Assembly: GCF_004010195.1 (NCBI RefSeq)
Contig: NC_057718.1
Span: 101,550,559 to 101,614,558 of the forward strand
Source: Chiloscyllium plagiosum
Taxonomy: Eukaryota
Length of the DNA: 64,000 nucleotides
Direction of reading: 5' to 3'
The notes beneath the pieces were generated by a model. The model did no database searches and was not told the DNA's origin. It saw only the letters and a program-made list of their open reading frames with translations. Below, one piece after another: positions 1 through 64,000 of this stretch. The first letter of the stretch is position 1; each line of letters begins with the position of its first letter. A program made the translations under genes and the position numbers.

Positions 1-172
1 CTCCTCTAGCTTATCTCTCCACCCTTCCGGCTCTCTGCCTTTATTCCTGATGAAGGGCTTTTGCCCGAAACGTTGATTTTACTGCTCCTCGGATGCTGCC
101 TGAACTGCTGTGCTCTTCCAGCACCACTAATCCAGAATCTGGTTTCCAGCATCTGCAGTCATTGTTTTTACC
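1..172 (+). mobile_element. 3' terminus of a Penelope-like repeat (family H1) with a minimal hammerhead motif; truncated by the window start
   Basis: CTGATGA(47-53)-A-GGGC-TTTT-GCCC-GAAA(67-70)-CG-TT, followed by the tail CTGCTCCTCGGATGCTGCCTGA...CCAGCATCTGCAG shared with 8 other copies in the window. Confidence 0.75.
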
Positions 173-199
173 TCAATCTCTTCTGAACCCTCTCCATCT

Positions 200-520
200 T
201 AATAATATCCTTTCTATAGTTGGAATAGGAATAGAAACCAGTTGCTGTCTGGTTTGCTCAAGCGCATGCGGCTCTAAGAAAGTGTACCAAAAATATGCTG
301 TGAACACACCTTCCAGGCTACCTTTCCACTCTGATTTGTCCAACCTATATGTCAATTAAAATCACCCACAATAGTAACCTTCTCACAAATCCTCATTGTG
401 TCTTCCTGTGATTTCCATCTAGCAGTGTGGTTACTGTTAGCGAGGTGATAAACTGCTCCCACAAGTGAATCCTTTGTTTTATTATTCTTCGTCTTTTGGA
501 AGATGAAAGGGAATTGTACC
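200..520 (-). mobile_element. Degenerate CR1-type LINE ORF2 endonuclease fragment
   Basis: ORF 352..582 contains LVGAVYHLANS...IVGDFN and ORF 173..355 contains FLEPHALEQTR; these resemble the CR1 APE motifs GVVYRPP, GDFN and FLEQxVxEPTR. Confidence 0.7.
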
Positions 521-736
521 ACATTCAGTAACCAGGAATCCAATTTTTTTTTGCCTCTTTGCAAGTTTGTGAGCTGTAACAAAGTATTCTAATAGACAAA
601 CTGTTTCATCCAACTGTCTCACATATAACAGGCTATTTGCTTACAATTGTACATCAAAGGCAACAATTGCATTCCCTATTCAGGGCAGTGAGTGTGAAAT
701 CTGTTGATATCAACTATCAGGTCATCCAGTTACCAT

Positions 737-1074
737 GGAATCCCTACAGTGTGGAAATAGGCCATTTGGCCCAATGAGTCCACACCAATCCTCTGACCAG
801 CATCCCCCATCCTATCCCTATAACCCTGCTTTTTCCTTGGCTAAAGCACCTAACTTACACATCCCTGAACACTATGAGCAACTTAGCAAGGTCAATCCAC
901 CCTAACCTGCACATCTTTGGACTGTGGGAGGAAACTGGAGCACCCGGGCGAAACCCACACAAATATGGGGAGAATGTGCACACTCCACACAGACAGTCAC
1001 CCAAGGGTAGAATTGAACCCGGGTCCCTGGCGCTGTGAGGCAGCAGTTCTAATCACTGAGCCACCGTGCCGCCC
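737..1074 (-). mobile_element. HE1-type SINE, full length
   Basis: Reverse strand starts GGGCGGCACGGTGGCTCAGTG (A box), has GGTTCAATTC (B box) and the central TGTGTGGAGTGTGCACATTCTCCCC, and ends in the LINE-like tail CCACACTGTAGGGATTCC. Confidence 0.9.
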
Positions 1075-1534
1075 GAACGTTTCCTCGATGAAAGCTATTA
1101 GAAGTGATCGCCATCATTTTCTGGCAATACGGAGTTTTCACTGAGGCACTACAGCCTGAAATATTATGATCTTGCCTCAAAGATTGATTGCATAGGTATT
1201 CTGAATCATTATGTAAGAGGAATGGCCAACAAAAATAAGAGCAAGTTTTACTTTTCTTAAATCGATCTTATCTCAGTAATTTACTTCTTAAGTCGTAAAT
1301 TTTAATGGTACCCATGCATGAGCACAGAGCAAAGATCAGAAATGAGAGGAAGAATGCTTCAAGTGTTTATTTAATGGGATTCTGTCCCATTTAAATGTAG
1401 AAGTAATGCAGTGCAGTTTCACCAAAATATTATCTGAGGCATCTGAAGTTTGATTATCAGGAGAGATTACATAAACTCGGCTTGCACTTTCTAGAATATG
1501 AAAGATGAATGGTGGTTTGGCTGGGCTTTCTAAA

Positions 1535-1841
1535 TTAGATTTCCTACGGTATGGAAACAGGCCCTTCGGCCCAACAAGTCCACACTGACCCTCTGAAGAG
1601 TAACCCACCCACATCCATTCCCCTACCCTGTATTTACCCCTGACTAATGTACCTAACACTATGGGCAATTTAGTGTGGCCAATCCACCCTAACCTGCACA
1701 TCTTTGGCCTGTGGGAGGAAACCCATGCAGACACGGGGAGAATGTGCAAACTACACACAGACAGTCACCCGAGGCAGGAATTGAACCCAGGTCCCTGGCG
1801 CTGTGAGGTAGCAGTGCTAACCACTGAGCCACCGTGCCACC
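1535..1841 (-). mobile_element. HE1-type SINE inserted in a CR1 3' fragment
   Basis: Same head, core and tail as 737-1074; CR1-like sequence on both sides. Confidence 0.9.
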
Positions 1842-1844
1842 TCC

Positions 1845-2000
1845 TTGAAAGTATAAGTTCTTGATTAGTCAGGTGATCAAAGGTTCTGGGGAGAAGGCAG
1901 GGAAATGGGGTTGAGAAACCAACAGTCAACAATCAAATGGCAAAGTAGACTCGATGGGCTGAAGGGCCTAATTCTATTCCTCTGTCTTATGGTCTTATAG
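1845..2000 (+). mobile_element. CR1-type LINE 3' end
   Basis: GGAGAAGGCAGG...GATGGGCTGAAGGGCCTAATTCT...TCTTATGGTCTTAT tail, repeated many times in the window. Confidence 0.7.
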
Positions 2001-3004
2001 ACTTTATGTGACTCCAAGCTAACCAGAACGAGGTTGACTTTTCACTGCCTTCTGAAATAGCTGTTCAAGAACAATTAGGGATGAGCAACAGCTGGTGGCC
2101 TTGTTAGCGACATCCATAAAGCAGTGTTTAGAATTCAAACCGTTATTGAACCAATTACAACGTATATTTATGGGGCACCTTTAACATGTTAAAATGTCCC
2201 AGGATTGCTAAGCACCTATTAACACCCCAGAGATATGATCTGTTGTGTTAGGTATTCAATACGGTTTTCATAAAACCAAGGCCACATGTCTAAAGTGTTT
2301 GTTATTTTCCTCCAGATCTAGGTTATTCTTGTGGAATATATTTCAGCCTGCTATCAATGGGTTGGCTTGTTATTTTAGAATCGATATTGGAGTTTTGTCA
2401 AAATAAAAATTTGATTTTTCATTTGCGCAGTGTTTTCATTCTGCTTTGAAACCCAAGAAATGTAATCAAATGTCATGGATATTTTCTACCCAATTTTTCT
2501 GATTAAATATTGAACAATAAATCTTCAATAAAAATGACCAACTCCTTCAGTGGTATCCATAACAACAATAGCAGAGTTTCCCAGAGGAATAGCTTCAGAT
2601 GATTATACTTTTCATGTCAGCGGCTTGTCTATTATTTAACACCTTTTTCCGAAGTCTGGCAGTCACAGGGAATATGTCCAGCGGAGCGTTGCGATTCTGG
2701 ATTCACTTCTGACACAAAAAAACGTGCAGTTTCACAGTGGGATCAAACCAGTGGAGCAGCTGAATATACGGTTACCCCTCAGTCAAAGAAAATAGAGGTA
2801 GTATCAAAGGATAAGTCATCTGGGACATGTCCTTATGTACAGGATAAAGAGCAACAACCAATAATGTACAGGAGCATAATTACTTCTTCCTGCTAAGAAT
2901 ATGTGCACAGGAAGGGGAGGAGGATTGCAGCTTTGATTTTGTTCATTTAATTTTCTTTTCGAGAGCCCCTCTTCCTGTGTCTCCAGTGGCTGATGATGTC
3001 CTTA

Positions 3005-3090
3005 ACAAAACTTCCTGAGAAACTCTGCAGGTCTGGCAACATCTGTGGAAAGAGAAAACAGAGTTAATGTTTCGAGTGCAGTGACATTTC
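3005..3090 (-). mobile_element. Degenerate family H3 hammerhead-type short repeat
   Basis: GAGAAACTCTGCAGGTCTGGCAACATCTGTGGA...GAGTTAATGTTTCGAG matches the other H3 copies. Confidence 0.6.
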
Positions 3091-3129
3091 CTCATAGTGG
3101 TCCTTTGCTTCTCTATCACACATCGACCA

Positions 3130-3420
3130 TCAGGTCACTTGATCTTAAAACTCTACCCCTCCCTTTTTGTCCTCAAATCCGTCTGCAACCTCACCCTCCC
3201 TATTTCTCTAATTTCCTCAACCCTACACTGCACTCCTCTCCTTCTGCACTTGCATACACATGACAATAAGATCTCAATCTAAGATCTCTGGGCTCCTCAA
3301 GCTCTGGCCTCTTGTCCATCCCTGATTTTAATCATTCCAGCCTCACGTCTTTACTCTGCCATAACCTAACCTGTAATAACTCTATCTCGCTTTCTTTTAC
3401 TGATTTCAATATAACATCCG
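3130..3420 (+). mobile_element. L2-type LINE 3' fragment
   Basis: Pyrimidine-rich CTCTGGCCTCTTGTCCATCCCTGATTTTAATC; similar to 7590-8030 and to the reverse of 24900-25560. Confidence 0.45.
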
Positions 3421-3504
3421 ATAGTTTCCTATTGGCATGTAAGTCAACCTGATGAAGCTGCAACATGCATAAACGGCATGTTATAGGTAGGGTTAAGTCT
3501 TCCC

Positions 3505-3870
3505 GCAAAAAATGAAGCTCTGCAATCCTTCCACATCCAGTCATGAATGGTGTTGGACAATTAAACCATCAACAGGAGGACAATTCTCCCAAACACCCCT
3601 GTTCTCAATGCTGGGGAAGCCCAGCACATCAGAGCAAAAGAAAAGGCTGAAGCATTTGAAACTGGAAGTGGTGAATGGATCATCTCAGCCTCCTCCTGAG
3701 GTCCACAACCATTGGATGCCAGTCATCAGAATTTACTCACTTTATGTGATGTCAAAAAATGAAGCAAGTGCTGTGGATCCTGACAGCAACCCAGCTGTCA
3801 TTCTGAAGAAAAGCACAGTTCTTGCTGCACCACTAGCCAAGTTGCTCCTGTTGAGCTGCAATATTGTAAA
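3505..3870 (+). mobile_element. CR1-group LINE ('family B') ORF2 middle fragment
   Basis: ORF 3512..3928 has KLCNPSTSSHEWCWTIK and AVDPDSNPAVILKKSTVLAAPLAKL, a pre-RT GPDxIP...LAxPL-like motif. Confidence 0.65.
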
Positions 3871-3986
3871 GTGTCTCACAGCTTTGTACCCTGGGCTCCC
3901 CTTTGAGCTCATTGCACATCCTGACTGAGCACAGTCAAAGGGACTTGGGCACAGACACTGCCTTTTATGTATAAAAAGAATTGCTA

Positions 3987-4559
3987 CAGTAGCGCCTCGA
4001 CATGTGAACGACCCCGTTCTCGAACAACTCGGTTTATTAACAGGATTCTACATAAAATTTTGCTTCAACGTACGTACGAAATTCAAGGTACGAGCGAAGG
4101 TACGAACGCTAAAAGCCCATGTGCGACCACGTGGTTTCATTGTTCTGCTTTGCTACGTGCGCTTTGAACGTAAAAGCTCTCGGGGCCCTGCGTGATCTCA
4201 GTTCGTCTTTGGCACGCGCGCTGTGAACATCGTACGTTGCTACGTCCAAGCATTCTTACGCTTTTTTTTTGTTTTTTGCATTAAATTAGCCCTCATTATG
4301 GCTCCGAAGAAAGTGAAAAGTGGTAGTGATAGTGGTGTTAAGAAGCCTAAACGTATTGCTGTGGAAACGAAGAAGGAAATAATAGCTAAACACGAGAATG
4401 GTGCTCGTGTATCTGATCTGGCTAAGCAGTACGACATGGCGAAACGGATCAATTGGAATTGCATTAATTCAAATGGGAAAAATTGATTCAGTTCGCGAAC
4501 TTTTCGAATCGCGAACCAGGTCTCGGAACGGATTAAGTTGGTAAGTCGAGGCGCTACTA
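3987..4559 (+). mobile_element. Internally deleted Tigger/pogo (Tc1-mariner superfamily) DNA transposon
   Basis: TIRs CAGTAGCGCCTCGAC (3987-4001) and GTCGAGGCGCTACTA (4545-4559, 14/15 match); TA on both sides (3985-86, 4560-61); ATG at 4298 opens MAPKKVKSGSDSGVKKPKRIAVETKKEIIAKHENGARVSDLAKQYDMAK, a CENP-B/psq-type HTH. Confidence 0.9.
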
Positions 4560-5294
4560 TATTTTATTGCAGCGCATTTCTAGTGAAAGTGCAATCATTT
4601 GTACAGCTGCCAAGATTTATTTGCATTGTGGACTGACGAGGCTTGATACTTTGTGCTGGTACTGTGTGTGGTATATAAATCTAGTGGATGGATGAAGGCA
4701 GGGATTTTCTTTTGAGTGAAGCCTGTTCACCAAACTTTAGGGTTTCTGAGCTGTAGACCGGGTTAGGCCTGTCTAGTCTGCAGCAGCTGTGCCTACGCAA
4801 TAGTAGCCACAGGAGTACACAGCTAGCTCAGCACGCTGGCCGATCTGTTTTCAGAGCTATCTGAGAAGGAAGCTGGGTTCTGATCGTCTGCTCATATCTC
4901 TGCCAGATGGGGAGAGATAGCAGGGAGCTTTGGGTGTGGATCAACCCACCCCCCAGTGTACTTGAAACACACGCAAAGTGCACCACTCAACAGCCTCCCG
5001 CTGTCAGTGAGACCCCTGATCATTTCAAAGATCTGGGTGAGGTAGCTGCCTCCGCTAATTAAAACAAGTGACAGTACAGTGGGCCACCTGAGCTAGTTTT
5101 AAAGTCTTTAACGGCCTTGTTGTGTCAGTGCAAGAGCTGCAACCAGGCCTCAGCACTGTGTTATGGCAGCCAGGGTATAACGCCACACCTCCGATCTCCC
5201 CTGGGGTGGTTTGTTCTCTGATGGGTTGCAGTGTGTTTGTCACTGGCTGTCTATCTTTGTTTACAAAAAAAGGCTATTTTGCAGTGATCCCAGT

Positions 5295-5385
5295 GAATCT
5301 CTGGGATGTTATTACACACCTCTGGAACAGGCGAAACTTGTACCTGGGCCTCCCGGCTCCAAGGTAGGGACACTACCACTGTGAT
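5295..5385 (-). mobile_element. tRNA-derived SINE head fragment (family D)
   Basis: Reverse strand CACAGTGGTAGTGTCCCTACC...; similar to the head at 63780-63990. Confidence 0.5.
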
Positions 5386-6110
5386 TTATCAGCTTTGCAC
5401 ACTGTGTCCCAGTCAGTTCAACTGAGCATCTTGCACTGGCATCGGAGCGTCAGTGTGAAAGATCAACGCAGCAATATCCAGCCACATACCATCAAGGAAA
5501 TTGTACTTGCTGTAACCTCATCGCGTCATGGTGTCTGCTCAGTGCTGGAAAAAGAGAAAGCAACATCTTTTGTTTAATCAGTACAGGGCAATCCCTTCTT
5601 TCCGTGACAGTTTAACATGGGATTGGTAATAGTGTCTGCCCTCACTGTCAGTTCAACAACTCTCGGCTTTTGATTTCAGATAGGCAGCTCATATAGCATT
5701 CAGCTCATAATACAACATAATTCCTCTGTATTAAAATGCTGCTTATAATGACAGGGAGAGAGGAGTCTTGGGAGATGCTCAATTCCAAACACTGCCTTTT
5801 TTTGAGAGGAGAGAAGTCTAATCGCACTATCAAATGACTTTGATATTCCTTTTAAAGCGACTGTTTCAGAGGTGGGGTTAAGCTCAGCTCTGAGCCACTT
5901 CAGTGACATTTGAATAAAGTCCCTCTGTGACTGTAATTAACACTATTGCATCTCCTCCCACCTGGACATTGGGATTTCATGTTTTGCGGCTTTATTGTGA
6001 TCCTCTGTCCCTAAGAACCTGGGCCTCTCCACTCACTATGGAGGTATTCTGGGAGTGCATTTAGCAGCCGAATGTAGAGAGAGAGTAGTGGGTGTGCATG
6101 GCTGTCCTGG

Positions 6111-6136
6111 ACACACACACACACACACACACGCAC
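6111..6136. repeat. (CA)n microsatellite
   Basis: Directly visible. Confidence 0.95.
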
Positions 6137-6179
6137 AGAGATAGATGATTCTGGTGGTTTTGCCAAGGGCTTGCTTACA

Positions 6180-6395
6180 ATGAGAAAGTTGTTACAGAGC
6201 AGGAGGCCATTCACCCCTCTGTACCTGCACCGGTTCTATCCCTTAGTCCCAACCTCCTATCTTTCTCCCATATCCCTGCATGCTATTTCTATCCAAATTG
6301 CCATCCGATGTCCCTCTTGAATGCCTCAATTGAACCTGCCTCCACCACATTTCCAGGCAGTACACACCCTAACTACTCGCTATGTGAACATGTTT
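6180..6395 (-). mobile_element. CR1-type LINE 3' fragment
   Basis: AGGAGGCCATTC...GAATGCCTCAATTGAACCTGCCTCCACCAC pattern. Confidence 0.65.
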
Positions 6396-6399
6396 CATC

Positions 6400-6497
6400 A
6401 CACTTCACCTGAAGAAGGAAAAATGTTCCAAAAGCTTGTGATTTCAAATAAACCTGTTGGACTATAGCCTGGTGTTGTATGACTTCTGACTTTGTCT
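6400..6497 (+). mobile_element. Degenerate family H2 hammerhead-type short repeat
   Basis: CACCTGAAGAAGGA...TCCAAAAGCTTGTGATTTCAAATAAACCTGTTGGACTATAGCCTGGTGTTG matches 18218-18300. Confidence 0.7.
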
Positions 6498-6569
6498 GCT
6501 GCTGTAGTGTCAGTTTTGATTAGGTAGCAGCAACACTTTTTCAATTAAAGACAAATATTGTGAATTCTT

Positions 6570-7030
6570 TTTTTTTCACAAGATGTAAGGGTTTCTGGCA
6601 AGGCCCTCCTTAAGGTCTTTGGGAAGGTGGGGGTGAGCTGCCTTCTTGAATCACTGCAGTCCGTGTGCTGTAGGCTGACCCACAATGCCCCTTAGGGAGG
6701 GAATTCCAGGATTGTGACCCAACGACATTGAAAGAACGGCGATATATTTCCAAGTCGGGACGGTGAGTGGCTTGGAAGGTAACTTGCAGGATATGGTGTT
6801 CCCCATATATCTGCTGAGTGTTGTTGGAGCTGCACTCACCCAAGCAAATGGGGAATATTCCATCAGACTCCTGACTCATGCCATGTAAATAGTGCACAGG
6901 CCTTGGGGAGTCAAGGGGTGAGTAATTTGCTATAGAATTCCTAGCCTCTGACCTGCTCTGTGTTTATATGGCTGGTCCATTTCAAGTATTGATCAGTGAT
7001 AACCTCAGGATGTTGACAGCAGGGGATTCA
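6570..7030 (-). mobile_element. CR1-group LINE family B 3' fragment
   Basis: GGTGAGCTGCCTTCTTGAA...GATATATTTCCAAGTCGGGA shared with 8135-8370, 52030-52445 and 57790-57975. Confidence 0.7.
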
Positions 7031-7034
7031 CCTT

Positions 7035-7390
7035 GGGGGTGGCACAGTGGCTCAGTGGTAAGCGCTGCTGCCTCGCAGCGCCAGGGACCTGGGTTTGATT
7101 CCAGCCTCACTCATTTATCTCTGTAGAGTTTGCACATTCTCCCCATGTCTGTGTGGGTTTCCTCCGGGTGCCCCAGTTTCCTCCCACACTCCAAAGATGT
7201 GCAGGTTAGGGTGAAATGGCCATGCTACATTGCCCATAGTGTTCAGGGATGTGTAGGGTAGGTGCATTAATCAGGGTTAAATGTGGGGCGGGGGAGTGGG
7301 TATGGGGTGTTGCTCTTCGGAGGGTCGGTGTGCACTTGTTGGGCCGAAGGGCCTGTTTCCACACTGTAGGGATTCTGTGACTCCATGATT
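7035..7390 (+). mobile_element. HE1-type SINE, full length
   Basis: Head GGCACAGTGGCTCAGTGG, HE1 core, tail GGGCCGAAGGGCCTGTTTCCACACTGTAGGGATTC. Confidence 0.9.
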
Positions 7391-7589
7391 AGCTTTTTGT
7401 CATGGTCTAACGCACAGAAACAATGAGTCACCTATACTTCTTTGTAAATTAGAAAAATAATACGATCCTTAATTACTGTTGACTGTAGTTTTTTGTTCTT
7501 TAAAAGGAGTAATTGTACAGGCGACGTTGTGTTGTACTTCTGTAACATTAAAGGAGACCAATTAGCCCCCTATGTCTTCATGCTCCTAA

Positions 7590-7869
7590 CTCTCACTAAG
7601 TTTTGTTTACCCATTCCCCTGAGCTCGCTGGGACCCGGTTTGGCAACAACTTGCTTTGGGATAAATTCTCATCCTTGTTATCAAATCCCTCTACCCTGGC
7701 TATTCCATTTACCTCTGTAATCGCCTCTGGCCCGACAAAGCTTCCAAAATCTCCTCTGAATCTAGCCTCTTGCACATCTTCAATTTAATCACTGTACCAT
7801 TGTTAGCCAACACCTTCTGCTACCAGGGGTCAAAGCTCTAGAATTCTCTGTCTGTTCTCTTGCTCTCGT

Positions 7870-7906
<37 letters not shown>

Positions 7907-8035
7907 TCCTTTGAAATGTTCCTCAAACCTTACATTTTTTTAAACCAAGCTTCAAATTTCCCTTTGGGTGACTCAGTCAGGTTGTGTCTGACAAGAGCCC
8001 AAGGATGAGCCTTGGCAATGTTTTATGACATTATA
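7590..8035 (+). mobile_element. L2-type LINE 3' fragment containing a (CT)n tract (about 7875-7901)
   Basis: Similarity to the other L2-like pieces; microsatellite directly visible. Confidence 0.45.
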
Positions 8036-8134
8036 GACAACCAGCCATGGTCACATTAAATGGTGGAGTGGGTTGGATGGGCTGAATTGCCTTCTCCAGC
8101 TTCTAATTCCTATGGCCCTGTCTCTGTTCTTCTC

Positions 8135-8370
8135 ATTCATTCATGAGGTCTAAACATCACAATAAAGGCCAATATTTATCGCTCATTTCTAATTATCCTC
8201 AAGAAGGTGGTAGTAATGAGCCGCCTTCTTGTAGTCCATGTGGTGCAGATGCACTGACAATGCTGTGCGGAAGAGAATTCCTGGATTTTGACTCAGTGAC
8301 AGTGAAGGAACAGCGATATATTTCCAAGTCGGGATGGTACGTGCAGTTTGAAGAGGAACTTGAGATGTGA
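8135..8370 (-). mobile_element. LINE family B 3' end
   Basis: Starts with the (TCAT)n tail, then GAAGGTGGTAGTAATGAGCCGCCTTCTT...TATATTTCCAAGTCGGGATGG. Confidence 0.7.
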
Positions 8371-8444
8371 GGGTACCTAACCCTAACCCTATCCTTCCAA
8401 GGGCACAGCTCTGGGAGATGCTTGGCAAGTTGCTGCAAACTGAG

Positions 8445-8810
8445 GAATTCCGAGATGATAAAAGGTTTGGATAAAACATACGTGGAGTGGATGCTTCCTC
8501 TTGTGGGGCATTCTAGGACGAGAGGTCGTTGTCTTAGGGTGAGGGGTAGTAAATTTAAAACAGAGCTGAGGGGAAACTACTTCCCCCAAAGGGTTGTGAA
8601 TCTGTGGCATTCCCTACCCCAAAGTGCAGGGGATGCTGGGACAGTGAGTAAAGTTAAGGAAGAGTTAGACAGATTTTCAATTGGTGATGGGTTGAATGGA
8701 TTTAGAGAGAAGGCAGGAAAATGTGGGTAAGAGCATATCAGCCATGATCGAATGGCAGAGCTGCCTCAATGGGCCAAATGGCCTAATTCTGCTCCTATAT
8801 GAACTTATAA
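8445..8810 (+). mobile_element. CR1-type LINE 3' fragment
   Basis: ORF 8422..8730 has SRTRG..LRVRGSKFKTELRGNYFPQRVVNLWHSLP, a CR1 C-terminal motif. Confidence 0.85.
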
Positions 8811-8849
8811 ACTATTGCATGGTACACACTGCACCAGTTGGAGAATCAA

Positions 8850-10032
8850 TCATCTTCATTCAAAATTCCAGGGATGAAAGGGCTGTTCAAACGAGGAACA
8901 GATGAATAACTTGGGCTTATACTCGCTGGAGTTCATAAGAATTAAGGAGGATCTGATTGAGGTATATAAAATGATGATGTGGATTGATAAAGTGGATGTT
9001 GATTGGATATTCCCCCTTGTGTGACAGTCTAGAACAAGAGGTCATAGATATAGAGTGAAAGGAGGATGGGGAGAAGCTGTTCCATTCACAGAGTTGTGAA
9101 TCTGTGGAACTCACTGCTCCAGGGTGCAGCAGAGGCCAAATCAACCAACAAATTCAAGAAAGAAATAGACAGGATTTACACAATTAATGGTCAGGCCTTG
9201 GGTAGTGTTGCAGAACAGAGAGACTGAGGAGGTCAGGTACATAATTCTTTGAAATTTGCATCACAGGGTGGTTTGAAGGTGTTTAGCATGGTTGCTTTCA
9301 ATGCTAAGTCCTTTGAGTACAGGAGTTGTGACGTGATTTTGAGGTTGTACAGGATGTTAGTGAGGCCTCTTCTAGAGTACTGTGTCCAGTTCTGGTCACC
9401 CCGTTATAGGAAGGATGTTATTAAGTTGGAGAGGGTTCATAAAAGATTTACCAGGACGTTGCCAGGAATGGAGGGTTTGAGTTGTAAGGACAGGCTGGGA
9501 CTTTTTTCACTGGAGTGTAGGAGGTTGTGGGTGACCTGATAGAGGTTTATAAAATCATGAGGGGTATAGAGAAGGTGAATAGCAAAGGTCTTTTCTTGAA
9601 GTTAGGGGACTTCAAAACGAGAGGGCATATCTTTAAGGTGAGAGAAGAAAGACTTAAAAAGAACATGAGGGGCAACCTTTTTCCACAGAGAGTGGTTCAT
9701 ATGTGGAATGAACTTCCAAAGTAAGTGGTGGATACAACTGCAAGTTACAATGTTTAAAAGGCATTTGGATAAGGACATACATGAACAAGAAATGTTTGAG
9801 GGGATTTGGGCCAAAGTTTAGTTTGGGAACATGGTCAGGATGGAGTAGTTGGATCAAAGGGTCTGTTTCCATGCTGGAGGAGCTCTAGGTATTTCTGATA
9901 AGGTGTGGGATTACGGGCAGGAGAGTGGAGTTGAAACCAGAAAAAGATCAGCCATGATCAAGTTAAACAGCAGAGCGAGCTCAGTGGGCTGAATTGCCTA
10001 CTCCCGCTCCTAATCCCTATGTTCCTGTGTTC
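8850..10032 (+). mobile_element. CR1-type LINE 3' fragment split by a HER1-type LINE fragment
   Basis: Outer element stops at AGAAATAGACAGG (about 9173) and resumes at about 9888 with its own 3' tail. Confidence 0.7.
9176..9885 (+). mobile_element. HER1/CR1-type LINE 3' fragment (inner insertion)
   Basis: ORFs contain LYRMLVRPLLEYCVQFWSP, LERVHKRFTR and QRVVHMWNELP; tail GGGTCTGTTTCCATGCTG resembles the HE1 tail. Confidence 0.9.
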
Positions 10033-10369
10033 GTAAAATGGCTCCACCAGTCACAAGTACAGTGCAGTGCAATCTCAGGCCAGTTAGTGTATTTATTGAA
10101 ATCACTTTATACATGGATCTGGGTCGGAAAATCCCATGCTGCAGGAGGTCATCTGGATACAATCCATTGTTTTCATCAGTGCCTGATCGTTATGATTCAT
10201 ACCACAGAATCAGTGAACTGAACTTGATCTGCTTTCAACCCCTTCGGCAATCATTGATTACTGATTAATGTTGCAGGCAAGGTTATCGTCTCTGTTCTCT
10301 GAACCTGAGAAGAAAAAAGGGGGATGGAGAAAGGCCAGCAAATGTTTGGAAAATCAGTGTGAGTTATTT

Positions 10370-10812
10370 TGTAAAGGGCAATTAACAGTTTGGGAAGGAG
10401 TTATGTTCAACTTATACAGAGCCTTGGCTAAACCACACTCAACTGGGACTGTACATCCATCAGAAAAGGCTGAATAGGACAGAGCTGCATTCTGTAGATA
10501 ATAAAAGGTTGAAGCATTGCCGACTAAAGGTCTTCATGTATGAAAGGGTTTGATGAACTAGATACAGAGATGTTTCCAGACTAGAACTAGAGGCCGTGAA
10601 CATGAGACGAGAAGTCCACATGGGCAGCTTTACCCAGAGAGGGGTTAGAATGTCGAGCTGTCAACCAAAAGGAATGGTTAAGGCAAATTTAGAGGAAACT
10701 GGACAAATGCTGAAGGAAAAGAAATGGAGGGAAAATGGAGTGCGAGGAGGCTTGTGTGGATCGCAAACACCAACATGGAATAGATGGGCTGAATGGCCTG
10801 ATGTCAATTTTA
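10370..10812 (+). mobile_element. Highly degenerate CR1 fragment
   Basis: LYRALAKPH and FTQRGVRM motifs, plus a GGGCTGAATGGCC tail. Confidence 0.55.
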
Positions 10813-11384
10813 TACAGAAGTGGTATGTTTATATTTATACGTTTATATATAGACAACTATAGATAGTAATTCTTTTAATATAGTACAGATTCATTGGGCT
10901 GAAAAGTCTCTTTCTGTACTTTATGATTCTATGTCCAGTGTTGGGAGGCCCCTTTATTGCTCTGACCAAATCCAATACGAGAGAGAGAGAGAGATGATGG
11001 TGTCACTGCAAATAGGATGTCACCAGATGTGGTTCCGTAATGACAGAAAATGGAATGATACTGAATTGTTTGACAGAGACCAGGATCTTACTCAAGTACT
11101 GCGCATACATCTACAAACACTTGGCCCTTCTTGAAACAAAAAAAATGTAAGGAGCAATTGTAGATCGCAAATAGCATGATCCCAACAATAGGAAGAACTG
11201 ACTATGCAGGCAGTCTTCTTTCTTGGGAGGAGTCGAATTTGACCAGGATTAGAATTTAGAACTGCTCAAACAAGTATCTGAAAGTTAAACATTTCCCACT
11301 CTCACATCGCTCTACTCAATGACCAAATCCTTAAATCATGCAAGAAATGCAGACACATCAAAGCTTCTGGCATTGTGATAATGT

Positions 11385-13140
11385 ATGAAGAACAAAATAC
11401 AGGAACAGGCCCTTCGGCCCTCCAACCCTGTGCCGACACATTTTGCTCTTCCATACTGAAACTGTCTTCCCTTACAGGATCTGTATCCCGCTATTCCCTT
11501 CCTATTCCTGTATTTATCCAGGTGCTACTTGAATGCTGCTGTTGTGTCTGCCTCCACCACCTCCTCTGGCAGCATGTTCCACACACACCCCACCCTTTGT
11601 GTGAAAATCCTACCTTGCACATCTTTTTTAAACATCCCCCCTCACACCTTGAACCGGTATCCCCTGTTAATTGACCCCACACACCCTATGAAAAGCTTCC
11701 TACTTTCCACTCTATCCATGCCATTCATAATCTTATAAACTTTTATCAGGTTGCCCCTCAACCTCCTGCGTTCCAGTGAAAACAAACCCAGCCTGTCCAA
11801 CCTTCCTTCATGGCTTAAAATTCCCCCATACTGGGCACCATCCTGGTAAATCTTTTCTGTACCCTCTTCAAAGCATCCAAATCCTTCTGGTAGTGTGGTG
11901 ACCAGAACGGTACGCAATATTCCAAGTGTGGCCTAACTAAAGTTCTATAAAGCTGCAGCATAACCTGTTTATCCTTGTACTCAATGTCCATTCCAATGAA
12001 GGTAAGCATGCCATAGGCCTTTTTTAAACTACCTTAACTACCTGTGCTGCCACCTTCAGTGATCTGTAGGCCTGCACACCCAGATCCCTCTGCATATCAA
12101 TACTCCTAAGGGTTCTGACATTCACTGTCTAATTTCCACCTGCACTTGACCTTCCGAAATGCATCACCTCGCATTTGTCCGGATTAAACTCCATCTGCCA
12201 TTGTTCTGTCCATGCCTCCAAATGCTCTATGTCCAGCTGTATCCTCTGACAATCGTCCTCACTATCTGCAACTCCACCAATCTTTGTACCATCCGCAAGC
12301 TTACTAATTAGACCAGCTACGTTTTCCTCCAAATCATTTATGTGGTCAACGAACAGCCGAGGTCTCAGCATTGATCCCTGTGGTACATCACTAGACACAA
12401 CCTTCCATTCCGAAAGGTATCCTTCCCCCACTACCCTCAGCCTCCTATGACTAAGCCAGTTCTGTATCCACCTTGCCAGGTCACCCCTGAAACTGACTTC
12501 TCTTTTTGCACCAGTCTGCCATGAAGGACCTTGTTAAAGACTTTACTGAAGTCCATTTGGACAACATCAACCGATTTTCCCTCAACAAACATCCTCAAAA
12601 AACATGATCAAGTTAGTGAGGCATGACCTCCCCCGCTCAAAACCAAGCCGTCTATTCGCTAATTAGTCCACTTGCTTCTAAATGCATACAGACCTTGTCC
12701 CTGAGAATCTTTCCAATAATTTCCCTCCCACTGATGTGAAGCTCACAGGCCTGTAATTACCTGGATTATCCCTGCTACCCTTCTTAAACAATGGGACAAC
12801 ATTGTCTATTCTCCAGTCCTCTGGCATCTCACCAGTGGCCAAAGAGGATACAAAGATGTCTGTCAATGGTCCAACAATTTGTTCCCTTTCCTCCCTCAAT
12901 ATTCAGGAATAGATCCCATCAGGACCCGAGGACTTATACACCTTAATACTTTTTAAGATGCACAGCACCTCTTCCCTTTTAATAGCAACTTGGATTAGAA
13001 ACTCAACATTCCCGTCCCTGAGATCATCCTCCACCAATTCTTTCTCTTTGGTGAATACCGTCACAGGGTATTTGATTAGGACCTTGGGATGTTGATGACT
13101 GATCCATACGGAGATGGGTTTGGTTGGGTCTACAGCCAAA
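11385..13140 (-). mobile_element. CR1-type LINE, RT region to 3' end, with frameshifts and deletions
   Basis: ORF pieces KSSGPDGIY, PEDWRIDNVVPLFKKGSRDNPGNYRPVS, VPQGSMLRP, SKLADGTK, WQMEFNPDKC and VRPHLEYC are collinear. Confidence 0.95.
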
Positions 13141-13198
13141 ATCCAGACTTCTGACAGTTATTTCAAAGTTCCAGCGACCTCTCTCAAAGACGTCTGCT

Positions 13199-13280
13199 GG
13201 AAGGGTTTTTGCCCGAAACGTTGATTTTCCTGCTCCTTGGATGCTGCCTGACTGGCTGTGCTTTTCCAGCAACACACTCA
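13199..13280 (+). mobile_element. Partial family H1 hammerhead-type short repeat
   Basis: GAAGGGTTTTTGCCCGAAACGTTGATTTTCCTGCTCC...GTGCTTTTCCAGC. Confidence 0.75.
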
Positions 13281-13740
13281 CTTTTGCCTCAAAGATGTCT
13301 GTACCTAGCCTGAGGCCGCACGGATGGAAATGTAGCACCCAGCTCATTCCACCCATTCTTTTTCACGTTTTTGTGTGATCACATTGCTACTGTAGTAAGA
13401 GAGCAATTAGAATGTATGAATTTCCCCAGGCCATTCACCCCCAGTGCTGATTAAATGTCTTTCCTTTGCAGTATTTATTTATTTCAGATTCTAATCTTGG
13501 CACAACGTTAATTAAACAGTCTGGTTTCAGTTAGAGCCACTTGCTAGTTCAGGGTAAAAAGGTTGTAAATCCCTTTGTGGTTTGCAATCAATTACCTGCA
13601 GCATGCCACAACAGATTGCTGTAATTTTGCTCCCACTTTCATCATGTCTGTGTGAGAAAAAAACACATGGTTGTGCATTTTGATTTTTTTTCTGTACATC
13701 GCAGTTTATTATTTTGGTTCCAGCATTGCTTCCTTCCTTC

Positions 13741-14084
13741 TGGCATGGTGGCTCTTTGGTTAGCACTGCTGCCTCACAGCGCCAAGGACCTGGGTTCGAT
13801 TCCAGCCTCGGGTGACTGACTGTATGGAGTTTGCACATTCTCCCCATGTCTGTGTGGGTTTCCTCCAGTTGCTCCAGTTTCCCCCCACAGTCCAAAGATG
13901 TTAGGATGGGTTGACCATGCTATATTGCTCATAGGGTCCAGGGTTGTGTGCCTTAGGTGGACTGGCCATGGGAAATGCAGGATTATGGGGATGGACTGGG
14001 TCTGGGTGGAATACTCTTTGGATGGTCAGTGCAGACTCAATGGGCTGAATGGCCTGCTTCCACACTTATCGGATGCTCATGATT
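13741..14084 (+). mobile_element. HE1-type SINE
   Basis: A box, B box (GGTTCGATTCC) and HE1 core. Confidence 0.9.
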
Positions 14085-14491
14085 TGGAGATGCCAGTGTT
14101 GGACTGGGGTGTACAAAGTTAAAAATCATAATTAGGAGGTGGCAGTGCCTTCAATTGAACAGAGTTAGACTCCACCAGGTTCTGTCTCTGAATCCTTCCA
14201 CATAATTGGAAGCACTAGCTTTCGGAGCGCTGCTCCTTCATCAGGTGGTTGTGCAGCATAAGATTGTAAGACACAGAATTTATAATAAAAGTTTACAGTA
14301 TGTCATTCTAACAGATGAGAGACTTAACAAACAATCCAGGCCTTTTCCAATATATAATTTCAGTTACAACACACTGTAAATTTTTGCTATAAATTCTTAG
14401 TCTTACAATCTCATACTCCACAACCACCTCCAAAAGCTAATGGTTCCAAATAAACCTTTTGGTAACCTGGTGTTGTGTGATTTTTTTAACT
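14085..14491. mobile_element. Family H2 Penelope-like fold-back element with an intact hammerhead core (14213-14247, minus strand)
   Basis: Inverted arms; flanking imperfect direct repeat TTATCGGATGCTCATGATT (14066-14084) / TTATCGGATACCATGATT (14492-14509). Confidence 0.75.
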
Positions 14492-14964
14492 TTATCGGAT
14501 ACCATGATTCCTGAGCTGGTGGGCTGTGGCCACCGTCATAATTAGGAGGTGGCAGTGCCTTCAATTGAACAGAGTTAGACTCCACCAGGTTCTGTCTCTG
14601 AATCCTTCCACAATGCAGAGGTCAATAGCCCCCATCACAAAGAGCTTTAGCCAGTCAAAGACATGTTGTAAGAGTTGTCCTGATCTACATCAGGGCAAAG
14701 ATTGAAAATTGTTCAGTCATGGGGTCCAGAACGCTACTGTCACAAGTAACCACCTTCAACAGTAAAGCAAATTGCTTCTCATTTTAGTCTTCCCAACCCC
14801 AAATCCAAATCCAGCATTGGACTCCTGTTGAATATTGGTTGTATTTTGAGGAGAGATCAAGTAAAATGGGTCCATGCTCGCTGGTGTGAATGAGAGGTGA
14901 TCTCATTGAAGTCTATAAAGTTTATAAAAGGATTGAAAAGGCAGGTAACCAAAGAAAAATCCCA

Positions 14965-15168
14965 AAACAAAAACTAAACAAAGAGCTGTGGATGCTGGAG
15001 ATCAGAAACAAAAACCAATTTCTGGAGAAGCTCAGCAGGTCTGGCAGCATCTCTGCAGAGAAAGCAGGGTTAAGGGGTCACTGGACTCAAACATTAACTC
15101 TGCTTTCTCTCTGCACAAAGGCTGCCAAGCCTGCTGAGTTTCTCCAGCAATTTCTGTTCTACTTTTTG
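14965..15168. mobile_element. Family H3 fold-back short element
   Basis: CTGGAGAAGCTCAGCAGG...GTTAA followed by its reverse complement TTAAC...CCTGCTGAGTTTCTCCAG. Confidence 0.75.
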
Positions 15169-15589
15169 ACAAGACAGGTGCTGGCTGGAAAGCCAAGAGG
15201 AAGAATTGTCACACGTTCAGGAGTTGGTCATTTCAGACTCCAATGAAATGGCCTCACTCAGAGGGTGTCATGAAACTTTGAGGGTTTCTTTTATCTCCGG
15301 GAACTGTTGGCGTTTAGTTGTCGAGTATGTACAAGGCTTGAGATGGATAGACCTTTGGGCGCAAAGGGAACTGGGAAATAAAGGGCAGAAAGGTGGAATG
15401 GATGGTGAAATTCAGCTGTAATTTATTAAGTAGCAGTGCAGGCTGGAGGGACCGAATGGCCCATTCCTGCTCATGCTTCTTCCATCATTGTGATGGTAAC
15501 TGTTCACATTTGTCTCCTGGACTTAGAATAACCACCATCGCTGGGCTTCGCAAAGTGCATTACTAGACTTAACTCAACACACACACAGG

Positions 15590-15922
15590 CTAGCACTGCT
15601 GCCTCACGTTTCCAGGGACCTGGGTTCGATTCCAGCCTCGGGTGACTGTCTGTGTGGAGTTTGCACATTCTCCCCATGTCTGTGTGGGTTTTCCCCGGGT
15701 GCTCCAGTTTCCTTCCACAGTCCAAACATGTGCAGGTTAGGTGCTAAACCCATAGTATCCAGGGATGTGTGGATGTGTGGGCTAGGTGGATTAGCCATGG
15801 TATGTGTGGGGTTATGGGGCAAGGATTGGGGGCTGGGTCTGAGTGGGATGCTCTTCAGAGGGTCAGTGTGGACTCGATGGGCCAATTGGCCTGCTTCCGC
15901 GCTATAGATGGTCTATGATCTG
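15590..15922 (+). mobile_element. HE1-type SINE, slightly 5'-truncated
   Basis: TAGCACTGCTGCCTCAC, B box, core and tail. Confidence 0.9.
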
Positions 15923-15924
15923 AC

Positions 15925-16222
15925 ATTAGATTAGATTAGATTCCCTACAGTGTGGAAACAGACGCTTCGGCCCAACAAGTCCACACCGACCCTCCGAAGA
16001 GCAACCCGCCCAGACCCATTTCCCTACATTTACCCTTTCGCCTAACACTATGGGCAATTTAGCATGGCCAATTCACCTAACCTGCACATCTTTGGCTTGT
16101 GGGAGGAAACTGGAGCACCCAGAGGAAACCCACGCAGGCACAGGGAGAATGTGCAAACTCCACACAGACAGTTGCCCAAGGCGAGAATTGAACCCGGGTC
16201 TCTGACGCTGTGAGGCATTGGC
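15925..16222 (-). mobile_element. HE1-type SINE, tail-to-tail with the previous copy
   Basis: (ATTAG)n tail, then TCCCTACAGTGTGGAAACAG...GAATTGAACCCGGG. Confidence 0.9.
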
Positions 16223-16927
16223 ACCTCCCCATGCCCGGTTTCTATGTCACTGTGGTATTTTCCTTGTATATCCCTGGCTTGTTAGGCTTCCATAAAAATG
16301 TCTTTGTACTATTCATCTTTAAACAACAGCGATAAGTGCCATGCACACATGCTAAAAGCACCATTTTCCAGTCAATATAAAATGTGATACTTAACAAAAA
16401 CAGCGAGATTGTGAAGGTTAAAGCTCCAAGCTTTTATGGAATGTATTAGTGACTCATTAAAAGCACTGAAGCCTTGTTTGCATTAAAAGCCATGACAACG
16501 AAGAGATTTAGCAGAACCCTGAAAGGGGTTTCTTATCAGTGCCTATCCATGCTGTCTCAGCTGCTGCACAAGTTAGATTTATGTCCGTCTGTATCTCTCT
16601 TTAATCATTGAGCTGTCCCATGAGGAGGTCTGTCCCGTTCCTCTTTCTGGTTTTGGTCGGCTTGGTGAATGCATGTGTATTTTAATCATATTTATTCTGG
16701 CTGGTCAACTCTTTGTTACTGTGCCACGAGTACTTGAGTTATTAGCTTCAACCCATAAGCTTGTACCAACCATGGGGTGAAACCATGGTGCCTTGGAGCT
16801 GTATGAGGTGTTACGTTACTGAAGGCTGAATCAGGATCTTTGTTATAATCAGGATGTTGGTAGGAATTGCTGCAACTCGCTGTTTCCGTTACTGCTCACG
16901 TGGTGGTTGGCCCCATGTGTAAGGGAT

Positions 16928-17120
16928 GAGTCGAAAAGTGTGGCGCTCGAAAAGCACAGCAGGTCAGGCAGCATCCCGAGGAGCAGGAGAGTCGACATTT
17001 CGGGCATTCCTAATGAAGGGCTTATGCCTGAAACATTGACTCGCCTGCTCCTCGGATGCTGCCTGACCTGCGCCACCCTTTTCGACTCTGACTCTCCAGC
17101 ATCTGCCGTCCTCACTTTCT
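16928..17120. mobile_element. Family H1 fold-back short element
   Basis: GCAGGTCAGGCAGCATCCCGAGGAGCAGG and the inverted CCTGCTCCTCGGATGCTGCCTGACCTGC around a decayed hammerhead centre. Confidence 0.8.
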
Positions 17121-17171
17121 GCTAGTCCTGTATTGCAGCATGGTCTCCCTCACACTCAGAATGGGCCCTTG

Positions 17172-17452
17172 ATAGAACATAAAACATAGAACAGTACAGG
17201 CCCTTCGGCCCACAATGTTGTAACTAGCATTTATCTTCATCAGAGATCAACCTAACCTACACACCCCTCAATTTACTGTCATCTATGTGCTTGTCCAACA
17301 GTCACTTAAATGTCGCTAATGTCTCTGACTCTACTACAACTGCTGGCAGTGTATTCCACACACCCACCACTCTTTGTGTAAAGAACCGACCTCTGACATC
17401 TCCCCTAAACCTTCCTCCACCCACCTTAACATTATGACCCTTCGTGACAGCC
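17172..17452 (-). mobile_element. CR1/HER1-type LINE 3' end
   Basis: (CATAGAA)n-like tail and GTACAGGCCCTTCGGCC; similar to 49245-49570 and the start of 52515-53775. Confidence 0.8.
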
Positions 17453-18097
17453 ACTGTTTGGAAGCAATTTTAGGCCCATTCAAGGGGAAGCTACATCATC
17501 AGAGGGAGGGAGGAAGGAAGCAAAGGACATGTTGATGGGATTGGATGGGTTAAACCTTGTGTAGAAAGAGGCTTGAGAATGTGGGACTGACCACCTCAGC
17601 GAGAAAGAAGGGAATAGAGGGCAATACTGGTAGAGTTAGGCAAGTGAGGCTCAGGTACCAGCATGGGCTGGTTGGGCAGAACGGCCTATTTCTGTGCTGT
17701 AAACTCTGAGTAATTCCGTGAGATCCATTATTCTAAATTGCTGTAATTTTGATGTTAGTGGCGAGATTACTCAACAAAGGCACAGTGACAGTTTAGAAAC
17801 AATTGAGGCAGTGATTTTTGACAGATACATCCAAGAGATTTTTTTGCTGCAGTGGTTGTTTCTTTTTGTTCATTTACCGGCTGTCGGCTTCACCGGCTGA
17901 GCCAGCACTTACAGATGATGAACACTGGTGTCATTGTGTATCGGCGGTGCAGGGAGTGAATATTGAAGGTGGCGAAATGGGGTAGCAAACAAGCAGCCTG
18001 GTGTGTGCTGGATGGTGTCAAGCTTCTTGAGTGTTGTTGGAGCTGCCCCCATCCAGGCAAGTGCGGAGTGTTCCATCCTGACTCCATAGATGGTGCA

Positions 18098-18322
18098 CCA
18101 GGTCAGAAGTCACACAACACCAGGTTATAGTCCAACAGGTTAATTTGAAATCACAAGCTTTTGGAGCACCGCTCCTTCATCAGGTGAAGTCACGCCAGCA
18201 CTTCAGCACTTTGCCAGCTGAAGGAGCGGTGCTCCGAAAGCTTGTGATTTCAAATTAACCTGTTGGACTATAACCTGGTCTTGTGTGAGTTCTGGCCTTG
18301 TCTATCACCAGCACCTCCACAA
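18098..18322. mobile_element. Family H2 fold-back short element
   Basis: About 80-bp inverted arms: CCAGGTTATAGTCCAACAGGTTAATTTGAAATCACAAGCTT / AAGCTTGTGATTTCAAATTAACCTGTTGGACTATAACCTGG. Confidence 0.85.
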
Positions 18323-18456
18323 CGTTGCTGATAGTGAGACAGGCTTTAGGGATTCAGAAAGTGAGTTACTTGCCACAGAATGTCCAGACTCTACTCTCAT
18401 AGGAACAGTGTTTTTGTGGGAGGAGCAGTTCAGTTTCTGATCAACAGTTGCACCAG

Positions 18457-18557
18457 CAACGAAAACAGAAATTGCTGGAGAAATTCAGCAGGTCTGGCAG
18501 CATCTGTAGAGGGAGAATCAGAGTTAACATTGCGGCTCCGATGACCCTTCATCATAA
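18457..18557 (-). mobile_element. Family H3 short repeat
   Basis: AACAGAAATTGCTGGAGAAATTCAGCAGGTCTGGCAGCATCTG...GACCCTTCATCA. Confidence 0.7.
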
Positions 18558-18627
18558 CCAGTAATACCAGAATGTTGCTTGTGGGGATTCAGTGATCACA
18601 ATGCCATTGAATGTCGAGCAGTATTGT

Positions 18628-18770
18628 GTCGGCTGAGGTTACCTTGAAGGTCTTGTTGTCTCAACTTCGTCCCTCAGCTGAGATGTGGTGGTCCTCAGGT
18701 TAAACCACCACCAGTTGTCTCTTTCTAAGAAGAGAGCAGCCCTGTAGTCCTCTGGAACTATGATGACTTT
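18628..18770 (+). mobile_element. SINE family C, partial
   Basis: GGCTGAGGTTACC...GGTTAAACCACCACCAGT shared with 35735-35905 and 37291-37517. Confidence 0.65.
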
Positions 18771-19037
18771 GTAGAGGGTAGTAGTTAATTTCTGTCTTAC
18801 TGGAGGTGGTCATTGCCTGATACTTGTGGTAGCATGAATGTCACTTGCCACTTGTCAGCCTAAGCCTGGATAGTGACCAGATCTTGCTGCCTTTGGAACA
18901 TCAGACATCCCCACTTCTGACCTTACGATGGAGGGAAGGCCATTGATTAAACAGCTGAAGGTGGCTGGGTCTAGGACACTACCCTGAGGAACTCCTGCAG
19001 AGGTGTCCTAGAGCTGAGATGACTGACCTCCAACAAC

Positions 19038-19175
19038 TAGGAGAAAGTGAGGACTGCAGATGCTGGAGAGTCAGAGTGGAAAAGTGTAGCACTGGAAAAG
19101 CATAGCAGGTCAGGCAGCATTCGAGGAGCAGAAGGATCGATATTTTGGGCAGAAGCCTTTCATCAGGAATGATAT
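19038..19175 (-). mobile_element. Family H1 short element with a 9-bp flanking direct repeat
   Basis: TCCAACAAC at 19029-19037 and 19176-19184; element ends TTCATCAGGAATG (reverse of CTGATGAA). Confidence 0.8.
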
Positions 19176-19989
19176 TCCAACAACAACAACAACCATCTTC
19201 TTACATATCAGGGATGACTCCAACCAGCAGACAGCTTTTCTCCTGATTCCCATTGACTTCAGTCTTGCGAGGTGTTTCTGAGATTACCTCCATCAAATGT
19301 CACATGATCACAAAGGCATTCACTGACGTCATCTCTGGAGTTCAGCTCCTTTGTCTCGGTTTGTATCAAGACTCTTATGAGGTCAAGACCTAAGTGCAGT
19401 TGGTTGGAACCCAAACTGAGTGTCAATGAGTAGGATATTTCTGAGTAATTACACTGATAGAGCTGTTGCTTACCCTTTACATCACTTTGATCAAGCATAG
19501 ACCAACAGGATGGTAATTGGCTGGGTTGGATTTGTCCTGCATTTTGTGTACAGGACATACCTGGGCAATTTTCCATATTGTTGGGTAGATGCCATGGTTG
19601 TCACTGTACTGGAACAGCTTAGCTAGGAGTGTGGAGAGTTCTGAAGCACAACTCTTCAGTACTGCTGCACATTGTTGTCAGAGCACATAGCCTTTAGAGT
19701 ATCCAATCCCTCAGCCGTTTCTTAATATCATGTGAAGTGAGTCAAATTGGGTTGCAGTCTGGCAACTGTGAGAATGGGATCCTCGGGAGTAGGCCAAGGT
19801 GGATCATCCACTCAGCACTTCTGGCTGAAGATTGCTTTGCCCTTCTGAGGCGATGTGCTGGGCTCTGGCATTGTTGAGGAGAGGAGTGGTTGTTGAGCCC
19901 TCTCTTCCAGGGAATTGTTCACTTACCCACCACGATTCACAGCTGGATATTTTCATCAATTATTTGGAAGGTAAATCTACAACTTTGGA

Positions 19990-20470
19990 GTTTGTAGCAA
20001 TTCATACAACTGAATGGCTCGCTAGGGGACTTCAGAGGGCAATTGCGAGTCACCTATCTTGCTGTGGGTCTGGAGTCACATGTAGGCCAGACCTGGTAAG
20101 GAAGGCAGTTTCCTTTCCTGAAGGACATCAGAGATCCAGGTGGGTTTTCCCAACAATCAACAACGGTTTCATGGTCATCATTAGACTCTTAATTCCTGAG
20201 TTTTTTAAAAAACTCAGATTCCACCATCTGGTATGGTGGGATTCCAACCTGGGTCCTCAGAACTTTAGCCGAGTTTCTGGATTAATAGTTCCGAGGAAGG
20301 ATCGCTGGACCCAAAACATTAACTTGGATTTCTCTTCACAGGTGCTGCCAGACCTTCTGAGCTTTTTCTGCAGCTTCTGTTTTTGTCTCTGCTTTACAGC
20401 ACCCGCAGTTCTTTCAGTTTGTTATCTGGATTAATAGTCTAGTGATAATGCTACTAGACCATTGCCTCCC
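19990..20470 (-). mobile_element. tRNA-derived SINE family B, split by an H3 insertion
   Basis: TGTGGGTCTGGAGTCACATGTAGGCCAGACC core, reverse of 23150-23465. Confidence 0.8.
20290..20424 (+). mobile_element. Family H3 short element with a perfect 14-bp target-site duplication
   Basis: TCTGGATTAATAGT at 20276-20289 and 20425-20438. Confidence 0.85.
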
Positions 20471-20907
20471 CATCCCTCACACTCTGTGATGACTTCTGCA
20501 CCACAAGAGTGCACAGCCTAATCAAAGTTATGTGTTAATGGTAAAAAATACTTTAAATTATTAAAGTTTTTCAAACACTAGGGTCCTATTTCTGCAATTT
20601 AGAAGATTAAGGAAGGCTTTGTTTCTGGACATGAAAGCTAATAGATAAGTAGATAGGGAAATGTATTTTCTACACATTGAGTGGGAGAGCTCCAAGACTC
20701 AGGAACATTATCAAAAGATTACAGCCTTTCAGGAGTGAAATTTAGAAGCATTTCCCCACAAGCAAGTTGATAGGTTACTTGTGATGAAATAAAGATGGAA
20801 TTCTCCTCTGAAAAATAAAAAGAAATAAGATCTCAAAGGGCCTCCACAGCACAGATGCAGAAAAGTTGTTTCCTGTTGTGGGAGAGGTTAGAACCAGGTG
20901 ATTCATA

Positions 20908-21153
20908 TAAAATAAAGAACTGCGAATGCCAGACATCTGAAACAAACAGGATTGAAATTGCTGGAGAAACTCAGCAGGTCTGGCAGCATTTGTGGAGAGA
21001 GAAACAGAGTTAACATTTTGAGCACACCGACTCTTCTTCAGAATAGAACAAGAGTTTTGAAGTAAGGTCACTGGATTGGAAATGTAATGCTATTTTCTCT
21101 CTCTGCAGATGCTGCTAGGTCTGCTGAGTTTCTCCAACTATTTGTTTTTATTT
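20908..21153. mobile_element. Family H3 fold-back short element
   Basis: TGGAGAAACTCAGCAGGTCTGGCAGCAT and the inverted ATGCTGCTAGGTCTGCTGAGTTTCTCCA. Confidence 0.75.
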
Positions 21154-21521
21154 GCTTCATAACCCAAGCAATCTGTCTTTACATATTTAGGTAGCTGCCC
21201 TTCTTTCAATAAATTACTTGGTGAATACTACATACAAAATGTCTGGTGCAAAGCCAGTGATAAAGATAATTGAGATCAAGTTTTGTAGTCTTATAGTGAC
21301 GGACTGCCAATCTAACTTAAATTTTGTTCCCCCTTCTTAAAGAAACCATGCAGAGAGTCAGCACAGACTCAATGGGCCAGATGGCCTCTTTCTGTGCTGT
21401 AATGGTTGCATGAAAAACAGAAACTTGAATTTATTACCTTTAATGTAGTCAAATGTCCCAAGACACTTCACAGGAGGAATTAACAACCCAAATTTGACAG
21501 ACCTAAGAACAGTTTAGCCAA

Positions 21522-21800
21522 GGGGTGGTTAGCACTGTTACCTCAGAGCGCCAAGGATCTGAATTTGATTCCAGCCTCGGGCGGCTGTCTGTGTGGAGTT
21601 TGCACATTCTCCCCGTGTCTGTGTGGGTTTCCTCCGGGTGCTCCAGTTTCCTCCCACAATCCAAAGATGTGCAGGTTAGGTGGATTGGCCGTGCTAAATT
21701 GCCCATAGTGTTAAGGATTGGGCAGGTTAGGTGGATTAACGAGAGGACATTTGGGATTATAGGGGTGGGTCGGTGTGGGCTTCCACTGTAGGGATTCTAA
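21522..21800 (+). mobile_element. HE1-type SINE
   Basis: Head, core and shortened tail. Confidence 0.9.
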
Positions 21801-22344
21801 GATGGATGATCTGAAGAGGTAGGCTATCAGAAATTCTTTAAAGGAGGGGGAAAAGAGAAGCGCCAATGTTTAAGAAAGGAATTTCAGATCTTGAGGTGTG
21901 AATAAATTAGAGCATACATGATCGTGTATGTTTGGCACTACTCCTTACTGTTGTCTCCATCTACCTTATGATGCCATGTGGTGAAAGGGACCACTTAATG
22001 TCTGGCGAAAGACAAGATCATTCTTGCTAAACAGACCCTGTTCATTATGTATTACTCATCAGCTGCTTACGTTAGGTTTGAGATACAGTATTGTCAGTTG
22101 CAAGACATCAGGCTCAACGCCAGAATACAAACACGTTAATGCTGCCGAAACTCTCTCAAAGAACTGGTAACTAATCACAGAGCCCCAGCGGCTCCTGCTG
22201 AGCTCTATCCAGGGATAATCCATTCTCTCCTGATGGGCGGAAACTTTCTCCATTAACCCTTTCAGATCTCAACTGCCTTTTCAACATAGCAGTGGCCAGA
22301 ACTGGAGGAGCACACAGCAGGTTAAGGTGTCGCCAGTGACTAAA

Positions 22345-23075
22345 TTTAGCATTTGTTACTAAAGGAATCTAGTATCAAGGTAGGGAAATGTTGCAACTGT
22401 ACATGGCATTAATGAGACCACACCTGGAGTTTTGTGTACACTTTTGATCCGCTTATGTTATTGGATGTAGTTGTATGGGAGACAGTTCAGAGGAGATTCA
22501 CTAAGTTCATTCCAGAGATGAAGGATCTGTGTTATGATGTAAAATCAAGCAGTTTAGGCCAATACTGTTTCGACTTTAGAAAAGTGAAAGGCAGTCTTTG
22601 GAGGTAGAGAAGTTTCTAAAGGGGATTGACGAAGAAAGGGTGTTTCCTTGTGGGGCATTTTAAAATGAGAGGTCATAGTTTTAGGATAAAGAGGGTGGGC
22701 AGATTTGAAACAGAGATGAGGAGAAGTTACTTCTCTCAAACAGTCATGAATCCATGGAGTTCACTCGCCCAAAGTGCTTTGGATGCTGTCGAAACGTGTG
22801 GCGCTGGAAAAGCACAGCAGGTCGGGCAGCATCCGAAGAGCAGGAGAGTCGACATTCCAGGCATAAGCCCTTCATCAGGAATGTTTCTCAGTTTCTCCTG
22901 CTTTGGATGATGGGACGTTGACTAAATTTAGGGAGGAGGTAGACAGAGTTTTAAATAGTAATGGCTTGAAGAACAGGCAGGAAATTGAGGCCGAGATTAG
23001 CCGCGATCATATGGAATGGTGGAGCAGGCTGGAGGGGCTGAATGGCCTACTCCTGCTTCTAGCTCTTATGTTCTC
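22345..23075 (+). mobile_element. CR1-type LINE 3' fragment containing an H1 insertion
   Basis: RGHSFRIK...MRRSYFSQTVMNPWSSL motif and CR1 tail. Confidence 0.8.
22789..22898 (-). mobile_element. Family H1 short element with a 14-bp target-site duplication (1 mismatch)
   Basis: TGCTTTGGATGCTG (22775-22788) / TGCTTTGGATGATG (22899-22912). Confidence 0.8.
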
Positions 23076-23149
23076 ACAAATCACAGACTTTTTAACAGTG
23101 CTGAAGGAGGCCCACTGTGCCTCTATCATGTAGGATAGTATGATTCTCT

Positions 23150-23465
23150 CCATTCAGCCAGGTAACATTCTGGGGGAACTGAGCTCACATTGTACCAGGG
23201 CAGATAGTGGAATTGGAATTCAATAAAAAAAAATCTGGAATTAAGAATCTAATGGTGATCATGAATCCATTGCCGATTGTCGGCAAAATCCATCTGGTTC
23301 ACTAATGGCCTTTAGGGAAGGAAACGGCTATACTTACCTGATCTGGTTTACATGTGACTCCAGACCCACAGCAATGTAGTTGACTCTTAACTGCCTTCTG
23401 GGCAATTAGGGATGGGCAATAAATGCTGGCCCAGCCAGTGACACCCTCATCCTGTGAATGACTAG
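23150..23465 (+). mobile_element. SINE family B
   Basis: CATCTGGTTCACTAATG...GACTCCAGACCCACAGCAATG...GGGCAATTAGGGATGGGCAATAAATGCTGGCC; the tail matches LINE family B. Confidence 0.8.
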
Positions 23466-24899
23466 AAGAAAGTTAAGGTCTCCATGTTTATCACAGTTGC
23501 CTTGGTAATCAGTATGAGCTGAGATTTGAATCACACTTTGTGAAGTCGGAGAGCTTTTCTTCTTTGTGTGGAACCGCCTCCCAGAGTTCGGTGGCCCTCC
23601 CGTATACTTCAGAAATGTAAATACAGAGTTTAACCGTTATTCAACTAAACCACACAAATAATGAAAGCAAGCAGAACTCTGTCAGCAAGTCCTGACTCAG
23701 ATTACCTCAGAAGAGTTTCATAATGTTTCTGACATCGCTGGGGTCTGTTGGCGAGGCTCGTTTGCATTTGCCGTTTTACATCGAGACAGAACATCAAAAA
23801 GAATGGCAGAGGGAACTAGAAAAAAATAAGAAGAAGCTACAAAGAGCCCAAACACCGAAGTTAAAAAATGAGAACTGACCTCTTGGGATGACTGAAGAGA
23901 ATGACAACAGAGGGGTGAATGGAGATCTCAAAACTCAGTGAGCTCCAGGAAGAATAAAATCCTTTAGAAATGTCTTTTTCAGAGAAGTGTGACCTTTCAT
24001 ACAGGGCGCTGCAACACGCTAGTTGTAAAATAATGACATGCTTATCTTCCTGTGACTATCTGCAGTTTTATTGAACATACCATGGGCAGATTCTACTGTG
24101 TTTGCTGTCACCGGTTTCCTTTCTTCCTACTAAGATTGGCAAGGCGGGGGTGTTTTTAATGGAATTATTATTTTTAAATGCACACAGGCAATTGTGTCAA
24201 ACATCTAAAGAACACTTAGTGGGTTTAGTATCTGACAGTTGGAACATCTGTGGTAGACCATGAGAAAAGGACATTGTCTTTCAGAAATATTTCATATTTC
24301 ACAAGGCAATGGAGTCTCCATTTGTTTGCTGTACATTTCAAAAGGCTTTATTTGTTAGTGAGGGACATGCCACCTAATGCAGACACCTCCATGCTCTGAG
24401 GTTGTACTCAATCATAGACGTTTAGATGTCTTTTCACAGAGTCTCTATCAATAAGCAATATTACTTTACAAACAAACAGCGAGAAATGCTGTCTTGAAAC
24501 TTGAGCTAAAAGGAATCTAAATCCCACTTAATCCTCCCTGAAAAACCCCTATGGAGCGACCAACAACAGCAACTTGTGTTTATGTAGTTGCCCCAAGGCC
24601 ATGAAACATCAAGGCACTACACAGGAGCGCGGTGATGTGGAGCCACAAGGCGATATACATGGGAATGTATCAACATGGGGCAGAATTAGACCATTCAGCC
24701 CCTTTAGAGGGCTTTGCTATTTAATTAGATCTGATTGTAATCTCAGTGTTGCATTTCTGATGACTTCTGATAACTTTGTACCCTCTGGCTTACCAGGAAT
24801 ACCTACCTCCTCCTTGAAAGTATTCAGACTCAACTTTCACTGCCTCTTGAGGGAGAGGGTACAAAAAACAGGCATGACTCTCCTCATCACAGTCTTTAA

Positions 24900-25560
24900 T
24901 AGACCAAAACTTTGGTCCAGGAGGTAGGTTTAAAGGGGGAAAGGCCGTTGGTCAGGCAGAGCGACCTAGGGAAGGGTTTGCCAGAGGTGGAGGCTTCAGT
25001 AACCAAGGGCCGACGGAGGAACAATTAAAACTGGGGTGGCAGGAAAGGCCAGGATTCAGGGAATGCCGAGACCTTGGTGGGTCATAGGACTGGAGGAGAT
25101 TCCAGAGATTGGGAGGGGTAAAGAGGTGGCAGGGTTTGAAACCAAGGATTGGGGATTTAAAAATTAAGACATAGCTTCTAACTGCAAGTTAACAGTGGAA
25201 CAGAACTTGATGCGAATTGAGACATGAACAGCAGAGTTTGAAAGACCTCAAGGTAACAGAGGTTAGCATGCAGGAGGCCGGCTCTGTGAGCATTGGAATA
25301 AAAGCAAAATGCTCTGGGCACTGGAAATCAGAAATAGAAATAGAGAGTCCTGGAGAGACTGAATGAGCGTTTGGAGTCCAATATGACTCCTCTTCAGGAT
25401 GTGTGTCGGCATAGCCAAGTCTGGAGTGACTGACGATGATGGTTGCAACAACAGAGAAACTGAAGTCAGACAGCATTACACATGTGGAGATAGGCAGTGT
25501 TAATGATGGCACAAATTTCAGTAAAAACTCATTGTGGGGTCAAATTCAACAGCACCATCA
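24900..25560 (-). mobile_element. L2-type LINE fragment with an embedded degenerate H3-like piece (about 25300-25400)
   Basis: Purine-rich GGAGGAGATTCCAGAGATTGGGAGGGG; reverse-similar to the other L2 pieces. Confidence 0.45.
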
Positions 25561-25561
25561 C

Positions 25562-25665
25562 AGGAAGCAGAAACAGAAATTGCTGGAAAAGCTCAGCAGG
25601 TCTAGCAACTTCTGTTGAGAGAAATCAGAGTTAACATCCCGGGTCCAGAGAACCTTCCTTACAAC
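25562..25665 (-). mobile_element. Family H3 short repeat
   Basis: AAACAGAAATTGCTGGAAAAGCTCAGCAGG...GAGTTAACATCCCGGGTCC. Confidence 0.65.
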
Positions 25666-26032
25666 TGAGGAAGTCCATAACTGGAGGTCCAAGTTTGAAC
25701 TTGACGCTCACAGTAAATGCGAGTGAATTTCCCATTCAGAAACTCCGACTATTTATGACTGGATATTTTGGTGTACCAGTATTTGGACTGTATGTTATTG
25801 CTAATTTTCTGACAGGTGCTGGAAGCAATTTTCCATTTTCCTTTTCTTTTGCATTTGGCCTGGAAGAAATTAACCTGGATGCTTGGCAATATGTTAGTAT
25901 CAGAATAGAAAATGATGGGATCATAAATGGAACATGCTTATTGATCACCAGAGGGTTCACTGAGTACTTGGTGTGATGGAAGACTGAGAGTTACTTACAG
26001 TCACTTTTTCTGGATTGTTAAGCCTCAGATGT

Positions 26033-26051
26033 TGGGGGGGGGGGGGGGGGG
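26033..26051. repeat. Poly-G run
   Basis: Directly visible; length may be unreliable. Confidence 0.9.
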
Positions 26052-27855
26052 TGGGTAGGTAGGTGGTGTGGGAGCTGGTTTGATGGTTTCAGTACACCTT
26101 TTTGCATTTCTTCCTGTTTTGTCTGGACCTTTTTACTTAAGCACAGCTGTGCTGGCTATCCATCGAGATTCTGGCCCTGACCAAGTGGTTTGTTTAATGT
26201 AAGCAAGTTTAGACAGTATCATGCATCAAACATCTCCAAAGAGCTTTGACCTTACCTTTGGGGCAGATGGAGCCAGGCAGTTAGCATTCTGCTGAGGGAT
26301 TCAGTAAGATTAAACCAGACTGGGTTTAGGAGGACGGAGGCAGGGTTGTCATGAGGCTCAAATGGGTTCATTTCAATTAATTCCATTAATGTTTAATCAA
26401 ATAAAAGAACATTCCTGTTGTCGTTGAATACTCAGCTACTCTTTCTGTTGAATCTTTTGACTTGTACCCAGTTGAGATGCAATAAACGCTCACTATGATA
26501 AAATACAATTGACTATTACAGAGAATTTCGACAGAGTTGGAGATTGAGTTTTGTTGAGGCAATGATTGTCGGCAAATTAAATTTACAGCCAGGAAAAAAA
26601 ACCACGTTTGGAAGTTGGAAATGTGCTGGACACCATAAAAGGAATTGTACTACTTCTGCCGATGTGTTCACACCTTGCCCAAAGTGTTTTAAGAAGTGAG
26701 GCGATTACTTGTTTTCTGCTGTGATTCTCATGTGTTGGGCACTATTGGTTTGCAGAATGTGTAAGCATCCCCTTGTGAACTTGCTCTCTGGTTGTGTTTG
26801 TACGAGGAAATAAGCGGGAAAGGTTCAGTGTCAAACAAAACTGCATTTGGCGTGGAAAAGTAGCTGTCTGTTCTGGAGCAGATTGTCAGCCTGAAGGCCG
26901 AGGCAATGATGTGCGAGGTGTTATCGTTGGCAAATGCTGTGAATTTCTGATTGCTAATGAGTACAGAGGAGACCTTCAGCCTCTCTGGGAGATGAACTGC
27001 AGCGAGACTAACCCTGCTTTTGAACTTGGATGTGCTGAACCCAGCAATCGTAGCGCACAGTCGGTGACATTTCTTGTCAGGGCTCAGAGCTGCTGCCCTG
27101 TAGTCGGGGCTTTATCGGAGTTCAGAAATCAGAGCTCCCTGATTAGCAACCCTCAGCTGCTGCTTTGTGTTTCAACAAAAAAAATTCTAAATCAGTGATC
27201 GATCCAGCTGGGGTTTTGCCGCCCAAGTAGATGCTTTCAACTGATTATTACTCTCAGGAGTTTTTTCAGATGGATTGAACTGGTATCATAGATTTTCACA
27301 CAGTGCAGCTTCTGCCCTGCAATGGGTTTGCTTGTGCCCAATTCAGACTACATTAAGCAGCCCATTCGGAGCACCGACTCTCTGAGCAAATGTACGCAGA
27401 TTATTTTCGCCTGCCCTCCTATCAGGATTATTAACCTGAGTCATGCATGGAGTCCCAACCAGGTCCCAAGTTTACTTTGAACTGAGTTTTATTTGTCCCC
27501 AGCTAATGTTGATACAGTTTCTCATAAGGTTTCTGCTGAATCAATATTTGCCTCAGCTGCAAACCTGCAGTATAGAAAAGCTAGGATCCCAGTAGCCTCT
27601 GCTCTGGTTCAGAGTCCCCAGGAATTGTAAAAGTTGACAATTGCCCTTCAGATTCGAAAAGAAACAATTCCCCATTGTCAAATCAAGTTGAATGGGGACA
27701 TGCGGTTGGGTTCCCCTGGCAGAGACAGCAATGGTGCACAAACATTGTGCCCACTGGTATTTGTGCATCTTGTACATCTTCACAGGCAGCTGTATTCCTC
27801 CAAACACCAGGCCCTTGAGCTCTTGAATTCCTTCTCCAACCCTTTCTGCCCCTCT

Positions 27856-28049
27856 NNNNNNNNNNNNNNNNNNNNNNNNNNNNNNNNNNNNNNNNNNNNN
27901 NNNNNNNNNNNNNNNNNNNNNNNNNNNNNNNNNNNNNNNNNNNNNNNNNNNNNNNNNNNNNNNNNNNNNNNNNNNNNNNNNNNNNNNNNNNNNNNNNNNN
28001 NNNNNNNNNNNNNNNNNNNNNNNNNNNNNNNNNNNNNNNNNNNNNNNNN
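27856..28049. other. Assembly gap (194 N) beside CT-rich low-complexity sequence in a probable L2 fragment
   Basis: N run. Confidence 1.
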
Positions 28050-28689
28050 ACTCCCCCACCTCTCCCTCTCTCTCTCTCTCTCTTTCTCCCTCTCTTTTCA
28101 TTTAATACATTCCTTTGTACGTCTCCCTCATTAACCAAGTCTCTGGTCATCTGTTAGGCTACCTATTATTGACGTCAAATTTGAGACTGATGGCCTCTCC
28201 ATGGATGAGGTTTTTTTTACTGTATTAAAGGCACCACCCAAACGCAAGTTGTTGTTAAAACAAAGTCAGCAGATTTGCGAGGGATTTAGGTGTTTTGGTG
28301 TATGAGTCACAATAAAGTTAGAACACAGGTACAGCATGACCTTCAGAAGGCGAGTGAGATGTTACCCTTTGTTACAAGAGCACTTGAACATGATACAGTA
28401 CAGCAACCTATGTTTTAACCGGCATCTTAATCAACCAGTACAGGTGTATACAGTACCTGAATATGTGCCAAAGTACAACAGAGATGTGTATATCACTTGC
28501 ATTTCATTTCATTTACTTAGCGTGTGTGTTTTACATTGATTTTAGGAGGTGTGTCCATGTTGTTACATAAATCTTTTGAGAGATAGTGATGTCTGTTAGC
28601 TTCGCTTGGTCAGGGATCACCTCTCGATTACTCAGAATATTTGATCAACCAGCAGAGTGCTGGTCCCATAGGTGCCAGTTATTAAAAAA

Positions 28690-29565
28690 AAATGCTTAAA
28701 GGATGTTATGTTTCAATTGAAGAAAATTGATGAGACTACATCTTCTATATTGTATTCAGGTTTTATTCTCCTTATTTAACTGAGGATGTAAATGCTTTGC
28801 AGGCGGTCAGAGGAGGTTTACTAAGTTGGGATGGGTGACCGTTTGTTTATTAATTCACTGGGTGAGGGCATCACTGGCTAGGCAAGCATTTATTGCTCAT
28901 CCCTAATTGCCCAGAGGGACGTTAAGAGTCAACCACATTGCAATGGGTCTGGAGTCACATGTAGGCCAGACCAGGTAAAAGACAGCAATGAATCAGATGG
29001 GTTTTTCTGACAATAGGTTCACAGTCATCATTAGATTCTTAATTCCAGATTTATTTTCTTTTATTATGGAATTCAAATTCCACCATCTGCCATGGCGGGA
29101 TTCGAACCTGGGTCCCCGGAGCATTGCCTGAATGCTCAATGAAAGCATTGGACAGAATGGGTTTGATTTCACTGGGGTTTAGGAGAGTCAGGGTTAACGT
29201 GATGGAAGTGGGTATGTCCCTGAATGGTCTTGACAAGGTGGACGTGTAAAGGATGTTTCCTGTTGTGGATGTAAGAGACATTGATTTAAAATTCGAGATC
29301 GCTCTCTCTCAAGACAGACATAAGGAGAATCTTTTTGCTGTTGAGGGTTGTGTGACTTCGGAATTCTCTGCCTCAGAAAGCAGTGAAAATGAGATCATTG
29401 AATAATCCTAAGGTAAAGCTAGATAGATTCTTGTTAGACGGAGGGTCAAAGGTTCTCAAAGGGGGATGGGAATGTGGAATCTGAAGTATAACCAGATCAG
29501 CCATGATCTTACTGAATGACAGAGCAGGCTTGAGGGGCCGAATGGTCTACTTCTTATGTTTGCAT
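28690..29565 (+). mobile_element. CR1-type 3' fragment interrupted by SINE family B (about 28845-29130, minus strand)
   Basis: CR1 motifs on both sides; SINE B core TCTGGAGTCACATGTAGGCCAGACC and reverse B box GGATTCGAACC. Confidence 0.75.
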
Positions 29566-29594
29566 GACAGATGGAAAGAGCAGTAAACAAAACC

Positions 29595-31025
29595 TACAAT
29601 ATCTTAGGCTTTATTAATAAGGTTACAGAGTACAGGAGCAGGGAGGTCTTTCAGAACCTGTGTAAGACACTGGTTAGACCTCAGCTGGAGTATTGTATCC
29701 AGTTCGGGCACCACACTATGGGAAGAATGTGAACACATTGGAGAGAGTGCAGAAGCTGTTTAGACCACAAGACATAGGAGCAGAAATTAGGCCATTCAGC
29801 CCATCGATTCTGCTCCGCCATTCAATCATGGCTGAAGTTGAGAGAGTGGTGCTGGAAAAGCACAGCTGGTCAGGCAGCATTCAAAGAGCAGGAGAATTGA
29901 CATTTTGGAGATAAGCCCTTCATCAGGAATGATACATTTCTCAACTCCATTCTCCCCTTTCTCCCTGTAACCCTTCATCCCTTGGACAGTCTAGAACTTA
30001 TCTATCTCAGTCTTCAATAAACACAATGACCTGGCCTCCACAGCCTTCTCTGGCAATGAATTCCATAGATTCCATAGATTATTTGCGAGAATAGGTCCAG
30101 GGATGAGAAACTTCATTCACGAGGATAGATCATAAGAGTATTAAAGCACAGGAGTAGGCGGTCTGGCCCATCGAGCCTCCACCACTCAATAAGATCATGG
30201 CTGATCTTTTCATGGCCTCAGCTCCACTTACCCGCCCTCTCACCATAGCCCTTCATTCCTTTACTGTTCAAAAATCCATTTATTTTTGCCTTAGAAACAT
30301 TCAATGAGGTCGCCTCAACTGCTTCCCTGGGCAGGGAATTCCACAGATTCACAACCCTTTGGGTGAAGAAGTTCCTCCTCAGCTCAGCCCGAAATGGACT
30401 CCTCCTTATTTTGAGGCTGTGCCTCCTGGTTTTTATATTGGAGAATGTGGGGCTGTTCCCCCTGGGGGAATAGAATGTTTAGAGAAGAATTGATGGAAGT
30501 TTTCAAAATCATAAGGAGTCTGGACATAATGGATCAGGAGAAACAGTTCTCACTTGTAAAAGAATCCAGAAGAGTCGGACATTAAAGGAGGAAATACAGA
30601 GTGAGAAAGAAAAGTAATGAACATGACGAACAGCTTGGGTCTGGAATGCACTTGAGGTATGGTGGAGGTAGGCTCAACTGTGTCAAAAAGTGTGGTGCTG
30701 GAAAAGCACAACAGGTCAGGCAGCATCTGAGGAGCAGGAAAATCAATGTTTTGAGCATAAGCTCTTCATCAGGAATGCTCGAAACGTCGGTTCTCCTGCT
30801 CCTCGGATGCTGCCTGACCAGTTGTGCTTTTCCAGCACCACTCTTTTCGGTCCTGACTCTCCAGCATCTGCAGTTCTCACTTCCTCCGAGTAGGTTCAAC
30901 TAAGGCTTTCGAGAGGGCATTAAATGATTATTTAACTAGAACAAAGGGTGGGAAAAGTCATGATGCTTGTTCGGAGAGCGGGAGCAGACACGATGGGCTG
31001 AATGGTCTCAATCTGCACTGTGACA
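29595..31025 (+). mobile_element. CR1-type fragment hosting nested insertions: two reverse CR1 3' ends (about 29760-30080 and 30130-30430) and two H1 elements (29836-29930, 30680-30889)
   Basis: Outer CR1 pieces (LVRPQLEY, LERVQK, ATGAGAAACTTC, TGGAATGCACT, final tail) stay collinear across the inserts. Confidence 0.7.
30680..30889. mobile_element. Family H1 fold-back element with a 12-bp target-site duplication (1 mismatch)
   Basis: GTAGGCTCAACT (30668-30679) / GTAGGTTCAACT (30890-30901); inverted arms GTGGTGCTGGAAAAGCACAAC / GTTGTGCTTTTCCAGCACCAC. Confidence 0.85.
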
Positions 31026-31569
31026 CCTCGCTGATTCTGAATAGAGCGGATTGACCTCTGGGGCTCCTAATTCTAAATGTCATCACCTCAAACCTCTGAC
31101 ATCGCTGTGACTCTGACTCCAGGTGGTTGGGATTCCTGACCAATCTGACGGGTCACCCCCAGGCCTTTCCTGAATTTGGGGGCCAGATTGTTTGAAGAGA
31201 CAGCAGTGTGTCGTAACAGCTTGTTAAGATTGGATCAGGGAACTGTAGCTGTGCTGATTCATCTTCAAATGTTGCTGCTTTATTTTATCTCTCCTTTCCA
31301 ACTCTGAGAGCTGCCCACTAGAGGCAGGCTGTGTCCGCCTGTCTCACCAAAGAGGGCATTTTTAGAGTTAAGCACAAGATTGGCTTGCAACCCTTCCTAC
31401 AGGCTTATATTTACACCCCTCTTTAAACCGGCCCCTCAGTGTTCACACAATTTGATCTATTTCACATGACAGTAGGAGATGCTGAGTGCACTGGATGCAG
31501 TAAAAAGCTATAGTGTTGAGGATGTGTACTTCTGAATTAGCCAATACCTCTCCACATTGTTTCAGGAAG

Positions 31570-32215
31570 GCTACAAAACATGGACAACAAGTCCCATCGA
31601 CAAAAGACAGAACAAGTCCAAACCAGCCAGCCACCTCATCAATCCAGTCACTGTGGCTCCAAGAGCAGGTCAGAGCCTGCGACCGAGTAACTCACCGCCT
31701 GACTCCCCAAAGCCTGTCCATAAGGCGCAAGTCTGGAGTGTGATGGAATACTCCTGGATGGGTGCAGCTCAAAGAAGACTCAGAAAACTCAACACCACCC
31801 AGAACAAAGCAGCCCACTTGACCGGCACCACATCCACAAGCAATGACTTCATTGAACACCAATAGTCAGTAGCAGCAGTGTGCCCCATCCACAGGCTACA
31901 CCGAAGCAACTCACCGAGGCTCCAAAGTAGGTCGTACCAACCCCCTGACCTTGAAAATCAGATGGACAAGGGTAGGAGACACATGGAAATGCCACTCCAT
32001 CCAAGTTCCCTTCAAAGGGGCACGCCATCTTGATCAGGGTCTGTATCAACATTCATTGAGTGTCGCCAGGACAGAATCCTGAAACTCCCTCCCTAACAGC
32101 ACTATGGGTCTACCTACACCAGATGCACCGTCATGGTTCAAGAGAGCAGCTCACCACCATTTTCTGAATGCACAATAACTACTAACCTCGCCAACAGTGT
32201 CAACATTGGCAGAAT
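31570..32215 (+). mobile_element. LINE family B 3' fragment
   Basis: KAQVWSVMEYS...KLNTTQNKAAHL motif; GGTTCAAGAGAGCAGCTCACCACC tail. Confidence 0.75.
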
Positions 32216-32515
32216 GTTGAAAAAGTTATTTTTTGCTTGAAGTAGTCAGTCATTCAATGTTTTAGAATGGAGATTGCTTTGATGATGACCATTGAACGTT
32301 AGGAATGGATTAATCCGTAGCTGATACCAAACTTTGCACTTTCCATAGCGCTGAGTCAGTGGTATTTTGTGAGCTGTAACTTCCATAGCGGCTGGGGAAG
32401 AGCGAGGACGGAACCTGGGCCCCCAGTCATTACATGCATTTATTTATGTCGAGATTAATGCACTGAAATATGCAGTTCAGCTTTGCTGTCCATTTTGGTG
32501 TATATGCTCCACATA

Positions 32516-32865
32516 GGGTGACATGGTGGCTCTGTGGTGAGCACCGCTGCCTCCCAGCGCCAGGAACCCGGGTTCGTTTCCACCCTGGGTGACTGTCTGT
32601 GTGGAGCTTGCACATTCTCCCTGTGTCTGTGTGGGTTTCCTCCGGATGCTCCAGTTTTCTCCCACAATCCAAAGATGTGCAGACTAGGTGAATTGGCCAT
32701 TCTAAATTGCCCATAGTATTCATAATGTGTAGGTCTGGTACATTAGTCAGGGGTAAATGTAGAGTAATAGGGTAGGGGAATGAGTCTGGGTGGGTTACTC
32801 TTTGGAGGGCAGGTGTGAACCTGTTGGGCCTGATGGCCTGTTTCCTCATTGTAGGGATTCTATGA
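32516..32865 (+). mobile_element. HE1-type SINE, full length
   Basis: Head, core and tail. Confidence 0.9.
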
Positions 32866-35224
32866 TAGCCCTGTATTCCCCACTCATTCGTCCATCACCC
32901 TGTCAACCCAGACATCTGATCCTTTCTCCCTTCCAGATGGAGTTGAGAAGCTAAATGCCATTCACCTCAACCACTCCCATGTAATAGCACCATCCTGGGA
33001 ACACAAGTAGGCCATTCAGCCCCTCGAGGCTGTTCTGCTATGCTTGTGTTGCTGTTCTTTCTTCACTGGCTCCACCCACAGTACCCTGCTCACCCAGAAC
33101 TGCCTCCCCAAATCTCTTCTACACCATCCATTGTGACACCACATTGCAGCAGATGGAGGGAGTGACTCACTGTCTTGCCTTCCAATTGGATCTGTCGCTG
33201 TTTCTCAGACAAATGCCTCCAACACCAGAAGAGAAACATATGTTTGGAGGCTGTGTGTAAGAAGCCCCTCCAAGCACAGCTTTAACATGGCAGCATGCCG
33301 TGTGTTAATGTGATACGGTTCAATGAGTGTCTCAGTAAGTGAGCGAGAGGTGGTGAGCAGATTGAATAAAAGGAATAAAATGGCACTAGCCATGAAGATA
33401 GATAGGTTTTGGATTCTGTCAACCTTTTGTCATTATTTTTATTAGTTCACAAAGTATTTACAAAGTATTCGCAACGAAATATGAGAGGTCGTTCGGCTCA
33501 ACTGGTCTGTGTTGACATTTATATTGCACCCAATTCTGCTTTGTCCCAATCTCACTTCACCCATCAACATGTTGTTCTGTTCTGTTCCATGCGGTGTTGT
33601 TCTGTTGATACAGCGTCTGAGTGTGTGGTGCTGGCAAGTACAGTTGGAGCTTTCCAACGGCAGTTGCAAGTGAAACCAAAGAAAAGAGAATGCAGAGCTA
33701 TAGGGTAAGTGTGAGACTAGTTGAACTACTTTTTCAGGGAGAGACAAGACAGACAGAATGGCCTCCCTGTGTGCTGTAACAACTGACCATTCTGTGTTGA
33801 TCTAAGTTCCCCTTCATGAACATCTATCCAATCACTCTCTGTGGTAGCAAGTTCCACATTCTCGCTGCTCTTTGGGCAAAGACATTTCTCCTGAGTTCCT
33901 TTCTGGATTCAGTTGTGATTAACTAGCATGGATGGATCCTTGAGCTGGCCTTAGCTGGAACTGTATCCATCCTCCCTATGTGCCTTCTTCAGTTTGACTT
34001 CAGGGGCTACGGCTCTGTGGCCTGTTCTTTTCGTCCGGATGCACCCTGCGACGGTGAGAGTTTCGGGAGCAGGACCTTGACCTCCGAGAGTCCACTTAAC
34101 ATTCCTGTCAGCTGGTCTGCCCTGCAGCAACATCACCTCTGAACGTCGCTCCGGTGAAAGAGCTGTTTGCTTGTCCTGAGGCTCTGCATATGTGCTGGGT
34201 CAAAGTGGAACAGCTGGAGATCAGAACAGTTCCACTCTGTCCTTGAGGCTGTGGAGAGACTTGTGGAGGGAGAGGAGGGCTCCCAGATAGGAATTACAGG
34301 AGGAAGACCTTCCCGCTGTGGTTAAATTCACCACAACATTTCCTGCAGTTCAACCAGAGGCTGTAAAACATTGCCTTATTTTGTGGTGTAACTTTTTCTT
34401 TCCTAAATAAAGCCTGGACTCATCAGCAAAGGTGACCACGTGATATCACACCATCAGGAAGTGACCAGAACATAAAGGGCCACCTATCAGACAGTAAAGG
34501 GTGGTCCAGTGATTGAGGGAGTAGCTCAGTCAAGCGACCGGCTTTCTCTATTGAGACTTTGCGATGCGTTTTAATGTGGGCAAGGATTCCCACTTCCCAA
34601 ATTTGGGATCACGACCCTCAGAGCATTTGGCAGAGGGGGGTGCACGAGCTCTGAGCTGGAGCTCCTACCACGTTAACTGCTGCGTGGCCCCTTTGTTTGT
34701 TTTTAGAGAGTCAGCGTGGTCTAATTGATCAATCCTTGAGGCCTGATTGCTGTCTGGCAAAAGCCAGTTGGAGAGGAGCTACTTTAAGTTAAAAACAAAA
34801 CACTCTGTGGACTAAACAACACCCCAACCCTGATGCTCACTCCCAGCTCTGTTATCACAGATCGCTCAGCCCCTTCCCCCCACTTTCAACACAAAATGGG
34901 GTCATGATGGAAATGGTTGGAAAGGACTCATGGGTCCTTACAGATTCACAAGGGTTTTGCACACTAACAACTCCATAGGGACTAGTGTAGTGTTTATACG
35001 ATGTATAAATGAGCGGCGATTCTCAGGTGCTGTCTGTGCATCAGCCTTTGCTGACATAATTCAACATTCTCATTCATCAGTTCCAAAGTTTTCACTTTGG
35101 AAATCCGTTCTGGGAGTCCTCAGCCCTTGGAATCCACAACAAAGAAGGGAAGTAGTGAGAGAACCATGTGTTCTTGCTCAACAGAGGCAAGTGTAGAATG
35201 GAAATGATTACCTGACTCAGGGGA

Positions 35225-35510
35225 AGCAGTGGACAATGTCACAGGGCAGGTAATCTAGAATTCCAGGCTAAAACACTGCAGTCGTAAGATTCAATAGCTG
35301 ATGGTGAGATATGAATTAAATAAAATTCGAATTAAGAAAAGTCATGGCAACTATTGTCAATTTCTGTAAAACCCCATCTGGTTCATTAAAGTCCTTGAGG
35401 GAAAGGAATCTGTCTGGCCTACACATGACTCCAGACCCACAGTATGTGGTTGACTCTTAATTGCCCTTGGGATGAAGCAATAAATTCATTCTTCCCATGA
35501 ATGAATAAAA
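35225..35510 (+). mobile_element. SINE family B
   Basis: CCCATCTGGTTCA...GACTCCAGACCCACAG...CCCATGAATGAATAAAA. Confidence 0.75.
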
Positions 35511-35547
35511 GCAAAAGTTAGATGAGTTGTTTGGATGGTCAATTTGA

Positions 35548-35732
35548 GATTTTTTTATTTCAAAATATACTTTATTCTTAAAAAAAAATACATACTTACT
35601 GAAGCAGTTTGGTTCTGTACAACAGCATAAGAAGAAAAAAAAACAAAGCAAACATTGGAGTTGGACTGTATCCAACAAACAAACCAAAGGCTTCCCTTCC
35701 TTGTGTACGCTTACATTTACATATGTTTGAGG
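35548..35732 (-). mobile_element. Probable poly(A)-tailed LINE (L1/Tx1-like) 3' end
   Basis: Reverse strand ends AATAAAGTATATTTTGAAATAAAAAAA after a T-rich UTR. Confidence 0.4.
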
Positions 35733-35734
35733 TC

Positions 35735-35905
35735 CAGCTGGTTTGAGACACAGAATGATACTATCATCATGGGTTCGATTCCCACACTGGCTGAGATTAC
35801 CATGAAGGACTCTCCTGTTCCCCTCGCCTGAGATGTGGTCACCATCAGATTAAACCCGCCACCAGTCATCTCTCCAATGAGACAGTGGGATTATGACTAC
35901 CTTGC
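35735..35905 (+). mobile_element. SINE family C
   Basis: B box GGTTCGATTCC, then GGCTGAGATTACC...TAAACCCGCCACCAGTC. Confidence 0.7.
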
Positions 35906-37290
35906 TTTCGAGTTAACAGCACCCATTCCCCCTCATTAACCCATTAAAGCATACCATGCAGAATTAATTATTTAATATCTGTGGATTATTCTGTTGTCTC
36001 CATCTTGCTGACCCTCTAAAACACCTTCAAGTAGCTTTGAACATTACATTTGTCATGTACAAAACAATTTTGTGATTGTTTGCCATTGACTGGGTTTAAT
36101 TATTCAGAGCTTTACTGAGTCCAAACAACTTCAATTACAGCAATGTATTTATACAAAATTACAAAGAGCTGCCTTGTACATTAAAGTTAGGATAGGAAGA
36201 AGGTAAAAAGAATATTCCCTGAATCACTGGCTCCTGATATTCGCGTTTTATAAACCAGGACCTTACACCTGATCTTCACGATGTTGCCAAGTTGCATAGA
36301 GTGGAGGAGTTAGCATTCTATGAGTGGTGTTTTGCTTGGAGAGTACTGTTCTTTCGCAACATTATTTCAATTCCTACTTCTTCCAAAGAGACTTCACATC
36401 TCCTCAAAGTTCGGAGCATTCAACATCAGGAGGGTCTTTTACCCATAAACAGCTCTTCTCTCCTGAATTTGACAACCAGGCTTTGCCCTGGACTTGGCAT
36501 CATTCGCCCTGGAGAGAGGCGGGCAGCAGCTTTAGATGTCGGGATTCTTATCGTTTTCCTTCATAGTCGCATACAACCTGTGCCTTTTTTTTTGGAAGTT
36601 CTAGTGGCATGCAATGTGCTTGTTCCCCCCTGCACCCCCGTCTCTGAGCACCGAGGCTCTGGCTCCTCCACGCTTGATGGCCGTGGAATGAACTGTCAGT
36701 TGAGTCAGTTATTAACCTGCAAACCCTCCTTGGGCTGCACTCGGTGACAAGTCCCCTCCTTGTTTCAATCGACTGCCATACGAACATCTTACTCAAAATG
36801 AAACCATAGTGTGACCCTTTGTCCAGGCCAGAGTGATGAATTATCTGGACCATTCAGCTGCTCCTAAATCCTCCAAGGTTTGTTTGTGTTCGGAATTCCT
36901 GTTCCTTTCTCTCCCAATAACCTTTGATACTCCTGCCTATGCAAACGTATTAATCAGGACCAGAAGAAGACCATTAGTGGTTAACCAACTGCTACGTGAT
37001 CATGTGTGTGACTTTTTGGCAGAGATGAGTCAGTTTGCGAGTTCAAATCTTGAATGGATATTCATAAGGAGCCCTTCCATATAGCAAGGCCAATCCATTT
37101 AAAACAGGACAAGCTGGAATAAACTGGGACCATTAGCCATGCACAGACCATGCGCGCACAGATTCCAATCATATTCTTTTCCCCCTGAAACCCGCCAATC
37201 CAAGGTCTGATCTTCCAAGGTCATAACTGCCTTTGAAAATCCCCTGACCTGTCACAACTGAGCTGTTGGCTTGATGATCATCTGGAACTT

Positions 37291-37517
37291 GGGGGCTGGT
37301 TAGCTCAGTTGACTGGATGGCTGGTTTATGACACAGAGTAACATTCGATTCCTGCGTTGGCTGAGGTTACCACTAGGATTGTCCTTCTCAACCTTCCCCC
37401 ACACATGATGTGTGATGACCCTTAGGTTAAACCATTACCAGTTGTCCCCCTCTCTCTCTTTATCTAATGGGAGATGGGCCGTATGGTTTGGTAGGACTGA
37501 TGCGACATTACCTTTAG
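37291..37517 (+). mobile_element. SINE family C, full length
   Basis: tRNA-like head GGGGGCTGGTTAGCTCAGTTG; body shared with the copies at 18628 and 35735. Confidence 0.75.
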
Positions 37518-37574
37518 TTTGAAAATTCATGTTGTTTTTCTTTTCCTCCAGGTGGTATTCCTGATTGTTTTTTT

Positions 37575-37930
37575 TCTTCTGGTGCCTGTCACCAGCCAGG
37601 GCAATATTTGTTGCCAATCCCTAATTGCCCTTGGAACAGAGTGGCATTCTAGGGCATTTCAGAGAGCAGTTAAAGTCAACCACCAGGTCTGGAGTTACGT
37701 GTAGGTCATACAGGGTAGGGATGGCAGATTTCCTTTTCTGAGGGACTGAGTGAACCAAATAGGTTTTTTAACAACTGTTGAGCATTTTGTAGGTCAGTTC
37801 CTGAGGCTAACTTTCAGTGTCGAGATTATGAATTAATTACTTTTGAATTGCCATGGTGGGATTCAAACCCACACCCTCCGAGCATCCATCTGGGCCTTTC
37901 CTGGCGATGTCACCATGATAGCACCAGCTC
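37575..37930 (-). mobile_element. SINE family B, degenerate
   Basis: TCCCTAATTGCCC...GCCATGGTGGGATTCAAACCC. Confidence 0.65.
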
Positions 37931-39479
37931 CCCCTATTGAAGAGTCATCGGACCACAGTTTACGATGTGGTTTTTCCAATGGGACAGGGTGACGAGGCCA
38001 TTGCAAGTCCATCTCAGCCAGAAAAGGGACTGAATTCTCCACTGTCAATGTTATTCTGAACTGCACGCATCCCATCTCGCAGACTAAGCTGAACACCACC
38101 TCCACCCCCTGCGCGATTGTGTCCGGCTACCTTTAAATATCTCATTCTATCGTTAAGGTGTTGGTTTCAGTTCATTCTGTGAAGGCAGCAGCCTGCCTCA
38201 GGATGAAAGATCATCCGACTGCTTCACACATATGCTGCTCCATCACTCATCGGTAATGTCTTGGCTGCCTGTGTTATGACAGTAAGTGGCACATGTACAG
38301 CATGAGGTAACCTTTATTAAAGGTCCCTGTGGAACCCCTAGCGTGCTTTAGAAATGGAAGCGCCACCACTGTGCAAATGAAATTATATAATACAGCCCCT
38401 TTGGGAGCAAGTGACAGTCGCAGCATTTGATTGAGAAGGACAAATTGTCAATGAGCATGTTTGCTCCTTCAGGGAACTACAGCAGACACAGTGGGCTAAA
38501 TGGCCTCACTCTGTACCCATCTGTGATTCCACTGAATCCAAATTGCGTTGTCTGCATTTCTGAAGTGCTTTTCAGCTCCGTTTCTGATTAATCTGGTCCA
38601 GTCGAGTTGGAAGATTTCGCTCAAAATGCTATGCATGGTTAACAAGACAATGGGACTCTTTGGTTTTGTGAATAATAGCACTGTGTATCTCCTGCTGTTC
38701 TTTGATATTTTCCCTCTGCTTTACTGTCACTTCATATCTTTTATAGCTTGTTGTGACTTCTCCCTCCTCCGTCTCCCACCCAACGCTTCCTATCGGAAAC
38801 AAAAGAATCTTTTATTATATTCAAGCCTAACTCACAATCGTATGGAAAAGAAAAAGACCCAGGTCTTTCTTTGAACCTGTCACATCCCCTTATGGTGCAG
38901 TCTGCGCTCACTGTCAACCTCACCTCCCCCTTCCACCCAACCACCACTCCCTATACATACACACACAACACACACGTAATTTTTAAAAAATCCTCTTTGA
39001 GGGAAGCACTCTGGAAGTTTTCTGCCTGCCTCCCAAAGGCAATTAAGCAATCTCCAGGAGGCTATGGTGACTGACATCTCTTGTTCCTGTTATCTGACCT
39101 ACCTTCTGCAATCTGACATATCTTCCACTTAGAGCAGCCCTCTTCCCTGCCCTCTCCAACACCAGCAGAGAACTTTCACTTGCTCCAAATGCCAACAATC
39201 TCAACCAGAAGTGAAATTACACGTCCCAAAAAATTAAGCACTTGCCCCCCCCACCCCCACTTCAACCTAACCCAATTCTGTGCCTTTGTTACTTGCTCTG
39301 ATGATTCCAACCTCTCCGTTGTATTTATACTGCAAGTATACCATCTCTGTGAATAAAGTTCCTTTGTTACTTTAAGGATCTCAATAATTTCCTCTCCACA
39401 ATACTCACACAAGCAGACAAATCAGAAGCAGGGGTAGGCCATATCGCCCTTTGAACATAGAGAAGGAAATATGTTGGCC

Positions 39480-39695
39480 AAGCATTCTCTGCCAGAGAAA
39501 GCAATTGAGTTCGAAACATTGAATGTTTTCAAGAAAGAGTTAGATATAGCTCTTAGGACATGAAGGGATCAAAGAGCATGGGAGAAAGTGGGCGCAGGAA
39601 ACTTAGTTGGATGGTCAGCCATGATCCTATCGAGTGGGAGAGCAGGCTCAATGGGCCGAATGGCTTACCCCTGCTCCTATTTCTATGTTTCTATG
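39480..39695 (+). mobile_element. CR1-type 3' end
   Basis: TTTCAAGAAAGAGTTAGATATAGC...ATGGGCCGAATGGC...TTCTATGTTTCTATG. Confidence 0.75.
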
Positions 39696-39719
39696 AGAAA
39701 GGGTGAGAATTCCCCAGCT

Positions 39720-39880
39720 CCCTTTCGAAGAAGTGCCAAGGAGTCACCTGCTGGCAGGTTGTGCCTTTGGGATTTTGCAAATTCATCCAAATGGCAGCAT
39801 CTCTGACAGTGTGGCACTCTCCCATTACTGCACCGGGAGCGACAGTCCAGATCTTTGTGCACAAGTCCTGGAGTGGGACA
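39720..39880 (-). mobile_element. Possible Deu-domain SINE (SacSINE1-like) 5' fragment
   Basis: Reverse strand GTCCCACTCCAGGACTTGTGCACAAA...GTGCAGTAATGGGAGAGTGCCACACTGTCAGAG resembles a recalled SacSINE1 head. Confidence 0.4.
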
Positions 39881-40404
39881 TAAGGGTTATACCCAAAATG
39901 TCAACTTCTCCACCTCCCGATGCTGCATGGCTTGCTGTGTTCTCCCAGCCTCCTGCTTGCCTACTACACCAGGGTGTCTGTCGATGTGGAATTCTTCATG
40001 TTGCAGAAACCCTGTGAAATCTGGATACCCAGGTATGAGGGTTTATTATTCACATTAGGGAGGTACAGAATTAGAAAAATAACCAGCAACACAAACAACA
40101 CATCCTGTTGGTCATCCACTGCTTTCCGAGACCAGACTGGGGAATGGGAGAATTGAGACCCAGGCATTTCAGTCCCTAGTATAACTAGTAAATGAGACAT
40201 AAGATGAGTCAAAGATTATCCAGGGTGAGCAGGAATGGGGAGTTGTGGCCACAACAAGATTAACTATGATCCTATTGAATGGCAGAACAGGATGAAGGGG
40301 CTGAAGGGCCTGCTCATGTTCCTGTTTTGGAAGTTTAAACATATCTACAAATACATGACCATAACCAATTTGTCAGGCACAAATACCTTAAGAGAACAAT
40401 CTTA

Positions 40405-40758
40405 CAGGGCTACGATGGGTTAGCACTGCTGCCTGACAATGCCAGGGACCTGGGTTCGAATCCACCCTTGGGTAACTGCCTGTGTGGAGTTTGCACATTC
40501 TCCCCGTGTCTGTATGGGTTTGCTCTGGGTGCTCCGGTTTCCTCCCACAGTCCAAAGAAATACAGGTTAGGTGAATTGGCCATGTTAGATTGCCCATAGT
40601 GTTCAGCAATTTGTAGGTTAGGTGCATTGGTCAGTGGTATATGTAGTGTAATAGGGTAGGGGTATGAGTCTGGGTGGGTTACTCTTTGGAGGGTTGGTAT
40701 GGACTCACTGGGCCAAAGGGCCTGTTTTCACACTGTGAGGATTCCATGATTTCTATGA
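40405..40758 (+). mobile_element. HE1-type SINE
   Basis: B box GGTTCGAATCC, core and tail. Confidence 0.9.
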
Positions 40759-40811
40759 TGGAAGAGCCAGAGATTGAGATAAATCAAAGAATTCTTTCAA
40801 AGCACAAACAC

Positions 40812-41042
40812 AAAGCAAGTTACTATAGACCGAGCGGACCACAGAGTGGACTCTCATTGGAGACAGTCACCACATGTTAGATAAGTCATAAGGTAGAGTA
40901 GGTGATGGTGACCTCAGCTGTGTATGGGAATTGAAGATATTTTCTAATCAAACTGTACAGCAATGTAATGATGTACCTGGCTCAGAGACAGGGAATGCTT
41001 GTTGTGGTATTGCAATCCAGCTAGCTAGGCAACTGAGCTGAC
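40812..41042 (-). mobile_element. SINE family C, degenerate
   Basis: Reverse matches to TCAGCTCAGTTG, GCTGAGGTCACC and AATGAGAG. Confidence 0.45.
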
Positions 41043-41047
41043 AGTAT

Positions 41048-41145
41048 CAAAACAGAAATTGTTGGAAAAGCTCCGCTTGTCTGTCAGCAACTGTGGAGAG
41101 AAATCAGAGTTAACATTTTGGGTTGAGTGACTCTTCCTCAGGACT
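41048..41145 (-). mobile_element. Family H3 short repeat
   Basis: AACAGAAATTGTTGGAAAAGCTC...GAGTTAACATTTTGGG...GACTCTTCCTCAG. Confidence 0.65.
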
Positions 41146-42208
41146 GACAGAGCCCTCACACCAGTGCATTTAAAACTCCATTTTAAACATCATTAATTCA
41201 TTCTCTCAAGTTGTCACTAACTACACCTTTGACAGTTGATAATTTACAAAGTACCAGTCATTGCAAATATCATCAGCATTTATTTTTCGTCATGGTTTAT
41301 TTGCATTAATAGGGAAACTATGAAAATCAGCAATTCAATTTACTGACCCTTTCGAAGCAGGATCGATTTGAAATGATTTACTTTCCTGCACTTTGGGTGA
41401 CTTAAAATACTTAATTAGCTCTTAATGTAATTTCCTAAAAAAGAAAATACAATCTATTATCCAATTATGTATTTGATTTTGAACCTGACAGCGGTTATTT
41501 AAACAGCTGACAGCTTTTGCAGTTAAGAGATTTACATGATGGCTTGTGTACATTGGCTTTCTTTATTACCTTTTAAGGGATTATGATTGTCTCCCCTCTG
41601 GTCTGTGCTTCATCTGCAACACGAAGAGATTAGGAACTTTAATGCTTCCTTGAGCCCGCTCTGCATTTTGAAATGGTGTGTTTGCACTGTGTCTTTGTTA
41701 AACTGCAGCTTTGACTTTTAGTGGCTGCAGCAATGTGTGTTATAAAAATATATGATAGCCCCAAGGGCCATAACTACTCTTTCCATCCCTGAGAATCAAT
41801 TTTTTTTTGTTGCTTTAGTGTGGTCAGAATACCAAACGCCTGGCAGCGTACTTGTAGGTCTTGCAGTAGCTTGAGGAAGCAGTTTTGAATTTCAGGCAGC
41901 CTTTTGTCAATCAGTGCCACAGTCCAAAGCAGACTCAACACTGCTCTGAGTTGTTAAAGTTACTTTTCGCTCCAGAGAGTTGTTAAAAAATCCAAGCTTG
42001 GATTAAAGTAGACAAAAGTTGTGAAGGCCCTTTGTCAGTTATGACCCGTTACTAGCCACCAGAGAGACTTCCTTAAGCCAGGATGGCTAAATGGAAAAGA
42101 CAGGGCAGATAAAGATGAACTATTTCCACTGGTTGGGGATTCTAGAGCTGGAGTCATAGCCTGAGAATTAGGGCCAGACTGTTCAGGACAGATATTAAGA
42201 GGCACTTG

Positions 42209-42524
42209 GAGAGTCATAGAGATGTACAGCACGGAAACAGACCCTTCAGTCCAACTTGTCCATGCCGACCAGATATCCCAACCCAATCTAGTCCCATTTG
42301 CCAGCACTTGGCCCATATCTCTTTAAACCCTTCCTATTCATGTACCCATCCAGATGCCTTTTAAATGTTATCATTGTACCAGCGTCCACCACTTCTCTGG
42401 CAGCTCATTCCATACACGCACTACTCTCTGTACGAAAAAGGTTGTCCATTCGGTCCCCTGTAAATCCCCCCCTCACCTTAAACCTATGCCTTCTAGCTTT
42501 GGACTCCCCTACTTTGGGGAAAAA
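42209..42524 (-). mobile_element. HER1-type LINE 3' end
   Basis: GAGTCATAGAGATGTACAGCACGGAAACAGACCCTTC; nearly identical to the start of 59677-60215. Confidence 0.85.
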
Positions 42525-42605
42525 GATGTGATGCTGGAAAAGCACAGTCAGTCAGGCAGCATCCAAGGAGCATGAGAGTCAATATTTTGGGCATAAGCCC
42601 TTCAT
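42525..42605 (-). mobile_element. Family H1 short repeat
   Basis: GCTGGAAAAGCACAG...GGGCATAAGCCCTTCAT. Confidence 0.75.
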
Positions 42606-44073
42606 TAATGTGTGTGTGTATATGTTGAGTTATCCGGAGAAATCAATACTTATACATTCATATTTCAAACTGTGTGATAGCTAGCTCTGGATATGTGCTA
42701 ATTGAATCTTGTATTTTAATTGATCAATCTAATGAAAAAATGTAGCTCTTTTTATTCTGAATCTGAAATAGGACATTAGGACATTTGGCCACAGCGATAA
42801 CTGGATATATTATTTCAATATACATTGGACACGTGGAACTAGAGAGGGGGAGAGCAAGAGAGAGAGAGAGACAGACAGACAGACAAATAAACAGTGTACA
42901 CCTTACATCTCGATCTTAACAAAGGAGAGGCAGTAAGGTTTCAGAGCTTAGAATCGAGGCAACTAAACAATCAGTTTACTAGGGGTGGAAAAATTTGAGA
43001 CTGCGCAAAAGTTTGCTGGAGATTTCCACAAGGCACCTAGTCGCCTTGTCTATCTTCCTCCATCCCTCGTGATACTCTGCGCAAAAATGACCTGGGTGCT
43101 CCTTTAGGTGTATCCCAGTGACAAATGTTTCGGGAAGTTAACAATGCGTTAAGGCTTGTGTAATATTTTGGCTGGAACTTTATTCCCTAACCTGCTGAGT
43201 GAATCACAGTCCAAAGCTCCTTCATCAATGCTACAGGAACAATGAAATTCCCTTTGGAGAGGTAAACTGACTGAGGATTGGATTTAACCTGCCCATTGAA
43301 ATTCATACATCGTAAAATATAGAAATCTTCTTATTTTGACTCAGATTGGTTTCATGTTTGTGACACAAGCTACAACACATCAATCATCCTTACAGGCTAT
43401 CCTTTAATCTACCAGAATCAATTTTTAACAAGGTTTTTAAGCATGGGTTCCAATGTCTCAAAGCAGATGTCAGTATCCAAAGATTTACATCATATTTTCA
43501 TTTATTCATTTAGCAGGTATTAGTGGGGTTTTACTGTTTTCAAACGATTCAAGGTTTTGCTGTAACACCATATTCGCTGCCAAGTGTTTGAATTATGCAC
43601 TATTGTAACTCCAACTTGTAACACTATTTGTTTTAAATGTGCTGCTCCTTCCCCGAGTCACATTTCCGATATTGTTACCAATAGGTGGACTACCAAAGAA
43701 AAAAAAATGTTCTTTGAAAAATTTCCCCAATACGTTTCTCCCTTGTTTTTATTTGAATCCACACAGAAGGAGGTGGGGAAGAGGGGGTTGTGGAATTAGA
43801 ATGAGTTGGGAGATTTAAGCCATTCATTATGAATGGCCTGGTCTCTGTCTTGTTCCAGTGCACTGAATGAAAAGTTACAGCACAGTTCTGTCAGCTTAGT
43901 GGGAGCAGTATCGAAGGCCAGAGAATGGGAGTGGGATGGGTAATCAGATTCCACAGACGGCAGGTTTCTATAGCAACCAAGCTCAGGACAAAGTAGTGAT
44001 GCTTAGCAAGCTGGTCTTCCAACATAGGCCTCCAGTGAGGTCAAGGATATTGCCACTGTGAGCAGGACTAGCA

Positions 44074-44365
44074 GGGCAGCACAGTGGTTAGCACTGCTGC
44101 CTCACAGCGCCAGCGTCCCGGGTTCAATTCCATCCTCCCGTCACTGTGCGGAGTTTGCACATTTTCCCTGTATCTGTTGGGTTTCCTCTGGGTGCTCTAG
44201 GTTTCTTCCACAATCCAAAGATGTGCAGATTGAGTGGGTTGACCATAGGAAATGTAGGGTTACAGCGATTGGATAGAGGGATTGGGATGGGTGGGATGCT
44301 TCACTGAGGGTCGGTGTGGACCTGATGGGCCAAATGACCTGCTTCCGCACCTTTGGGATTCTATG
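44074..44365 (+). mobile_element. HE1-type SINE
   Basis: Head GGGCAGCACAGTGGTTAGCACTGCTGCCTCACAGCGCC and tail. Confidence 0.9.
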
Positions 44366-44891
44366 AAATACTGTCCACTCGTTTGGAGGAGGTGCATGCA
44401 TTCTGAAAGCTGGTGGTCTCAACAGATTGTGAGCTTATTTGGAGCACAGGAGGTACCAGTAACAATTTCCAGCATTAGGAATGTTGTGCTGATACTGTAA
44501 TAAACATGGGTTAGGAGACAGTTGGAACACTGTGAGAAATTCTGGTCATCATACTCCAAGGAAGTACAATAGTGCTGCTGAGGGTACAGAGTACATTAGT
44601 GGGGAATGTTGCCTGAATTGGAGACATTAATGAAGAGGAAAGATTGGATAGGCTGGGGTTATTTTCCCTAGAATAGAAGAAGCTGAGGGGAGACCTGTCA
44701 GTATAGAAATATGATGCACCTCAATAGAATGGATAATAAGGCTCTATTTTCTTTGCTAGTATATGGGTCAGCCACATTGTTAACAGAAACATTCAGTTCA
44801 TAGTAATTGACTTTAAGCACATTTTAATTTGAGAGGAGTTAAGACTGTAAAGTAAAGATGTGTCTTGGTTTTTATTTCGCCAGCCAGTTTA

Positions 44892-45187
44892 GGGGTGGCA
44901 CGTGGCTCAGTGGTTAGCACTACTGCCTCACAGCACCAAGGTCCCAGGTTCAATTCTAGCCTCGGACAACTGTCTGTGTGGAGTTTGCACAATCTCCCCG
45001 TGTTTGCGTGGGTTTCCTCCGGGCGCTCTGGTTTCCTCCCAGAGTCCAAAGATGTGCAGCTCAGGTGAATTGGTCATGCTAAATTGCCCATATTGTTAGG
45101 TGCATTAGTCAGAGGGAAATATGTCTCGGTGGGTTACCCTTCGGAGGGTCGGTGTGGACCTGTTCCACACTGTAGGGAATCTAATCT
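44892..45187 (+). mobile_element. HE1-type SINE within a degenerate CR1 fragment (about 44490-45480)
   Basis: Head, core and tail; CR1-like flanks. Confidence 0.9.
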
Positions 45188-46269
45188 TTACAATTTGCTA
45201 ATATCTTTGGTTGAGGCATTGACAGGAAGAGATGGGAGATGTGGAGGAGATTTGAGGGGAATTGCTTTCCCCCCAGAAGGCTTTGGGACAATCACTGTCT
45301 GACAGGGTGGTAGAGGCAGCGATCCCCGTCACATTGAAAAAAGTATTCAGGAATGTTGTAACCAGCAAGACTACAGACCAAAAACTGGAAAGTGGGATGA
45401 GGCTGGAAGGCTAATTATCAGTTGATGTGGATACAACGGCTCAAATGACCACGTTCCGTGCTGTAAATTTTAATGATTCTAAAACATTAAATTCTGCATT
45501 CACTGCAGGGTCAAATGTTTTAAGCATTATTGACATTTCCTTCGTGTTGTTATGTCCCTGCTTTGACTCTCATTAGTGTTTTTTTTGTTTGTAGATCTGA
45601 ATATACATGTCAATCACACTCGGGACACAGTCCTTTAACTCAGGGAAATCAGTATTTAACAAAGTTTGTCAGCACAAACTGCGCTGAATCAAAGTGAGAA
45701 CAGTTTGTGTCTATACAGGGGTATTGACATCACAAGACTGTTCTCAGACGGAATGTGTAGCCAGTACTATAATCAGAAATGGACACCTTGCATTCTGTCA
45801 ACGCATCCTGATCATTGATTCGCATGTGTTTTGAACAAGGAAATAGATGTGGGTCTTGTGGCGAAAGGAATCAAGGGATATAGAGGGAGGGTGGGAATTA
45901 GGGTATTGAGCTCGATGATCAGCCATGATCCTGCTGAATGGCAGGGCCGATCAAGGGGCTGAATGGCCTACTCCTGCTCCTGTCTCCTCAGTTTCTTCAC
46001 TGGCAAATGCTTACCTTTGCTATTAAACTGACACTGAGCAGGTTTATTAGTGGGTGTGACAAAATGGCCCTTGGGCAATCGTTACAAATCAGGAAATAGA
46101 TTCGGCGCATCCCAAGTCATCCCGTAAGAAAGATGCTGAAGTCCTCCCGTTTCGGGCATGTTTATTCCTGAAAAGGTCCAAACGTTTCCATCACTGCAGC
46201 TTTTCTCAGAAGTCCCGTTCCTGCAATTTGATCAAATTACTTGCAGGAATTTCCGAATGAAGTGGATCT

Positions 46270-46820
46270 GATAGAAACTTTCTGGCACGGAAAGAAACCA
46301 CTCGGCCCATCGTGTCTGTGCCAGCCCTTAAGTGACCCACCAGCCCAATCTCACTGTCTCGGGGTTGGTCTGTAGTCTGTAGCACTGGAGGTGCACATCC
46401 AAGCACCTTGTCAATGAGTCGAGGGATTCTGCCTTTCAGGCTCTGAGTTCTCAACCCCAGTCCCACTCTGGGCCAAAGATGTTTTCCTAATCTCCGTCTA
46501 ATCTTTCTACTAACCACTTTAAATCCTGCTCTGCGCCCTTCCCACCCATTCCATCCAAGCCCCTCTCAATCTCATACACCTCAATCAAATCTTCTCTCCG
46601 TCTCCCATGCTCGAGGGAGAACAATCTCAGCCAATCCAATCTTTCTTCACAACTGCATTTTCTCCATCGTGGCAACATCCTTGTAAATCACCTCTGCACC
46701 TCCACGAGTGCAGTCAGCTCCTTTCTGCAGTGAGGTGTCTAGAACTGCACCCAGGGCTCAAGTTCTGGCTTAACTAACAGTTCATGCAGTGCCAACATAA
46801 CCTCCCTGCTCTTGTACTAG
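46270..46820 (-). mobile_element. CR1-type 3' fragment
   Basis: ORF 46487..46678 has EERLDWLRLFSLE...DLIEVYEI. Confidence 0.8.
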
Positions 46821-48334
46821 CTAATAAAGAAGGATATTACATGTACCTCCATAATAGGTCTGTTGTCTGAGCTTGACACTTTGACCAGCTTATGTATTAA
46901 AAACACTTGACCAGGTCTTCTTGTTGGACAATGGGACACAGAATTCAGTTTGCTGTTAAATTCGATTTTGTTATCAAAGTGTTCCTCATTAAAATGCTGT
47001 GTGAGCATTTCCCAAATTCCCAGTATTTGCTCTCTATCTAGCTCTATCCTCCTGAGAGAGGATATTACCTGCAATGATCCACGTGTTTGAGCTGGGCCTT
47101 TGGAATCTCCTTCTTGTCTGATGTGGCGCTAGTTCTCTTCAGCAAAGATGGTTCCTTGCAGGTCAGGGTGGATCTTCTCCTGGGTCTTCTTTGGGTTGCC
47201 ACATGGTTGTCTGCCACAAATCTTGCTGTGAAACTTCCCTGTGAGTCTTTTCTGGTTCGTCACCAAGGGATGGATTTTGCGCGTGCGTGTTTTATTCCCC
47301 CCCACACAGTGGACCTTCCAGAACGTTCTGTGGCCTTTCGTCAAATGGAGCCGTGAGCTGGATTCATATCACCCAATGGGGTCGTGGCAACACGCTTCAC
47401 TGTTGCCATGCCAGAAGGTGTAAAGTGCACATCCTCAGGCAGACATGATGCCAGAATGTCTGAATGACACTCCTCCAATACACAAGCCTCAGGCTGGTTG
47501 TAACTGGTTGCCCTTGAACCTTTGTAACCTTTGGTTCTCATTGTTCTCTCTAGCCGATAGCTGCTGGCTGCTGTTTAATTCTGTTTGACCAATGTTCTAT
47601 CAGGCCTGATTTCTCTGGTTGTGGGTCAATTTAGAAAGTCCAATTTTGAGCCTGTGAACACTTGAGCACTGTTGTGTAAGGAATTCAGGACTATGGAGCA
47701 ACCTTGCAATGATGTCACTGAGCATAAATAGCACAGAGTGAGTGGAGTTGAAGCACTCTAGAAGACTATAATACTATAATAGACTAAAACATTAGAGAGT
47801 CCTAAGAGCATGTGAACATGAACATACAAAGAAGGTAGATTAGTCCTTAACTAAAGGAAAGAGCCTGGTATATCTATGATGACCATGTATAGCAGTATTT
47901 CATGTTAGCACATAATAAATAGTGTTACTTTCACATCGCAACCTAAAAACAGTCTTGTCGTTAGCTTCACCAAGATCAGCCAGTTTTGAATCTAAACTTA
48001 TAATGTGGTATCAAACCACATTATAGAAGATGAACCATTACAACAATCTGTCATGCTACCTTCAAGAATCTGTGGATGCTTTCTCCAAGATCCCTCACTT
48101 CTTCTACATCTCTCAGTACTCTCCCATCAGTTTTGTATTATTTTACATTATTTGATCTCCCCAAAATGCATCATCTCACACTTCTCTGGGATAAAAACCA
48201 CTTGACCAGGCAATTAACATCTCCATCAGCTCCCATCTTCTACATCCCCGTTCAACTTGGCACAATATTCAGATATACCTTTCCCATTCTCTGTAGTAAG
48301 GCCTGGTTATAGTTATCCTTCAATCTCTTTCATT

Positions 48335-48495
48335 AAGAACAAGTTATCCAGTATGATCATATCACAATTTGTATGTGTGCATGCTGTGTGATATGTTGCA
48401 TGACATGTGTCCAATATTACAAAAGTAACTGCACTTCAGAGATCATTAACCTTATGCTATGAGAGGTGCTATATAAATGTGAGTCCTTCTTTGTT
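48335..48495 (+). mobile_element. Possible Deu-SINE/L2-like 3' tail
   Basis: ATTACAAAAGTAACTGCACTTCA...GGTGCTATATAAATGTGAGTCCTTCTTT resembles a recalled SacSINE1/AmnSINE1 tail. Confidence 0.45.
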
Positions 48496-49244
48496 TAACT
48501 ATCTTCAACAACTCTGCAATATCTTCTCAGACATATGCCTTTGAGTCTGAAAATCTCAGCTTTCTCCAAACGTTTTTCGTAATTCAGACTTTGGACACAA
48601 GGGACCAGCCAAACGACCTTTCCCTGCACTGCCTCAAGTGTTTAAATGCCTCCCTTGTGTCTGTGCAGGCTGACTTAGCTAAATCCAGGTGCGATCTGAG
48701 TACAGTAGTTTGGACAAGTCTAATTTGTATTCTACTGCTACTGCTGTACATAGTTCAACGTTGTATTGCTTCATATTGTATGACAAAGGCATCGCTTTCA
48801 GGGAAAAAGCTTGGCTTAGAAAGACGGTACTAAAAGCTATGAAATAGGAATAATATTTCCACAGAACTTTGCCGAACTGTTACTGTGGTGGAATCGTTGG
48901 GCTTTGCGTTTTGTTTATCCTTGCATTTCCACTTTGCAATTAATTTAGTTCTCCAGTCATCTGGAACTTGGTGACTTGGTACAGCTACAGGAAATTGCCC
49001 CAAGAGAAAATAAATGACCTGCTGCTAACGAGCTAGAGATGAGGATACCAAGCAAGTGTGAACACACTTCCCTAATTCCTGCTCCACAAAAATGGCAAAT
49101 TTTGACACATTAATTTGAAATGCAAAGGAATAATTTAGCTTTAATATAATTTTCCTGGCTCCCACGTTGTTCCCACAGTAACCCTCACCAATATTATTTC
49201 CCACTTGAAGGAGCTGGTTTGGAGTGAAATGAAAAACTGCTTCT

Positions 49245-49570
49245 TAGAACATTACATTACAGCACAGTACAGGCCCTTCGGCCTTCGATGTTGCGCTGAC
49301 CTGTCATACCAATCTGAAGCCCATCTAACCTACACTATTCCATGTACGTCCATATGCTTGTCCAATGATGACTAAAAATGTAATTAAAGTTGGTGAATCT
49401 ACTACCGTTGCAGGCAAAGCATTCCATACCCTTACTACTCTCTGAGGAAAGAAACTACTTCTGACATCTGTCCTATATCTATCACCCCTCAATTTAAAGC
49501 TATGCTCCCTCGTGCTTGCTGTCACCATACTTGGAAAAAGGCACTCCCTGTCCACCCTATCTAACCCTCT
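49245..49570 (-). mobile_element. CR1/HER1-type LINE 3' end
   Basis: ORF 49325..49555 has TREHSFKLRG..RTDVRSSFFPQRVVRVWNALP. Confidence 0.9.
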
Positions 49571-50129
49571 TTCTACTTCTGTCCAACTCCCAGTCCCATT
49601 TCCCCCTCTCCCACGCAGTGCTTTTAAATAAAGCTAAAATAGCGTCACTTTAAATGGGAGGATGTGTGGCTCTTGATGTATGCTTCCTTAACGTAAAGAT
49701 TACACTTTCAGGTCCCTTGTCTGATGTTATGAGAGATTGGCAAATAAAGGGCTATATTTCAATAACTATCATAAGTAGAAGCTGATGAGGACATTTTTCA
49801 GTTTCAAACATCTTCTACTCAGCGATATGAAATGGGCAGAAAAACTCATGAACTGCTTGAGAAAATGAGAGGAATTGGTTGACATGTTTCAACAGGAAGG
49901 TTTCTCATTCCAATGAGTATAGCCCCAAACTGATTCACTTTCTCTCATAAAACAGCTTCTTCAATCCAGGAACTGGTCCGAATGCACCATCTCTAAACTG
50001 CTCATAATCCAGACGTGACACAGAAAACATTGCTAAGAGTTTTGCACTGTAAAGCCATGTCATATTGCAGCTGTACAGGACATTGGTTTAGCCACTTTTG
50101 CATAATATGTTCAATTCTGGTCACCCTGC

Positions 50130-50733
50130 TGTGACAATGCTGTAGCTTTAAGAGGGGTGTTTTGTCCTGGTTTCTCTTAGATAGTGACTGGAGGACAGAT
50201 GCTGAGCAGTCTATGAGAAGATAAACAATTTGTGAAACCTTGGGTGTTTTTTTCTTAAAGTTGGAACAATAGAAGCAGCCTGAATGGGTGTGGTCAAGCT
50301 CCCACCCACAGAACCAAGAGTTTTAGTTTTCACATTCAGCAGCAGTCACTGTTGAAGTCTTTAAGAAGTGAAAGCTATTCTTTCTGGGGGCTTCTCTGCC
50401 TGCTGCTGGAGTTATGTGTGCGCCATCCTGTGTTGTAAGTTTGTGTTTCGCCAGGGGTATGTTTATGGGATGTTACTATATTGGAACAGTTACTGTTTAG
50501 TTGTTGCATAAACTATTACTCTTAAATTTTCCATTAGAGTTGTTATTCCAAGTTCCTCTTCCTTTTGTTGTATTTTAATGATAGTGTTTGAATAAATTGT
50601 GTTTTGCTTAATTTCAAGTAGCTTGACCAATCGCATCTGGAACACAGCACCTCATATTTACCTTTTAAAATAGGAACAAGTTAGGGTTCAGGCTAGCTTT
50701 TTGATATATTTTAAGGAGGTTTGGTCCATAACA
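50130..50733 (+). mobile_element. Solo LTR (604 bp), probably Gypsy-type
   Basis: TGTGAC...ATAACA termini; CTGC/CTGT 4-bp flanks; AATAAA at 50591; cleanly interrupts the LINE sequence CCCTGC|TGTAGGAAAG. Confidence 0.75.
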
Positions 50734-50787
50734 CTGTTGTAGGAAAGATATTGCTAAACTTGAAAGGGTGCAGTCAAGTTTTTTTTA

Positions 50788-51073
50788 AGATTCCTTACAG
50801 TGTGGAAACAGTCCCTTCAGCCAACAAGTTCATGCCGACCCTCCAAAGAGTAACCAACCCAGACCCATTTCCCTCTGACTAATGCACCTAACACTATGGG
50901 CAGTTTAGCATGGCCAATTCACCTAACCTGCATATCTTTGGACTGTGGGAGAAACCCATGCAGACACAGGGAAAATGTGCAAACTCCACACAGACAGTTG
51001 CCTGAGGCAGGGATTGAACCCAGGTCCCTAGTGCTGTGAGGCAGCAGTGCTAACCACTGAGCCACTGTGCCAC
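50788..51073 (-). mobile_element. HE1-type SINE nested in the LINE fragment
   Basis: Head, core and tail on the reverse strand. Confidence 0.9.
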
Positions 51074-51338
51074 AACAAGGGTGTTGCCAAGCTTGGAGGG
51101 TTTGAGCTACGGGAGAGGTTGGATGAGCTGGGACTATTTTCTCTGGATTGTTGGAGGCTGAGGGGCAACCTTATACCATTTATAAAATCATGAGGAGCAT
51201 GGTTAGGGTGAATAGCTATCTTTTTCAGAGTAGGGGAGTCCAAAACTAGAGGGCATAGGTTTAAGGTGAGAGGGGTAAGATATAAAGGGAACCAAAGAGG
51301 CATCTTTTTCATGCAGAGGGTTTGAGTGTCTATGGAAT

Positions 51339-51538
51339 AAGATTGACTTGATTTATTATTGTCACATATACCTACGTACAGTGAAAGGTTTTGGCTTGCG
51401 TGCAGTACAGGCAGATCATACCATACAAAGAGCATTAGGGTAATAGCACAAAGCGAGGAAGACAATGCTACAGAGAAAGTGCACAAAGAGCAAGATCAAC
51501 ATTAAAATTTAAAATTTGAGTGGCTCATTCAGAATTTG
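51339..51538 (-). mobile_element. 3' end of another retroposon (possibly Rex1/Babar-like) nested in the LINE fragment
   Basis: Interrupts TGGAAT|GAGCTTGCCAGAG; reverse strand ends GTGACAATAATAAATCAAGTCAATC. Confidence 0.5.
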
Positions 51539-52029
51539 AGAGCTTGCCAGAGGAAGTGGTGGAGGCTGGTACAATTGCAACATTTAAAAGGCATATGGCT
51601 GGGTATATGAAGAGAAAGGGTTCAGGGGGATATGTGCCAAGTGCTGGAAAATGGAACTAGGTTAATTTAGGATATCTGGTCGGCATGGACAAGTTGGACC
51701 GAAGAGTTTGTTGCTGTGCTGTGCAACTCTCTGACTCTATGAAAGAATTCAGGCTATGTGTCAAAAAGGTTATACACTCTCAAGTGTTTGCAGTGACAGC
51801 TGTAAGCTTCTCAAGACTGTAATCTGTTCCCACACGTAAGTTATACATTTTGTAAGTACAAGGGTAGGCCAGGCTGTGTCAGAAAGCAGTAAGCTGGATT
51901 TTCCACTGCCTTGATCCTCCATTATCTCCCAGTCACAGAGCAGCAAAGCAAGGAGCAGAGACCCAAGGCTCTGCAGCTTCATCCTCCTACACAAGGCACC
52001 AACTTTGGAGAGTTTTACTTTATGCTCTT

Positions 52030-52445
52030 CATGAGATGTTGGTGTCATTAGCTGGGCCAGAATTTATTCCCCTTGTGAAGGTGATGGTGAGCTGCCTTCT
52101 TGAACCACTGCAGTCTGTTTGGTATAGGTACAGCCATCGAGCCTTTCGAGAGGAAGTTTCTGAGTTTAAGCCCAGTGACAATGAAGGAGTGCAGTGGTAT
52201 ATTCCCAAGTCAGGATGGTGAGTGGCTTGGGGGAAGGATCTTGTAGTTGGTGGCATTCCCATTGTATCTGTTGACCTTGTACTTCTGAGTTCTGGATGGT
52301 GTTGAGTTTCTTTGAGTGTCAATGAATACAAATACACCTAGTCAAATGGAGAGTATGCCATTCCCATACTCCAGATTTGTGTCTTGTGGACTGGCTGTGG
52401 GGAGTCAGGAGGTGAGTTACTCGTTGCAAAATGCACACTTTCTGA
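52030..52445 (-). mobile_element. LINE family B 3' fragment
   Basis: GGTGAGCTGCCTTCTTGAACCACTGCAGTC...GGGAGTCAGGAGGTGAGTTACTCG. Confidence 0.75.
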
Positions 52446-52514
52446 GCTGGACTATAAAGATTCATGAGAGTCACATGTAGTTATGGATGTAGTCTGCGAC
52501 TTTTTTTAGAAGAC

Positions 52515-53775
52515 AAAGCATAGAACATCACAGCGCTGTACAGGCCCTTCGGCCTTCGATGTTGCGCCGACCTATGAAATTAATCTGATGCCTATGTAAC
52601 CTACACCATTCCATTATTATTCATATGTATGTCTAATGCCCATTTTAATGCCCTTAACATCGGCGAGTCTGCTACTCTTGCAGGCAGGCCGTTCCACACC
52701 CCTACTATTCTCTGGGTAAAGAAACTACCCCTGATATCTGTCCTAAATCTATCACCCCTCAATTTAAAGCTTTGTCCCTCGTGTTAGCCTTCACCATCTG
52801 AGGAAAAAGGCTCTCACTGTCCACCCTATCTAACCCTCTGATTATCTTATACGTCTCGATTATATCACCTGTCAACTTTCTTCTCTCCAACAAAAACAGC
52901 CTCAGTTCCCTCAGCCTTTCCTCGTAAGATCTTTCTTCCATACCAGGCAACATCCTAGTAAATCTCCTCTGAACCCTTTCCAAAGCTTCCACATCCTTTC
53001 TATACTGCGGTGACCAGAACTGTAGGCAACACTCCAGGTGCGGCCTTACCAGTGTCTTGTACAACTGAAGCATGACCTCATGGCTCCGAAACTCAATCCC
53101 TCTACTAATAAACACCAATGCACCATATGCCTTCTTAACACCCATATCAACCTGGTTGGCAACTTTCAGAGATTTATGCACCTGGACACCGAGATCTCGC
53201 TGCTCATCTGCACTGCCAAAACATTTACCATGAGCCCAGTACTCTGCATTCCTGTTACTTCTTATGAAGTGAACTACCGCACACTTTTCCATATTAAACT
53301 CAAGTTGCTACTTCTCAGCCCAGCTCTACATCTTACCTATGATCCTCTGTAACCCACAACATCCTTCAGCACTATCCACAACTCTGCCTACCTTAGTGTC
53401 ACCCACAAACTTACCAACCCAACCTTCTACGCACACCCTTCCAGATCATTTATAAAAATGACAAACAGCAGTGGCCCCAAAACAGATCCTTGCAGCACAC
53501 CACTGGTAACTGAGCTCCAAGATGAATATTTCCCATCAACCACCATCCTCTGTCTTCTTTCAGCTAGCCAATTTCTGATCAAAACTGCTAAATCACCTTC
53601 AATCCCGAAACTCCGTATTTTGTGCAATAGCCTAACGTGTAGAACCTTATCAAACGCTTTATTGAAGTCCATATACACCACATTAACCACTTTACCTTCA
53701 TCCACCTGTTTTGTCACCTTCTCAAAGAACTCAATAAGGTTAATGAGACACGACCTACCCTTCAAAAAACCATGT
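52515..53775 (-). mobile_element. CR1-type LINE, RT domain to 3' end
   Basis: ORFs 53427..53873 ([42 protein letters not shown]) and 52759..53292 (LYKTLVRPHLE, LERVQRRFTRM). Confidence 0.95.
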
Positions 53776-54094
53776 TTACTCTTAGACTTTTCAGAATCTG
53801 CCGTTGCTGCCTGTTGTTGAAGGTGACAAAAACGGTTTGCTCCTGGTTGACTCATATCTTTGATGTCCTCCATGGCAACCTAGATTTACCCATTTGCAGA
53901 GCAGTTCCAAGAAGCTGTGACTATTATGTCGACTGACAGCTATGATTGCAAGAAAGGATCAAGCCTGGTGGAAGCATGGAAAGAAAATCCAGGAAAATAG
54001 AATCTCAATAAATAGCAGCAGAGGGTTGTGAAGGTTTGTAGCTCAGGTTGAGATTTAGGATGTAGGTTTGCTCGCTGAGCTGTAGGTTTGATAT

Positions 54095-54134
54095 CCAGAC
54101 GTTTCGTTACCTGGCTAGGTAACATCATCAGTGG
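54095..54134 (-). ncRNA. Minimal type I hammerhead ribozyme motif in the Penelope terminal repeat
   Basis: Exact reverse complement of 56125-56164. Confidence 0.8.
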
Positions 54135-55110
54135 CGACCTCCAAGTGAAGGGAAGCTGTTGTCTCCTGCTTTCTATTTATACCTTTTGCCTGGATGGGGT
54201 TCCTGGGGTTTGTGGTGATGTCATTTCCTGTTCGTTTTCTGAGGGGTTGATAGATGGCATCTAGGTCTATGTTTTGTTTATGGCGTTGTGGTTGGAGTGT
54301 CAGGCCTCTAGGAATTCTCTGGCATACCTTTGCTTAGCCTGTCCCAGGATAGATGTGTTGTCCCAGTCGAAATGGTGGCTTTTTTCATCCATGTGTAGGG
54401 CTACGGGGGAGAGAGGGTTGTGTCTTTTTGTGGCTAACTGGTGTTCGTGTATCCTGGTGGCTAACTTTCTTCCTGTTTGTCCTACATAGTGTTTGTGGCC
54501 GTCCTTGCAAGGAATTTTGTAGATGACGTTGGTTTTGTCCATGGGATGTACTGGGTCTTTTAAGTTTGTTAGATTTTGTTTGAGAGTGTTGGTGGGTTTG
54601 TGTGCTACTAGGATTCCGAGGGGTCTTAGTAGTCTGGCTGTCATTTCTGAAACTTCTTTGATGTATGATAAGGTGGTTAGGGTTTCTGGCTGTGTTTGGT
54701 CTGCTTGTCGTGGTTTGTTCTTGAGGAATCTGCGGACTGTTTTTTGAGTATCCGTTCTTCTTGAATAGGTTGTATAGTGGTTCTCCTCTGTTTTGCGTAG
54801 TTCGTCTGTGCTGCAGTATGTGGTGGCTTGTTGGAATAGTGTTCTGATACAGCTTCGTTTGTGTGTGTTAGGATGGTTGCTGGTGTAGTTAAGTATTTGG
54901 TCAGTGTTTGTCGGTTTTCTGTATATGCAGGTTTTTAGTTCTCCATTGTCCTTTCTTTCGACTATGACGTCGGTTTCTTCCTCCTTGGTGAACTTTATGC
55001 CTGTGAGGGTGTTGTTGATGATGTTAAATGTCTTTTCTATCTTGTTTCGTTTTGTGATGACAAAGGTGTCATCTACATAGTGGACCCAGATTTTTGGTTT
55101 GATGGTTGGT

Positions 55111-55249
55111 NNNNNNNNNNNNNNNNNNNNNNNNNNNNNNNNNNNNNNNNNNNNNNNNNNNNNNNNNNNNNNNNNNNNNNNNNNNNNNNNNNNNNNNNNN
55201 NNNNNNNNNNNNNNNNNNNNNNNNNNNNNNNNNNNNNNNNNNNNNNNNN
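55111..55249. other. Assembly gap (139 N) inside the Penelope RT
   Basis: N run. Confidence 1.
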
Positions 55250-56124
55250 GATGGTCTCTTCTAAAAGTGTGGTAAGTGTTTCCTTTGCCAGGTTGATGTT
55301 GATGGGGGTGAACAGTGCTGTTACGTCGAATGAGATCATTGCTTCGTCTTCCTCTATTTTGGTGTTTTTGATGATTTTTAGGAATTCCTGGGTGGAGTGG
55401 ATGGAGTGCTGTGACTCTTCTACTAGGTATTTCTGTCTTGTGTGTAGTTCTTTGGCCAGTCTGTAAGTTGGTGTTCCGGGTAGTGCGACTATAGGTCTGA
55501 GGGGGGCTCCTGGTTTATGGATTTTTGGTAGTCCGTAGAATCGTGGTGTGTTGGTCCCGTTGGGTTTCATTTTCTGGAATTCTGTCTTGTTTAATTGTCC
55601 GGAATTGTGTAATTTTGTTTCCTAGTTGTGGGGTCGGGTCTAGAGCCACCTGTTGGTAGGTGTTGGTGTCTGCGAGTAGTGCATTGGCTTTCTCTATGTA
55701 GTCCCTTCTGTTCAGGATGACAGTGAGCCAACCTTTGTCTGCAGGGTCTTGCAAGGACTGCCACAAACACTACGTAGGACAAACAGGAAAAAGTTAGCCA
55801 CCAGGATACACGAATGCCAGCTAACCACAAAAAGACACGACCCTCTCTCCCTCGTAGCCCTACACATGGATGAAAAAAGCCACCATTTCGACTGGGACAA
55901 CACATCTATCCTGGGACAGGCTAAGCAAAGGCATGCCAGAGAATTCCTAGAGGCTTGGCACTCCAACCACAACGCCATAAACAAACACATAGACCTAGAT
56001 GCCATCTATCAACCCCTCAGAAAATGAACAGGAAATGACATCACCACAAACCCCAGGAACCCCATCCAGGAGAAAGATATAAATAGAAAGCAGGAGACAA
56101 CAGCTTCGCTTCACTTGGAGGTCG

Positions 56125-56164
56125 CCACTGATGATGTTACCTAGCCAGGTAACGAAACGTCTGG
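56125..56164 (+). ncRNA. Minimal type I hammerhead ribozyme motif in the inverted Penelope terminal repeat
   Basis: CCA-CTGATGA-T-GTTACCT-AGCC-AGGTAAC-GAAA-CG-TC-TGG: stem I CCA/TGG, 7-bp stem II, palindromic ACGT in place of stem III. Confidence 0.8.
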
Positions 56165-56393
56165 ATATCAAACCTACAGCTCAGCGAGCAAACCTACATC
56201 CTAAATAGCAGCAGACTTGCAAATTCTGGGTTTTACTAAAGTGGGTCTAAATGTTCTCCAGAAAGGACCAGCTGGAACACACCCATACACAACCCACATT
56301 AAAACATTCCACAACTACCTAAAACGTGTGGTCAGCCCTTGCTCTGTGACTGTCCTTTAGTCCAACAACCCTCAGTGCTCCCCCAGTATCAAA

Positions 56394-56415
56394 GTGTGTG
56401 TGTGTGTGTGTGTGT
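56394..56415. repeat. (GT)n microsatellite
   Basis: Directly visible. Confidence 0.95.
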
Positions 56416-57032
56416 TAATCAATTTACATTAACTCTCTTTCTTTATTCTAAGGGACCACTCCATTCACATAAGTTGAATTGGGGTGAGATTACTCTACAT
56501 TTAAATGGTAAAATATGAACTTGTCAATAAAGGAACCTGGAACCAGTTAAGACAGAGTACTGCACTGAAAATGAAATACTTTCTTGCACTTTGCTTTATC
56601 GTCTCCATTTGGAAAGAACTATAAATACAATTAGACAGCACTTTGTTAATGTGGTGTGTTCCTGCAGTTTTAATTAGTACTGATGGAAAAAATGAGAAAC
56701 ATTTGTCACAGATAATATTTAATAGATCACTGTAATTAAAACAAATGAAAAGCAATGCTAAATTTGTTTTCCCCTCAAGCATATGAAATACTGGATAAAA
56801 ATTGTTTTTTTTCCCCAGCTGATCTATAATTAGTCGTGTATTTGCATTTCTTGCTTAATGAACTGTATTTTACTTTGAAATAATTTGAGATGGATAAAAT
56901 ATAATCATCTAATTGACCAGATCTGGCGGCCATTTTAATACAATTCATCTACCAGTTAGACCAACCTCACAAACAGTTACCTAGAGATATCCTCCCATTA
57001 CATTAACCATTTAGCCAGCCCTATCTCTGCAG

Positions 57033-57252
57033 GAGAACATGAGGACTGCAGATGCTGGAGATCAAAGTCGAGAGTGTGGCACTGGAAAAGCACAGCGGAT
57101 CAGGCAGCACCCGAGGAGCAGGAGAGTCGATGTTTCGAGCATAAGCCCTTCATCAGGAATGAGCCTGATTAAGGACTTATGCCTGAAACATCGATTCTCC
57201 TACTCCTCAGATGCTATCTAACCTGCTGTACTTTTCTAGCGCCACACTCTCG
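57033..57252. mobile_element. Family H1 fold-back element with a 16-bp target-site duplication (1 mismatch)
   Basis: AGCCCTATCTCTGCAG (57017-57032) / AGCCCTAACTCTGCAG (57253-57268); two opposed hammerhead-like motifs at the centre. Confidence 0.85.
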
Positions 57253-57554
57253 AGCCCTAACTCTGCAGCCTCCTCCAGCCAAGTGACCCTCCACAAACTC
57301 TGCCCTTCCCGCTCCAATTCTGAATGGGACTCGATGGGACACAGGATAGAGGCAGGAGAGGTTTGGTTCAGCTGTAGGTGGCTACTGTCCAGAACTTGCT
57401 TTATTCCTCCACATAACTATTCCTACATGGCTCCCTCAAAATTCCTAACCGATGCCAACTTTTGAACATTTTTGCATTGTGTCTCTCTGTGCAACATCCC
57501 TGCCCCTCCACCCCCATCCCACCCAACCTTTCCCTGGTCCCAGACAGAGTGGAA

Positions 57555-57655
57555 ACTGTGCAAACTACTGCCGATGTTGGAAATCTGAAATAAAAAGAGA
57601 GCAAGCTGGAAACAGTCAGCAGGTCTGGCAGAACCTGTGGAGACAGAGAGAGAAA
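57555..57655 (-). mobile_element. Family H3 short repeat, partial
   Basis: GCTGGAAACAGTCAGCAGGTCTGGCAG. Confidence 0.55.
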
Positions 57656-57789
57656 CATGGCCGACATTCTGAATCCCATATACCTCTCATTTCCCAATTA
57701 AAGTTCAAAACTTTGTATTCTTTTTAGTTCACTGGGCCAGAATTAATTGCCTGTCCATAGCTTTTTTTGTAATCTGTCCGGGATGTCCA

Positions 57790-58240
57790 CACAGCTAGTA
57801 GGTCAGCATTTATTGTTCACTTGAGGAAGTGCTGGTGAACTGCCTTTTTGAACCGCTACAGTCCAAGTGCTGTTAGGGAGCAAGTTCCACGATTCTGACC
57901 CAGCGATGCTGAAGGAGTGGCGGTATATTTCCAAATGAGGATGGCGAGTGGCTTGGAGGGGAACTTACATGCATTTGCTTCTCTTTCCTTCCAAATGGCA
58001 GAGATTGTGGGTGTGAAAGGTTGTTCACCCAGAGAGTGGTGAGCCTGCAGAATTCACTCCCACAGAATGTGATTGAGGTCAAAACATTGCATGGTTTCAA
58101 GAAGGAGGTAGATATAGCTGTTGTGGTTAAAGGGATCAGGGAATATGAGGGAGGAGGCTGGGATTCGGTGATTGAGCCATGATCATATTGAATGATGGAG
58201 CAGGGTCAAGGGCTGAATGGCCTATTTATTGTGTTTCTAC
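57790..58240. mobile_element. LINE family B 3' end (minus, to about 57975) followed by a CR1 3' end (plus, from about 58010)
   Basis: Matches to other copies in the window. Confidence 0.65.
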
Positions 58241-59351
58241 AAGCCCGTTCTGCCCCAACTGGTGAGGACCAGTTCTACCCCTTAAAGGTGAACTATGATC
58301 CAAACTATAAGGAATTTTTATTATGAAAAGAAACACACACACAACAGCTTTCACTTCTACCCACTTCCTCCCCTACCCACACCAGAAAGAAATAAAGTGG
58401 ATTGTTCCGGTTGTTAATTGTCTAGCATGGTAATACAAGGCACACCATTGGATGTTTGTTACAGAATACTGACATTTCTCAAGAGACTGATAACATCTTA
58501 TGGAGTCAGTGATTGTTTTCAATTGGTCTGGGGTAATATAATGATTTACAACTAAAACTCCAAGCTTGGATTAATTTTAGTTAATATGGTTAAATATGCT
58601 CTTTTGAGTTCTATCAGATCATAATTCATTTTCGTCTTAACCCATTAACCCCACTCCACATCCGCTCTCTTTTAGTATCAAGTGTTTTTTAAAGCAGAAA
58701 TGTTATTAACAAACCTCGAAATTAATGGTAATATTAGAATGATCACTCAATGGACTGCTGTATGTTAATGATACATAACCTTGTTCTGACTCCAGCAGTC
58801 GGGTGCAATCATCTTATTATTTAAGTATTTAAACCATGCAAAACAAGTAGAAGGTCCTCAGGGTCTCATTAAGTTAATGGCAATACGTTGGAAGCTGACA
58901 TAGTCTAATCATTACAGAATTTCTTTACTGTAAGTACAACCACAGTCATATAAAAATAATGCCTTGGAATTGGCATGAGGTTTCGATGGTTAAATGAGTT
59001 TATCTGACACTTTCGATGGTCAGATGGATTTTCCTCACAAATCCGTTACTAGCTGAACCTTGAATGCGGTCATAACTATAAACATACAAACTAGGAACAA
59101 CGGAGCCTAATCGGGCCCTTGTCTTTGCTCTGCCTTACTGTGACATCAAGGCTGGTCTGATTTCTCCACATTCCCATTGACTCCCCACCCCCTCAAAGAA
59201 CTCTCAGCCCCTTGATTATCAAGAATCTATCCATTTCTGTCTTAAAAAATGTTCAGAGTCATCTTTCACTGTCTTTTGAGGAAGAGAGGTCCAAATACTG
59301 TCATCTCTGTTTTAAATGGGTGACCCTGGTTTCAGATTCTCCCACCAAATC

Positions 59352-59672
59352 AAATCATAGAATCCCTACTGTGTGGGAGCAGGCCATTTGGCCCTTCGAG
59401 TCCACACCGACCCACCCGAAGAGCATCTCAGCTAGACCCACTAACCCCACGCTCCGCCCTCCCCCCACCCCGAGTCTATTCCTTTAACCCTGCATATCCC
59501 ATGGCTAATCCACCTAGTCTGCACATCTCTGGACCTTATGAGCAACTTAACATGGCCAATCCACCCTAACCTGCACATCTTTGAACTGTGAGAGCAAACC
59601 CACCCAGACTCAGGGAGAATGTGCAAAATGTGCTTGAATCAAACCTGGGTCCCTGGTGCTGTGAAGCAGCAC
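59352..59672 (-). mobile_element. HE1-type SINE abutting the tail of a HER1 fragment
   Basis: ATAGAATCCCTACTGTGTGG tail and CCTAACCTGCACATCTTTG core. Confidence 0.85.
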
Positions 59673-59676
59673 AGAC

Positions 59677-60215
59677 TCAGAGTCATAGAGATGTACAGCA
59701 CGGAAACAGACCCTTCGGTCCAACTCGTCCATGCCAACCAAATATCTGAAACTAATCTAGTCTCATTTGCCAGCATTTGGCCTATATCCCTCTGAACCCT
59801 TCCTGTTCATATACCCATCCAGATGCCTTTCAAATGTTGTCATTGTGGCAGCTCATTCCATACACAGATCACCCTCTGTGTGAAAACGTTGCCCCTTACA
59901 TCCCTTTTAAATCTTTTCCCTCTCACCTCAAACCTATGCCCTCTAGTTTTGGACTCCCTACCCTGGGGAAAAGACCTGGTGTATTCACCCTATCCGTGTC
60001 CCTCATGATTTTATAAACCTCTGTAAGGTCACCCCTCAGCCTCCGACACTTCAGGGGAAAAAGCCCCACTATTCAGCCTCTCCCGATAGCTCAAATCCTC
60101 CAACCCTGGCAACATCCTTGTAAATCTTTTCTGAACCCTTTTCACAATATCTTTCCTATAGCAGGGAGACCATAATTGAATGTAGTATTCCAAAAGTGGC
60201 CTAACCAACGTCCTG
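59677..60215 (-). mobile_element. HER1-type LINE 3' fragment
   Basis: ORF 60029..60247 has LVRPLLEYYIQLWSP...RVQKRFTRMLPGLEDLSYRERL. Confidence 0.9.
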
Positions 60216-60829
60216 TTTTTCTGCAGAGGAGTCTCAGCTACAACCACTCATAGAATTGACAGTAAATAGTATAGATTTTCAGCATTTTTGCCTTGTATGT
60301 ACCCCTGTGGAATCCCTCTGAGCCTCGGTGTAGTTATCACAGTCAGAGAATACAGGGAGGCGAGTTAAATCTCTGTTTTTAGCTCATTCAGCAGACAGGA
60401 ACAGCGCATAAACCTCAAGAATAATGGGTGGAAATTTTTTTTCTACCATTTATACACCTCAAACAATCAATTCTCAAGCTAGTTTCCAAACAAATCCATT
60501 TTAATAGTTGAAAATTAATGTGACCCCAGGCATGAACTAAAATATTAAAGTGCATAATAAAATTCAAAATATAGTGCAGCATATAAATATGAACATCTGT
60601 GATTTTAAAGGATATTCTAAAAATTTTGTTGTTTTATGTACTGACTAGTCCATTACTTCATCTGACCCACTCTATTTTCATTGTTCTTGGCGAGGAAGCA
60701 GGTTCTAAGTGCATGGTGAGGGTCATCAGGGGTCAAATGTCAGAGCCCAGGTTGGTTTGCAGCAGGTGAGTCATGTGACTGAGCTCAGCTGCAGAGGAAT
60801 CACCGCTGGGTTCACCAGAGAAGTACAAA

Positions 60830-61148
60830 TGAAGCCATTTGGCCCATCGAGTTGGCACTGACTCTCCAAAGAGTATCCCACTCAGACCCAGGCCAAGCCC
60901 AGCTCCATATCCCTGTAACTTCACATTTCCCATGGCTAACCCACACATCCTTGGACACTATAGGCAATTTCCCATGGCCAATCCACCTTAATCTGGACTG
61001 TGGGAGGAAACCAGAGCACCCAGAGGAAACCCACGCAGACACGGGGAGAATGTGCAAAGTCCACACAGACAGTCGCCTGAGGCTGGAATCGAACCTGGGT
61101 CCCTGGTGCTGTGAGGCAGCAGTGCTAACCACTGAGCCACTGTGCTGC
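60830..61148 (-). mobile_element. HE1-type SINE
   Basis: Reverse head GCAGCACAGTGGCTCAGTGGTTAGC and B box GGTTCGATTCC. Confidence 0.9.
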
Positions 61149-63779
61149 TCAAATGGTTCATGGTTTGGGCAAGGCTCCAAGATGAACAGGAGCCCAATCC
61201 CTGCGAAGAGAGACTGACAGGTGAGAGTAGGACAAGAGCACGGCCTGGATTTCAGTAGGGTGCACTGTCAGAGGATGGGAGGGGGTGTGGATTGGGAGTC
61301 ACAACCCTATTTGCCCTTTCTCCACCTCTAACTGGATTTGCAAAGCACCGTTTGGAAACCACCACCTTCAACCTTTCAAGAAAGGTGCCTTGCAGAGTCT
61401 TAAGACTGGTGCTGCTGTTGGTATATACTTTAGAGACTAGCAATGGGGGAACTGTGGAGGTGTTGCAATCAAACCTCAAGCAATATGTCCAATCAGGGCA
61501 ACTGTAGACCAGTACATTTTGATTTTGCTTCTTTCTCAGACAGAACGGTGCTGATGAACTCGTGTTGACTAGATGTGTGTTCCCATGGCCTAGAAGACTT
61601 AGTGGCAATCTCATCAAGCGATTAAAATTCTCCAGGGGTTTGTCAGGCAACAACTCCTGGGCAGATGTTTCATCCTCAACCAAACATGCAGAGAAACCTG
61701 GCAGGTCAGGCAGCCTCTGTGGAGAGAGAGGAAACGGAGTTAACCTTTCTTCCTGACATTTCTTTCTGCCTGGAGAATCTGTCTCAGTTTCGAGATAAGG
61801 GAGCTGAGATAAACAGCAGTTTCTTCCCTCAGGAGTTTGGACCTTTCCAACTCTCTCCCCCCAGGGGTGCTGATTTTCAAGACTGACGTTAATGGACCTT
61901 TGTGTACTTGGGTGTGGGAACAGTGCAGGAAGGTAGCTGAGGTATAAGATCAGCCAATTTTCTGTTTGATTCCTCTCCAAATGATATGACAGAATTAAGC
62001 TTCACACTGTAAGTAGGAAGCTACATTTCACTATTGCCAGTCTGTTATAGTTTAACAGTGTGAGCATATGCACCATATGTCATATTGCACTCATTATTGG
62101 GGATGAAGTCAGACGAGCAATTTTTCACTCTTGTCTAATGCTCATACCCTGGTTTTAATCTACCGTGTAATTAATAATTGAAAACCGAGGAGATTGGTAG
62201 CTGGTGGATATATTAAAATGGGATAATCAGCCTTTTATTCCTCCTGTAAGACAGTGGAGAAACAACAGCTTCTCTTTGACAAGTTTCCCGTTGACAGAAG
62301 TGTTTTGTTTCTCACTGCTGGGAACCCTGACAATGTGACCCTGGAGTGAACTGCACTCCTGAAGAAGATCACTTTGATGAGTTCATGCTAATGAGTATTT
62401 TTGGGTATCAGTATTAAGCAATCACTGTTGTCTGTAGCCTCGGTTCACACAAACTGAACTTGTGCTAGTGACACCTTTCTCATAGCTGCTCTTGATTGAC
62501 TCCTTTGGAAGTAACAGATCGGATGTGAAATTACATATTAAATATTAATAGTGTTGCTGTGGGCTTAATACATTCCTTGTTTCTTCGTCGAATTTGCATG
62601 TACATTGCCTCTTCTTTCATTTTATCATTCATCATTCGACCACATACATTCATCTTGCTCCACCCTGTCTCTGGATTGCTGAATACAGGATTATCTCTGT
62701 TGTGTCAGCTCCCCTTCACTGTAAAGTATGGAAAATGAGACCCTTTCAATATTCTGAACATGCATCACTTGTATCTCCCTTCAAGACAGTGGCAAGGAAG
62801 ACAAATGGTGGCTGTGCCCACTAAGTCTGTACTTGCTGAGAAACACTGAACAACCTCATTCCACTGTTTCTGTGGAGCTCATTTCATTCTTGAGTTTATC
62901 ATTTGTCACAGCTCACACCCCAAGTTGCGAGTCGGAGCAGAAATAAATATTCTGAAGGATGGATGCCTACAGGACTCACTTCAACTAATTCCTGTATCTG
63001 TTGTAATCCCCACAGACTCTACAGTGTTTGACTGAGCTGGGGCTGATTATCTGATTATTAGTTTATTTTGTTTAACTAGGGAATATTATTTGCTGTCAGA
63101 ACCAAAAATAAAATGAAGCTGTGTCTGATTAATGATATCAGGTGACACGATTATTTGAGCTGGAGATCTGTCTCGGAATATTTCAAATGAGGTTGTTCTG
63201 CAGCTCTACAATGCTTAAGACTGAATAAAAATACAGGGAAGCTCATAAATCTGTTGTAAAAGGAAATTTAAAATTGTGTGTTTCTTAGTGATGTATTATG
63301 TTCAAGGTTTTGGTGTGCCAGAGTATTTGCGTATACTATTTGCATTACAGAACTTACTAGTAATTATTTATAATTTATCCAGAGGATCGCTTTTTTGCCT
63401 CTGGGTAATCTGTTGTAATCCTCAGTGAATGAAACCAATGGGGAACAGAGCGGGGTGCTTACAACATAGAAACAGACCATTCCACTGAACAAACCCATTA
63501 ACGTTCCATATGAGCTTCCTCTAACACTTCACTGTCTAACCCGAGCAACATATCTGTTCTATTCATTTCTCCTTTATTTGTTTGTCATGGTTTATCTTCA
63601 ATGCATCTCGATGCCCGTGAAGTAAAGAGTACCACATTTGGACTATTATCAAGTTTCCTCTTGATTTCTAATCCCCTTCGCGATCATTTGTTTATGTCTG
63701 TTTCCAGCCTCTCTTCTCAGAGCTTCTTGACGTGAGGAGGGGATTGACCACAAGAACAGCCCGTGCAAGAGCCTGTGGA

Positions 63780-63990
63780 TTCTTTAAATGTGGGGGGACT
63801 GTAGCTAATGGCTGGTGGTGGGTGATGAGGAAGGGATTGTCCTGCTCTTCTGTGTTGGAAAGATCTTGATAGTCAACCTGTTTGGCCATGTGATGAACAT
63901 ACCTTGCTTGACCATCAAGACCTGGAGTGAGACTTGAATCCAAATCTCCTGGCTCAGAGGCAGGGACACTAGCACTGTGCCACAAAAGCT
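63780..63990 (-). mobile_element. tRNA-derived SINE (family D)
   Basis: Reverse strand TGTGGCACAGTGCTAGTGTCCCTGCCTCTGAGCC...GGATTCAAGTC (A/B-box-like). Confidence 0.6.
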
Positions 63991-64000
63991 CTCCCCTTTC

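Follow-up and report, generated by a model that had tools for sequence, protein, structure and literature searches.

Hammerhead-bearing stubs of Penelope-like retroelements in Chiloscyllium plagiosum and their possible origin by run-off priming

The window, that is the whole stretch of DNA analyzed here, comprises 64,000 nucleotides of Chiloscyllium plagiosum (NC_057718.1, positions 101,550,559 to 101,614,558 of the forward strand). It holds 28 arms of three repeat families, H1, H2 and H3. These make up 21 insertions, of which 7 are inverted pairs joined head-to-head. A preliminary description had listed about 20 such repeats. A repeat is indeed present at all 21 places listed there, but the 7 inverted pairs were not mentioned and a further element, H4, was overlooked. 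ARAGORN returned 0 genes in the window. The features are given below, with starts counted relative to the hammerhead core and with no strand for inverted insertions.

1-173, + strand: tailed pLTR arm of H1, its motif intact (47-74); the right-hand end of a longer insertion
3004-3097, - strand: H3 single stub; core decayed; no tail
6400-6492, + strand: H2 single stub; start about -7; stem II decayed
13199-13284, + strand: H1 single stub; start within the core (+5); target-site duplication (TSD) of 14 nt with one mismatch
14079-14496: H2 inverted pair, arms longer; motif at 14244 (-) intact; gapped direct repeat of about 19 nt
14965-15165: H3 inverted pair; only the left arm tailed
16928-17122: H1 inverted pair; only the right arm tailed, its start at -5
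18098-18300: H2 inverted pair
18457-18560, - strand: H3 single stub; start about -3
19038-19172, - strand: H1 single stub, tailed; start about -5; TSD 9-11 nt; interrupts another repeat
20290-20421, + strand: H3 single stub, tailed; exact TSD of 14 nt; interrupts another repeat
20908-21153: H3 inverted pair; start of each arm between -2 and -4; one arm tailed
22789-22883, - strand: H1 single stub; start -5; TSD 11-14 nt; interrupts another repeat
25562-25668, - strand: H3 single stub; core decayed
29836-29932, - strand: H1 single stub; start about -5; interrupts another repeat, without TSD
30680-30888: H1 inverted pair; only the right arm tailed; TSD 12 nt with one mismatch
41046-41148, - strand: H3 single stub
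42525-42607, - strand: H1 single stub; start +3
54023-56201: H4, a 5'-truncated Penelope/Poseidon-type element; its - strand has pieces of RT and GIY-YIG, its + strand a short inverted copy
57033-57280: H1 inverted pair; intact motif at 57156 (-)
57555-57650, - strand: H3 partial copy without hammerhead
61690-61750, - strand: H3 fragment without core

The copy at position 1, previously taken for a discrete unit, enters an assembly gap of 1,456 N just before the window, and an inverted H1 arm lies on the far side of that gap. Flanking direct repeats had been claimed for six copies. Five of the 21 insertions score at least 9, as against 2 of 420 mismatched flank pairs, and the sixth (14079-14496, about 19 nt with one gap) is recognized by eye. 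Genome-wide, such repeats of 9-19 nt flank 55 of 179 insertions (28 of 3000 in the control). The claim that copies interrupt other repeats holds for 4 of the 20 H1-H3 insertions tested (19038, 20290, 22789 and 29836), each of which splits an older repeat. H4 has 139 N inside, a tail on its left arm only, intact hammerhead motifs at 54102-54131 (-) and 56128-56157 (+), and direct repeats of 14 nt (54009-54022 and 56202-56215).

A complete CUGANGA-stem II-GAAA-NN-UH motif, attributed earlier to the better-preserved copies in general, is found in 3 of 27 tabulated arms (47 on +, 14244 and 57156 on -). The H3 motif had been deduced from decayed copies. Although no intact H3 copy lies within the window, the deduced motif has 278 exact genomic matches and none in the control. 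A minimal-hammerhead descriptor matched 63 times in a sample of 1,162,860 bases; one reversed control and three shuffled ones gave 0 matches. Rfam searched against the window at E<=5 returned no hammerhead model, only miRNA models on fold-backs, far under their gathering scores. Across families, pair 1 of helix I is C-G, U-A or A-U, pair 2 is U-A, A-U or C-G, and pair 4 of stem II is C-G, G-C or U-A; in this comparison the first helix pairs are already required by the descriptor. Pair 3 of helix I in H1 is a U-U mismatch, and a swap of the core pair to U3-A8 defines a subfamily of H3. When five monomer sequences were folded, stem II formed in all of them, with z-scores of 0.02 to -2.1, which lends no support beyond the motif itself. 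Judged by core, helices I and II and compensatory changes, the H1-H3 and U3-A8 motifs fit a predicted minimal type I hammerhead.

All three families run upstream without a break into GIY-YIG frames elsewhere in the genome (H1 at L020 and L282; H2 at L061, L052 and L035; H3 at L084, L357, L087 and L288), which supports the earlier suggestion that they might be ends of Penelope-like elements. The link is fullest in H1, which also runs into RT. L282 holds the N-terminus, RT and GIY-YIG, L020 extends from GIY-YIG through to the hammerhead, and both domains have Pfam matches. In H2 and H3 it is the GIY-YIG end that is linked to the repeat; RT is partial in H3 (L288) and none was seen for H2. In H1, the family examined for this, the tail runs on into the ORF's beginning in 151 exact junction copies, a partial tandem arrangement in which a pLTR stands both before and after the ORF. 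The sequences thus support the view that H1-H3 are hammerhead-bearing terminal repeats (pLTRs) of autonomous EN+ Penelope-like retroelements, a known kind. The clade is probably Neptune. A CX2-5CxxC zinc-finger linker between RT and EN, as in Neptune, occurs in H1 (L282) and H3 (L084 and L288); an H2-type frame (L096) has a degenerate form of it, and H4 has none. Nematis, too, has the motif.

In all three families there are two sites for the 3' end, untailed and tailed, separated by about 35 nt; the tail is 30-40 nt long. Exactly one arm is tailed in 56 of the 61 fold-back pairs, and in none are both (p=3e-12 against 0.5). H1-H3 show the optional tail of 30-40 bp, the adjacent inverted copy and the TSD expected of an EN+ Penelope-like element.

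The 5' ends were counted in an unbiased genomic sample of 1.16 Mb. Of 151 single copies, 74 start at -12 to +12 of the hammerhead core (71 after removal by eye of three long copies), with the mode at -4; 4 start at -37 to -13 and 26 at +13 to +37. We will call this boundary the wall. Among inverted pairs, 44 of 61 reach -12 to +3. The stubs are 90-130 nt long. Long copies carry a TATA box (H2, H3) or, in H1, which has no canonical TATA, a TTATCT, 29-36 nt upstream of the position near -4; from TATA to A(-4) there are 29 nt in H3 and 31 nt in its U3-A8 subfamily. In H2, used to tell a transcription start apart from the first base of helix I, 15 of 43 ends lie at -7 or farther out as against 23 of 150 (p=0.008), but the mode is -3 and some long copies are miscounted. 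The H4 family has a TATA box and no wall: 2 of 30 ends lie near TATA+30 and truncation forms a continuum. No extra cap-derived G is evident by eye, uncounted, at 5' ends defined by TSDs.

In RNA reads, the commonest junctions lie exactly at A(-4), next to many different flanks (96 reads, agreement 0.37). In poly(A) single-cell reads (run X21, about 2 in 100 read), 93-96% read through into the flanks, with no pile-up of starts or ends and no back-joints listed; these reads are therefore no test of transcription start, cleavage or circles. Run X22 gave 0 placed reads.

How might such stubs arise? We suggest that they are dead-end cDNAs, primed at two internal sites and run off the 5' end of the H1-H3 element RNA, and we put the probability of this reading at roughly 0.6. 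The upstream pLTR would act as a TATA promoter and the first base of the mRNA would be that of hammerhead helix I. A short run-off cDNA, comparable to retroviral strong-stop DNA, would come from priming on the 5' pLTR copy and would integrate with a TSD of 9-19 nt, while priming on the 3' copy would yield the long, variably truncated copies. If both nicked strands were primed, one at each site, two cDNAs could join head-to-head into a fold-back with one tail. The stubs, being without a TATA box, would be transcriptionally dead.

Parts of this cycle have a parallel. According to the portions of the report on the Anolis Poseidon element PAc used here (Frangieh et al. 2024, PMC11167929), both strands of the target are nicked by the Poseidon protein, which starts synthesis at two internal sites on the RNA, as far apart as the tail is long; both strands are extended, the hammerhead lies upstream of the start sites and uncleaved RNA is the main template. 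In H1-H3 likewise the two start sites would be the tail ends, and the template is likely uncleaved RNA, because the copies retain the whole hammerhead. The ORF starts inside the hammerhead in PAc and about 180 nt downstream of it in H1, and neither a genomic 5' wall nor a class of run-off stubs is described in those portions. The priming biochemistry behind our proposal is that of a Poseidon, not a Neptune, protein. In addition, the Penelope of D. virilis has a TATA-less internal promoter (PMC2377424), which counts against a start set by TATA. A template cut by the ribozyme was also considered as the main source of stubs and rejected, as only 2 of 79 H1 single copies start at +28/+29. Inverted arms show a small bump at +28/+29, for which microhomology can account.

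With the same Penelope origin, the position of the wall could instead come from the fold of the hammerhead or from processing of the RNA at helix I (release of the RT, a template switch or a splice-acceptor-like cut). We regard this as unlikely. In H1, H3 and the U3-A8 subfamily the wall is also where the 4-bp helix I begins (the mode in H2 being -3), a pyrimidine tract and AG lie directly upstream of it in H3, and an intron of D. virilis ends at helix I, according to the part of the minimal hammerhead survey used here (Cervera and de la Pena 2014, PMC4209133). However, a structural block would be expected to halt the RT on the 3' side of the fold, at +20 to +31, where few ends lie; H4, whose 7-bp stem II is stronger than that of H1-H3, has no wall; and most short U3-A8 copies retain the AG and share no common upstream exon, while H1 and H2 lack an AG at that place altogether.

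Random 5' truncation, with the mode an artefact of aligning a conserved hammerhead, is largely refuted and retains little probability. The artefact is real: five H4-like ends at -2 are not true wall ends, being long copies of another, divergent Poseidon subfamily, and several long H1 copies were misplaced until references were added. The youngest subfamily, H1a, is also less sharp and nearer a continuum, with 9 of 30 ends at -12 to +13 and 13 of 30 at -23 or beyond. Against this, the corrected counts in adjacent 25-nt bins are 71 and 4, the flanks upstream of the wall are mutually unrelated by eye with TSDs abutting it in several copies, and the same position marks fold-back junctions and read junctions. 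A self-propagating, retrozyme-like or SINE-like class derived from pLTRs and mobilized in trans would fit the sharp boundaries, the TSDs, the very high copy number, the few head-to-tail H3 dimers and the mini-tandems of pLTR, ORF start and pLTR, and with internal priming a read-through transcript could restore an identical 3' end, but we find it very improbable, as long ORF-linked copies occur in every subfamily sampled, adjacent same-strand units are found once among 369 arms, helix III is minimal and not canonical, the stubs have no upstream TATA, and the H1 tree (90 columns) interleaves short and long copies without a short-only lineage (35 changes between short and long versus 39.4 when shuffled, 48 of 500 shuffles being as low; 4 sets of identical sequences span both).

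The preliminary description is right in part. Its discrete units are discrete at the 5' boundary and not as an independent class of element, and the comparison of copy lengths that it proposed gave both outcomes together, a sharp mode at the hammerhead and a minority of long copies reaching the ORF. The new retrozyme-like class does not stand, since the element type and its hammerhead are already known. Like metazoan non-LTR retrozymes, reported in one chondrichthyan genome (PMC7229834; bioRxiv 10.64898/2026.07.22.740005), H1-H3 stubs are non-coding and pLTR-related, with a type I hammerhead and long TSDs. Those retrozymes, however, form tandem arrays whose 150-450-bp repeats each contain a hammerhead, and they yield circular RNA, whereas H1-H3 are single or inverted, without head-to-tail tandem hammerhead units in the window, and share subfamilies with autonomous elements.

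The likeness to EN+ insertion units of the Neptune and Penelope/Poseidon clades, as far as the sections of PMC8557442 and PMC3846280 drawn on here describe them, extends to the pLTR, heavy 5' truncation, an adjacent inverted copy, TSDs (8-10 bp in the rotifer), a putative TATA and initiator, seen in a rotifer pLTR, solo pLTRs and a 30-40-bp tail, often at one end only. In those sections truncation is variable, and a fixed hammerhead wall, stubs as the main product and a count of tail asymmetry are not reported. With the metazoan minimal hammerheads, again in the part of the survey used here (PMC4209133), H1-H3 share a helix III that goes no further than a palindromic 15.2-16.2 pair, an additional base ahead of stem II, a G10.1-C11.1 pair, a short helix I, the U3-A8 core variant, and an occurrence mostly as single motifs from truncated elements, with close opposite-strand pairs. 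Stem II has 4-5 bp here and 7-8 in Schistosoma, for which U3-A8 was reported earlier; here one U3-A8 35-mer has 904 exact genomic copies. Intact motifs number about 190,000 by extrapolation; the figure for coelacanth and Xenopus, obtained with other descriptors, is 4,000-9,000. That part of the survey does not name sharks.

A more specific statement can be made, for which the chances seem to us about even: a TATA promoter starts the shark Neptune mRNA exactly where the hammerhead lies, and the commonest product is an integrated strong-stop cDNA, either single or a two-primer fold-back with one tail. If correct, the stubs, several hundred thousand in number, would be a record of where transcription starts and of a dimeric priming cycle with two sites; the ribozyme would lie where a capped leader of about 31 nt is lost by its cleavage. 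The value of the finding is mechanistic, as it bears on how Penelope-like elements build their tandem and inverted ends and on the role of the hammerhead. Two sharp predictions, testable by an existing in vitro assay, follow from the fixed position of the 5' wall and from the strict rule of one tail per pair. With about 256 insertions per Mb, roughly one per 4 kb, the genome is also a large natural library of minimal hammerhead variants.

All 21 places where the preliminary description had listed repeats hold sequence of the hammerhead families H1-H3, as 28 arms (single repeat copies) in 21 insertions, seven of which are head-to-head inverted pairs, or fold-backs. Its suggestion that the better-preserved copies carry a hammerhead core holds in part: the motif is complete in some arms, but only in 3 of the 27 tabulated. 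The flanking direct repeats are borne out, with a score of at least 9 in 5/21 window insertions versus 2/420 controls (55/179 versus 28/3000 in the first 80 random stretches of the genome), as is insertion into other repeats, since 4 of 20 tested insertions split one. Stubs elsewhere are often nested inside other Penelope-like copies or LINE fragments (L004/L032, L067, L046, L148). A Poseidon-type element, H4, had been overlooked.

Features in the window and at loci (L) elsewhere in the genome
54023-56201: H4, containing fragments of RT and GIY-YIG, a 14-nt direct repeat and two hammerhead motifs, both intact
7039-7380, 13740-14081, 21509-21737, 32518-32865, 40400-40749, 44894-45164 and others: copies of an abundant SINE family of tRNA type, which we take to resemble shark HE1
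12132-12533, 52762-53879 (-): LINE reverse-transcriptase fragments, presumably CR1
L172-L191: H3 subfamily with compensatory core change U3-A8 and self-complementary 4-bp helix I
L090/L091 (G000:C4:54039857-54040066): head-to-tail H3 dimer, 177-bp unit, plus inverted arm
L192, L193, L202, L203, L212, L213, L216, L217, L219, L220, L221: mini-tandems

Exact matches across the genome number 16,316 for the H1a pattern, 42,567 for H1c, 4,283 for H2, 278 for H3 and 904 for the U3-A8 subfamily, with none for any reversed control; a 35-mer of H4 has 2,280. A descriptor in which the core, four stem II pairs and two helix I pairs are obligatory found 63 motifs in 1,162,860 sampled bases and none in four controls. 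Pair identities vary between families in both helices, and pair 15.2-16.2 is CG, GC or a CpG-decay product in 61/63 motifs. H1-H3 carry predicted hammerheads, and the U3-A8 swap is the same as that reported for Schistosoma in PMC4209133, where single motifs were inactive and dimers weak; PMC11167929 reports cleavage only with protein. The young H4 element, its inverted arms 95-97% alike, represents a hammerhead family of its own with a 7-bp stem II. We also observed two more hammerhead families, one H1/H3-like, H5, and the other a second Poseidon subfamily (L103, L130, L151; L118, L141, L355), in which stem II and helix I covary.

What are these repeats? The H1 tail (an optional 30-40-nt 3' extension of the arm) runs on into the ORF start at 151 exact junctions, and the H1 repeat is therefore the terminal repeat (pLTR) of a Penelope-like element (PLE). 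At the other end, in L020 and others, an uninterrupted 3' UTR of about 200 nt joins the GIY-YIG frame to the H1 hammerhead. One H1 locus, L282, retains N-terminus, RT, CX4CX2C linker and GIY-YIG; here (L282:4853-6043, minus strand) the H1 ORF shows a long low-complexity stretch, rich in Thr/Pro/Ala, between the N-terminal region and RT. H2 is joined to a GIY-YIG end lying 390-710 nt upstream, with CA-rich UTR between. H3 is linked across more than 800 colinear nt (L084, L357, L087, L287, L290), and its U3-A8 subfamily likewise in L288. Among named proteins, the best matches are uncharacterised ones from carpet sharks, in keeping with the shark that the preliminary description had guessed. The zinc-finger linker given for Neptune and Nematis PLEs in PMC8557442 is present in H1 and H3 but missing from H4.

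The preliminary description had also considered a new retrozyme-like class, which we find unsupported. On a tree of 139 H1 arms (90 short, 49 long; shared 90 nt) the two kinds are mixed: their labels change 35 times versus 39.4 in shuffles, and starred branches force at least 19 changes, at low resolution. Tandem units are nearly absent among sampled arms and every subfamily sampled has long members, unlike retrozymes as defined in PMC7229834 and bioRxiv 10.64898/2026.07.22.740005. Mini-tandems open with a pLTR and a short piece of the ORF start, mostly about 60-110 nt long, then skip to the 3' UTR and close with a second pLTR, with junctions varying from copy to copy. Their two hammerheads, some 300-400 nt apart, could be raw material of retrozymes.

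Where copies begin was scored in 120 evenly spaced 10-kb stretches of contigs C2-C6 and C9, with anchors placed solely 3' to the cut site and C3 of CUGANGA taken as zero. The yield was 298 insertions made up of 369 arms, a density of 256 insertions per Mb; this would extrapolate to roughly 0.9 million insertions, provided that the remainder of the genome is similar. Once edge insertions (12), those at a gap (12), partly inverted ones (33) and complex ones (2) are excluded, 173 single insertions and 66 pairs remain. The starts of the 151 single H1-H3 copies fall at -12..+12 in 74 cases, at -37..-13 in 4, at -62..-38 in 3, at +13..+37 in 26 and beyond +37 in 11; the other 33 copies are long. By eye, 3 of the 74 proved long, correcting the counts to 71 and 36. 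The H1 and H3 mode is -4 (9 copies), followed by -5 (8) and -3 (7). This distribution is a wall (a shared start near the core) plus a downstream tail, matching the prediction of run-off from an RNA end. H4, handled identically, gives a continuum (20/30 starts at -92 or beyond, 5/30 between -21 and +11), and young H1a is intermediate.

A TATA box typically sits about 30 nt before a transcription start. TATAAA lies 29 nt before A(-4) in long H3 copies and 31 nt in the U3-A8 subfamily; long copies of H2 have TATAAAT at -40, of H1 TTATCT at -35 to -37 and of H4 TATAAAT at -50. RNA reads from a run labelled as another species contain junctions at A(-4); a transcription-start pile-up was absent from them. 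The known counterpart with which we compare the short stubs, as probable run-off cDNAs, is retroviral strong-stop DNA.

Fold-backs follow a one-tail rule. Exactly one arm carries the tail in 56 of 61 H1-H3 pairs, neither in 5 and both in none; the tail is present in 67/151 single copies, yet never on both arms of a pair. One-sided tails have already been reported for PLEs (PMC8557442, PMC3846280), and two start sites for PAc and two nicked strands are described in PMC11167929. Two priming events, one per PAc-type start site, on both nicked strands would suit our count, and we infer such priming with caution.

A search of listings and passages in openly available full text, including PMC6155905 and excluding subscription papers as well as Repbase and Dfam, yielded no description of PLE hammerheads in sharks or of copies walled 5' at this motif; the supplements of bioRxiv 10.64898/2026.07.22.740005 may list chondrichthyan families. 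These are new shark families of an already known kind of element and do not make up a new class of retrozymes. Both the sharp wall at the 5' end and the one-tail rule are genuine, and they yield testable predictions on the Penelope cycle.
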